NCBI GenBank assembly: GCA_020184695.1
Contig: JAANOX010000140.1
Coordinates: 1-64,000, forward strand
Direction: 5' to 3'
From: Histomonas meleagridis 2922-C6/04-290x
Lineage: Eukaryota > Protista > Parabasalia
Length of the DNA stretch: 64,000 bases
Within the stretch, counting starts at the first letter, position 1, and each line of letters opens with the position of its first letter. Shown piece after piece: positions 1 through 64,000 of this stretch. The notes below the pieces were generated by a model. It worked only from the letters and a program-made list of their open reading frames with translations, searched no databases and was not told where the DNA came from. A program made the translations under genes and the position numbers.

Positions 1-209
1 TATCTCTTACAAATTGGGCATTTGTGTTCCCTCTCAGGAAAGCTATTTAAGATTGTGTAACACCTAATACAGAATTTGTGGTCACAATTTCCAAATGATA
101 ACATACTTTTCCCTGAAGAGTAACTTTGGTTACAAAGAGGACATACATCCCTGCAAAGATATGTTGGAGTTTGACACCGAGATGTTTTGTATTTCTTTTC
201 TTTTTCCAT
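1..209 (-). CDS. Small C3HC4 RING-finger protein (runs to window edge; at least 69 aa)
   Basis: Manual translation from ATG at 209: MEKEKKYKTSRCQTPTYLCRDVCPLCNQSYSSGKSMLSFGNCDHKFCIRCYTILNSFPEREHKCPICKR, then TA at the edge. Spacing C-x2-C...C-x-H-x2-C-x2-C...C-x2-C is a canonical RING. Not in the ORF track. Confidence 0.85.
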   Translation of the reverse strand, partial: MEKEKKYKTSRCQTPTYLCRDVCPLCNQSYSSGKSMLSFGNCDHKFCIRCYTILNSFPEREHKCPICKR

Positions 210-509
210 TATTAAAAATTTTGTGTTCGTTATGACCAATTAACAATTGAAAATTTTATAAAAACACCAAAAAAAAATAATATATATCGAAATATAAATG
301 ACTTTGTAAAATATGTAACCGGCTATAGTAGTTACGGGTTATCATAAAATGGATTAGAAAAAAAAATTGGTAAAAAAATTTTTTTCATGATAATCAATGA
401 ATGCAATATTTGTTACTTTAATTTTAGTTTCCATCTTGAATTCGTCCTTAAAGAAGTTATGTTATAGTTATATTTAAAAATATTTTCATAGAAAAATAAT
501 TTATTCAAT

Positions 510-1106
510 TTACCGTTCAGGTTCAAATGTGAAAGATGGAAGATTTCCTCTCCCAATGATATTAAAGAAATCTGGTGGTGAATTAGGATCTTGTAAATAT
601 GTTGGTTTTGGCCAAGGAAGATCGTCCTTCGATAAAGAAGAAATGTCATCACCTTGACCACCATTAACATTGATATAATTTTGTTCATGCATATCAGTCT
701 CTCGTTTATTTTTTTGTTTTGGTTCATTTCCGCGGCGCCCGTTTCGTTGTTGCGAATATTGAACTTGATCCATTCGAGTTCGACGTTGTGTTGGAATGGG
801 TTGTTGTTGTTGCTGTTGTTGTTGATATATTGGTTCTTGTGGTTGTTGCATCATGATTATTTGTTGTTCTGGTGCATACATTGGAACTTTGCTTGGGTAG
901 CCACTGATAGGAATAGTATAGTTCGCTGATTGAATAAACTGTGGATGATACTGTGTTTGTTGAATAAAACGGTATGGTGGATAATATGAAAAAGGGTCAT
1001 TATAACCAACTTGTTGTTTGGTGCCATTACGTTTAGGTGATGAAGGCATCACTGGGATGGCTTGTTGCCCATAAACACTCGCGAACTGATTCCCCCTGAA
1101 AGTCAT
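510..1106 (-). CDS. Gln/Pro/Tyr-rich low-complexity hypothetical protein (198 aa) with polyQ tract
   Basis: ATG-started ORF with GC above its AT-rich flanks and a QQQQQQQQ tract; no recognisable domain. Confidence 0.7.
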   Translation of the reverse strand: MTFRGNQFASVYGQQAIPVMPSSPKRNGTKQQVGYNDPFSYYPPYRFIQQTQYHPQFIQSANYTIPISGYPSKVPMYAPEQQIIMMQQPQEPIYQQQQQQQQPIPTQRRTRMDQVQYSQQRNGRRGNEPKQKNKRETDMHEQNYINVNGGQGDDISSLSKDDLPWPKPTYLQDPNSPPDFFNIIGRGNLPSFTFEPER

Positions 1107-2611
1107 TGGCTTTTGCTTTTGTTGCTTTACAACACTTAGAATTTATTTCAATTTTCATATGGTTTGTGGCGGCATAAAAATAAGGATTTAAAATGAAATT
1201 ATTCCTTGATAAATTCAAAAAAATATGAACATTATTTTAAATTAAATAATCAAGAAATAATATTATTAAAGAATTTTAAATAAAAGTATCATTTCAATTA
1301 ATAGAAAATTTTAAATCTTTTTCAATTTTGTTGAAAACTTATTTATCTTTGATATTTAGATCATATATTAATATACATTGATAATGTTGATATAATTATA
1401 ATAATTTTTTCTAAAATAATAAAGATAATTATTCACCTAGAAAATACGGTTTCTGCTTTGAAAGTTGAAATGTTGGTTAATTTCAAAGCATCGAAAAAGA
1501 GCGGTTTTTGTTTGTGTTTTCCGGCCAATTTATAGAAAAAAAGTGCATTTCTTTATTTTTTTTCAATGAGATTTGTGTACAATTTTGATTCCCATTCAAA
1601 CAAAATTCAGAGCAAGAACGTTACACACCATCTTTTATATGTCATCGTCTTGTTAATGGTCAAAATTTGAGTTAACGGTTGGGTATTTTTTTATTAACCA
1701 AAGATTTCGTTCTTCGCATTCAATTTAGTCTCCATCAAATTGAATCACTTTTTTTCCATATCATTTTATAATCCTATGAAGCCAGATATCTACACAAAAA
1801 AGTGTGTATTTACAAAAACCCTGAGGAAAAGTGCCTTTCGACCGTTAAAAAGGAAGAATCTATAAGATTAAGTTTTTCAGTTCGTCACTCGATTTGATAT
1901 TTACTCATACAATGTACTTCTATGTAATTTGATCAGCATATGAATTGAGTATGTTTGTTTGGGAGATAGGCGGTTTTTGATAACACAAAGAGAGAAACTT
2001 TGAATAAATCTGGATATAATAATATTTTATATTTTAAATAATTATCGAATACATTAAGTTATTTAAAAATATTATAACATTATAATTATAGAATTATACA
2101 AATTTGTTACATCTTTCATATTAAATTTCATGATTATCATTGTCTTCATTTTGCTTCATCTTTAAATTCATAAAAACAACTTTAAATACTGTTGTACTTC
2201 GGGGATACTTGTATTGTTTTTAATGACAAAAGTGTGCACACGTGGCCTGAGTTCTAATGGACTCGTTCAGGGGCTGATTCTGATTCTGTTGGTGATGATT
2301 CATTTAATGTCTTGAAAATTTTAACCATTTTTTGTGATAACCTTTAAAGGGAAGCTTAACTTGTAAAGCTTTAATTATTTTTGGTTTTTGAGGCAGATTC
2401 TCCAATTTTAAACTCTATTTACAGACTTGCTAATTTGAAGTGGATTTATATCTGTTCGTACCCCTTAAGCAAACATAAATATATTTATATAACATTATAA
2501 ATTTCGATTGTTGTTATTAAGGAAAGACTCAATTTTAAATTGTTTTTTCGTTTACATCTCTTTTATTTCCTCAAACAAAAATCAGAAAACAAAACTTATT
2601 CCTTTATACAC

Positions 2612-4862
2612 TTACTTTTTCTTCAAAAGTTCATATGTTTTATCATATGATGATTCGATTTCAACGCAATTTCCCTTTGGAATGTTCACGATTTCGATTG
2701 TTCCGTCTTCTGTTTCTGCTGCAAAATTTGTTTTATCAATTACGCCGATGATTTTATATTTCTTCCCATTGTATACAACTTTATCTTGCGGAAGAAAGCC
2801 CGAGTCAGCGCAGTGCGTGATGTCGATCCAACACTCTCCGACTGCTGTGGCGGCTTTCGTTGGCACGCTGATGCGCCCTGTACAGCAGCTTCGGCTCTGC
2901 TTCAAGCGCTGCGCACTCGTTGTTGTCGTGGTACTCAACATATATTTGCCCTTCGCTGATGCCGCAAACTTCGCAGTGTCGCTCGTGCACCAAAAGTTCA
3001 TCGCCGGGAAGAAGCGTTTGGTTAATGAAATCGTTCGTATCGACGCTAAGTTCAATATTTCTTCCGTCACTTAATTTTTTGACTCTTTTCCCCGGCTTTG
3101 TGATCCTTGCGATAAGTTCATATTTTTCTTTGAAATTTTCTTCTTCGAAATATCCAACGCCAAAACCGTTTTTCATCAAAAATTCAGTGGAAAAAACCGC
3201 CCGTTCCTTACCGTCAACCGTCGAAACTCCCACAAAAAAAGCGGTTTGACTGTTTGCCCTTATCACGTCGCACGGATAAAGGCCAAATTCGGCGTGCGAA
3301 CTTTGCGAGAAATCAACAAAAATCGGCCTCCCGCCGATGTCACTAAAGCAGTCCCCGTAATGCGACATTGACCTGCGTATTTTCATTTCCTCGCTTCCCT
3401 TTATCACGCGCAGCAATTCGCCGTCGGACACGAAGAGAATTATGTGATCGCTGTCCGCGCTGCCGCTGTACACGCCGACGCCAAACGAGTCGCACGAAAC
3501 AACGTCGCCAAGCTCGCAGCCTTTGATTGGCTCGACGTTGTACAGCAAAATGTCTCCGTTTGCGTCAGTTTCTTGTTTCACTGTTACGTTGTTACGCGCA
3601 ATAAGTTTGTGCGCAGCGTGCAGCTGATGACTGTTCGCGCGCGAGCACATGCGAATTCAGATGAGTACCGGATCAAAGCGAGCCGCAGCGCGCACGAGAA
3701 CAGTGCCGCGACCGAGATGCGCGTGCTCAATGACATCGCCCGATCGAAAGTGTGAAATCTTTGCGAGCGCTTTCGCAGACACGTCGAGTTGCAGATCGCC
3801 GCCGCAGCCGAAAGAGAAGTTACGTATGTCAGCGCCGGCGCGCGACTCGAGGCGCCAATCGAAGAGATACGTCCCAATCGATAAAATGTCCGAAAATTTG
3901 ATTTCTTGCGTGTACTCATCGAAGTAACACAACTTACTTCCATCAAATGCTGTCCCAACTATCGTAGCAACGTTATCATTCATATAAATATTTCGTTTTT
4001 GGAGACTGAGAAGTGGTCAATCATTGACGGCGAATTAATGCGAATGTATGAATTTGACGACGGACCAGAAAATGCAATGCTGTAAAGTTCGCCGCACGAA
4101 AGAATAAGAAGTAATTCATCACTGAATACGCCGATTTGTGTAATAGGCCGATGGAACATAGGGAAATCATATGTAAACTGTTCGCGAGCCCCAACGTGCA
4201 TGTGCACAATGTTGTGATACGAGTCAATTCCAATGATTCGCTCATGAGAATTATAAACTTCGCGAACAGAACTACTTAAAAATGATGAAACGAGATACAA
4301 ATCGCCGCATGCAAGTAACTTATTGCCTGCAACTGGCTCTGTGCTGTAGAGGCGATTGTCGCTGAGAAGAAGTATGTATTGAGATGCCGTCGAATGAACT
4401 GATTTGATGGTTTTACCTGTGGGAAGTTTGTACTCTTTCGTGTTTGTAAGTGTAAAATAAACAGTGGCACTGGCCCCAGCTCCAACAAGAAGTGCATGGA
4501 AACACTTATGTCAATAACATTAGTTTGATTAAGGGGAATAATAGTCTCTGAATAGCCTTGGCCACAGACATACACACAACCATCTTGTGTTAAAATCGCA
4601 AATAATTTACTTGAAATGAAACTTTTTGATGAGCTTTGTTTTTTTAATAAGGGGAATGAATAGATTGATATGAATAACTCTTATTTTTGGTAAATTTAGG
4701 TTCGCCATTTAAAAGAATATCACCACTACTTGTTAAAAAAATTTGATATGTTTTTGTTGAAAATCGATCTACAATATCTTTATCACATAGCTCGTCACAT
4801 CTTTTGAATTCTTGCTTTGTTATCTCTTTGACATTTTCTGCTTTTAGTGAGAAAACTTTCAT
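2612..4862 (-). CDS. RCC1/BLIP-II-like beta-propeller plus repeated GxxxGD-x-V modules (left copy, several frameshifts)
   Basis: ORF pieces 4644-4862, 4276-4575, 3980-4300, 3657-3983, 2805-3650 and 2612-3070 concatenate to the near-continuous 776-aa right copy. RCC1-like blades such as VSISSKLFAILTQDGCVYVCGQG. Confidence 0.6.
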
Positions 4863-5068
4863 TCTTCAAATTGGAAAAGTTACACAAAACCGTTTAAAAA
4901 CGTTCTCCAAAAAACAAAAACAAAATTCGCACTTCTATTTTACTAACAAAAAAGTGTTCGCTCAGAAGAATTTGATAAAATTCTTCTTCAATTTCTTAAT
5001 AAGAATTTGATGTATTCTTTAATGTAGTTTGGAAATTGTTTTCGTTAATATTATCATTCTTTGCTATG

Positions 5069-8000
5069 TTACATTTCTTTGTTAACATTCGTTTCTTCCT
5101 TATGTAAAGTTCCTTTTTCTTTACTTTCGATTTCATTACGTAAATTTGTTTCTTCGTTATCATTGTATGAATTTGTTTTGTTATGTATTTCATTCATATT
5201 TGCTATAACATTATTATAATTCGCTTTTTCATTATTTGCATTTGCTTCTTCGCTGTTTGTAATTGCTTTGTGTTTGTTTTCTGTTGTTTCATCTTCACGC
5301 ACTTCATTGGCATTCACTTCTTCTTCGTTTTCTGTTTCATTTTTTGTATTTGTTTCTTTACTGTTAACATTTGCTTTACTATTTACTTCTGTCTCTTCGT
5401 TATATTCAGTTGTTTCTTTACTATGTTCTGTTCTATTTTTTGGTGTTTCATCTTCGTTATTACGCTCTATTTCATCAATAGAATTTGTTTCTTCGCCATT
5501 TTCTTTGTATTTATCTTTTTCATTTTCTACTTCATTCCTTATAATTGTTTCTTCTTTATCATTTGCGTCTCCACTGTTTATGTTTGCTTTCTCATTATTT
5601 GATTTTGTTTCTTCTTTATTTATATCTGCGCTTTCGTTATGTTCTATTTCATTGACTTCTATATCTGTTTCATTGTTTGTTTCTTCACTTTTTACTATGA
5701 TTTCGCTGTTTATTTCGTGAACATTCGCATTGTCATAATTTTCATTTTGTTTCTTCACTATGTTCTGTTTGTTTGTTTACATTTTTAATATTTGCATTAT
5801 CGTTTTCTTCGTTATCCGTTTCATTATTCGAATTTGTATCTGTTTCTTCGTTATGTTCATTTTCCTCTTCACTTACTTCGTTAACATTTACATTATCATT
5901 CGCTTCTTCATTATTTATAATCGCATTATCAGTACTATTCGCCTTCTCTTTGTTTACTGTATCTTCATTTTCGTTTTCTTCTTCGTTATTAATATTATCA
6001 ATGCTTATACTTACATTGTTATTAGCAATATTTGTTTCTTCATTATATTCTGTTTCTTCATTTACATTTGCTTCTTCTTTTACATTTATTTCTTCATTTA
6101 CATTTGCTTCTTCTTTTACATTTATTTCTTCATTTACATTTGCTTCTTCTTTTACATTTATTTCTTCATTTACATTTGTTTCTTCTTTTGCATTTATTTC
6201 TTCATTTACATTTGTTTCTTCTTTTACATTTATTTCTTCATTTACATTTGCTTCTTCTTTTGCATTTATTTCTTCATTTACATTTGTTTCTTCTTTTGCA
6301 TTTATTTCTTCATTTACATTTGCTTCTTCTTTTGCATTTATTTCTTCATTTACATTTGTTTCTTCTTTTACATTTATTTCTTCATTTACATTTGTTTCTT
6401 CTTTTTACATTTATTTCTTCATTTACATTTGTTTCTTCTTTTGCATTTATTTCTTCTTTTTATTTTTTCTTCTTTTACATTTTTTTCTTCATTTACATTT
6501 TGTTTCTTCTTCTTTTACATTTTTTTCTTCATTTTCATTTTTTTCTTCTTTTTCTTTTATTTCTTCATTTACATTTGTTTCTTCTTTTACATTTATTTCT
6601 TCATTTACATTTGTTTCTTCTTTTACATTTATTTCTTCATTTACATTTGCTTCTTCTTTTACATTTATTTCTTCATTTACATTTGTTTCTTCTTTTGCAT
6701 TTATTTCTTCATTTACATTTGTTTCTTCTTTTACATTTATTTCTTCATTTACATTTGTTTCTTCTTTTACATTTATTTCTTCATTTACATTTGTTTCTTC
6801 TTTTGCATTTATTTCTTCATTTACATTTGTTTCTTCTTTTACATTTATTTCTTCATTTACATTTGTTTCTTCTTTTACATTTATTTCTTCATTTACATTT
6901 GCTTCTTCTTTTGCATTTATTTCTTCATTTACATTTGTTTCTTCTTTTACATTTATTTCTTCATTTACATTTGTTTCTTCTTTTACATTTATTTCTTCAT
7001 TTACATTTGCTTCTTCTTTTGCATTTATTTCTTCATTTACATTTGTTTCTTCTTTTACATTTATTTCTTCATTTACATTTGTTTCTTCTTTTGCATTTAT
7101 TTCTTCATTTACATTTGTTTCTTCTTTTGCATTTATTTCTTCATTTACATTTGCTTCTTCTTTTACATTTATTTCTTCATTTACATTTGTTTCTTCTTTT
7201 ACATTTATTTCTTCATTTACATTTGCTTCTTCATTGTGTTCTTTTGTTTCTTCATTTGTATTTGTTTCTTCATTATGTTCTGTTTCTTCACTTGTTTCGT
7301 TGATGTTTATATTTTCAATATTATCCATTTCATTATTTATGTTAACAATAATATTATTAAGAAGTTCAAGATTTGGAATCAAAAATGCTGTTCTCATCAT
7401 TCTTTTCACTACTTTTCCAAATTGTTGTACATCATTTGAATCGTTTCGTCAATTTCGGATGACGTTGGTGAGTGAAACAAATCATTAACTGATGACAAAT
7501 GAAAATTCGATGAAAAAATTCCGTTTTCATTAATTTCGATATTTTTCCCAATTTCGATTTTAAGTTTATCAAATATGAAACTCAAGCAAAGTCTCATCCA
7601 TGAGTTCGGGCGTGAATCGTTATGACCGCCTTTCATTAAAAATATCGTTTTGTCTTCTGCTGCGCATGAATTGTATAATTGTAATGCATGATAAAAAGGA
7701 ATAAAATTATCATCTTCCGAGTGTCCAATGATCGTTGGCGTGTTCGATTTACGAACTGATTCGAGCGGACTAACGTCATAAACATCGAAACCCGCAATTT
7801 TAAGAATGCGACTACGAAGATACCACGTGGCCATGCCTACGAATGCGCGCGGGAAATTAACTGTTGCCGCACCGTCACGAAATAGTTCTGGTAATGAAAA
7901 GAAATGATGAGTCGCTAATTACGCCTGAAAGAAATGGCGACTTAACAAGAAGCGCCGAACTTGCACCCATAGAACGTCCCCATAAAACAAACGACTGAAT

Positions 8001-8411
8001 GTCAAATGTTTGGTTAAGACGTCCCATCAAAAATTCGATGTCTTGTTTTTCGAAATAACCTAAAGAAACATATTCTCCTTCACTATTACCACATCCTGCA
8101 AAATCAAAACAAAACAAATAAATGTCTTTGACGCATATATTTGGTATCAAAAATTGTCCTTCTAACTGACTTGAAACGTTTCCATGAAGATAAATAACAC
8201 ACTTACTACTATTCATCGGATCTGATTCAATACTATGATAAAGTGACCCAACAATTTCTTGGTTTCGTGAATTAACAAAAGAAATTGGAATTCGTAAAAA
8301 ACGTTTGTCTCCTGACTCGAAAACCAATGGAATATCTTCAAGATTATAATGTTGACGTGGTGGACGAATGACGGCGTTGATCGCTATTTGGATCAAGTTT
8401 GTGCTCGCCAT
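5069..8411 (-). CDS. Alpha/beta-hydrolase (ABHD13/17, S9-like) fused to a ~780-aa Glu/Asn-rich repeat tail (left copy, frameshifted)
   Basis: Motifs YLHGN, FDFAGCGNSEG, nucleophile elbow WGRSMG, GHSEDD and GGHN. ORF pieces 7875-8417, 7409-7834, 6489-7409 and 5069-5758 plus intervening sequence join by 1-nt shifts; likely start MASTNL at 8411. Confidence 0.8.
6050..7235 (-). repeat. Coding tandem repeat, 36-bp unit (two 18-bp halves) encoding EE(T/A)NVNEEIN(V/A)K
   Basis: Directly visible TTTACATTTGTTTCTTCTTTTACATTTATTTCTTCA repeats, with a degenerate patch at ~6440-6560. Confidence 0.95.
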
Positions 8412-8579
8412 TTGCACAAAGAGTTGATATTTCTGTGTTGAACGATTAAAAAGTCACTTTTTGGTTAACGGTCCCCATTTTTTAAAATCTTGTAAAAATT
8501 TAATAAAGAAAAACAAATCTTTGATTTATTAATATTAAAATTATATTGAACATTTTATTCAGTAAAATCCTTATCGTTG

Positions 8580-9125
8580 TTATTGTGATAACGCTGAAAA
8601 TTTCCAATTTCCTTCCATTTCTTCAACTGAAACAAAATTTAATGAAAGTGGTTTAATAAATTCTTTAGATATTGTTGGAATAACTTTGTACCCAAAATGA
8701 AGAAGTGCACCTGCGAAAATTCCTTCCATAAAATGTTTATATGCGTTATACCAAAAAATATATTGTTCGCCTGGTGATGATGAACTAACTGAAAGTGAAT
8801 TAAACCAATCTGGCGGAGTGTCATAAGTAAATGTTAATGTTTTGTTAATCGACTTTTGTGAAATTTGATACTTACATTCAATGTCAAATAATGTTTTAGA
8901 GAATATCGTAGAAAGGAAAATACATATCTCTTCTAAGGTAGTGCCTTCCATAGGCATGTTTCGACAAAGTTGTGAAACCATTGCAAAACCTGGATGTTTC
9001 GCAAAATTATAAATATGAAGATTAATATGAATTCGATTGTCTGTAATCCCATCAAACTTTTTTGCAATCTCTCTAACTGCTTCATTAACAAGTAATTGAG
9101 GAAATGGATTTCTTTCTCTTTTCAT
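8580..9125 (-). CDS. TRAPP Bet3-family subunit (Trs33/TRAPPC6-like), left copy intact
   Basis: ~181 aa. GFAMVSQL...LEEICIFLSTIFSKTLF and FMEGIFAGALLHFG resemble the Bet3-family segments G-x-R-L...KFICKDFW and F-x-x-G-x-x-x-GAL-x-x-G. Start at 9125 is preferred over 9152. Confidence 0.5.
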   Translation of the reverse strand: MKRERNPFPQLLVNEAVREIAKKFDGITDNRIHINLHIYNFAKHPGFAMVSQLCRNMPMEGTTLEEICIFLSTIFSKTLFDIECKYQISQKSINKTLTFTYDTPPDWFNSLSVSSSSPGEQYIFWYNAYKHFMEGIFAGALLHFGYKVIPTISKEFIKPLSLNFVSVEEMEGNWKFSALSQ

Positions 9126-9154
9126 ATGAAAAAGTGTCAATAATAATTCCATGA

Positions 9155-9319
9155 AACCGTTAAAATTATCTTTATAAAAAAATCAATTTTTATAAAATAA
9201 TTATCATTATTTTAAACATAATTTTAGTCTCAAAATTTCTTTCATTTAAAGAATATACTTTATTTTAATTTGGAATTAACTTTGTTTTTTGAAGTTAATT
9301 TTTTCTTCATTAAACGGTT
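9155..9319. promoter_or_regulatory. Bidirectional promoter between TRAPP-like gene and VPS16 with two divergent AACGGTT (M3/Myb-type) motifs
   Basis: AACCGTT at 9155-9161 (sense for TRAPP, ~30 nt before its ATG) and AACGGTT at 9313-9319 (sense for VPS16, ~47 nt before its ATG). The same motif lies 26 nt before the RCC1-like ATG (4888-4894). It matches the trichomonad M3 core-promoter consensus. Confidence 0.45.
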
Positions 9320-9365
9320 TCTTCATATAACATTTATATCAAACAAACATTCAGAAAACAACAAA

Positions 9366-11731
9366 ATGTTTGAATCTCTTTTCGACAATTGGATTACAAT
9401 AGGTGATTATAAACTTGAACTTATTAAACTTAGTGATTTTGAAGATTCTGATTATTTACGATCTAACAAACATTATTACTTTTATTGTGGAGGACCAATT
9501 ATTAATTATTCTTCACATGATTCACGATTTTTAAATTTCCTTTCTAATAGTGGTAAACCCATTTCACATCCTATTCAGTTTAAGAGAGCAGAATTTGCGA
9601 ATACGATTTTTGGTTTTCCAGATGGTCATTTATTTTTTTTATCATATGATGGTAATATCAGTATTACAGATACACAAGGGAATATTGTTGATGAGATACC
9701 ATCTCTTAATAATAAAACTATTTTATGTTCACATGTTACAAGTAAAGGTTATGTTTATATTAAAGATGATCATTATCTTAACTGTTACAAAGGACTTATT
9801 AATCCATCGCATTTTTCATATCAATTAATTGTTGATAGTGATCCATGTTTTGTTAGTTTAATTAATGATGATCCATTTACTACAGTCATTGTCACCACGA
9901 ACAATAACATTTACTTAAGTACGCCGAATGGTATTGTTCAACTAAAACATATAAATGAGAAAATCACGAATATTAGTGCGCCATTCAAAGGTAATTACAT
10001 TGGCGTTATTTGCGACACCACAGTATACTTTATTTCGAGCGATGTCAATGATACGTCAGATCCAATAATTCTTTATAATGTTTCGTCACCATTTGGATGG
10101 ATACAAAATAATATATTTATGTATTCGAATGAACGCACATTACAATTAATTATCCCGAAAACTAATTTTCATATTACATTAAATGTGTTTCAAATTCTTG
10201 ACATATTCGAAGACATTGAATACGTTCGAATTTACGCGCGCTCTGGCTGTTATATTCTTCGTCCTGTGCCGACATCGATTATATCATTGACGACAGATCG
10301 ACTTTCATCGTCAATTAAGAAGTTAACAGATTCATATTCATTATATCTCAAGCGGAACATTGAAAGTTATAATTTATTACAAGTGCTTAAAGGGGAATGT
10401 TGAAAATTTAGTTCTTTTTTATTATTAGATGCAGCGCGCGATTGTCTCGACATTGACAACCAAAAAAATATTTGCTCGAGTCTTGCGTGCTACGGCCGCT
10501 ATTCGTATGAATGTAAGAACGTCAAAGAGTACACAGAAACATTACGAAACTTACGATTAATTAACACATTAAATTCTCCTGAATATGGATTTGCGCTTAC
10601 GCCAGACATAATGATAAATCACATTTCAGACGTATTTTCTAGTGTTATGGAATTACATTATTATCAATTAGCTATCGAGTTATGTAAAATATTTCAATTT
10701 GATATCACTAATGTTATTGAGCATTGGTCCATTAATATGTTTTCTAAATTTGGCGACTCAGCACTTAATACGATACTTTCGCGTTGTTCTAAATATGATA
10801 CTATTAATTATTATAAAATCGGTGAATCAGCTAAAAACTTTCACTTAATTTTTCGTACCATTTATACTATTGCGCAAACGTATTAATTTGCCCTAAAGAA
10901 AAGAATTCAATTTATGTATTCATTTGATAGAGAATCCACGTTAAATATGGTATTGCACATATTTGATGGCGATTCAATTATTACATATTTGATGCTACTT
11001 GATAAACAAGAACGCGAAAGATTCGTTGAAAGAATATCCGCAATTTCTTGAACAATATTTATCATATAAGAAATATCAAATTGCGGAAGAAATTGCACAA
11101 AAATCGAACGAACAATCGAAACTTCCAGAAATACAAATTTGCGAAGCCTTATTCGGCCGGTTCTTGCAGTCTTCTTTATAGCTGTGACCATTCGCAGTTT
11201 GGTAAATCAATTTCATCGCTTGAATATTCGGAGAATTTCTTTGATAAAAAGTCGACATTTAATAATATATTAACATCGCATAAGAAATTATTACAAATTG
11301 CGCGTAAATATAAGATAAACGTTGAACAATTTAAAAATGTTACTCCGCGTGAGTTACTTATACATTCCATAATGAATAAAGATGAAAAACTCGAAAAAGA
11401 AATTGTTAAAAGTTTTGGATTTAGTTCCAAAATTGTAACATATAACAAACTTGACACATTTGCCCGGAATAAAATGTGGAACGAACTCGACGAATTTACG
11501 CGTATTCCAAATCCGGAAGTCGGATGGGACATATTTGCGTCGGTTTGTTTGGAGTACAATGAAATTGATCACGCGCTGAAATTCATTTCATTAATTAAAG
11601 ATAAAAAGCGTCAAATGGAAGTGTTTGTTCGTCATGGATTGTTTTCACAAGCAGCAAAAATTGCGCGCGAATTAGGTTTGAATGATTTAGCTAAAGATTA
11701 TGATAAAAAAGGAAAAGCAGCAACTGTATAA
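9366..11731 (+). CDS. VPS16: Vacuolar protein sorting 16 (HOPS/CORVET subunit), left copy frameshifted
   Basis: LLDAARDCLDIDNQKYLLSLACYGR, LRLINTLNSPEYGFALT and LDTFARNKMWNELDEF...GWDIFASVCLEYN..AAKIARE match Vps16_N/Vps16_C signatures. Confidence 0.85.
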
Positions 11732-11814
11732 TAATAATAATAAATTTTTTATGGATCAAAACTTTGTTCTATTTAAATAAAAGAAATTATTAAAATTTTA
11801 TTTTTAATATATTA

Positions 11815-12883
11815 TTAATTACTTAAAAGATTAAAAAAGAATTCGCATTCAATTTGTGATTCTTCTTTAAGATCCGTACAATGTACTGCATTCTGAATGT
11901 TATTTATCCCATAAAGTGCACGAATTGATTGTGGACGAATTGCTTTCGCAATCGAAACATCTCGTGGCCCACATATTTCTCGTAATGAATTAACTGCATC
12001 TTCTTTATATAATTCAAGCGCTAAAATTGGACCTGACGCTAAATCTCTCGAAATTTCATAATAATTATCAACAACGCCTCGATATATCTCAAAGAATTCG
12101 CTCGCTTCTTCAATATTAAATGTCGTCATCATCGCACCAACAATTTCAAATCCATTTTTAAGAATTTGTTGAATTATTTTACCTGAAACTCCTGATTTGA
12201 TTGCATGTGGTTTAATAAGACATAATGTTGTAGTGCCATCAATAAGTGATTTTTATTTGAAGATTTCGTTGATTAAATATAATTTCTATTTCATATGTTG
12301 ATGATGTTAATGTTTCTGATCCATAACAAATTTCATTCCAAAATTTCCTTTCAATAATTTCTTTCCATTTTAAAATAGAATTATTACCAACAATATCAAT
12401 AGCAATAATAGAATCTTTCGTAATACTATTCAAAAGATTTTCAAATGTTTGTTCTTTACGATGTTCTTTTAATAATGAAATTCCAATCTCTTTAGAAATA
12501 GAACCAAATTGAAGTTGTGATACTGAAAGACTATTAGAATATATAGAATCTAGAACTTCGCCTAAATATCGTGAATAACCTGATTTGATTATTCCAAGTG
12601 TATGTTGCATTTTTTCACTTAAAGATTTTCGTGTAAACTCATCTGAAAAATCAATGATTTCATATTGACGTCCATTAATAAGAATTTTACTTCCAATATA
12701 AAGGTCACTCATTTTAATATTGTGAATTGGAGTTTTTCGTAAAAACATTCGTCGATTTTTAACATCATAAATTTCAATTTCTGTTCTTTCTGTATAATAT
12801 ATCAAAATATAATAAAGAGTAAGACCTGATTGTTCATCAAAATATTGTAACTTAAAGCTATATTTTGGGAAATCTGAATACAT
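11815..12883 (-). CDS. NME7: NME7/NDPK7 (DM10 + two NDK domains), left copy with one frameshift near 12240
   Basis: DM10-type N-terminus (YFDEQSGL...EIYDVKNRRMFLRKT...LYIGSKILINGRQ) and NDK domain B (TLCLIKPHA...SGP...CGPRD...NAVHCTD). Confidence 0.9.
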
Positions 12884-13199
12884 TTGAAAAATAATAAAGA
12901 AAAGTTAACGTGCATTTTCATATCAAAAGTCATTTTGATGAATGTGATAAAGAAAATATTTTTTAAACAGTGATAAAGAAAATTACATGTTAACACTTAT
13001 ATCAAAATTAAAAATTAAAACAATTCATAATATTTTACTGACTTTGTGAGCTTGGTCCAAAATTATGTACGCGTACATGAAGAGGCTTTAGCTTTTATAT
13101 GTTAAGAACCTTTGTTGTATTTGATTGAACTTTTCCAATATATTTTGTTTCTTTATTGGTAAATTCAAATTATTTATCTTTAGTTACATTTAATTCACT

Positions 13200-14405
13200 T
13201 TAACAAGAATTAAACATTTCGTCAATGAAAAACGGCACTGCGATATTACTGTGAATTTGTCCTCGCGCATAAATAGATAAAACAATAAGATAAAATGGCA
13301 ACGCAATGACTAACATTTTCCGACCTTCTTTCGTTGACAAAATGCAATCAAATCCAATTAATATCGAAAATATCGAACAAGGTAATGCGTATCGATAAAT
13401 ATCAATATGCGATAAGCAGCTGATATAAATCAGATATATACTTGAAAGAACTCCAATTGGAATTGATTTTGTATATGTTATAAGATGTCCTATGAAAATG
13501 ATCGTAAAAAATATGATAAATGAATGTGAATAAAGTTCGTCGCCATTTCGTTGGATGTTTAATATTTCATGAAATGGCTTCCCAATAAGACTTTGCGAGC
13601 CTTGGTTATAATGAATGTATGCTAATGGGTCATTAAACATATATTTATGCAATAAAATTAATGTTATAGGTGCAAGAAAAGTCAAAAACATTCCAATCGC
13701 TTTAAAAATACAAAATCGTAACAAATAACAAATTCCGATGCTGGCGCCAATGGCCATGCCTTCGATTCGTGTGTAACAACACATCCAAATACTAAAGAGC
13801 ATAAATATATATTGATCCGTCTTATAAAAAATAAATGTTAAAAAGACAAAAAACATAAACAATGGTTCACTCGATCCAACTGAATGATAAATAACAAATC
13901 GAATTGGTAAAAAAACTGAAAGAATTGTCGTAAGAAGAGGATTACGAACAGTTTTGGTGACAATTAATAATCTTCGTAAGCCATAAACATATAAAAATGA
14001 TGAAACAAGAATCGATAAATGAAAACCTAAATAATAATTATTTAAACCAAAAAGTTTCATTGGTAAACAAATTTTAGAACAAATTGTGATTAACATAGGA
14101 TATCCTGGTAAATGACATGCAAAATATGATGGATTCATATGATAATACTTTGTCCAAGGATTTGTTAAAGGAATTTTATAACCAGTCATACTGACATATA
14201 AATAATTCGGTCCATCCCAATAACTAAATATATCATAAAATGGTCCTGTAACTGCGGTATTTATCCAGATAAAAAGTGTTAATAAAAACATTGTTAAAAA
14301 ACAAATTAAATCTTCTCTAGTTAGCTTCCAGAAACCTTTTGGAATTTTCTCTGATGACATTAATGTATTCCATACTGAATGATCTTTTTTCTTCTTTTCT
14401 TCCAT
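13200..14405 (-). CDS. GT-C-fold polytopic glycosyltransferase (PIG-V/mannosyltransferase-like), left copy intact, 401 aa
   Basis: Multiple hydrophobic helices. The YWDGPNY after TM1, LPGYP, SEPLF and TRIEG motifs parallel the WD..Y / FPGYP / YSESLF / R-x-G motifs of GT-C mannosyltransferases. Confidence 0.6.
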   Translation of the reverse strand: MEEKKKKDHSVWNTLMSSEKIPKGFWKLTREDLICFLTMFLLTLFIWINTAVTGPFYDIFSYWDGPNYLYVSMTGYKIPLTNPWTKYYHMNPSYFACHLPGYPMLITICSKICLPMKLFGLNNYYLGFHLSILVSSFLYVYGLRRLLIVTKTVRNPLLTTILSVFLPIRFVIYHSVGSSEPLFMFFVFLTFIFYKTDQYIFMLFSIWMCCYTRIEGMAIGASIGICYLLRFCIFKAIGMFLTFLAPITLILLHKYMFNDPLAYIHYNQGSQSLIGKPFHEILNIQRNGDELYSHSFIIFFTIIFIGHLITYTKSIPIGVLSSIYLIYISCLSHIDIYRYALPCSIFSILIGFDCILSTKEGRKMLVIALPFYLIVLSIYARGQIHSNIAVPFFIDEMFNSC

Positions 14406-14693
14406 TTTTAAGGAGGACGTTAAAATAAACGGATTTTTTGATTTTTTATCAGATAAGAAAGATTAAATATGATAAGTTTTCTTCATTCTTGCCTTTTCAT
14501 TTGAATTAATAATAATAAAAATAACATATGATAAATATAGTTTCAACTATTTTACTGTAACATTTCAATAAAGAAACTTTTGTTTGAAGAAAAAGTTTTT
14601 AATCTTTCAACTTTAGATAGAATATTATTTTTTTAAAAAAAAATTTATTGTTATTAATAATTTTTTTTTTTAATCATTTTTATTTTTGAAGAT

Positions 14694-15332
14694 ATGAAAA
14701 CAATATATATCTTTTTTATTGAAGTTTGTATTCTTGCATTTATAGAATTATTAGGACATTTCATTATATGTACAAATTGGTCTTATATTCTTACACCAAC
14801 TTGTATCAATGCAGGAGGTATTTTAGCATTGATAAATATAAGTGCGATTTGTATTTGTATTTTTTCTGCTTTAACAATAATTTTAATTGTTATAAATATT
14901 ATCCATTTCATATTAAAAAAATATTTAAACAAATGTCTCCTTATAATTATTGGTGTATTTTGGTTTGCTACTCTTGTATGTGTAAGTTTAAATTTTTCAT
15001 GTATAATTAATCCTAATTCTTTCGGAATTTTTAGTTTATTTTATGGGAAAACAAATACAAAAGCAGATCAATATGTTGAACAATTAGAATCTTATAGGAA
15101 ATCAAGTCAAGAAGCTTTAAAAGATTATAATAATTTTCGAAAAAGATGGCTTATTCAACAAAATAATTTATTAATATATGATATGTTTACAGTATTGACA
15201 TATAATAATCTTCCTACATGTCTCATTGTACAGGTCATCGGTATTATTTTTTTTATTATCATTCTTATGGTCTTTTTTATAAGACAAAATATAGAATGGA
15301 GTGATCAAAACAAATGTTCTTATGATTATTAA
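14694..15332 (+). CDS. Four-TM hypothetical membrane protein (212 aa; 3 TM + large loop + TM)
   Basis: ATG ORF with four hydrophobic segments in tetraspanin-like topology but without the CCG motif. Confidence 0.6.
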   Translation: MKTIYIFFIEVCILAFIELLGHFIICTNWSYILTPTCINAGGILALINISAICICIFSALTIILIVINIIHFILKKYLNKCLLIIIGVFWFATLVCVSLNFSCIINPNSFGIFSLFYGKTNTKADQYVEQLESYRKSSQEALKDYNNFRKRWLIQQNNLLIYDMFTVLTYNNLPTCLIVQVIGIIFFIIILMVFFIRQNIEWSDQNKCSYDY

Positions 15333-15425
15333 TATTAAAATTCTTTTTTATCATAAACTTTAATAAAAATATTTTCTCATTAAATAAATAAATAAATAAA
15401 AAGTTACCGAATGTTTCACCGCTTT

Positions 15426-16536
15426 TTATTTCTTTTTATCCATAAGTTTTAGGATTGACATTGGTAAATAACCAACTGTACCTGACGCTGTTTTGCATCT
15501 TGCTTTCGTCCCATCGTCGGAGAGCCAACACACGTATTGCCCTTTCTTGATACTTAATTCTTCGTTCCCTTCTCCATTATAATCTTCTTCAACATGATAA
15601 ACTTTCCGTTTATATGTTTTGTTACTCTTTAAGAACGTCGATGGAATTTTCCCTTTAACTCGACATTTATCACTTTCAATAATTACATTCGATCCTTGAA
15701 CTTTAATAACTTTAACAATTTCGCCTGCTTCAACTGTTAAATAATCGCTGTTTGGACTTGAAAATTCGCACATGACTGTCATAAATGTGGAATGTAATTC
15801 ATTATAAAATACTTTGTTCCATGGTAAATAATCAAAAATATCAAAATTTAAGACTGGAACATCTGAAAATGTTTCAACAATAGTGGAAACTTTACGCGGA
15901 GATAAAACATCGTTATCATGAATGTTCGAGATAAGTGTATCAAGTTTAGTTCGCGCTTTAGTCGTTAATTCAACGTATGACGACGCAAGATTGTCACATA
16001 TCTCTGAGAAGTGGTATAAACACGTTTGAACATTACTGAAGAATTCTCGTTCCCCATTTTCATAATCAAATATAATTTCTTCGATAGATCGTTGAAATCC
16101 TCGACGCGAACGACCAACTTCGTCGCACGCCTCAATCGCGCGCTTCTCGATTTCATAACATTCATTTCGAAGTTTGTCACGTTCGCCTTGGCGCGTCGGT
16201 TCTTTCATCGCTATGTCGCCTGCCTTTTCGATTTGTTCACAATGATTAACATAATTTTTATATTCTTCTTTATATAATAACTTGGTTAGGATCATAATTA
16301 GCTATAAATTCAACAGCCCAATCAGTAAATTCTTTCTCAATACTTGGTCGTTCTGTTTCTGATAGTTGAAGTTTAATATCATTTAAAAATAAACTGAAGT
16401 CGTCAATAAACGTTATATAAGACTGTGAAAATGATGTAAACATCTTTTGAATGATATCACACATCTCCAATCGCCGTTCTGATGAGGATATTAATTTTTT
16501 ATAAATGCCATTAATTGCTTTTAAACCTGTGGACAT
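15426..16536 (-). pseudogene. F-BAR + 2xSH3 protein, left copy broken by a ~128-bp internal deletion (real or consensus artefact)
   Basis: Matches the right copy but lacks right-arm 49405-49533, causing a frameshift near 16278. Confidence 0.55.
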
Positions 16537-17235
16537 GATAATACGAAGACGTTTATCTGCAAACTATGATAAACGGTTTTATAAAATTTTTAAATTTAAT
16601 TTTCAATTAAAAATTATTTAACCCTGAGGCACTTTTTATCACGTTTTTTAATAAGTTTTACATCGCGTCATTTCAATAAAAAAAGATTTTCATTTTTTAT
16701 ATGAGGCAAAAAATAAAGATTGAAAATATTCCATAAAAATACTTTTAATAATACAAAAATTAAATAATCTGGAAGGAATAAAAATTTATCATTTAGAAAA
16801 AAAAAATTAATAAAGTCTTAATTTTATTTAACATGCAACCTGATTTTTAGAAATGATATTTAATGTGTTTTCTCTTTTATTATATCATTACAATTATATC
16901 TTTTTTTATAGAAAGTAGCACCTTTAAAGTCTTTTTTCTGTTTCGTCTTGATTTTTTAATAGTTTTATCCTTAAAATATAATATTTAATTAACAAGATTT
17001 CTTATTTTATTTATATGTATATAAAACTTAATTAATATTAAATTATTTTGAAATCACCAATAATTTAGAAAATTTATTTCCAAAGATTTTATAAGTTAAA
17101 AAGTTATATTTGGTATATTTAACTTTAATACTAACTTTTAAAAAAGAAATTTAATTCCATATTGAAGTATTCGAAAAATGTTTATGAGCGCACGTTTATT
17201 AATATTATCTTTATTTCCATAAATCATTTTTTGGT

Positions 17236-19625
17236 TTGATTTCTTTTTCGATTGATGCTGTTAAGTCAGCAATTCAATCATTTGTTACAAACCCATCAGA
17301 AGAAATTCGATCTAATGCAGAACAATATATTACATTTTGGATGAATTCACCAGAAAGTTTTCCAATTTCGATTGGATTACTTCAAACAGAGACACAAATT
17401 CCATATATATTTTTTGGGTGTTATTGTATTCAACATTTAATTGAAAAACATTTGGATTTTTTTGAACAAGAAAAAACAGATCTTACTTTTTTTACACTTA
17501 TGACATTTCTTCAACGAAATCAACAAAACATTAATCAATCACATATTATCAAATGTATAACATGTCTTTGTTATTTAATTTTTATAAATTTTAAATATTT
17601 TGAAGTTTGTATTCAAGAATTTCGAGGTGAATTACTTCTTCTTTTTTTATATCTTCTTTTTGATTCATATAATGAAGGAGAACAATTTATTTATCGATAT
17701 AACATTGGATTAGAAGTTCGAAAGAATCTTAATATTGTTACAGAATTTGGATTTATAACACTTGATAATTGTCCTATTTCTAATTTTTGGTTAAAACTTT
17801 ATAAATCATTATTTATATTTCAAAACGATTTTAAAATGTTTTATAAATATTTTAATGTTATTAAAGAAATTACTATTTCAATGGAATATAAATATGAAAT
17901 TTATCAAATAATTTATGAAATATTAGAAAAATATTCGAATAAATTAGATGATGAAGATAAAAATTATTGTTTTAATATTATTGGACTTTTAATTTATATG
18001 ATTTTTCATAATGTTAAAGAAGGGATTAAAGAAGAAGAAACATATCAATTTATAGTTAATTTAATGGAAACATTTTTTGATGAAGTTTCATTTGATTTTT
18101 TTGCAGAAATTTCACAAATTCCTTTTTTAAATGATCTCATGAAACAATTTATAAATGTATTTCAAATTTTAATTCAACCGAATGAACTCTTTTTAAATTT
18201 AATAAGTTCATTTTCGACATTTCTTTGTAGTTTTCCACAAAAAGACGAATTTAAAGAAATATTTTATTTATTTTTTCAATTTTTAAATCAAATTATAATA
18301 ATTAACAACGAAATCTTTCGAAATGAAATTATTAAAGGAATACTTTCAGAACTTCAACGATATTTTCCAAATTTTTATGCAGAATTTATACAAATTTTAT
18401 TTCAACATCAACAATATTTCACGATTTTCTTTTTTATTTCATATACAGAAAGTGAATTTTTGGAAATATTTTTTTCAGAACAATGTAATCAAATATTAAT
18501 TACAATAAGTAATAAACCAATTACATCATTACATTATATTTCACAAATTGGATTTCATTTTAGACGATATTCTAAAAATTTATTTTATTAACATTTGAAT
18601 TTCTTGAACAAATGCCAAATTTAGTTCTTGAAGTTATTAATAAATATTCGAGTACAGAACCAGAACTTTTAATCCCATTTATACCAATTTTAATTGAATT
18701 TTGTAAAAACACGACAATTAATTTATTATTACAAATATTTATTATATTATATCGAATAAGTTCATTTGAACCAAATCTTTATCCATTTCTTTATGAAAAC
18801 ATATTAAATATTATTAACATTGGGATTAATAATAAACAACAAGAAAATGTATTAAAATTTCTTTATGAATTTATCAAAGAAACACATAATAAAGTTCCTA
18901 ATGACTTTAAATATAAAATGTTTAATTCTATAATTGAAATCTTTCGACCATATTTATTTAATAATGAACAAGAATTTCAAGATAATTTAACTGATTTTTT
19001 TATTATTTGTATTTCATATGATTATATTAATGAAATTAAAAATGTTATTGAATGGACAAATGAAATAATAAAAATTTGTATCCCTAAAAATATATTTGTT
19101 CTTTGTAGTTATTTTATTGATTATTTTCCTATTGAAGGAATTTTAACATTTATTTATTCATTTGATTATCAAAATGATATTATTACTGGATCTAAAATTA
19201 TAGATTTTGTTCATGATTTATATTTAAAATCGAATATATTTTGGAATTATATTCGAATTGATTTTCTTCTTTCATTATTTAATATTCCAAATATTGTTTT
19301 AATTAATTCAACATTATCAATGTTTAATGATATTTGTAAACAAAAAATTGATAATAATATTTGTATAATAATAATAGAAAATATATTTAAAGGATTAATT
19401 ACGATATATTATGAAGAACAAATCCGTAGATCATCAGCATTAATCATTCAAATGATTGACAATGAAAGTATCACAGTTGGTAACATTATTGAAGTAATAA
19501 AAGAAATTATTCAATTAAATGAAGAAACAATTTCAATAATTTATGATGGATTTATTACATGTGATACTAATACTATTTTTATAATTTTGAAACAAATTAG
19601 TGAATACTCAAAAACTAATAAATAA
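17236..19625 (+). CDS. Importin-beta/karyopherin-like HEAT/ARM protein (~790 aa), left copy frameshifted near 18590; start uncertain
   Basis: N-terminus ...EEIRSNAEQYITFWMNSPESFPISIGLL...YIFFGCYCIQHLIEKH resembles the IBN_N helix pair; helical Leu/Ile/Phe-rich remainder. Confidence 0.5.
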
Positions 19626-19743
19626 ATAAATAAATAAAAAATTTTAAAAATTTTAAATTTTATTATCGATGTAAAAAAGTGCTGTTTTTTCAATGAAATT
19701 ATTAAGGCACCCTATACATATTGAGAAGTTTATTTTTTATTCA

Positions 19744-20352
19744 ATGTCTAATTATGAAGGAGACAACAATAACAATTCTAATAATAATTTAACCAAAAAA
19801 ATCGTAGTTATTGGAGATTCGAATGTAGGTAAGACCAGTATTATTTGTAGATATACCAATGAATTTTTTGATTCTAATTGTACTACAACCATTGGAACGT
19901 CTTTTGTTTTAAAATATCTTCCAGAATTTGGTGAGAACAAAAGTTTTAAAATCTGGGACACAGCAGGACAAGAAAGATATAGGTCGATTGTACCTATTTA
20001 TTTTCGAGGTACAGATGCAATTATTTTAGTTTTTGATTTAACCAACAAAAAGTATACAGAATCTATAGATCAATGGCTTAAATTTATTAGTGAAAATGTT
20101 AACGATAATATTCCTATTTTTTTAGTTGGGAATAAGTTTGATTTAGTTAATGAATATTCAACTCTTTCCCTTATAGCAGACACTGTTAAGCGGTATAATC
20201 TTCCATATTCACTTACATCAGCGAAAACAGGGCAAGGAATTAATCAACTTTTTCTTGAAATTGGGAAACAATTGTTCGAAATGTTTGAACCGATTAACGA
20301 ATCGCCACCAGTTCTTATAAGTAATGAAGAAAAGAAAGGCAAATGCTGTTGA
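19744..20352 (+). CDS. Rab-family small GTPase (202 aa), left copy intact
   Basis: GDSNVGKTS, TIG, WDTAGQERYRS, GNKFD, TSAK and C-terminal GKCC prenylation motif; ATG at 19744. Confidence 0.95.
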   Translation: MSNYEGDNNNNSNNNLTKKIVVIGDSNVGKTSIICRYTNEFFDSNCTTTIGTSFVLKYLPEFGENKSFKIWDTAGQERYRSIVPIYFRGTDAIILVFDLTNKKYTESIDQWLKFISENVNDNIPIFLVGNKFDLVNEYSTLSLIADTVKRYNLPYSLTSAKTGQGINQLFLEIGKQLFEMFEPINESPPVLISNEEKKGKCC

Positions 20353-20411
20353 AATGTTTGTAATATTTTTTGTAATTAAACATTTTATTTGTGGAATTTT
20401 TTTAAGTGAAT

Positions 20412-23400
20412 TAAAACAAAACATTTACTTAATTTGATTATTTAAATCTAAAGAAGAAACATTTTATTGTTAAATATTTCACATCGATATTATTTGAAAT
20501 GTGAATATTATAATAAAACAAAACATTTACTGAATTTGATTATTTAAATCTAAAGAAGAAACATTTTATTGTTAAATATTTCACATCGATATTATTTGAA
20601 ATGTGAATATTATAATAAAAACAAAACATTTACTGAATTTTATTATTTAAATCTAAAGAAGAATCATTTTATTGTTAAATATTTCACATCGATATTATTT
20701 GAAATGTGAATATTATAATAAAACAAAACATTTACTGAATTTGATTATTTAAATCTAAAGAAGAAACATTTTATTGTTAAATATTTCACATCGATATTAT
20801 TTGAAATGTGAATATTATAATAAAACAAAACATTTACTGAATTTGATTATTTAAATCTAAAGAAGAAACATTTTATTGTTAAATATTTCACATCGATATT
20901 ATTTGAAATGTGAATATAATATTAAAACAAAACATTTACTGAATTTGATTATTTAAATCTAAAGAAGAAACATTTTATTGTTAAATATTTCACATCGATA
21001 TTATTTGAAATGTGAATATTATAATAAAACAAAACATTTACTGAATTTGATTATTTAAATCTAAAGAAGAAACATTTTATTGTTAAATATTTCACATCGA
21101 TATTATTTGAAATGTGAATATTATAATAAAACAAAACATTTACTGAATTTGATTATTTAAATCTAAAGAAGAAACATTTTATTGTTAAATATTTCACATC
21201 GATATTATTTGAAATGTGAATATTATAATAAAAAAAAACATTTACTGAATTTGATTATTTAAATCTAAAGAAGAAACATTTTATTGTTAAATATTTCACA
21301 TCGATATTATTTGAAATGTGAATATTATAATAAAAACAAAACATTTACTGAATTTGATTATTTAAATCTAAAGAAGAAACATTTTATTGTTAAATATTTC
21401 ACATCGATATTATTTGAAATGTGAATATTATAATAAAACAAAAACATTTACTGAATTTGAATATTTAAATATAAAAGAAGAAACATTTTATTGTTAAATA
21501 TTTCACATCGATATTATTTGAAATGTGAATATTATAATAAAACAAAACATTTACTGAATTTGATTATTTAAATCTAAAGAAGAAACATTTTATTGTTAAA
21601 TATTTCACATCGATATTATTTGAAATGTGAATATTATAATAAAAAAAAACATTTACTGAATTTGATTATTTAAATCTAAAGAAGAAACATTTTTATTGTT
21701 AAATATTTCACATCGATATTATTTGAAATGTGAATATTATAATAAAACAAAACATTTACTGAATTTGATTATTTAAATCTAAAGAAGAAACATTTTATTG
21801 TTAAATATTTCACATCGATATTATTTGAAATGTGAATATTATAATAAAACAAAACATTTACTTAATTTTATATTTAAATCTAAAGAAGAAACATTTTATT
21901 GTTATATATTTCACATCGATATTATTTGAAATGTGAATATTATAATAAAACAAAACATTTCCTTAATTCTATATTTAAATCTAAAGAAGAAACATTTTAT
22001 TGTTAAATATTTCACATCGATATTATTTGAAATGTGAATATTATAATAAAACAAAACATTTACTGAATTTGATTATTTAAATCTAAAGAAGAAACATTTT
22101 ATTGTTATATATTTCACATCGATATTATTTGAAATGTGAATATTATAATAAAAAAAAATATTTCCTTTAATTTTTATATTTAAATCTAAAGAAGAAACAT
22201 TTTTATTGTTATATATTTCACATCGATATTATTTGAAATGTGAATATTATAATAAAAACAAAACATTTACTGAATTTGATTATTTAAATCTAAAGAAGAA
22301 ACATTTTTATTGTTAAATATTTCACATCGATATTATTTGAAATGTGAATATTATAATAAAAACAAAAACATTTACTGAAGTTGATTATTTAAATCTAAAG
22401 AAGAAACATTTTATTGTTAAATATTTCACATCGATATTATTTGAAATGTGAATATTATAATAAAACAAAACATTTCCTTAATTTTATTATTTAAATCTAA
22501 AGAAGAAACATTTTATTGTTATATATTTCACATCGATATTATTTGAAATGTGAATATTATAATAAAACAAAACATTTACTGAATTTGATTATTTAAATCT
22601 AAAGAAGAAACATTTTATTGTTAAATATTTCACATCGATATTATTTGAAATGTGAATATTATAATAAAACAAAACATTTCCTTAATTTTATTATTTAAAT
22701 CTAAAGAAGAAACATTTTATTGTTAAATATTTCACATCGATATTATTTGAAATGTGAATATTATAATAAAACAAAACATTTACTGAATTTGATTATTTAA
22801 ATCTAAAGAAGAAACATTTTTATTGTTAAATATTTCACATCGATATTATTTGAAATGTGAATATTATAATAAAACAAAACATTTACTGAATTTGATTATT
22901 TAAATCTAAAGAAGAAACATTTTTATTGTTAAATATTTCACATCGATATTATTTGAAATGTGAATATTATAATAAAAACAAAACATTTACTGAATTTTAT
23001 TATTTAAATCTAAAGAAGAAACATTTTTATTGTTAAATATTTCACATCGATATTATTTGAAATATGAATATTATAATAAAACAAAACATTTACTGAATTT
23101 GATTATTTAAATCTAAAGAAGAAACATTTTATTGTTAAATATTTCACATCGATATTATTTGAAATGTGAATATTATATTAAAACAAAACATTTACTGAAT
23201 TTGATTATTTAAATCTAAAGAAGAAACATTTTATTGTTAAATATTTCACATCGATATTATTTGAAATGTGAATATTATAATACATTTACTGAATTTGATT
23301 ATTTAAATCTAAAGAAGAAACATTTTATTGTTAAATATTTCACATCGATATTATTTGAAATGTGAATATTATAATAAAACAAAACATTTACTGAATTTGA

Positions 23401-23594
23401 TTATTTAAATCTAAAGAAGAAACATTTTATTGTTAAATATTTCACATCGATATTATTTGAAATGTGAATATTATATTAAAACAAAACATTTACTGAATTT
23501 GATTATTTAAATCTAATGAAGAAACATTTTATTGTTAAATATTTCACATAGATATTATTTGAAATGTGAATATAATATTAAAACAAAACATTTT
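20412..23594. repeat. Tandem array of ~31 copies of a 102-bp AT-rich unit with an internal inverted repeat
   Basis: Consensus AAAACAAAACATTTACTGAATTTGATTATTTAAATCTAAAGAAGAAACATTTTATTGTTAAATATTTCACATCGATATTATTTGAAATGTGAATATTATAAT; ACATCGAT recurs at 20481, 20583, 20686, etc. Confidence 0.98.
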
Positions 23595-23623
23595 AATTTG
23601 TTTTTTACTTGTTAAAATTATTT

Positions 23624-26600
23624 TCATATGTTTCTCGATATGATTTCCATTGTTCGTTTCTTAATTTCTTCGTTAAATTCCTTTTGCTTCAGATCATAAT
23701 CGATGACTGCGTCTGCGCCGCCTTCTTTGTTCGGTGTGCCGCTATGTAACTGAGCTTCAAATAATTCGTTGTACCATTCTGTGAATGGCGAAATTTTAAT
23801 TTTACGAATGCTGTTCCATAAGTTCAGCACTTGACACCCATGAAATGTGAAATCGGTGATGTACAGTGGCGGAAATGTTAAATACGTTTGGAAGATGTCG
23901 ATGTTATTTTGAGGTTTCCAATTATGAATCGGTTCATTATAAATACTCATTAAAGGAAATGGAGAAAATTGTTTGTTCGTCGTTTTCTGTGGTAATTTTT
24001 GTGGTAATGAAACATCTGTCGAAACATTCTTCAAAAACATTAGCGCTGCTTCAGAATTTTCATTACTTCGTTCATTAATAGCATAATACGCAAGTGTCGT
24101 AAATTCTTTTTGGATTTCTGTGCGTTTTTATCTTTAATGATTTCACTACAAATATAATAAATCGATTCTTTGATATTACTTGGACAATATTCAATAATTT
24201 TTGGAATAAAATGTTAATATCATAAGTAAATCTTCTTCTTTAAGTTTCTTACTAAATGTTTCTGAAAATTTAATTAATGATTCATTGTTCTTACGTTGCC
24301 CATTCATAGCATCTTCAATAATTCGTCGTTCTGTTTCATTATGTTCATATTCAATTAATGATTTAGAAAGTTGTTGATTAATATTAGTATCAATACTTAA
24401 TGACCATCGATATGGAACTAAGACAAACGCTGAAATAGTTTTCCATTCACCAAATTTACGTAATAATTCCGTTTTATTATTAATTATTAAATTAATAAAG
24501 ATTTCAAAGATTTTTTCAATATATTCATAATTACTTAAATTAGCTGTTAATAATATATTAATTAATCCATGAAATTCATCTTGTGGTTGAAAAATTAAAA
24601 ATTATGTTTCGTTAATATAATAGAATGAATTATAGAAAGACCTGACTCATAAATACTTTGATATTCATTTTTCTTGACATTTACATGAACAAAATCCTGT
24701 CCAAAAGATTTCATTAATAAATTTATTATTATTCTTTGGAATATTATTTAATAATATTTTTAACCCAATAGTTAAATAATTGACTGCTGTATCATAACGT
24801 GGACGATTAGAATCACCAACAACTCGTAATAACCACATATCATCTGTTTGTTGTTTTTTATTAGGATTAGTACGATCATTTAATGATATTGATACAATAT
24901 GAAGTGCACGTAATAACATTTGAATAGATTCATTATTTAATAAATAATTCTTAAGATAAAATATTTTTAATGCATTAGTAGCAATACTTAAATTACCACA
25001 ACATAATCCCCATTCTAATAATAATTTTTCTTGACCTTCAATAAATGGTAAAATTTCATGATAATTCCATTCATTTTGTTGATGTGTTGGTGGTAATATA
25101 CCTGTAATTTGTGAAATTAAATTATTAGTTTCTTCATTAAAATTATTATTATCAATTAAACAATAAATTAAAATTTGTGATTCTAATGGTTTCATATATG
25201 ATAATGATGTTTGATTACCTAATTGTCGACATTTTATAATTAATTTTAATGAAAATATAATATTATGTTGATAATCAATTTGAAATTCTTCATCTTCTTC
25301 ATCTTCATCATCAATATTTAATTTAATTTCTTCATTAAGTTCATTAATAAATTTATTAATATTAAAAATTGTTCAATTTTACTAATTTGAATCTCATAAA
25401 AATACCAATGTTTAATAGAAAATCGTTGTGCTAATTCATGAATTAAGATTTTTTTGGTTTCTTAGTATAAAGATATAAACCAAATAATAATGAACTTTCT
25501 AAATATTCATTATTCTTACTTTCTAATCCATATAAACATAATAATAAATTATGTGGTGATGTATTAATTATAACATCTAAAATTGCTGCAATAGATTTAG
25601 TCATACCTTGACTATTACATAATATTAATAAACGTTCGACAAATGAATAAAGATTAAAACATTGATATGATTTCTCACAATTTAAACAAATACCATATTC
25701 TTTAGTATGAATTTTCATGGGTTTAAGCCATTTAGAAATAAGTTCAATAGAAATACTTGAACGTTGTGCATTATCATATTTACTATAAAGTAATGAATCA
25801 TCAGAAACTGAACTCTTTTTACGAAGAATTTTCTTATTAGAAATACTTGAATTATTATTATTATTATTATTACTACTATTAGAATAAAGTGAATTAATAT
25901 TATTATTACTACTCGATTTCTTACTATGAATTTTACGTTTATGTTTATTATTTAAACATTCATAAATAAATTGTTCTGAACAAAATTGAAAATATGTAGA
26001 TAAAAGTTCATTTAATTGTGAAAATCCTTTTTGTATAAATACTGATAATGAAATTAATGAAATAGATTTCTTAATTTCTTCAATTTTCTTTAATATAGTT
26101 GCTGCACCTTTAGAATTATTACGAATTAACATAACTATATAAACTATAGATGTTAAAAATCGTAATGCTTCATTTCGTCGTTGTGAATTTTTATTAACTA
26201 AATAATACATACATTTAGCTATTAATGTACCACAATTTTGATATATCATTAAAATTAATGAATTATTTCGTAAATCAAGTTCATCATAATTTTCATTATA
26301 ATTAATATTTTTAATTTGTGATGAAATAGAATAAAACATAGAATAATTTTTACGTGATTCTTTAAAAAAAAGAAATCTTTTTAATATTAAATAATATCGT
26401 GAAAAAATAACAATACCAAGTGTTGGATCAATTTGTTCAACTTTACGTGGTAATGTTTCAATAAATTCTTCAAAATATTGTGTCGGAATTGGTGAAATTC
26501 GTAACCATGATGATAATGGTTTTAATGATTCAGGTGTATTTAAATGATATAAATAATTAAACCATTTCTCTGTTAAAAATAATGATTCAATTTTAATTTT

Positions 26601-29464
26601 TACTACAAATATTTTCAACCATAAATTGTTCTTTATTTTTAACTGAATTATATATTTGAATTAATACTTGATTAATAACATGACAAAAATTATCTAAAAA
26701 TAATTTATTATTAATATTAGAAATTAATGATGAATGTAAAATTGTATAAATATATGGTTCAATCTTAATTTTATTATATGTTAAAAGTTCTCGTAATGTA
26801 AAAACTAATGATAATTGAATATTTTCATTCTTATTACATAAAAAAATGGTAATAAATATTTTTAATAATTCTGGTGGCATAGCTGAAAACATTCCAATTA
26901 ATTGAATAGAATTTTGTTGATATTTTAAGATATTTTTTTGTAATAATTTGTAATCGATTATAAATATAATATTTTTGGTATATTAGAATTATAATTAATA
27001 ATACCTGATATAGATAAAAGCATCGCAAATGAATTAAACATAAAATTAAAAATTAAAAAAATTTTATCTTTTTTTCAATTAATATATTAATTAAGAATTT
27101 AAATGATTTATTAATAACTTCTATTAAATCATTATCTTGAAATTCATGAATTAAATATTTACCAAATGATGAAATATAATAAATATAAAGTGATGGAACA
27201 TTCCTTTTTTTATTTTCTTTAATTGTTAAACTAGGAAATACTTTAAGTTTTTCATCACTAACAATACTAACTGCTCGAATAGATCGACGAATTGCATCTC
27301 GTGATATAATTTCTTCATAATTCTTAAGAAATGTACTTAAAAAGAAATTTTTCGGTTTCAAGTTTTTTACACATTTTTAAAACCATTTCTCGAATATATG
27401 GTAAATTCATACATAATCCTATAATTAAGACATATGTTAATGAATTTAATGTATTCTTATTAAATATAATCCCTTCATATTTAGATGCTTTAACTACCAT
27501 CTTTAATGTAAATATTAAAAATTTCAATAGATGTAGGACTAAGTTGATTTTCAATAAAAAATAAACAAATATATGAAATAATCTTTTCTGAATATTCAGG
27601 AAATCGATGAATTAATGCTTGTAATACTCGAATACCTAATGAACCAACGCGTGGAACATTTAATGGTGAATAACAAATACATTTTAATAATTCATCATTA
27701 GGTTCAATTAATACTATTAATCGTAAAAATGCATATCGTGTTTCATCAAATTTTAATGATAATAATGTATTAATTTTAGGTTGTTCTAATTCTTCCATTT
27801 TATAACTTTCAATAATAATTTGTTCATTATCTGTAACCCATTTAGAGATAGATTCAGTAATATTCTTAGGTTTCTTATGTTTATTAAAAATAGGAAATGT
27901 AGTATCACCAATAATTAATATCATATTTCGTAATGCTACTTCTTTTAGTTTCAACTGCTGATATTAATGATTTTGTAAATGAATTTGTAGTAAATGGAAT
28001 TTTTACATGTAAGACTAACGTTTTTTTATCTGGTTGTAATTCATTTTAAACTAATTTTAATGGCACGTTCATTAAGTTCAATAATATCTTCATCTGTAAT
28101 ATTAGAATTTATTATTAAAAATTCTTGAAGATTGGCAAAAATAGTATGAAATGCATTACAAAATGATATTTTATAAAAATTAAATAAATTAAAATCATCA
28201 ATTAATTGTGGTACAAATTTATGTAAAAAAATTTGAAAATCATATGAAGCTAATAATTCAAATAATCCAGTGATCTCTGAATGTGATTGATCAAATTGAT
28301 TACCTTTAGTTTTTAATAAATTTAATATAATGGGATAAATTTCTTCAAATTCTTCCGATTTCCATGAAAAATATGGATGTTTAAGTTTCATTTCATATGT
28401 ACAATAATATCGTTGAAAATAAAGTTTCATTTCAATAGATTCAATAATTGATGACGCTAATATTTTATTATTAATATTAGGTTCAATAAATTCTTTATAA
28501 AAATCTTCAAATTTTAAACGTTCGTGTCCATTAATATCATAATTAGTTAATAATGATAAAAATTTATATGAATTATCTTTAACTTTAACTTCTGTACAAA
28601 AATCAACAGTAGTATTATATATATTTCGAATAATTTCTTGTTCTTTAACTTTATTAATAGTTTGAATAGTAATATTTAACTATATACTCTGTACAATCAA
28701 TATGATACGATGTTTCTTTTGTTACTTTCTTTATAAAGTTCATATGATTTATTTAAAATATCAAGAATATTATTAATATCAATGTCTTCAGCTAATGTAA
28801 TCTTACTGAATAATATTATAAAACAATGCGATTGAATATCATTCATTTCATTTAATTTAGATAACTCACCCTGAAGACAATTTAATGTAATATCGGGACG
28901 TTTCTTTGAGATAAAATAAACTAATTTAGAATAAGCTTCCATTAATGCTAAAAAATATGCATTATTTAATGGAATAGATTGTAAATCCAAATAAAGTGAT
29001 ATAACTTTTTGTAAAACATAATTAAATTCTTCATATGTGTCTGATTGATTAAATAATTCAATAGTAAATGATGCTAAACAGCGACTTAAAAAAAAGCGAA
29101 TCGCTGTAATAGCAACAATATTATTAGGACTAATATTAGGAAAATAACTTAAAAACGCTTTCTTACCTGTGGAATTTGCTTCACTCTCTAATAATGGATA
29201 AGCTTGTGAAAAAGTAATATAACTTTGCATAGGATTAGAAGCTCCAAAAATAGCACAACTTGTAAGAAATTTCATTAATGAATCATCATTAAAACTAAAT
29301 CTTTGTAAATATTTCAAGAAAACTTCTCCTGAACTTTCACTATTTAATTCAACAATCTCTGGTAATTCATCTAAAAATCGTTGACAAATAACAGATAACG
29401 CTGTAGAAAATGATTCTAATTGTTTAGCTAATATTGACGTTGTGGTTTCATTGCTTGGTTTCAT
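23624..29464 (-). CDS. Large ARM-repeat protein, Furry/MOR2-PAG1-like (~1940 aa), left copy fragmented by many frameshifts
   Basis: At least 9 consecutive ORF pieces are co-linear with the right copy. N-terminal FNDDSLMKFLTSCAIFGASNP and IRFFLSRCL resemble the MOR2-PAG1 N-terminus; size fits the family. Confidence 0.45.
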
Positions 29465-29692
29465 CTAGTTTTTTTTTGTGTACTTTGGGGTGCCCCTCGC
29501 TGTCAAAAATGGTGTGAAAAAAAAATGCCCAAGAAAGTTTTCAGTGGAAAAATGGTCATATGCTTTGTTTCCTTAATATAAATGCCACGACCTTTCAATG
29601 CTTTTTTGACAGTTTCAAAGGAATAAAAATGACAATTTCTAGAGAACATTTTATTGAGAGATTTAGTCACATATTTATATTTTCCTAATATA

Positions 29693-32600
29693 TTATTTTG
29701 TCTTTTGATCACAATCTATTTGTATTGACTTTAAGTAAATTGTTCCTTTAGTACAAATCGTCAAAAGTGATTCATTCATATTATCAAAATCGAATCCTAA
29801 AACTTTTTCTTCTGCTTTAAACAACATACTTACACGGTCTGGATAATACGCTTCAAAAACATATATTTCATTTTCTTGAGTCGAAAATGCAACATAGTCA
29901 AATCCGTCATTCCTTGTGAATGTAAACCATTGTTGTACATCATAATCAAAGTTGGAAACTTTAATTATTTCCCCATGAATATTCATTAAAACCAATTTAT
30001 TTTTAAATAACAACAAAACAATTCCCCATAAATGTGTCATTAATATTTTCAATACTTCCGTATTAAATTTAGTATGACTTATTTTATGTAGATTATAAAT
30101 TCCAAAGGTTACAACAGATCCATTTGTTGTCGCATAAATGATAACTTTAAAGTTCCAATTAACATGAACAGAAACAATTGAAGCAGTTGTATTCCATAAA
30201 ACAACTGGTTGATTTGGAATTTCAACCGAAGCAAAAGTTGATAAATTTGGACAATAAACAATAAAACCATTTTTTACATAAATATAATTAGTTTCTGACT
30301 TTAATGAAAATGTTTTCGATAATTTTGCATCAGATGATAAAAAAGTAATTAATCTTTTTTCTTTTTCAAAAACAATGAATTCTTTTGTATCACAATCCAT
30401 TGTCAAATTCCCTTTATATGGTATCGAATCAATTATTTCATATTGACTTGAATTAAAATCATTTGTTTTTATATTAACTTTTATTAAATTTCCATTTTCT
30501 AACGTTAGTAATAAATTAATTTTTCCAAGTGAACTTATACTTGCTTTATTATTAACAATTATTCCTGGATAAGTAATTTTCATTAATTGTTGATTTTTAG
30601 AAACAAATTTATTTCTTTTTGGATGAGAAGAAATGAAAATTTGTCGATGTGGAATAGAAGAATGTTTTTTTCCAAAATTTTTATCGATCCATTTATTTAA
30701 GTTTGAAGAAACATATTCACTTTCTAATATTTTTCGATTTAAATAAATAAAATCAAATGTATTTGAAGCCCATTTTGGTAATAATTTATTGCTCCATGAA
30801 TATTGGAAGAAAAATATATCTGATACAACTGATGGCTTATTAATTATCCATGATGGATCATATTTATCATTAAATGGAATTTTTATATAGTCGACAATTG
30901 GATCTTTATATGAATAATTAAATGATTTATCACTTGGATTCAACGAATTAAAATCAGAAAGAATTGATGGGAAAATTGGATAAAGATTAATATCATTAAA
31001 ACTTCGACCACTTATTAAATTTATTTTTAGTATATATTCAAAATTAGACATTAAATGATTACACCATTTATATGTAAGATTCATTGATGCAAATAAATCT
31101 GATGAAATTGATTTTTGCAAAAGTTGAATTGATGGAAGAGAAACGTCTAATAATGCCTTAAGAACTACTGAATATTCAATGTCTATAAAATCAAGAAAAT
31201 AATTTTTTCCATTATTTAAAAATATTTCAATTCCTGAGCTTCGATTACTTATTCTTCTTGTTAAAATCATAATAATATCTTTTAAATTTATGATTTTATT
31301 ACATAATGTAATTTTCGATTCATATAAATTAAATAAATATTGCGTTGTGCATGAAAGTTTAATTCGAAAACATTTGTGCGTAAAAAGAGGAGATTTAGGA
31401 TTTGGTTCATTAATAACAGGTTTTTTAGTTGAGTTTACAATTAAGTATGGTAAACAAATTGGTCCCAATTGAGATGAACGTTTTTTAGTTGGAAGAATAT
31501 GCTCAGGAATATCAAATTTAAGAAATGCATTATTAATATCATTGTCTAAAATTTGAAATGAAACATTTTTGAAATCATTGAACGTTATTGTTACTTTTGA
31601 CAAAATAATTAATGCATTACGAATTGTACTAATTATTGATTGAGATAACTTTTTAATATTATTTTTGATTTCAGTATCATATAATGCTTGAAATGATTCA
31701 AATGTATTATTAATAAGTTCAAATTTTTCCAAATCAATGTCTACTCTATTGGAAAAATATTCTAAAATAATAAACAAATGACTTAAATTAGAAAGAAGAT
31801 CTTTATGTGATTGATATATTTTAATTAAAAAATTAAGTTTTTCTTGTTTATAATATTTAGTTGAAAACTTTAACATATAATTAGTAAAGTTTGAAGCAAA
31901 GAAATGTTCAATATGACCAATGCTTGTTAATGGAGGATATGAAATATTATCATTTTTTGTAATTTGTTTTGTATAGAAAATAGAGTTTTGGTATTCATCA
32001 TCAATATCATCAATTTCTTTTGGCAAATAACACATAAATAATGAACAAAAACATTTAATAAAACAATATTCATATAAATCAGCATGAATAACTTTGGATG
32101 ATAATATGTTTGTAGAGATTTGATAACAAAAATCATAATCATAATTATATGCCGCTTCAATCAATCCAATAATTTGTGTTATTTCATCAAAATATTTAAT
32201 TGGTTGTTTTGAATGCATAATTAATGAAGACAAAAATTTCCCATTTACATACATATCATTTTCTGTCCCATTTAAAGCAATTAATAATGGAAACAAATAC
32301 CAAAACTCTCTAAAATCAAATATTTTCTGATTGATTGAATGTAGTGAAGCAGAAACTAAATTAAGATAATTTCCTTTCAATTCTAATGCAATAATTGAAA
32401 GAAAGAAATGAAAGTTTGGATATTGCGGAAGAAATGCAGTGATTCGCTCAAATAATAATGGTAACATTTTACTAGATGTTAATGCTAATGCAGCAGCAAT
32501 CATTTTCTGTGATATTTCATTTCCACTCATTTTATATATAACTAAAAGTACCTTTTCTACAATATCAATATTTTCATGTGTCAAGAAATGATATAATGAA

Positions 32601-35600
32601 TTTGTACTTCTGTTGTTTTGTATTTCAGATAAAAAATTATCATCAATACAAAGAATAATATCAAGAAGAGATGATATTGTTTGATAAGAAGTAGAATTAT
32701 ATAAATGATATAGAATAATATCAATATCTGTGTTTTCAATATTTAATCGAACAATTCTTTCAATTAAGCGTTGGAAAATGCTACGACATAAAATAATATC
32801 ATTTTTCGTATATTTTGATGAGAATACACAAAAATCTGGGATAGAAATCTCTGGAATAAGTTTTTCATTATCTTTAAAACAAAAAATAATGATAAATTGA
32901 TTTAGTAATGTTCTAAAAATTGACATTTCATGGAATAAGTATTGATATTTAATAACAAATGAATGTGATAAATAATTTAGAACTGCTTTAAGTGTTTTTG
33001 GATCTGATCTTGTCCATAACCACATATTAAGAAGAAGACTTTCGATCCATTTATGTAAAAGTGGCTTATATGTAATATGTTCGAAAATAGAAACAATTAT
33101 TAAAAACATATCATAATTTAATAAATTTATATTTGACATTAAATAATTATAAATATTATCAACAGAATTAAACGAAAGTTGTATCTCATTTGATAATGAA
33201 AACATACCATCAATAATACATAATAATTTTTTTGGATATTCATCAAATTTATAGGGAACAAATTTCTTAAAGAATGAACAAAGAGAATTTATAAATCTTT
33301 CATTCAGAATAAAATCAATAATATTTGCTGAATATTTTTCATACATATTATTTGATTTATCTTTATATATCGTTTTTTCGTTAAATGTAAAATTAAAAAT
33401 ATAACCAATTTCATTTCCAATCCATTCATTTGATGCATTTTCAAATCCGCCAATAAATAATTTAAAATTATCAGAGTCAAATCCTTCATATCTTAAAGAG
33501 ATACCACGAAACTGATTACCATTAATTTTAGGTACAACATTTAAAATATCTTGATTATGTTCAAATGTAATTCGAAAATTAAAATAACCTTTTGAAAGTG
33601 GTAAAATTCTAACAATTTGAAATACAGCTCTTGTTAATTGATGTTCATAACATAAATAAAGAGAAGATTGATTCAAGAATATACTAATTGAAGTTTGATT
33701 CATATCATCTAAAATCGTAAAAAGATACAATGAAATATTAGAAGAAAAAATTGATTTTAAATCAATCATTAAATCAAAACTGATTTTAATATCATTATCA
33801 AGTGTTGGTTTATCAATATTAAATGATGTTAATAATTTTGGTATTGCTCCAACATTAAATCTATTTGAATCAATTCCTGATGAATAAACAATGGACTTTA
33901 ATAAACAATCAGCAGATATTAAACTAATTTCATCGATATTATTGGTAAGAATTTTTAAAAATTGATTAGCTGTTCCATAACTTGATTTATGAATAATAAT
34001 TTTGGATAAAAATGGTAAAATAATTTTTTTAATTTCTTTAAATGAAAATTCAAAATTAATATTCATTCCTCGATAATTTACAGAACCATTTTTCGATTTC
34101 AATGAAACAAATTTTATTAAAATATAATCTAAATCACCTTCGACACAATATTTATAATTAATTTCTGAATATTTACATAATGAAATAAATTTTTCAAGGA
34201 CTTTTATATGTTGTTGGCTACCTTCATAAGTTTTAAGAATTAATGGAATAACAGAAGGTTTTCGAATATGATAAAAATTTGAACAATTATTCGAAAGGCT
34301 TAATAAATTATTTAAATGTTGAATAGTTTCTTTTGATGGAATTTTGCCATCTATTGTTTTAATACATTCACCAAAAAGTTGCAAATATTCGAAAGAAATT
34401 GGATCCTTTTGTATTTTTAAATGAATTTCAAGAATTGATAAACATGTATCCAAAAATTCTTTTTTAGTAATTAATTTTAGTAGTGTGAAAATGTTTGTGA
34501 ATATTGTCTCAACATATTTATAAATTGAAATATTATTTATAATAGATGAATATAATGAATCAGATACTTTTATACATAAGTTAATAAGCATTTGATTTCT
34601 TGAATTATAATAACATTTTTGAAAAAAAGTTTTTAAATGTTTTGTTGTGACAGAAAAATTCAGATTTAAAGAGTTTGATAAAACATTTCGGAGAGAAATT
34701 ATAAGCATGTCAGAAATATTTTTTTCAGTAAGATAAATCATGTAATAATTCATGAAAGATGATTTTGTAAATGATTGAGCATATCCACTTAATTTAAGTA
34801 AAATATTTACATTATCTTCATATGCTTTTTGATTAAACTCTGATGTATTATATGTTTGATAATTATAAATAGATGTTTGCGAAAGCATGTTAAGGTTATC
34901 ATTTTCTAATAGAATTGAAATATCATAAAATTTATGGTAATAAATAATTCGAACAAATAATTCTGTTTGTAAAATTGGATATTTTGATGAATTATTTAAT
35001 AATAAAAATATTTTTTCTGGATCTATTTTACCAATTATTTTTATTACTTTGTTTCTTAAGAAGTTTATAAAATAATCAAGTTTTTGATCACTATATATTG
35101 TAAGAGTTGGCATAAATATGATGGTATCAATAATAATTAAAATAAATTGATTTAATAATGATTTATTTGAAATTATTTCCATTATTATAATTAATGATGC
35201 ACAAAATTGCAAATATCTTCCATCACTTTTTAAAATAGAAATTAAACCTGTATAACTCGAAAAAAATTCGGATGAATAAATTGGTAAAGATTGACGTAAG
35301 CATTCGCCAATACATTTAATTGTATTTAGTGCATTGACGCCAAATAAACCTTTATATTTAATTGTATTATGAATATGATTAAGAGAAGAAAAAGTGATAG
35401 ATTTTGGAATTATTTCTCTTTCATCTAAGAAATTTAATGAAGAATCAATTGACAAAGATTTTGAAAATTCATATGAAACATCATTAATATTTAATGAAGT
35501 TGATATTTCATTATGTCCAAGAAATAATAAAAGAGATGAAGGAAGAGCTTTAAATAATTCTATAAAACCTTCTGATTTAAGTTTCCTCCCGACCATAGAA

Positions 35601-36331
35601 AGAATATTTAAACAACGCTTATCAAGGCTTTGAATATGAACTTTGAGAATTGGTTGAAGTAAATCAATTTGTTCCCAATCAATACATTCCCTGTTTTCTG
35701 AAATAAGGGAAGAAATTGTACAAATCAAAGAGGATTTGGTTTCTGTTGAACCGATTTTGTTGACAAAAGTAAAGAAACGAATCATTGTCATGTAAATATT
35801 GTTCTGAAGAGATGTATCAAGAATTAAAAAAGAGAAAACAAGTTGAAAAGCATTTTCGTTCCATTGAATTACATTTGGTTTAATGGACGTTTTCAATAGC
35901 TTCATGAATGCATAAGAACATACAAAAGAAATTTTAGGATTTAAATTAAACGTTTGAAATAATATATGCATCAAGGAAATAAATTCATCTATAGTTCGCT
36001 TGTGCTTATCATCAAAACACCAAGAAATGCAAATCCAAGATGAACATGCAAATAAAAATTCATTATACTTGTTATGACATTTAATTTCATTATTCAATGC
36101 ATCAATAAAATTTTGATTAAACGTAAAATCAATTTGTGCCTTTTTGATGCATGTTTTCATGGATTTCTCTTTTTTAGATAAGTTACTAAATTTAGTGATA
36201 TTAGTTTTTTCAAAATTTGGAAAACATCGAAAATTTTGCGTTTGAATTTGCTTTTCCTTTCCTATTTCTCTAATCTGTTGTATTTCATTAAGCAATGTTA
36301 ATAAAGGATATCTTTTTTCATTAGTCGCCAT
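29693..36331 (-). CDS. Beige/BEACH-family protein (2212 aa): ARM region, PH, reduced BEACH, WD40-like C-terminus; single copy, uninterrupted
   Basis: KWCNHLMSNFEYILKINLISGRSFNDINLYPIFP and LPKWA..FDFIYLNRKILESEYVSSNLNKWID are BEACH signatures, preceded by PH-like IEIFLNNGKNYFLDF. Confidence 0.9.
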   Translation of the reverse strand: MATNEKRYPLLTLLNEIQQIREIGKEKQIQTQNFRCFPNFEKTNITKFSNLSKKEKSMKTCIKKAQIDFTFNQNFIDALNNEIKCHNKYNEFLFACSSWICISWCFDDKHKRTIDEFISLMHILFQTFNLNPKISFVCSYAFMKLLKTSIKPNVIQWNENAFQLVFSFLILDTSLQNNIYMTMIRFFTFVNKIGSTETKSSLICTISSLISENRECIDWEQIDLLQPILKVHIQSLDKRCLNILSMVGRKLKSEGFIELFKALPSSLLLFLGHNEISTSLNINDVSYEFSKSLSIDSSLNFLDEREIIPKSITFSSLNHIHNTIKYKGLFGVNALNTIKCIGECLRQSLPIYSSEFFSSYTGLISILKSDGRYLQFCASLIIIMEIISNKSLLNQFILIIIDTIIFMPTLTIYSDQKLDYFINFLRNKVIKIIGKIDPEKIFLLLNNSSKYPILQTELFVRIIYYHKFYDISILLENDNLNMLSQTSIYNYQTYNTSEFNQKAYEDNVNILLKLSGYAQSFTKSSFMNYYMIYLTEKNISDMLIISLRNVLSNSLNLNFSVTTKHLKTFFQKCYYNSRNQMLINLCIKVSDSLYSSIINNISIYKYVETIFTNIFTLLKLITKKEFLDTCLSILEIHLKIQKDPISFEYLQLFGECIKTIDGKIPSKETIQHLNNLLSLSNNCSNFYHIRKPSVIPLILKTYEGSQQHIKVLEKFISLCKYSEINYKYCVEGDLDYILIKFVSLKSKNGSVNYRGMNINFEFSFKEIKKIILPFLSKIIIHKSSYGTANQFLKILTNNIDEISLISADCLLKSIVYSSGIDSNRFNVGAIPKLLTSFNIDKPTLDNDIKISFDLMIDLKSIFSSNISLYLFTILDDMNQTSISIFLNQSSLYLCYEHQLTRAVFQIVRILPLSKGYFNFRITFEHNQDILNVVPKINGNQFRGISLRYEGFDSDNFKLFIGGFENASNEWIGNEIGYIFNFTFNEKTIYKDKSNNMYEKYSANIIDFILNERFINSLCSFFKKFVPYKFDEYPKKLLCIIDGMFSLSNEIQLSFNSVDNIYNYLMSNINLLNYDMFLIIVSIFEHITYKPLLHKWIESLLLNMWLWTRSDPKTLKAVLNYLSHSFVIKYQYLFHEMSIFRTLLNQFIIIFCFKDNEKLIPEISIPDFCVFSSKYTKNDIILCRSIFQRLIERIVRLNIENTDIDIILYHLYNSTSYQTISSLLDIILCIDDNFLSEIQNNRSTNSLYHFLTHENIDIVEKVLLVIYKMSGNEISQKMIAAALALTSSKMLPLLFERITAFLPQYPNFHFFLSIIALELKGNYLNLVSASLHSINQKIFDFREFWYLFPLLIALNGTENDMYVNGKFLSSLIMHSKQPIKYFDEITQIIGLIEAAYNYDYDFCYQISTNILSSKVIHADLYEYCFIKCFCSLFMCYLPKEIDDIDDEYQNSIFYTKQITKNDNISYPPLTSIGHIEHFFASNFTNYMLKFSTKYYKQEKLNFLIKIYQSHKDLLSNLSHLFIILEYFSNRVDIDLEKFELINNTFESFQALYDTEIKNNIKKLSQSIISTIRNALIILSKVTITFNDFKNVSFQILDNDINNAFLKFDIPEHILPTKKRSSQLGPICLPYLIVNSTKKPVINEPNPKSPLFTHKCFRIKLSCTTQYLFNLYESKITLCNKIINLKDIIMILTRRISNRSSGIEIFLNNGKNYFLDFIDIEYSVVLKALLDVSLPSIQLLQKSISSDLFASMNLTYKWCNHLMSNFEYILKINLISGRSFNDINLYPIFPSILSDFNSLNPSDKSFNYSYKDPIVDYIKIPFNDKYDPSWIINKPSVVSDIFFFQYSWSNKLLPKWASNTFDFIYLNRKILESEYVSSNLNKWIDKNFGKKHSSIPHRQIFISSHPKRNKFVSKNQQLMKITYPGIIVNNKASISSLGKINLLLTLENGNLIKVNIKTNDFNSSQYEIIDSIPYKGNLTMDCDTKEFIVFEKEKRLITFLSSDAKLSKTFSLKSETNYIYVKNGFIVYCPNLSTFASVEIPNQPVVLWNTTASIVSVHVNWNFKVIIYATTNGSVVTFGIYNLHKISHTKFNTEVLKILMTHLWGIVLLLFKNKLVLMNIHGEIIKVSNFDYDVQQWFTFTRNDGFDYVAFSTQENEIYVFEAYYPDRVSMLFKAEEKVLGFDFDNMNESLLTICTKGTIYLKSIQIDCDQKTK

Positions 36332-36506
36332 TGTCTTTGTACCTATCGTTTTCTACAGTTGAAACGATATGAAATTTGAATGGATTATTCGAAAGTGTAA
36401 AGCCCTCATCAACCACAGCCAATTTTCATAGTTTACGAAAAAGTGTCAAACAAAAAACTATTTGACAACACAGGGCACCTCAATAACATATTATAAAAAG
36501 AACGAG

Positions 36507-39500
36507 ATGAAACCAAGCAATGAAACCACAACGTCAATATTAGCTAAACAATTAGAATCATTTTCTACAGCGTTATCTGTTATTTGTCAACGATTTTTAG
36601 ATGAATTACCAGAGATTGTTGAATTAAATAGTGAAAGTTCAGGAGAAGTTTTCTTGAAATATTTACAAAGATTTAGTTTTAATGATGATTCATTAATGAA
36701 ATTTCTTACAAGTTGTGCTATTTTTTTGGAGCTTCTAATCCTATGCAAAAGTTATATTACTTTTTTTCACAAGCTTATCCATTATTAGAGAGTGAAGCAA
36801 ATTCCACAGGTAAGAAAAGCGTTTTTTAAGTTATTTTTCCTAATATTAGTCCTAATAATATTGTTGCTATTACAGCGATTCGCTTTTTTTTAAGTCGCTG
36901 TTTAGCATCATTTACTATTGAATTATTTAATCAATCAGACACATATGAAGAATTTAATTATGTTTTACAAAAAGTTATATCACTTTATTTGGATTTACAA
37001 TCTATTCCATTAAATAATGCATATTTTTTAGCATTAATGGAAGCTTATTCTAAATTAGTTTATTTTATCTCAAAGAAACGTCCCGATATTACATTAAATT
37101 GTCTTCAGGGTGAGTTATCTAAATTAAATGAAATGAATGATATTCAATCGCATTGTTTTATAATATTATTCAGTAAGATTACATTAGCTGAAGACATTGA
37201 TATTAATAATATTCTTGATATTTTAAATAAATCATATGAACTTTATAAAGAAAGTAACAAAGAAACATCGTATCATATTGATTGTACAGAGTATATGTTA
37301 AATATTACTATTCAAACTATTAATAAAGTTAAAGAACAAGAAATTATTCGAAATATATATAATACTACTGTTGATTTTTGTACAGAAGTTAAAGTTAAAG
37401 ATAATTCATATAAATTTTTATCATTATTAACTAATTATGATATTAATGGACACGAACGTTTAAAATTTGAAGATTTTTATAAAGAATTTATTGAACCTAA
37501 TATTAATAATAAAATATTAGCGTCATCAATTATTGAATCTATTGAAATGAAACTTTATTTTCAACGATATTATTGTACATATGAAATGAAACTTAAACAT
37601 CCATATTTTTTTCATGGAAATCGGAAGAATTTGAAGAAATTTATCCCATTATATTAAATTTATTAAAAACTAAAGGTAATCAATTTGATCAATCACATTC
37701 AGAGATCACTGGATTATTTGAATTATTAGCTTCATATGATTTTCAAATTTTTTTACATAAATTTGTACCACAATTAATTGATGATTTTAATTTATTTAAT
37801 TTTTATAAAATATCATTTTGTAATGCATTTCATACTATTTTTGCCAATCTTCAAGAATTTTTAATAATAAATTCTAATATTACAGATGAAGATATTATTG
37901 AACTTAATGAACGTGCCATTAAAATTAGTTTAAATGAATTACAACCAGATAAAAACGTTAGTCTTACATGTAAAATTCCATTTACTACAAATTCATTTAC
38001 AAAATCATTAATATCAGCAGTTGAAACTAAAGAAGTAGCATTACGAAATATGATATTAATTATTGGTGATACTACATTTCCTATTTTTAATAAACATAAG
38101 AAACCTAAGAATATTACTGAATCTATCTCTAAATGGGTTACAGATAATGAACAAATTATTATTGAAAGTTATAAAATGGAAGAATTAGAACAACCTAAAA
38201 TTAATACATTATTATCATTAAAATTTGATGAAACACGATATGCATTTTTACGATTAATAGTATTAATTGAACCTAATGATGAATTATTAAAATGTATTTG
38301 TTATTCACCATTAAATGTTCCACGCGTTGGTTCATTAGGTATTCGAGTATTACAAGCATTAATTCATCGATTTCCTGAATATTCAGAAAAGATTATTTCA
38401 TATATTTGTTTATTTTTTATTGAAAATCAACTTAGTCCTACATCTATTGAAATTTTAATATTTACATTAAAGATGGTAGTTAAAGCATCTAAATATGAAG
38501 GGATTATATTTAATAAGAATACATTAAATTCATTAACATATGTCTTAATTATAGGATTATGTATGAATTTACCATATATTCGAGAAATGGTTTTAAAAAT
38601 GTGTAAAAAACTTGAAACCGAAAATTTCTTTTTAAGTACATTTCTTAAGAATTATGAAGAAATTATATCACGAGATGCAATTCGTCGATCTATTCGAGCA
38701 GTTAGTATTGTTAGTGATGAAAAACTTAAAGTATTTCCTATTTTAACATTTAAAGAAATTATAAAAAGTAATGTTCCATCACTTTATATTTATTATATTT
38801 CATCATTTGGTAAATATTTAATTCATGAATTTCAAGATAATGATTTAATAGAAGTTATTAATAAATCATTTAAAATCTTAATTAATATATTAATTGAAAA
38901 AGATAAAATTTTTAATTTTAATTTTATGTTTAATTCATTTGCGATGCTTTTATCTATATCAGGTATTATTAATTATAATTCTAATATACCAAAATATTAT
39001 ATTTATAATCGATTACAAATTATTACAAAAAATATCTTAAAATATCAACAAAATTCTATTCAATTAATTGGAATGTTTTCAGCTATGCCACCAGAATTAT
39101 TAAAATATTTATTACCATTTTTATGTAATAAGAATGAAAATATTCAATTATCATTAGTTTTTACATTACGAGAACTTTTAACATATAATAAAATTAAGAT
39201 TGAACCATATATTTATACAATTTTACATTCATCATTAATTTCTAATATTAATAATAAATTATTTTTAGATAATTTTTGTCATGTTATTAATCAAGTATTA
39301 ATTCAAATATATAATTCAGTTAAAAATAAAGAACAATTTATGGTTGAAAATATTTGTAGTAAAATTAAAATTGAATCATTATTTTTAACAGAGAAATGGT
39401 TTAATTATTTATATCATTTAAATACACCTGAATCATTAAAACCATTATCATCATGGTTACGAATTTCACCAATTCCGACACAATATTTTGAAGAATTTAT

Positions 39501-42337
39501 TGAAACATTACCACGTAAAGTTGAACAAATTGATCCAACACTTGGTATTGTTATTTTTTCACGATATTATTTAATATTAAAAGATTTCTTTTTTAAAGAA
39601 TCACGTAAAAATTATTCTATGTTTTATTCTATTTCATCACAAATTAAAAATATTAATTATAATGAAAATTATGATGAACTTGATTTACGAAATAATTCAT
39701 TAATTTTAATGATATATCAAAATTGTGGTACATTAATAGCTAAATGTATGTATTATTTAGTTAATAAAAATTCACAACGACGAAATGAAGCATTACGATT
39801 TTTAACATCTATAGTTTATATAGTTATGTTAATTCGTAATAATTCTAAAGGTGCAGCAACTATATTAAAGAAAATTGAAGAAATTAAGAAATCTATTTCA
39901 TTAATTTCATTATCAGTATTTATACAAAAAAAGGATTTTTCACAATTAAATGAACTTTTTATCTACATATTTTCAATTTTGTTCAGAACAATTTATTTAT
40001 GAATGTTTAAATAATAAACATAAACGTAAAATTCATAGTAAGAAATCGAGTAGTAATAATAATATTAATTCACTTTATTCTAATAGTAGTAATAATAATA
40101 ATAATAATAATAATTCAAGTATTTCTAATAAGAAAATTCTTCGTAAAAAGAGTTCAGTTTCTGATGATTCATTACTTTATAGTAAATATGATAATGCACA
40201 ACGTTCAAGTATTTCTATTGAACTTATTTCTAAATGGCTTAAACCCATGAAAATTCATACTAAAGAATATGGTATTTGTTTAAATTGTGAGAAATCATAT
40301 CAATGTTTTAATCTTTATTCATTTGTCGAACGTTTATTAATATTATGTAATAGTCAAGGTATGACTAAATCTATTGCAGCAATTTTAGATGTTATAATTA
40401 ATACATCACCACATAATTTATTATTATGTTTATATGGATTAGAAAGTAAGAATAATGAATATTTAGAAAGTTCATTATTATTTGGTTTATATCTTTATAC
40501 TAAGAAACCAAAAATCTTAATTCATGAATTAGCACAACGATTTTCTATTAAACATTGGTATTTTTATGAGATTCAAATTAGTAAAATTGAACAATTTTTT
40601 AATATTAATAAATTTATTAATGAACTTAATGAAGAAATTAAATTAAATATTGATGATGAAGATGAAGAAGATGAAGAATTTCAAATTGATTATCAACATA
40701 ATATTATATTTTCATTAAAATTAATTATAAAATGTCGACAATTAGGTAATCAAACATCATTATCATATATGAAACCATTAGAATCACAAATTTTAATTTA
40801 TTGTTTAATTGATAATAATAATTTTAATGAAGAAACTAATAATTTAATTTCACAAATTACAGGTATATTACCACCAACACATCAACAAAATGAATGGAAT
40901 TATCATGAAATTTTACCATTTATTGAAGGTCAAGAAAAATTATTATTAGAATGGGGATTATGTTGTGGTAATTTAAGTATTGCTACTAATGCATTAAAAA
41001 TATTTTATCTTAAGAATTATTTATTAAATAATGAATCTATTCAAATGTTATTACGTGCACTTCATATTGTATCAATATCATTAAATGATCGTACTAATCC
41101 CTAATAAAAACAACAAACAGATGATATGTGGTTATTACGAGTTGTTGGTGATTCTAATCGTCCACGTTATGATACAGCAGTCAATTATTTAACTATTGGG
41201 TTAAAAATATTATTAAATAATATTCCAAAGAATAATAATAAATTTATTAATGAAATCTTTTGGACAGGATTTTGTTCATGTAAATGTCAAGAAAATGAAT
41301 ATCAAAGTATTTATGAGTCAGGTCTTTCTATAATTCATTCTATTATATTAACGAAACATAATTTTAATTTTCAACCACAAGATGAATTTCATGGATTAAT
41401 TAATATATTATTAACAGCTAATTTAAGTAATTATGAATATATTGAAAAAATCTTTGAAATCTTTATTAATTTAATAATTAATAATAAAACGGAATTATTA
41501 CGTAAATTTGGTGAATGGAAAACTATTTCAGCGTTTGTCTTAGTTCCATATCGATGGTCATTAAGTATTGATACTAATATTAATCAACAACTTTCTAAAT
41601 CATTAATTGAATATGAACATAATGAAACAGAACGACGAATTATTGAAGATGCTATGAATGGGCAACGTAAGAACAATGAATCATTAATTAAATTTTCAGA
41701 AACATTTAGTAAGAAACTTAAAGAAGAAGATTTACTTATGATATTAACATTTTATTCCAAAATTATTGAATATTGTCCAAGTAATATCAAAGAATCGATT
41801 TATTATATTTGTAGTGAAATCATTAAAGATAAAACGCGCACAGAAATCCAAAAAGAATTTACGACACTTGCGTATTATGCTATTAATGAACGAAGTAATG
41901 AAAATTCTGAAGCAGCGCTAATGTTTTTGAAGAATGTTTCGACAGATGTTTCATTACCACAAAAATTACCACAGAAAACGACGAACAAACAATTTTCTCC
42001 ATTTCCTTTAATGAGTATTTATAATGAACCGATTCATAATTGGAAACCTCAAAATAACATCGACATCTTCCAAACGTATTTAACATTTCCGCCACTGTAC
42101 ATCACCGATTTCACATTTCATGGGTGTCAAGTGCTGAACTTATGGAACAGCATTCGTAAAATTAAAATTTCGCCATTCACAGAATGGTACAACGAATTAT
42201 TTGAAGCTCAGTTACATAGCGGCACACCGAACAAAGAAGGCGGCGCAGACGCAGTCATCGATTATGATCTGAAGCAAAAGGAATTTAACGAAGAAATTAA
42301 GAAACGAACAATGGAAATCATATCGAGAAACATATGA
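36507..42337 (+). CDS. Furry/MOR2-PAG1-like ARM protein, right copy (frameshifted at different sites than left)
   Basis: ORF pieces 36462-36788, 36989-37657, 38050-40002, 39950-41104 and 41126-42337; ATG MKPSNE at 36507. Confidence 0.45.
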
Positions 42338-42367
42338 AAATAATTTTAACAAGTAAAAAACAAATTA

Positions 42368-45254
42368 AAATGTTTTGTTTTAATATTATATTCACATTTC
42401 AAATAATATCTATGTGAAATATTTAACAATAAAATGTTTCTTCATTAGATTTAAATAATCAAATTCAGTAAATGTTTTGTTTTAATATAATATTCACATT
42501 TCAAATAATATCGATGTGAAATATTTAACAATAAAATGTTTCTTCTTTAGATTTAAATAATCAAATTCAGTAAATGTTTTTTTTTTAATATAATATTCAC
42601 ATTTCAAAATAATATCGATGTGAAATATTTAACAATAAAATGTTTCTTCTTTAGATTTAAATAATCAAAATTCAGTAAATGTATTATAATATTCACATTT
42701 CAAATAANATCGATNTGAAATATTTAACAATAAAATGTTTCTTCTTTAGATTTAAATAATCAAATTCAGTAAATGTTTTGTTTTTATTATAATATTCACA
42801 TTTCAAATAATATCGATGTGAAATATTTAACAATAAAATGTTTCTTCTTTAGATTTAAATAATCAAATTCAGTAAATGTTTTTTTTTATTATAATATTCA
42901 CATTTCAAATAATATCGATGTGAAATATTTAACAATAAAATGTTTCTTCTTTAGATTTAAATAATAAAATTCAGTAAATGTTTTTTTTTATTATAATATT
43001 CACATTTCAAATAATATCGATGTGAAATATTTAACAATAAAATGTTTCTTCTTTAGATTTAAATAATCAAATTCAGTAAATGTTTTGTTTTATTATAATA
43101 TTCACATTTCAAATAATATCGATGTGAAATATTTAACAATAAAATGTTTCTTCTTTAGATTTAAATAATCAAATTCAGTAAATGTTTTGTTTTATTATAA
43201 TATTCACATTTCAAATAATATCGATGTGAAATATTTAACAATAAAATGTTTCTTCTTTAGATTTAAATAATAAAATTAAGGAAATGTTTTGTTTTATTAT
43301 AATATTCACATTTCAAATAATATCGATGTGAAATATTTAACAATAAAATGTTTCTTCTTTAGATTTAAATAATCAAATTCAGTAAATGTTTTGTTTTATT
43401 ATAATATTCACATTTCAAAATAATATAGATGTGAAATATATAACAATAAAATGTTTCTTCTTTAGATTTAAATAATAAAAATTAAGGAAATGTTTTTGTT
43501 TTTATTATAATATTCACATTTCAAATAATATCGATGTGAAATATTTAACAATAAAATGTTTCTTCTTTAGATTTAAATAATCAAATTCAGTAAATGTTTT
43601 GTTTTTATTATAATATTCACATTTCAAATAATATCGATGTGAAATATTTAACAATAAAAATGTTTCTTCTTTAGATTTAAATAATCAAAATTCAGTAAAT
43701 GTTTTGTTTTTATTATAATATTCACATTTCAAATAATATCGATGTGAAATATTTAACAATAAAATGTTTCTTCTTTAGATTTAAATAATCAAAATTCAGT
43801 AAATGTTTTGTTTTTATTATAATATTCTACAGTCAAATAATATCGATGTGAAATATTTAACAATAAAATGTTTCTTCTTTAGATTTAAATAATCAAATTC
43901 AGTAAATGTTTTGTTTTTATTATAATATTCACATTTCAAATAATATCGATGTGAAATATTTAACAATAAAATGTTTCTTCTTTAGATTTAAATAATCAAA
44001 TTCAGTAAATGTTTTGTTTTATTATAATATTCACATTTCAAATAATATCGATGTGAAATATTTAACAATAAAATGTTTCTTCTTTAGATTTAAATAATCA
44101 AATTCAGTAAATGTTTTTTTTTAATATAATATTCACATTTCAAATAATATCGATGTGAAATATTTAACAATAAAATGTTTCTTCTTTAGATTTAAATAAT
44201 CAAATTCAGTAAATGTTTTGTTTTATTATAATATTCACATTTCAAATAATATCGATGTGAAATATTTAACAATAAAATGTTTCTTCTTTAGATTTAAATA
44301 ATCAAATTCAGTAAATGTTTTTTTTTTTATTATAATATTCACATTTCAAATAATATCGATGTGAAATATTTAACAATAAAATGTTTCTTCTTTAGATTTA
44401 AATAATCAAATTCAGTAAATGTTTTGTTTTAATATAATATTCGCATTTCAAATAATATCGCTGTGAAATATTTAACAATAAAATGTTTCTTCTTTAGATT
44501 TAAATAATCAAATTCAGTATATGTTTTGTTTTTATTATAATATTCACATTTCAAATAATATCGATGTGAAATATTTAACAATAAAAATGTTTCTTCTTTA
44601 GATTTAAATAATCAAATTCAGTAAATGTTTTGTTTTTATTATAATATTCACATTTCAAATAATATCGATGTGAAATATTTAACAATAAAATGTTTCTTCT
44701 TTAGATTTAAATAATCAAATTCAGTAAATGTTTTTGTTTTAATATTATATTCACATTTCAAATAATATCGATGTGAAATATTTAACAATAAAATGTTTCT
44801 TCTTTAGATTTAAATAATCAAATTCAGTAAATGTTTTGTTTTAATATAATATTCACATTTCAAATAATATCGATGTGAAATATTTAACAATAAAATGTTT
44901 CTTCTTTAGATTTAAATAATCAAATTCAGTAAATGTTTTGTTTTATTATAATATTCACATTTCAAATAATATCGATGTGAAATATTTAACAATAAAATGT
45001 TTCTTCTTTAGATTTAAATAATAAAATTAAGGAAATGTTTTTGTTTTTATTATAATATTCACATTTCAAATAATATCGATGTGAAATATTTAACAATAAA
45101 ATGTTTCTTCTTTAGATTTAAATAATCAAATTCAGTAAATGTTTTTGTTTTATTATAATATTCACATTTCAAATAATATCGATGTGAAATATTTAACAAT
45201 AAAATGTTTCTTCTTTAGATTTAAATAATCAAATTAAGTAAATGTTTTGTTTTA
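42368..45254. repeat. Tandem array of ~28 copies of the 102-bp unit (reverse orientation)
   Basis: Reverse complement of the left-array unit; contains ambiguous n bases at 42708 and 42715. Confidence 0.98.
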
Positions 45255-45313
45255 ATTCACTTAAAAAAATTCCACAAATAAAATGTTTAATTACAAAAAA
45301 TATTACAAACATT

Positions 45314-45925
45314 TCAACAGCATTTGCCTTTCTTTTCTTCATTACTTATAAGAACTGGTGGCGATTCGTTAATCGGTTCAAACATTTCGAACAATTGTTT
45401 CCCAATTTCAAGAAAAAAAGTTGATTAATTCCTTGCCCTGTTTTTCGCTGATGTAAGTGAATATGGAAGATTATACCGCTTAACAGTGTCTGCTATAAGG
45501 GAAAGAGTTGAATATTCATTAACTAAATCAAACTTATTCCCAACTAAAAAAATAGGAATATTATCGTTAACATTTTCACTAATAAATTTAAGCCATTGAT
45601 CTATAGATTCTGTATACTTTTTGTTGGTTAAATCAAAAACTAAAATAATTGCATCTGTACCTCGAAAATAAATAGGTACAATCGACCTATATCTTTCTTG
45701 TCCTGCTGTGTCCCAGATTTTAAAACTTTTGTTCTCACCAAATTCTGGAAGATATTTTAAAACAAAAGACGTTCCAATGGTTGTAGTACAATTAGAATCA
45801 AAAAATTCATTGGTATATCTACAAATAATACTGGTCTTACCTACATTCGAATCTCCAATAACTACGATTTTTTTGGTTAAATTATTATTAGAATTGTTAT
45901 TGTTGTCTCCTTCATAATTAGACAT
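45314..45925 (-). CDS. Rab GTPase, right copy (homopolymer frameshifts near C-terminus)
   Basis: Same protein as 19744-20352, with extra bases in T/A runs at ~45415-45445. Confidence 0.9.
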
Positions 45926-46043
45926 TGAATAAAAAATAAACTTCTCAATATGTATAGGGTGCCTTAATAATTTCATTGAAAAAACAGCACTTTTTTACAT
46001 CGATAATAAAATTTAAAATTTTTAAAATTTTTTATTTATTTAT

Positions 46044-48447
46044 TTATTTATTAGTTTTTGAGTATTCACTAATTTGTTTCAAAATTATAAAAATAGTATT
46101 AGTATCACATGTAATAAATCCATCATAAATTATTGAAATTGTTTCTTCATTTAATTGAATAATTTCTTTTATTACTTCAATAATGTTACCAACTGTGATA
46201 CTTTCATTGTCAATCATTTGAATGATTAATGCTGATGATCTACGGATTTGTTCTTCATAATATATCGTAATTAATCCTTTAAATATATTTTCTATTATTA
46301 TTATACAAATATTATTATCAATTTTTTGTTTACAAATATCATTAAACATTGATAATGTTGAATTAATTAAAACAATATTTGGAATATTAAATAATGAAAG
46401 AAGAAAATCAATTCGAATATAATTCCAAAATATATTCGATTTTAAATATAAATCATGAACAAAATCTATAATTTTAGATCCAGTAATAATATCATTTTGA
46501 TAATCAAATGAATAAATAAATGTTAAAATTCCTTCAATAGGAAAATAATCAATAAAATAACTACAAAGAACAAATATATTTTTAGGGATACAAATTTTTT
46601 TATTATTTCATTTGTCCATTCAATAACATTTTTAATTTCATTAATATAATCATATGAAATACAAATAATAAAAAAATCAGTTAAATTATCTTGAAATTCT
46701 TGTTCATTATTAAATAAATATGGTCGAAAGATTTCAATTATAGAATTAAACATTTTATATTTAAAGTCATTAGGAACTTTATTATGTGTTTCTTTGATAA
46801 ATTCATAAAGAAATTTTTAATACATTTTCTTGTTGTTTATTATTAATCCCAATGTTAATAATATTTAATATGTTTTCATAAAGAAATGGATAAAGATTTG
46901 GTTCAAATGAACTTATTCGATATAATATAATAAATATTTGTAATAATAAATTAATTGTCGTGTTTTTACAAAATTCAATTAAAATTGGTATAAATGGGAT
47001 TAAAAGTTCTGGTTCTGTACTCGAATATTTATTAATAACTTCAAGAACTAAATTTGGCATTTGTTCAAGAAATTCAAATGTTAATAAAATAAATTTTTTG
47101 GAATATCGTCTAAAATGAAATCCAATTTGTGAAATATAATGTAATGATGTAATTGGTTTATTACTTATTGTAATTAATATTTGATTACATTGTTCTGAAA
47201 AATATTTCCAAAATTCACTTTCTGTATATGAAATAAAAAAGAAAATCGTGAAATATTGTTGATGTTGAAATAAAATTTGTATAAATTCTGCATAAAAATT
47301 TGGAAAATATCGTTGAAGTTCTGAAAGTATTCCTTTAATAATTTCATTTCGAAAGATTTCGTTGTTAATTATTATAATTTGATTTAAAAATTGAAAAAAT
47401 AAATAAAATATTTCTTTAAATTCGTCTTTTTGTGGAAAACTACAAAGAAATGTCGAAAATGAACTTATTAAATTTAAAAAGAGTTCATTCGGTTGAATTA
47501 AAATTTGAAATACATTTATAAATTGTTTCATGAGATCATTTAAAAAAGGAATTTGTGAAATTTCTGCAAAAAAATCAAATGAAACTTCATCAAAAAATGT
47601 TTCCATTAAATTAACTATAAATTGATATGTTTCTTCTTCTTTAATCCCTTCTTTAACATTATGAAAAAAATCATATAAATTAAAAAGTCCAATAATATTA
47701 AAACAATAATTTTTTTATCTTCATCATCTAATTTATTCGAATATTTTTTTCTAATATTTCATAAATTATTTGATAAATTTCATATTTATATTCCATTGAA
47801 ATAGTAATTTCTTTAATAACATTAAAATATTTATAAAACATTTTTAAAATCGTTTTTGAAATATAAATAATGATTTATAAAGTTTTAACCAAAAAAATTA
47901 GAAATAGGACAATTATCAAGTGTTATAAATCCAAATTCTGTAACAATATTAAGATTCTTTCGAACTTCTAATCCAATGTTATATCGATAAATAAATTGTT
48001 CTCCTTCATTATATGAATCAAAAAGAAGATATAAAAAAAGAAGAAGTAATTCACCTCGAAATTCTTGAATACAAACTTCAAAATATTTAAAATTTATAAA
48101 AATTAAATAACAAAGACATGTTATACATTTGATAATATGTGATTGATTAATGTTTTTTGTTGATTTCGTTGAAGAAATGTCATAAGTGTAAAAAAAGTAA
48201 GATCTGTTTTTTCTTGTTCAAAAAAATCCAAATGTTTTTCAATTAAATGTTGAATACAATAACACCCAAAAAATATATATGGAATTTGTGTCTCTGTTTG
48301 AAGTAATCCAATCGAAATTGGAAAACTTTCTGGTGAATTCATCCAAAATGTAATATATTGTTCTGCATTAGATCGAATTTCTTCTGATGGGTTTGTAACA
48401 AATGATTGAATTGCTGACTTAACAGCATCAATCGAAAAAGAAATCAA
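46044..48447 (-). CDS. Importin-beta-like HEAT protein, right copy (frameshifted)
   Basis: ORF pieces 48121-48447, 46803-47606, 46523-46753 and 46044-46349 match the left copy. Confidence 0.5.
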
Positions 48448-49145
48448 ACCAAAAAATGATTTATGGAAATAAAGATAATATTAATAAACGTGCGCTCATA
48501 AACATTTTTCGAATACTTCAATATGGAATTAAATTTCTTTTTTAAAAGTTAGTATTAAAGTTAAATATACCAAATATAACTTTTTAACTTATAAAATCTT
48601 TGGAAATAAATTTTCTAAATTATTGGTGATTTCAAAATAATTTAATATTAATTAAGTTTTATATACATATAAATAAAATAAGAAATCTTGTTAATTAAAT
48701 ATTATATTTTAAGGATAAAACTATTAAAATATCAAGATGAAACAGAAAAAAGACTTTAAAGATGCCACTTTCTTTACAAAAAGATATAATTGTAATGATA
48801 TAATAAAAGAGAAAACACATTAAATATCATTTCTAAAAATCAGGTTGCATGTTAAATAAAATTAAGACTTTATTAATTTTTTTTTTCTAAATGATAAATT
48901 TTTATTCCTTCCAGATTATTTAATTTTTGTATTATTAAAAGTATTTTTATGGAATATTTTCAATCTTTATTTTTTGCCTCATATAAAAAATGAAAATCTT
49001 TTTTTATTGAAATGACGCGATGTAAACTTATTAAAAAACGTGATAAAAAGTGCCTCAGGGTTAAATAATTTTTAATTGAAAATTAAATTTAAAAATTTTA
49101 TAAAACCGTTTATCATAGTTTGCAGATAAACGTCTTCGTATTATC

Positions 49146-50387
49146 ATGTCCACAGGTTTAAAAGCAATTAATGGCATTTATAAAAAATTAATATCCTCAT
49201 CAGAACGGCGATTGGAGATGTGTGATATCATTCAAAAGATGTTTACATCATTTTTCACAGTCTTATATAACGTTTATTGACGACTTCAGTTTATTTTTAA
49301 ATGATATTAAACTTCAACTATCAGAAACAGAACGACCAAGTATTGAGAAAGAATTTACTGATTGGGCTGTTGAATTTATAGCTAATTATGATCCTAACCA
49401 AGTTTTTTTCACACATCTTCAAAAAGAAATTGTAGCGCCATTTACTAAACATCGTAACAAGTATAGTAAAGGAGTTCAAGAATTTGAAGCGCGCTATCTT
49501 TCTGCGAAGAAAAAGTTGTCTGAATCAGTTTGTTTATATAAAGAAGAATATAAAAATTATGTTAATCATTGTGAACAAATCGAAAAGGCAGGCGACATAG
49601 CTATGAAAGATCCGACGCGCCAAGGCGAACTTGACAAACTTCGAAATGAATGTTATGAAATCGAGAAGCGCGCGATTGAAGCGTGCGACGAAGTTGGTCG
49701 TTCGCGTCGAGGATTTCAACGATCTATCGAAGAAATTATATTTGATTATGAAAATGGGGAACGAGAATTCTTCAGTAATGTTCAAACGTGTTTATACCAC
49801 TTCTCAGAGATATGTGACAATCTTGCGTCGTCATACGTTGAATTAACGACTAAAGCGCGAACTAAACTTGATACACTTATCTCGAACATTCATGATAACG
49901 ATGTTTTATCTCCGCGTAAAGTTTCCACTATTGTTGAAACATTTTCAGATGTTCCAGTCTTAAATTTTGATATTTTTTTGATTATTTACCATGGAACAAA
50001 GTATTTTATAATGAATTACATTCCACATTTATGACAGTCATGTGCGAATTTTCAAGTCCGAACAGCGATTATTTAACAGTTGAAGCAGGCGAAATTGTTA
50101 AAGTTATTAAAGTTCAAGGATCTAATGTAATTATTGAAAGTGATAAATGTCGAGTTAAAGGGAAAATTCCATCGACGTTCTTAAAGAGTAACAAAACATA
50201 TAAACGGAAAGTTTATCATGTTGAAGAAGATTATAATGGAGAAGGGAACGAAGAATTAAGTATCAAGAAAGGGCAATACGTGTGTTGGCTCTCCGACGAT
50301 GGGACGAAAGCAAGATGCAAAACAGCGTCAGGTACAGTTGGTTATTTACCAATGTCAATCCTAAAACTTATGGATAAAAAGAAATAA
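49146..50387 (+). CDS. F-BAR + tandem SH3 protein (~412 aa), right copy (two homopolymer frameshifts)
   Basis: Helical coiled N-terminal ~280 aa; SH3-like EFSSPNSDYLTVEAGEIV...GKIPSTFL and DYNGEGNEELSIKKGQ...GYLPMSIL. Confidence 0.75.
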
Positions 50388-50479
50388 AAGCGGTGAAACA
50401 TTCGGTAACTTTTTATTTATTTATTTATTTAATGAGAAAATATTTTTATTAAAGTTTATGATAAAAAAGAATTTTAATA

Positions 50480-50983
50480 TTAATAATCATAAGAACATTT
50501 GTTTTGATCACTCCATTCTATATTTTGTCTTATAAAAAAGACCATAAGAATGATAATATAAAATATAATACCTATGACTTGTAGAATGAGAAATGTAAGA
50601 AGTTTATTATATGGCAATACTGTAAACATATCATATATTAATAAATTATTTTGTTGAATAAGCCATCTTTTTCGAAAATTATTATAATCTTTTAAAGCTT
50701 CTTGACTTGATTTCCTATAAGATTCTAATTGTTCAACATATTGATCTGCTTTTGTATTTGTTTTCCCATAAAATAAACTAAAAATTCCGAAAGAATTAGG
50801 ATTAATTATACATGAAAAATTTAAACTTACACATACAAGAGTAGCAAACCAAAATACACCAATAATTATAAGGAGACATTTGTTTAAATATTTTTTTAAT
50901 ATGAAATGGATAATATTTATAACAATTAAAATTATTGTTAAAGCAGAAAAAATACAAATACAAATCGCACTTATATTTATCAT
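50480..50983 (-). pseudogene. Four-TM protein, right copy lacking start and TM1 (~195-bp deletion)
   Basis: Left 14635-14828 is absent at ~50984. Confidence 0.5.
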
Positions 50984-51212
50984 AAAAAAATAATATTCTA
51001 TCTAAAGTTGAAAGATTAAAAACTTTTTCTTCAAACAAAAGTTTCTTTATTGAAATGTTACAGTAAAATAGTTGAAACTATATTTATCATATGTTATTTT
51101 TATTATTATTAATTCAAATGAAAAGGCAAGAATGAAGAAAACTTATCATATTTAATCTTTCTTATCTGATAAAAAATCAAAAAATCCGTTTATTTTAACG
51201 TCCTCCTTAAAA

Positions 51213-52425
51213 ATGGAAGAAAAGAAGAAAAAAGATCATTCAGTATGGAATACATTAATGTCATCAGAGAAAATTCCAAAAGGTTTCTGGAAGCTAACTA
51301 GAGAAGATTTAATTTGTTTTTTAACAATGTTTTTATTAACACTTTTTATCTGGATAAATACCGCAGTTACAGGACCATTTTATGATATATTTAGTTATTG
51401 GGATGGACCGAATTATTTATATGTCAGTATGACTGGTTATAAAATTCCTTTAACAAATCCTTGGACAAAGTATTATCATATGAATCCATCATATTTTTGC
51501 ATGTCATTTACCAGGATATCCTATGTTAATCACAATTTGTTCTAAAATTTGTTTACCAATGAAACTTTTTGGTTTAAATAATTATTATTTAGGTTTTCAT
51601 TTATCGATTCTTGTTTCATCATTTTTATATGTTTATGGCTTACGAAGATTATTAATTGTCACCAAAACTGTTCGTAATCCTCTTCTTACGACAATTCTTT
51701 CAGTTTTTTTACCAATTCGATTTGTTATTTATCATTCAGTTGGATCGAGTGAACCATTGTTTATGTTTTTGTCTTTTTTTAACATTTATTTTTTATAAGA
51801 CGGATCAATATATATTTATGCTCTTTAGTATTTGGATGTGTTGTTACACACGAATCGAAGGCATGGCCATTGGCGCCAGCATCGGAATTTGTTATTTGTT
51901 ACGATTTTGTATTTTTAAAGCGATTGGAATGTTTTTTTACTTTTCTTGCACCTATAACATTAATTTTATTGCATAAATATATGTTTAATGACCCATTAGC
52001 ATACATTCATTATAACCAAGGCTCGCAAAGTCTTATTGGGAAGCCATTTCATGAAATATTAAACATCCAACGAAATGGCGACGAACTTTATTCACATTCA
52101 TTTATCATATTTTTTACGATCATTTTCATAGGACATCTTATAACATATACAAAATCAATTCCAATTGGAGTTCTTTCAAGTATATATCTGATTTATATCA
52201 GCTGCTTATCGCATATTGATATTTATCGATACGCATTACCTTGTTCGATATTTTTCGATATTAATTGGATTTGATTGCATTTTGTCAACGAAAGAAGGTC
52301 GGAAAATGTTAGTCATTGCGTTGCCATTTTATCTTATTGTTTTATCTATTTATGCGCGAGGACAAATTCACAGTAATATCGCAGTGCCGTTTTTCATTGA
52401 CGAAATGTTTAATTCTTTAAAGTGA
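51213..52425 (+). CDS. GT-C glycosyltransferase-like, right copy (several frameshifts)
   Basis: Overlapping ORF pieces reproduce the intact left 401-aa protein. Confidence 0.55.
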
Positions 52426-52739
52426 ATTAAATGTAACTAAAGATAAATAATTTGAATTTACCAATAAAGAAACAAAATATATTGGAAAAGTTCAATCAAA
52501 TACAACAAAGGTTCTTAACATATAAAAGCTAAAGCCTCTTCATGTACGCGTACATAATTTTGGACCAAGCTCACAAAGTCAGTAAAATATTATGAATTGT
52601 TTTAATTTTTTTAATTTTTGATATAAGTGTTAACATGTAATTTTCTTTATCACTGTTTAAAAAATATTTTCTTTATCACATTCATCAAAATGACTTTTGA
52701 TATGAAAATGCACGTTAACTTTTCTTTATTATTTTTCAA

Positions 52740-53815
52740 ATGTATTCAGATTTCCCAAAATATAGCTTTAAGTTACAATATTTTGATGAACAATCAGGTC
52801 TTACTCTTTATTATATTTTGATATATTATACAGAAAGAACAGAAATTGAAATTTATGATGTTAAAAAAATCGACGAGATGTTTTTACGAAAAAAACTCCA
52901 ATTCACAATATTAAAAATGAGTGACCTTTATATTGGAAGTAAAATTCTTATTAATGGACGTCAATATGAAATCATTGATTTTTTTCAGATGAGTTTACAC
53001 GAAAATCTTTAAGTGAAAAAATGCAACATACACTTGGAATAATCAAATCAGGTTATTCACGATATTTAGGCGAAGTTCTAGATTCTATATATTCTAATAG
53101 TCTTTCAGTATCACAACTTCAATTTGGTTCTATTTCTAAAGAGATTGGAATTTCATTATTAAAAGAACATCGTAAAGAACAAACATTTGAAAATCTTTTG
53201 AATAGTATTACGAAAGATTCTATTATTGCTATTGATATTGTTGGTAATAATTCTATTTTAAAATGGAAAGAAATTATTGAAAGGAAATTTTGGAATGAAA
53301 TTTGTTATGGATCAGAAACATTAACATCATCAACATATGAAATAGAAATTATATTTAATCAACGAAATCTTCAAATAAAATCACTTATTGATGGCACTAC
53401 AACATTATGTCTTATTAAACCACATGCAATCAAATCAGGAGTTTCAGGTAAAATAATTCAACAAATTCTTAAAAATGGATTTGAAATTGTTGGCGCGATG
53501 ATGACGACATTTAATATTGAAGAAGCGAGCGAATTCTTTGAGATATATCGAGGCGTTGTTGATAATTATTATGAAATTTCGAGAGATTTAGCGTCAGGTC
53601 CAATTTTAGCGCTTGAATTATATAAAGAAGATGCAGTTAATTCATTACGAGAAATATGTGGGCCACGAGATGTTTCGATTGCGAAAGCAATTCGTCCACA
53701 ATCAATTCGTGCACTTTATGGGATAAATAACATTCAGAATGCAGTACATTGTACGGATCTTAAAGAAGAATCACAAATTGAATGCGAATTCTTTTTTAAT
53801 CTTTTAAGTAATTAA
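52740..53815 (+). CDS. NME7: NME7/NDPK7, right copy (frameshifts within DM10)
   Basis: 52740-53012 plus 53021-53815; the NDK-A/NDK-B junction that is broken on the left is continuous here. Confidence 0.9.
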
Positions 53816-53902
53816 TAATATATTAAAAAAATAAAAATTTTTAATAATTTCTTTTATTTAAATAGAACAAAGTTTTTGATCCATAAAAATTTATTATTAT
53901 TA

Positions 53903-56266
53903 TTATACAGTTGCTGCTTTTTCCTTTTTATCATAATCTTTAGCTAAATCATTCAAACCTAATTCGCGCGCAATTTTTTTGCTGCTTGTGAAAAACAATC
54001 CATGACGAACAAACACTTCCATTTGACGCTTTTTATCTTTAATTAATGAAATGAATTTCAGCGCGTGATCAATTTCATTGTACTCCAAACAAACCGACGC
54101 AAATATGTCCCATCCGACTTCCGGATTTGGAATACGCGTAAATTCGTCGAGTTCGTTCCACATTTTATTCCGTGCAAATGTGTCAAGTTTCGTATATGTT
54201 ACAATTTTGGAACTAAATCCAAAACTTTTAACAATTTCTTTTTCGAGTTTTTCATCTTTATTCATTATGGAATGTATAAGTAACTCACGCGGAGTAACAT
54301 TTTTAAATTGTTCAACGTTTATCTTATATTTACGCGCAATTTGTAATAATTTCTTATGCGATGTTAATATATTATTAAATGTCGACTTTTTATCAAAGAA
54401 ATTCTCCGAATATTCAAGCGATGAAATTGATTTACCAAACTGCGAATGGTCACAGCTATAAAGAAGACTGCAAGAACCGGCCGAATAAGGCTTCGCAAAT
54501 TTGTATTTCTGGAAGTTTCGATTGTTCGTTCGATTTTGTGCAATTTCTTCCGCAATTTGATATTTCTTATATGATAAATATTGTTCAAGAAATTGCGGAT
54601 ATTCTTCAACGAATCTTTCGCGTTCTTGTTTATCAAGTAGCATCAAATATGTAATAATTGAATCGCCATCAAATATGTGCAATACCATATTTAACGTGGA
54701 TTCTCTATCAAATGAATACATAAATTGAATTCTTTCTTTAGGCAAATTAATACGTTGCGCAATAGTATAAATGGTACGAAAATTAAGTGAAAGTTTTTTA
54801 GCTGATTCACCGATTTTATAATAATTAATAGTATCATATTTAGAACAACGCGAAAGTATCGTATTAAGTGCTGAGTCGCCAAATTTAGAAAACATATTAA
54901 TGGACCAATGCTCAATAACATTAGTGATATCAAATTGAAATATTTTACATAACTCGATAGCTAATTGATAATAATGTAATTCCATAACACTAGAAAAATA
55001 CGTCTGAAATGTGATTTATCATTATGTCTGGCGTAAGCGCAAATCCATATTCAGGAGAATTTAATGTGTTAATTAATCGTAAGTTTCGTAATGTTTCTGT
55101 GTACTCTTTGACGTTCTTACATTCATACGAATAGCGGCCGTAGCACGCAAGACTGAGCAAATATTTTTGGTTGTCAATGTCGAGACAATCGCGCGCTGCA
55201 TCTAATAATAAAAGAACTAAATTTTCAACATTCCCTTTAAGCACTTGTAATAAATTATAACTTTCAATGTTCCGCTTGAGATATAATGAATATGAATCTG
55301 TTAACTTCTTAATTGACGATGAAAGTCGATCTGTCGTCAATGATATAATCGATGTCGGCACAGGACGAAGAATATAACAACCAGAGCGCGCGTAAATTCG
55401 AACGTATTCAATGTCTTCGAATATGTCAAGAATTTGAAACACATTTAATGTAATATGAAAATTAGTTTTCGGGATAATTAATTGTAATGTGCGTTCATTC
55501 GAATACATAAAGATATTATTTTGTATCCATCCAAATGGTGATGAAACATTATAAAGAATTATTGGATCTGACGTATCGTTGACATCGCTCGAAATAAAGT
55601 ATACTGTGGTGTCGCAAATAACGCCAATGTAATTACCTTTGAATGGCGCACTAATATTCGTGATTTTCTCATTAATATGTTTTAGTTGAACAATACCATT
55701 CGGCGTACTTAAGTAAATGTTATTGTTCGTGGTGACAATGACTGTAGTAAATGGATCATCATTAATTAAACTAACAAAACATGGATCACTATCAACAATT
55801 AATTGATAAAAAAAAAATGCGATGGATTAATAAGTCCTTTGTAACAGTTAAGATAATGATCATCTTTAATATAAACATAACCTTTACTTGTAACATCTTG
55901 AACATAAAATAGTTTTATTATTAAGAGATGGTATCTCATCAACAATATTCCCTTGTGTATCTGTAATACTGATATTACCATCATATGATAAAAAAAATAA
56001 ATGACCATCTGGAAAACCAAAAATCGTATTCGCAAATTCTGCTCTCTTAAACTGAATAGGATGTGAAATGGGTTTACCACTATTAGAAAGGAAATTTAAA
56101 AAAATCGTGAATCATGTGAAGAATAATTAATAATTGGTCCTCCACAATAAAAGTAATAATGTTTGTTAGATCGTAAATAATCAGAATCTTCAAAATCACT
56201 AAGTTTAATAAGTTCAAGTTTATAATCACCTATTGTAATCCAATTGTCGAAAAGAGATTCAAACAT
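53903..56266 (-). CDS. VPS16: VPS16, right copy (frameshifted at different positions)
   Basis: Mirror of 9366-11731. Confidence 0.85.
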
Positions 56267-56508
56267 TTTGTTGTTTTCTGAATGTTTGTTTGATATAAAT
56301 GTTATATGAAGAAACCGTTTAATGAAGAAAAAATTAACTTCAAAAAACAAAGTTAATTCCAAATTAAAATAAAGTATATTCTTTAAATGAAAGAAATTTT
56401 GAGACTAAAATTATGTTTAAAATAATGATAATTATTTTATAAAAATTGATTTTTTTATAAAGATAATTTTAACGGTTTCATGGAATTATTTTATTGACAC
56501 TTTTTCAA

Positions 56509-57000
56509 ATGAAAAGAGAAAGAAATCCATTTCCTCAATTACTTGTTAATGAAGCAGTTAGAGAGATTGCAAAAAAGTTTGATGGGATTACAGATAATCG
56601 AATTCATATTAATCTTCATATTTATAATTTTGCGAAACATCCAGGTTTTGCAATGGTTTCACAACTTTGTCGAAACATGCCTATGGAAGGCACCACCTTA
56701 GAAGAAATATGTATTTTCCTTTCTACGATATTCTCTAAAACATTATTTGACATTGAATGTAAGTATCAAATTTCACAAAAGTCGATTAACAAAACATTAA
56801 CATTTACTTATGACACCCCACCAGATTGGTTTAATTCACTTTCAGTTAATTCATCATCACCAGGCGAACAATATATTTTTTGGTATAACGCATATAAACA
56901 TTTTATGGAAGGAATTTTTGCAGGTGCACTTCTTCATTTTGGGTACAAAGTTATTCCAACGATATCTAAAGAATTTATTAGGCCACTTTCATTAAATTAG
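56509..57000 (+). CDS. TRAPP Bet3-family subunit, right copy truncated by ~18 C-terminal codons
   Basis: Ends at a TAG located at the ~311-bp deletion junction (56998-57000). Confidence 0.45.
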   Translation: MKRERNPFPQLLVNEAVREIAKKFDGITDNRIHINLHIYNFAKHPGFAMVSQLCRNMPMEGTTLEEICIFLSTIFSKTLFDIECKYQISQKSINKTLTFTYDTPPDWFNSLSVNSSSPGEQYIFWYNAYKHFMEGIFAGALLHFGYKVIPTISKEFIRPLSLN

Positions 57001-60000
57001 TTTTCGAGTCAGGAGACAAACGTTTTTTACGAATTCCAATTTCTTTTGTTAATTCACGAAATCAAGAAATTGTTGGGTCACTTTATCATAGTATTGAATT
57101 AGATCCGATGAATAGTAGTAAGTGTGTTATTTATCTTCATGGAAACGTTTCAAGTCAGTTAGAAGGACAATTTTTGATACCAAATATATGCGTCAAAGAT
57201 ATTTATTTGTTTTGTTTTGATTTTGCAGGATGTGGTAATAGTGAAGGAGAATATGTTTCTTTAGGTTATTTTCGAAAAACAAGACATCGAATTTTTGATG
57301 GGACGTCTTAACCAAACATTTGACATTCAGTCGTTTGTTTTATGGGGACGTTCTATGGGTGCAAGTTCGGCGCTTCTTGTTAAGTCGCCATTTCTTTCAG
57401 GCGTAATTAGCGACTCATCATTTCTTTCATTACCAGAACTATTTCGTGACGTTGCGGCAACAGTTAATTTCCCGCGCGCATTCGTAGGCATGGCCACGTG
57501 GTATCTTCGTAGTCGCATTCTTAAAATTGCGGGTTTCGATGTTTATGACGTTAGTCCGCTCGAATCAGTTCGTAAATCGAACACGCCAACGATCATTGGA
57601 CACTCGGAAGATGATAATTTTATTCCTTTTTTTATCATGCATTACAATTATACAATTCATGCGCAGCAGAAGACAAAACGATATTTTTAATGAAAGGCGG
57701 TCATAACGATTCACGCCCGAACTCATGGATGAGACTTTGCTTGAGTTTCATATTTGATAAACTTAAAATCGAAATTGGGAAAAATATCGAAATTAATGAA
57801 AACGGAATTTTTTCATCGAATTTTCATTTGTCATCAGTTAATGATTTGTTTCACTCACCAACGTCATCCGAAATTGACGAAACGATTCAAATGATGTACA
57901 ACAATTTGGAAAGTAGTGAAAAGAATGATGAGAACAGCATTTTGATTCCAAATCTTGAACTTCTTAATAATATTATTGTTAACATAAATAATGAAATGGA
58001 TAATATTGAAAATATAAACATCAACGAAACAAGTGAAGAAACAGAACATAATGAAGAAACAAATACAAATGAAGAAACAAAAGAACACAATGAAGAAACA
58101 AATGTAAATAAAGAAACAAATGTAAATGAAGAAACAGAAGATAACAAAGGAATAAATGCAAAAGAAGAAACAAATGTAAATGAAGAAACAAAAGAACATA
58201 ATAAAGAAACAAATGTAAATGAAGAAACAAAAGAACATAATAAAGAAACAAATGTAAATGAAGAAACAAAAGAACATAATAAAGAAACAAATGTAAATGA
58301 AGAAACAGAAGATAACAAAGGAATAAATGCAAAAGAAGAAACAAATGTAAATGAAGAAATAAATGTAAAAGAAGAAGCAAATGTAAATGAAGAAATAAAT
58401 GTAAAAGAAGAAACAAATGTAAATGAAGAAATAAATGTAAAAGAAGAAACAAATGTAAATGAAGAAATAAATGTAAAAAGAAGAAACAAATGTAAATAAA
58501 AGAAGAAGCAAATGTAAATGAAGAAATAAATGTAAAAGAAGAAACAAATGTAAATGAAGAAATAAATGTAAAAGAAGAAACAAATGTAAATGAAGAAATA
58601 AATGCAAAAGAAGAAACAAATGTAAATGAAGAAATAAATGTAAAAGAAGAAGCAAATGTAAATGAAGAAATAAATGCAAAAGAAGAAACAAATGTAAATG
58701 AAGAAATAAATGTAAAAGAAGAAGCAAATGTAAATGAAGAAATAAATGCAAAAGAAGAAACAAATGTAAATGAAGAAATAAATGTAAAAGAAGAAACAAA
58801 TGTAAATGAAGAAATAAATGTAAAAGAAGAAACAAATGTAAATGAAGAAATAAATGCAAAAGAAGAAACAAATGTAAATGAAGAAATAAATGTAAAAAAA
58901 AGAAAAAAAAGTAAATGAAAAAAAAAATAAAAAAGAAAAAAAAAAAAGAAATGAAGAAACAAATGAAAAAGAAGAAGCAAATGTAAATGAAGAAATAAAT
59001 GCAAAAGAAGAAACAAATGTAAATGAAGAAATAAATGTAAAAGAAGAAACAAATGTAAATGAAGAAATAAATGTAAAAGAAGAAACAAATGTAAATGAAG
59101 AAATAAATGTAAAAGAAGAAGCAAATGTAAATGAAGAAATAAATGTAAAAGAAGAAGCAAATGTAAATGAAGAAATAAATGTAAAAGAAGAAGCAAATGT
59201 AAATGAAGAAACAACAGAACACAACAAAAATACAAAAGCAAATGAAGAAACAGAATATAATGAAGAAACAAATATTGCTAATAACAATGTAAGTATAAGC
59301 ATTGATAATATTAATAACGAAGAAGAAAACGAAAATGAAGATACATTAAACAAAGAGAAGGCGAATAGTACTGATAATGCGATTATAAATAATGAAGAAG
59401 CGAATGATAATGTAAATGTTAACGAAGTAAGTGAAGAGGAAAATGAACATAACGAAGAAACAGATACAAATTCGAATAATGAAACGGATAACGAAGAAAA
59501 CGATAATGCAAATATTAAAAATGTAAACAAACAAACAGAACATAGTGAAGAAACAAATGAAAATTATGACAATGCGAATGTTCACGAAATAAACAGCGAA
59601 ATCATAGTAAAAAGTGAAGAAACAAACAATGAAACAGATATAGAAGTCAATGAAATAGAACATAACGAAAGCGCAGATATAAATAAAGAAGAAACAAAAT
59701 CAAATAATGAGAAAGCAAACATAAACAGTGGAGACGCAAATGATAAAGAAGAAACAATTATAAGGAATGAAGTAGAAAATGAAAAAGATAAATACAAAGA
59801 AAATGGCGAAGAAACAAATTCTATTGATGAAATAGAGCGTAATAACGAAGATGAAACACCAAAAAATAGAACAGAACATAGTAAAGAAACAACTGAATAT
59901 AACGAAGAGACAGAAGTAAATAGTAAAGCAAATGTTAACAGTAAAGAAACAAATACAAAAAATGAAACAGAAAACGAAGAAGAAGTGAATGCCAATGAAG

Positions 60001-60233
60001 TGCGTGAAGATGAAACAACAGAAAACAAACACAAAGCAATTACAAACAGCGAAGAAGCAAATGCAAATAATGAAAAAGCGAATTATAATAATGTTATAGC
60101 AAATATGAATGAAATACATAACAAAACAAATTCATACAATGATAACGAAGAAACAAATTTACGTAATGAAATCGAAAGTAAAGAAAAAGGAACTTTACAT
60201 AAAGAAGAAACTGATGTTAACAAAGAAATGTAA
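57001..60233 (+). pseudogene. Alpha/beta-hydrolase with Glu/Asn tail, right copy lacking promoter, start and first ~29 codons
   Basis: Begins abruptly at ...VFESGDKR; left 8325-8635 is missing; catalytic motifs are otherwise present. Confidence 0.55.
58075..59210 (+). repeat. Coding tandem repeat EE(T/A)NVNEEIN(V/A)K plus extra unit types (EETKEHNK, EETEDNKGINAK)
   Basis: Directly visible; composition differs from the left copy. Confidence 0.95.
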
Positions 60234-60439
60234 CATAGCAAAGAATGATAATATTAACGAAAACAATTTCCAAACTACATTAAAGAATACATCAAATTCT
60301 TATTAAGAAATTGAAGAAGAATTTTATCAAATTCTTCTGAGCGAACACTTTTTTGTTAGTAAAATAGAAGTGCGAATTTTGTTTTTGTTTTTTGGAGAAC
60401 GTTTTTAAACGGTTTTGTGTAACTTTTCCAATTTGAAGA

Positions 60440-62819
60440 ATGAAAGTTTTCTCACTAAAAGCAGAAAATGTCAAAGAGATAACAAAGCAAGAATTCAAAA
60501 GATGTGACGAGCTATGTGATAAAGATATTGTAGATCGATTTTCAACAAAAACATATCAAATTTTTTTAACAAGTAGTGGTGATATTCTTTTAAATGGCGA
60601 ACCTAAATTTACCAAAAATAAGAGTTATTCATATCAATCTATTCATTCCCTTATTAAAAACAAAGCCATCAAAAAAGTTTCAATTTCAAGTAAATTATTT
60701 GCGATTTTAACACAAGATGGTTGTGTGTATGTCTGTGGCCAAGGCTATTCAAATACTATTATTCCCCTTAATCAAACTAATGTTATTGACATAAGTGTTT
60801 CCAAAAATGCACTTCTTGTTGGAGCTGGGGCCAGTGCCACTGTTTATTTTACACTTACAAACACGAAAGAGTACAAACTTCCCACAGGTAAAACCATCAA
60901 ATCAGTTCATTCGACGGCATCTCAATACATACTTCTTCTCAGCGACAATCGCCTCTACAGCACAGAGCCAGTTGCAGGCAATAAGTTACTTGCATGCGGC
61001 GATTTGTATCTCGTTTCATCATTTTTAAGTAGTTCTGTTCGCGAAGTTTATAATTCTCATGAGCGAATCATTGGAATTGACTCGTATCACAACATTGTGC
61101 ACATGCATGTTGGGGCTCGCGAACAGTTTACATATGATTTCCCTATGTTCCATCGGCCTATTACACAAATCGGCGTATTCAGTGATGAATTACTTCTTAT
61201 TCTTTCGTGCGGCGAACTTTACAGCATTGCATTTTCTGGTCCGTCGTCAAATTCATACATTCGCATTAATTCGCCGTCAATGATTGACCACTTCTCAGTC
61301 TCCAAAAACGAAATATTTATATTCACAAGCGAAACAGTTCCAACGCCCGCGCTCACTGTGTATGCGCGTGGCTACGATTGGTTTACAGTCGACACAGCGC
61401 AACTCGAACGCATTGGGTTCGAAAGCGGCGATCGCGTTCGAGCTCCGAATGATAACGTTGCTACGATAGTTGGGACAGCATTTGATGGAAGTAAGTTGTG
61501 TTACTTCGATGAGTACACGCAAGAAATCAAATTTTCGGACATTTTATCGATTGGGACGTATCTCTTCGATTGGCGCCTCGAGTCGCGCGCCGGCGCTGAC
61601 ATACGTAACTTCTCTTTCGGCTGCGGCGGCGATCTGCAACTCGACGTGTCTGCGAAAGCGCTCGCAAAGATTTCACACTTTCGATCGGGCGATGTCATTG
61701 AGCACGCGCATCTCGGTCGCGGCACTGTTCTCGGCGCGCGCTGCGGCTCGCTTTGGATCCGGTACTCATCTGGAATTCGCATGTGCTCGCGCGCGAACAG
61801 TAATCAGCTGCACACTGCGCACAAACTTATTGCGCGTAACAACGTAACAGTGAAACAAGAAACAGACGCAAACGGAGACATTTTGCTGTACAACGTCGAG
61901 CCAATCAAAGGCTATGAGCTTGGCGACGTTGTTTCGTGCGACTCGTTTGGCGTCGGCGTGTACAGCGGCAGCGCGGACAGCGATCACATAATTCGCTTCG
62001 TGTCCGACGGCGAATTGCTGCGCGTGATAAAGGGAAGCGAGGAAATGAAAATACGCAGGTCAATGTCGCATTACGGGGACTGCTTTAGTGACATCGGCGG
62101 GAGGCCGATTTTTGTTGATTTCTCGCAAAGTTCGCACGCCGAATTTGGCCTTTATCCGTGCGACGTGATAAGGGCAAACAGTCAAACCGCTTTCTGTGCG
62201 GGAGTTTCGACGGTTGACGGTAAGGAACGGGCCGCTTTTTCCCCTGAATTTCGGATGAAAACCGGTTTTGGCGTTGGATATTTCGAAGAAGAAAATTTCA
62301 AAGAAAAATATGAACTTATCGCAAGGATCACAAAGCCGGGGAAAAGAGTCAAAAAATTAAGTGACGGAAGAAATATTGAACTTAGCGTCGATACGAACGA
62401 TTTCATTAACCAAACGCTTCTTCCCGGCGATGAACTTTTGGTGCACGAGCGACACTGCGAAGTTTGCGGCATCAGCGAAGGGCAAATATATGTTGAGTAC
62501 CACGACAACAACGAGTGCGCAGCGCTTGAAGCAGAGCCGAAGCTGCTGTACAGGCGCATCAGCGTGCCAACGAAAGCCGCCACAGCAGTCGGAGAGTGTT
62601 GGATCGACATCACGCACTGCGCTGACTCGGGCTTTCTTCCGCAAGATAAAGTTGTATACAATGGGAAGAAATATAAAATCATCGGCGTAATTGATAAAAA
62701 CAAATTTTGCAGCAGAAACAGAAGACGGAACAATCGAAATCGTGAACATTCCAAAGGGAAATTGCGTTGAAATCGAATCATCATATGATAAAACATATGA
62801 ACTTTTGAAGAAAAAGTAA
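60440..62819 (+). CDS. RCC1-like propeller plus repeated GxxxGD-x-V modules (~790 aa), right copy nearly intact
   Basis: 776-aa ORF with one extra A near 62698; the C-terminus matching the left copy (...YELLKKK) ends at TAA 62817-62819. Confidence 0.65.
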
Positions 62820-64000
62820 GTGTATAAAGGAATAAGTTTTGTTTTCTGATTTTTGTTTGAGGAAATAAAAGAGATGTAAACGAAAAAACAATTTAAAATT
62901 GAGTCTTTCCTTAATAACAACAATCGAAATTTATAATGTTATATAAATATATTTATGTTTGCTTAAGGGGTACGAACAGATATAAATCCACTTCAAATTA
63001 GCAAGTCTGTAAATAGAGTTTAAAATTGGAGAATCTGCCTCAAAAACCAAAAATAATTAAAGCTTTACAAGTTAAGCTTCCCTTTAAAGGTTATCACAAA
63101 AAATGGTTAAAATTTTCAAGACATTAAATGAATCATCACCAACAGAATCAGAATCAGCCCCTGAACGAGTCCATTAGAACTCAGGCCACGTGTGCACACT
63201 TTTTGTCATTAAAAACAATACAAGTATCCCCGAAGTACAACAGTATTTAAAGTTGTTTTTATGAATTTAAAGATGAAGCAAAATGAAGACAATGATAATT
63301 TTTTCATGAAATTTAATATGAAAGATGTTTTTTTTTTAACAAATTTGTATAATTCTATAATTATAATGTTATAATATTTTTAAATAACTTAATGTATTCG
63401 ATAATTATTTAAAATATAAAATATTATTATATCCAGATTTATTCAAAGTTTCTCTCTTTGTGTTATCAAAAACCGCCTATCTCCCAAACAAACATACTCA
63501 ATTCATATGCTGATCAAATTACATAGAAGTACATTGTATGAGTAAATATCAAATCGAGTGACGAACTGAAAACTTAATCTTATAGATTCTTCCTTTTTAA
63601 CGGTCGAAAGGCACTTTTCCCTCAAGGTTTTTTGTAAATACACACTTTTTGTGTAGATATCTGGCTTCATAGGATTATAAAATGATATGGAAAAAGTGAT
63701 TCAATTTGATGGAGACTAAATTGAATGCGAAGAACGAAATCTTTGGTTAATAAAAATACCCAACCGTTAACTCAAATTTTGACCATTAACAAGACGATGA
63801 CATATAAAAGATGGTGTGTAACGTTCTTGCTCTGAATTTTGTTTGAATGGGAATCAAAATTGTACACAAATCTCATTGAAAAAAAATAAAGAAATGCACT
63901 TTTTCTATAAATTGGCCGGAAAACACAAACAAAAACCGCTCTTTTTCGATGCTTTGAAATTAACCAACATTTCAACTTTCAAAGCAGAAACCGTATTTTC

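What the first reader, a model, noticed from the sequence alone, without database searches (positions are those of the whole stretch)
1440..64000. Giant (>=27.5 kb per arm) inverted duplication around a single-gene 7-kb spacer
Eleven genes and a satellite array are mirrored around one BEACH gene, and the arms are near-identical yet measurably diverged. If real, this is a chromosomal quasi-palindrome of the type produced by fold-back or inverted amplification, and it would double the dosage of a block of trafficking genes. The alternative is a haplotype-fusion or amplification-chimera assembly artefact.
Basis: partly seen in the sequence, partly recalled or inferred. Interest (0 to 1): 0.8.

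Follow-up and report, generated by a model that had tools for sequence, protein, structure and literature searches.

The report
Real 65-kb palindrome in Histomonas genome
In the poultry parasite Histomonas meleagridis, a block of about a dozen genes is present twice, as mirror-image copies on either side of one single-copy BEACH gene, and short-read data show this is real rather than an assembly mistake, although most of the small differences between the copies are sequencing errors.

Summary
The window is contig JAANOX010000140.1 of Histomonas meleagridis (65,440 nt), and the whole contig is one palindrome:
- left arm: 1-29466
- spacer: 29467-36504, holding one 2212-aa BEACH ORF
- right arm: 36505-65440

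Both ends of the contig fall at homologous positions.

- **Junctions:** one 7098-nt contig built from short reads equals window 29437-36534. It crosses both arm/spacer junctions. A second strain's run and a third DNA run also cross both.
- **Depth:** the arm beside the spacer has twice the word depth of the spacer (1070 v 532; 1200-1414 v 597; about 12 v 6). The spacer sits at the genome baseline (513-539).

The claim of "measurable divergence" is mostly error. 104 of the 175 differences outside the tandem arrays are homopolymer length errors (4v5, 5v7). They break ORFs, and the reads contradict them.

The real differences are 39 clean SNPs, enriched for synonymous changes (P=3e-6), and four gene-breaking deletions of 124-310 nt. 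All lie in 3-17 kb of the arm, and the last 1.4 kb at the contig ends differ further; the inner 12.5 kb is identical. Depth was measured only on the 4 kb next to the spacer.

This is a new example of a known kind: a fold-back-type inverted duplication, probably kept alike by arm-to-arm conversion. The scan has unchecked notes of other inverted duplications in this genome.

The parts
1..29466 (.). Left arm of the palindrome; it begins at the first base of the contig
29467..36504 (.). Single-copy spacer, 7038 nt
   Evidence: for the boundaries. In one search, X1 contig of 7098 nt equals 29437-36534 at depth 531.7, against a genome baseline of 513-539.
36505..64000 (.). Right arm; it continues to contig position 65440, outside the window
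29693..36331 (-). BEACH-domain gene, 2212-aa uninterrupted ORF, the only gene in the spacer; transcribed
   Evidence: PF02138 1.8e-24, PF14844; the best relatives are only 25-37% identical. RNA contig of X3 over 29643-31499.
29467..29510 (+). Decayed homology at the left end of the spacer (core 29485-29507). It is either the diverged inner edge of the arm or the short inverted repeat that seeded a fold-back.
   Evidence: 18 of 23 bases match at nearly the same offset from the boundary, and 8 of 10 match right at the boundary. Not significant as a free local alignment (score 21 v 19.6 +/- 2.7).
36461..36504 (-). Partner of the decayed homology, at the right end of the spacer (core 36461-36483)
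20412..23593 (.). 102-nt tandem array, 31.1 copies, left arm
42368..45257 (.). Mirror 102-nt array, 28.2 copies. It differs from the left array by five unit-sized indels and holds two N (42708, 42715).
19693..20352 (+). Rab-type GTPase, intact copy, ending in the prenylation motif CC
   Evidence: the exact protein is also on a separate public Logan contig.
45300..45976 (-). Rab copy in the right arm, broken in the assembly by +1 A and +2 T in homopolymers. The frame is restored after a stop, which marks these as consensus errors.
8326..8635 (.). 310 nt present only in the left arm. In the right arm (about 56997) the deletion removes the 3' end of a 190-aa ORF and the 5' end of an alpha/beta-hydrolase gene.
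   Evidence: The other strain's contig has the segment.
14636..14829 (.). 194 nt present only in the left arm. The right-arm deletion (about 50983) removes the start of the 212-aa ORF 14694-15332.
49405..49535 (.). 128 nt present only in the right arm. The left-arm deletion (16275) breaks the SH3-domain gene, which has a weak BAR match.
61323..61446 (.). 124 nt present only in the right arm. The left-arm deletion (3981) breaks the GC-rich 776-aa ORF 60440-62770.
53021..53815 (+). NDK7-like nucleoside diphosphate kinase, right-arm copy
   Evidence: the cluster mate is named Histomonas meleagridis and the best named relative is Tritrichomonas foetus, 45% identical.
9270..11731 (+). Vps16-like gene, split in the assembly by frame errors
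   Evidence: PF04840 on both arm copies

Best explanation
**What it is (shown).** This is a real chromosomal inverted duplication in Histomonas meleagridis. Two arms of about 29 kb lie head to head around a single-copy 7.0-kb spacer that holds one BEACH gene. The short-read graph leads from both ends of the spacer only into the arm. The arm next to the spacer is at two copies per genome equivalent and the spacer at one. Both sequenced strains have it.

**How it arose (inferred).** The layout matches a fold-back inverted duplication:
1. A break occurred beside the present spacer.
2. The resected end folded back on a short imperfect inverted repeat; the remains of that repeat would be the decayed 45 nt at each spacer end.
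3. DNA synthesis copied the neighbouring block outwards, leaving the loop as a normal-copy spacer.

**How it is kept (inferred).** Arm-to-arm gene conversion has since kept the copies alike in patches. The inner 12.5 kb has no real difference. Real SNPs sit in patches further out, next to four deletions, and are commonest in the last 1.4 kb.

**Consequence (partly shown).** Dosage is doubled for genes intact in both copies (Rab, Vps16-like, NDK7-like and others). One copy of four or five genes carries a frame-destroying deletion. Which physical arm carries which deletion is not settled, because the assembled arms look like phase-switched mixtures of the two real copies.
For: **Junctions.**
- X1 contig of 7098 nt (depth 531.7) equals window 29437-36534. 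It lies on the + strand from 29437 and its last 40 nt lie on the - strand at 29437-29476. The tool reports this as an 'opposite strands' joint.
- In X2, a 4630-nt contig crosses the left junction and a 381-nt contig carries the right one.
- In X8, a 335-nt contig has 253 nt of arm and then letters equal to the reverse complement of the right spacer end.

**Depth.** Arm contigs have depth 1070 (X1), 1200-1414 (X2) and about 12 (X8). The spacer has 532, 597 and about 6. Unrelated 7-16 kb contigs of X1 have 513-539.

**Errors.** The arm with the longer homopolymer has the broken ORF. Reads leave out those extra letters (table 4).

**Real differences.**
- 39 clean SNPs: 20 synonymous, 15 non-synonymous, 4 non-coding. 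The expected synonymous share is 0.21, so P=3e-6. Genes intact in both copies have 6 synonymous and 0 non-synonymous.
- No SNP in 17-29.47 kb, against 28.6 expected at the outer rate (P=4e-13).
- The other strain's independent assembly (WSYJ01000014.1) follows one arm or the other in long runs. It carries the undeleted form at all four sites together with that form's neighbouring SNP alleles.

**Extent.** The palindrome reaches both contig ends. In the other strain the sequence runs on past that point into unique DNA.

**Comparison.** Fold-back duplications in humans have normal-copy spacers of 766-70,466 nt, with short inverted homology at the spacer edge (PMC3907307).
Against: - Depth was measured only for 25.5-29.4 kb of the arm. 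Nothing was measured for the outer 17 kb, where all the real differences lie.
- The DNA runs come from the cultures that were assembled, and the two strains share one clonal ancestor, so no independent isolate was examined.
- Logan contigs drop rare variants, so a minority arrangement would not be seen.
- The test for right-arm-specific words around the 310-nt deletion was inconclusive: share 0.44-0.50, against 0.26 expected from shared words alone.
- The inner-boundary homology is not significant as a free local alignment.
- I could not see whether the other strain's 465-kb contig holds the second arm.
- That contig has a private frame-breaking 212-nt deletion, so some deletions in these assemblies may be artefacts.
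- Fold-back, conversion and any effect of dosage are inferred, not shown.
Confidence: 0.85

Rival explanations
1. Only the inner part of the arms, about 12.5 kb (17-29.47 kb), is truly duplicated. The outer 17 kb would be one locus with two alleles, or two cell lineages, which the assembler attached to both ends of the palindrome.
For: All real SNPs and deletions lie in 0-17 kb and none lie in the inner part. Depth was measured only on the inner part. The assembled arms and the other strain's copy are mosaics of two haplotypes. The genome paper lists 2933 'heterozygous' SNPs.
Against: - Both arms end at the same homologous base, where the other strain's contig runs on into unique sequence. That fits a repeat boundary and does not fit alleles, which would stay homologous.
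- 2933 such SNPs in 43 Mb is far too few for general heterozygosity of 0.3-2%.
- No break or third branch is seen at about 17 kb in either assembly.
Confidence: 0.1
2. The whole palindrome is an assembly artefact: fused haplotypes, a fold-back nanopore read, or an amplification chimera.
For: The whole contig is the palindrome. It comes from a Flye --meta nanopore assembly polished with short reads mapped under default long-read settings, and it carries about one homopolymer error per 450 nt.
Against: - Contigs from short reads carry both junctions at full baseline depth in two samples.
- The arm is at twice the spacer's depth.
- A fold-back read has no 7-kb spacer.
- The two copies differ by selection-shaped SNPs.
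Confidence: 0.02
3. It is a separate palindromic molecule, a linear amplicon or minichromosome of the Leishmania or Tetrahymena rDNA type, and not part of a chromosome.
For: The contig stands alone and is symmetric from end to end.
Against: - The spacer is at the genome baseline, not amplified.
- The contig ends carry no telomere-like repeat and cut through a RING-finger ORF.
- In the other strain the same arm lies inside a 465-kb contig and continues into unique genes.
Confidence: 0.03

Closest known systems
Fold-back inverted duplications with a normal-copy spacer (human constitutional cases, PMC3907307; yeast foldback inversions, PMC10622511)
   Same: - Two inverted copies flank a spacer that keeps normal copy number.
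- The 7.0-kb spacer lies within the reported range of 766-70,466 nt.
- There is imperfect inverted homology at the spacer edges.
   Different: - Those events are recent and lie next to a terminal deletion, a translocation or a ring. Here at least one outer flank is ordinary unique DNA and the other was not seen.
- The copies here have had time to diverge in patches.
- The structure is fixed in a clonal protist culture.
Large gene-bearing palindromes kept alike by arm-to-arm gene conversion (primate X and Y chromosome palindromes; from my own knowledge)
   Same: Arms of tens of kb are more than 99% alike around a unique spacer. Identity comes in patches, the edges are more diverged, and genes are present in two copies.
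   Different: A different lineage, with no sign of a specialised gene class. Conversion is inferred from one genome only, and conservation in other species is untested.
Palindromic amplicons (Leishmania linear amplicons, Tetrahymena rDNA palindrome; from my own knowledge)
   Same: An inverted duplication seeded at short inverted repeats around a non-palindromic centre.
   Different: Not amplified, no telomeres at the ends, and a centre of 7 kb where the Tetrahymena centre is tens of bases.

Membership tests
Assembly artefact (false duplication or fold-back chimera) | The duplicated arms share single-copy depth, so each has about half the spacer's depth | tested here: not met
   arm 1070 v spacer 532 (X1); 1200-1414 v 597 (X2); about 12 v about 6 (X8). 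Baseline is 513-539.
Assembly artefact (false duplication or fold-back chimera) | One junction is missing from independent read data | tested here: not met
   one 7098-nt short-read contig carries both junctions. X2 and X8 also cross both.
Fold-back inverted duplication | Inverted copies separated by a spacer of normal copy number | tested here: met
Fold-back inverted duplication | Short inverted homology between the spacer end and the start of the duplication | tested here: inconclusive
   8 of 10 bases match at the boundary and 18 of 23 in a core at the same offset. The free local alignment is no better than shuffles.
Fold-back inverted duplication | The distal end is healed by a telomere, a translocation or a ring | not testable with these tools
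   One outer flank is unique DNA in the other strain. The other flank was not reached.
Gene-converting palindrome | Long arms more than 99% alike around a unique spacer | tested here: met
   with homopolymer errors set aside, about 0.3% SNPs at 3-17 kb and none at 17-29.47 kb.
Gene-converting palindrome | Identity is kept by conversion, so the arms are older than they look | tested here: inconclusive
   SNP density is uneven (P=4e-13). About 1.9% of columns mismatch in the outermost 1.4 kb. The inner edge is decayed. No second species or isolate was available to date the duplication.
Extrachromosomal palindromic amplicon | Copy number above the genome baseline, and telomeres at both ends | tested here: not met

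The most novel reading that the evidence does not exclude
This contig may be the clearest case of a general habit of the Histomonas genome. The published '20% duplicated' fraction would consist largely of spacer-containing inverted duplications, made by fold-back repair and then kept alike by arm-to-arm conversion while one copy of each gene decays. That would be a distinct mode of genome growth in parabasalids. It would also explain the reported 'heterozygous' SNPs as differences between copies.
Probability: 0.25. Interest if true: 0.6.

Novelty: new member of a known kind. Interest (0 to 1): 0.35.

Why it matters
- **For users of this genome:** contig JAANOX010000140.1 is a true two-copy region. 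Its gene models are damaged by about one homopolymer error per 450 nt, and the two arms are not correctly phased. Gene counts, variant calls and the 'heterozygous SNPs' in this region need that correction.
- **For biology:** this is a documented large palindrome in a parabasalid with copy number supported by reads. It shows signs of patchwise homogenisation and of decay in one copy. The genome may hold many such structures. The duplication doubles a Rab, a Vps16-like gene and other genes beside a single BEACH gene, but no effect of that dosage is shown.

Tried and rejected
**Searches that found nothing**
- tRNA scan and Rfam scan: nothing in the window.
- Exact-sequence look-up of three ORFs and of the 255-aa ORF next to the junction: not on record.
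- Homologue search with that 255-aa ORF: no hit at all, so it gave no way into the other strain's spacer.

**Attempts that stalled**
- I tried to walk inward along the other strain's contig WSYJ01000014.1. No called genes lie in the inner 10 kb, so I could not see whether that contig holds the spacer and a second arm.
- Single 'places' for three proteins there are not evidence of one copy. The collection's gene calls are sparse; for example the intact Rab of this contig is not on record for it.
- The word-share test for right-arm-specific sequence at the 310-nt deletion was inconclusive.

**Ideas dropped**
- Counting substitutions on homopolymer-compressed sequence misplaced sites. I replaced it with a block classification.
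- 'Reciprocal gene loss between the arms' looked attractive. I dropped it as a firm claim once the three-way comparison showed long alternating runs. That pattern fits phase switching in assembly as well as it fits real mosaics.
Full report
**1. The observation**

An inverted-repeat search and a minus-strand self-BLAST show a colinear chain. Window 1440-29476 matches the reverse complement of 64000-36495 in five blocks at 96.6-98.8% identity. A global alignment gives 26,750 matches, 271 mismatch columns and 136 indel events.

Both arms carry a 102-nt array and an 18/36-nt coding repeat. Exact identity stops at 29466 / 36505, which leaves a spacer of 29467-36504. The spacer holds one 2212-aa ORF on the - strand with BEACH and PH_BEACH domains. 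The ORF is very divergent: its best relatives are 25-37% identical, and Trichomonas vaginalis is among the named ones.

**2. Source and full extent**

A homologue search returned the window's own NDK protein on a contig of 65,440 nt. The record is JAANOX010000140.1 of GCA_020184695.1, and the window is its first 64,000 nt. JAANOX is one of the two Histomonas meleagridis genome projects of PMC8529796. The cluster mate of the NDK protein is named H. meleagridis.

The last 1440 nt of the contig are the reverse complement of window 1-1440, with 1404 matches, 27 mismatches and 23 gap columns. The right end is 5 nt longer. The whole contig is therefore the palindrome, and it ends at homologous positions inside a RING-finger ORF.

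The assembly was made with Flye --meta on nanopore reads. It was then polished by three rounds of racon with short reads mapped by minimap2 at default settings.

**3. Real or artefact**

I laid Logan contigs of three DNA runs and one RNA run on 25500-31499 (6000 letters).

*Junctions.* In X1, a single 7098-nt contig (depth 531.7) matches 29437-31499 with its first 2063 nt. Its last 40 nt lie on the opposite strand at 29437-29476. Its length equals window 29437-36534, so it spans the entire spacer and runs 30 nt (k-1) into the identical arm at both ends.
- In X2, a 4630-nt contig crosses the left junction and a 381-nt contig carries the right one.
- In X8, a 335-nt contig has 253 nt of arm, followed by letters that equal the reverse complement of the right spacer end.

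*Depth.*

| Run | Arm | Spacer |
|---|---|---|
| X1 | 1070 | 532 |
| X2 | 1200-1414 | 597-609 |
| X8 | about 12 | about 6 |

Four unrelated 7-16 kb contigs of X1 that touched the stretch by chance have depths of 513-539. So the spacer is at baseline and the arm at twice baseline.

*Limits.* Contigs give mean word depth. The arm was measured only from 25.5 to 29.4 kb. The runs come from the cultures that were assembled.

**4. What the differences between the arms are**

*Homopolymer errors.* Of 124 small indels, most are homopolymer runs of 5 v 4 or 7 v 5. The arm with the longer run is the one with the broken ORF.
- The left Rab copy is intact and ends in KGKCC.
- The right Rab copy has +1 A and then +2 T, which puts a stop in between before the frame is restored.
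- The exact left-arm Rab protein is also on a separate public Logan contig.
- Reads leave out the extra letters of the left arm at 26364, 26378 and 26597 (X2 and RNA), and at 26840 to 28717 (X8). At 27203-27213 the reads carry the right-arm letters.

Sorting the differences outside the tandem arrays into blocks gives 104 homopolymer-only blocks, 43 clean SNPs, 24 complex blocks and 4 large indels.

*Real SNPs.* After removing the boundary sites and the two SNPs at 27.2 kb, which lie in a stretch where the reads side with the right arm, 39 SNPs remain. All lie between 3.1 and 17 kb.
- 20 are synonymous, 15 non-synonymous and 4 non-coding. The expected synonymous share is 0.21, giving P=3e-6.
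- Genes intact in both copies (Vps16-like, NDK) have 6 synonymous and 0 non-synonymous.
- Genes with a deleted copy have more non-synonymous changes.

Errors do not respect codon positions, so two real sequences exist.

*Distribution.* The inner 9.3 kb of non-repeat sequence has none, where 28.6 are expected at the outer rate (P=4e-13). About 1.9% of columns mismatch in the outermost 1.4 kb.

**5. The large indels**

Four clean deletions each break a gene in one copy:

| Size | Deleted in | Position | Effect |
|---|---|---|---|
| 124 nt | left arm | 3981 | breaks the 776-aa ORF |
| 128 nt | left arm | 16275 | breaks the SH3 gene |
| 310 nt | right arm | about 56997 | removes the 3' end of a 190-aa ORF and the 5' end of a hydrolase gene |
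| 194 nt | right arm | about 50983 | removes the start of a 212-aa ORF |

**6. The other strain's assembly**

The NDK gene of the other strain lies on WSYJ01000014.1, a contig of 465,037 nt. I read 32.5 kb of it.
- It matches both arms from arm position 26354 outward to the exact point where the JAANOX contig ends. It then continues for 7.3 kb into unique DNA that includes a large WD40/ArfGAP gene. At least one outer flank is therefore ordinary chromosome.
- It carries the undeleted form at all four sites.
- At 57 sites where the arms differ it follows the left arm 36 times and the right arm 21 times, in long runs of up to 16 sites.
- Each deletion sits on an arm segment that also carries the non-WSYJ alleles at a neighbouring SNP.

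Deletions and SNPs therefore belong to the same local haplotype, and two independent assemblies recover that haplotype.

The alternating runs also mean that the long-range phase of the assembled arms is not reliable. One real copy may carry all four deletions.

WSYJ has a private frame-breaking 212-nt deletion in the Vps16-like gene. This warns that some deletions in these assemblies could be artefacts.

**7. How it probably arose and is kept**

The layout has doubled inverted copies, a normal-copy spacer of a few kb, and imperfect inverted homology at the spacer edges: 8 of 10 bases at the boundary and an 18-of-23 core at the same offset. This is the layout described for fold-back inverted duplications (PMC3907307).

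The patchy identity, the decayed inner edge and the more diverged outer edge fit later arm-to-arm conversion. These steps are inferred. A two-step history, or template switching during replication, would fit as well.

**8. Rivals**

| Rival | Main evidence | Probability |
|---|---|---|
| Full artefact | Excluded for the junctions and the inner arm | 0.02 |
| Free amplicon | Spacer at baseline depth; other strain's contig continues past the arm | 0.03 |
| Outer 17 kb is allelic, not duplicated | Both arms end at one homologous base where the other strain runs on, which fits a repeat boundary | 0.1 |

The third rival stays open because no depth was measured on the outer 17 kb.

**9. Novelty**

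The genome paper reports 20% duplication but does not mention palindromes. Large palindromes and fold-back duplications are well known elsewhere, so this is a new member of a known kind.

First-stage notes of this scan list many other inverted duplications around unique cores in this genome. These are unchecked and are a lead for a survey.

Noticed in passing
both arms; e.g. window 26840, 26859, 26933, 26972, 28681, 28717, 45419, 45445: The assembly over-calls homopolymers in a regular way (true 4 written as 5, true 5 written as 7). There are about 104 such sites in the two arms, roughly one per 450 nt. They cluster by region in one arm or the other and split many ORFs, so gene models on this contig are unreliable.
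   Followed up: yes
window 20412-23593 and 42368-45257: A 102-nt tandem array lies between the Rab gene and a large unknown gene: 31.1 copies in the left arm and 28.2 in the right. The two arrays differ by five unit-sized indels. Two isolated N (42708, 42715) lie in the right copy.
   Followed up: partly
window 5760-7439 (mirror 57887-59530): A 559-aa ORF is built largely of a 36-nt (12-residue) tandem repeat, about 34 copies. It has no Pfam match. Most of the raw 'substitutions' between the arms fall in this repeat.
   Followed up: no
window 9687-9897 and 55730-55943; L003:12804-12805: The other strain's contig lacks 212 nt of the Vps16-like coding sequence that both arms of this contig have. 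The gap is not a multiple of three. It is either a deletion specific to that strain or copy, or an assembly error there.
   Followed up: partly
window 60440-62770: A 776-aa ORF with about 40% G+C sits in a region of about 25% G+C. It has no Pfam match and is intact only in the right arm. In the other strain's assembly it is split into 298-aa and 329-aa calls.
   Followed up: no
window 1-210 (- strand): The contig begins inside a RING-finger ORF (..CPLC..CDHKFC..CPICKR), so the outer edge of the duplication cuts a gene.
   Followed up: partly
window 28697-29464 (- strand): The 255-aa ORF next to the spacer has no Pfam match and no homologue at all in the 5.8-billion-protein search. Arm identity ends just upstream of its start codon.
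   Followed up: partly
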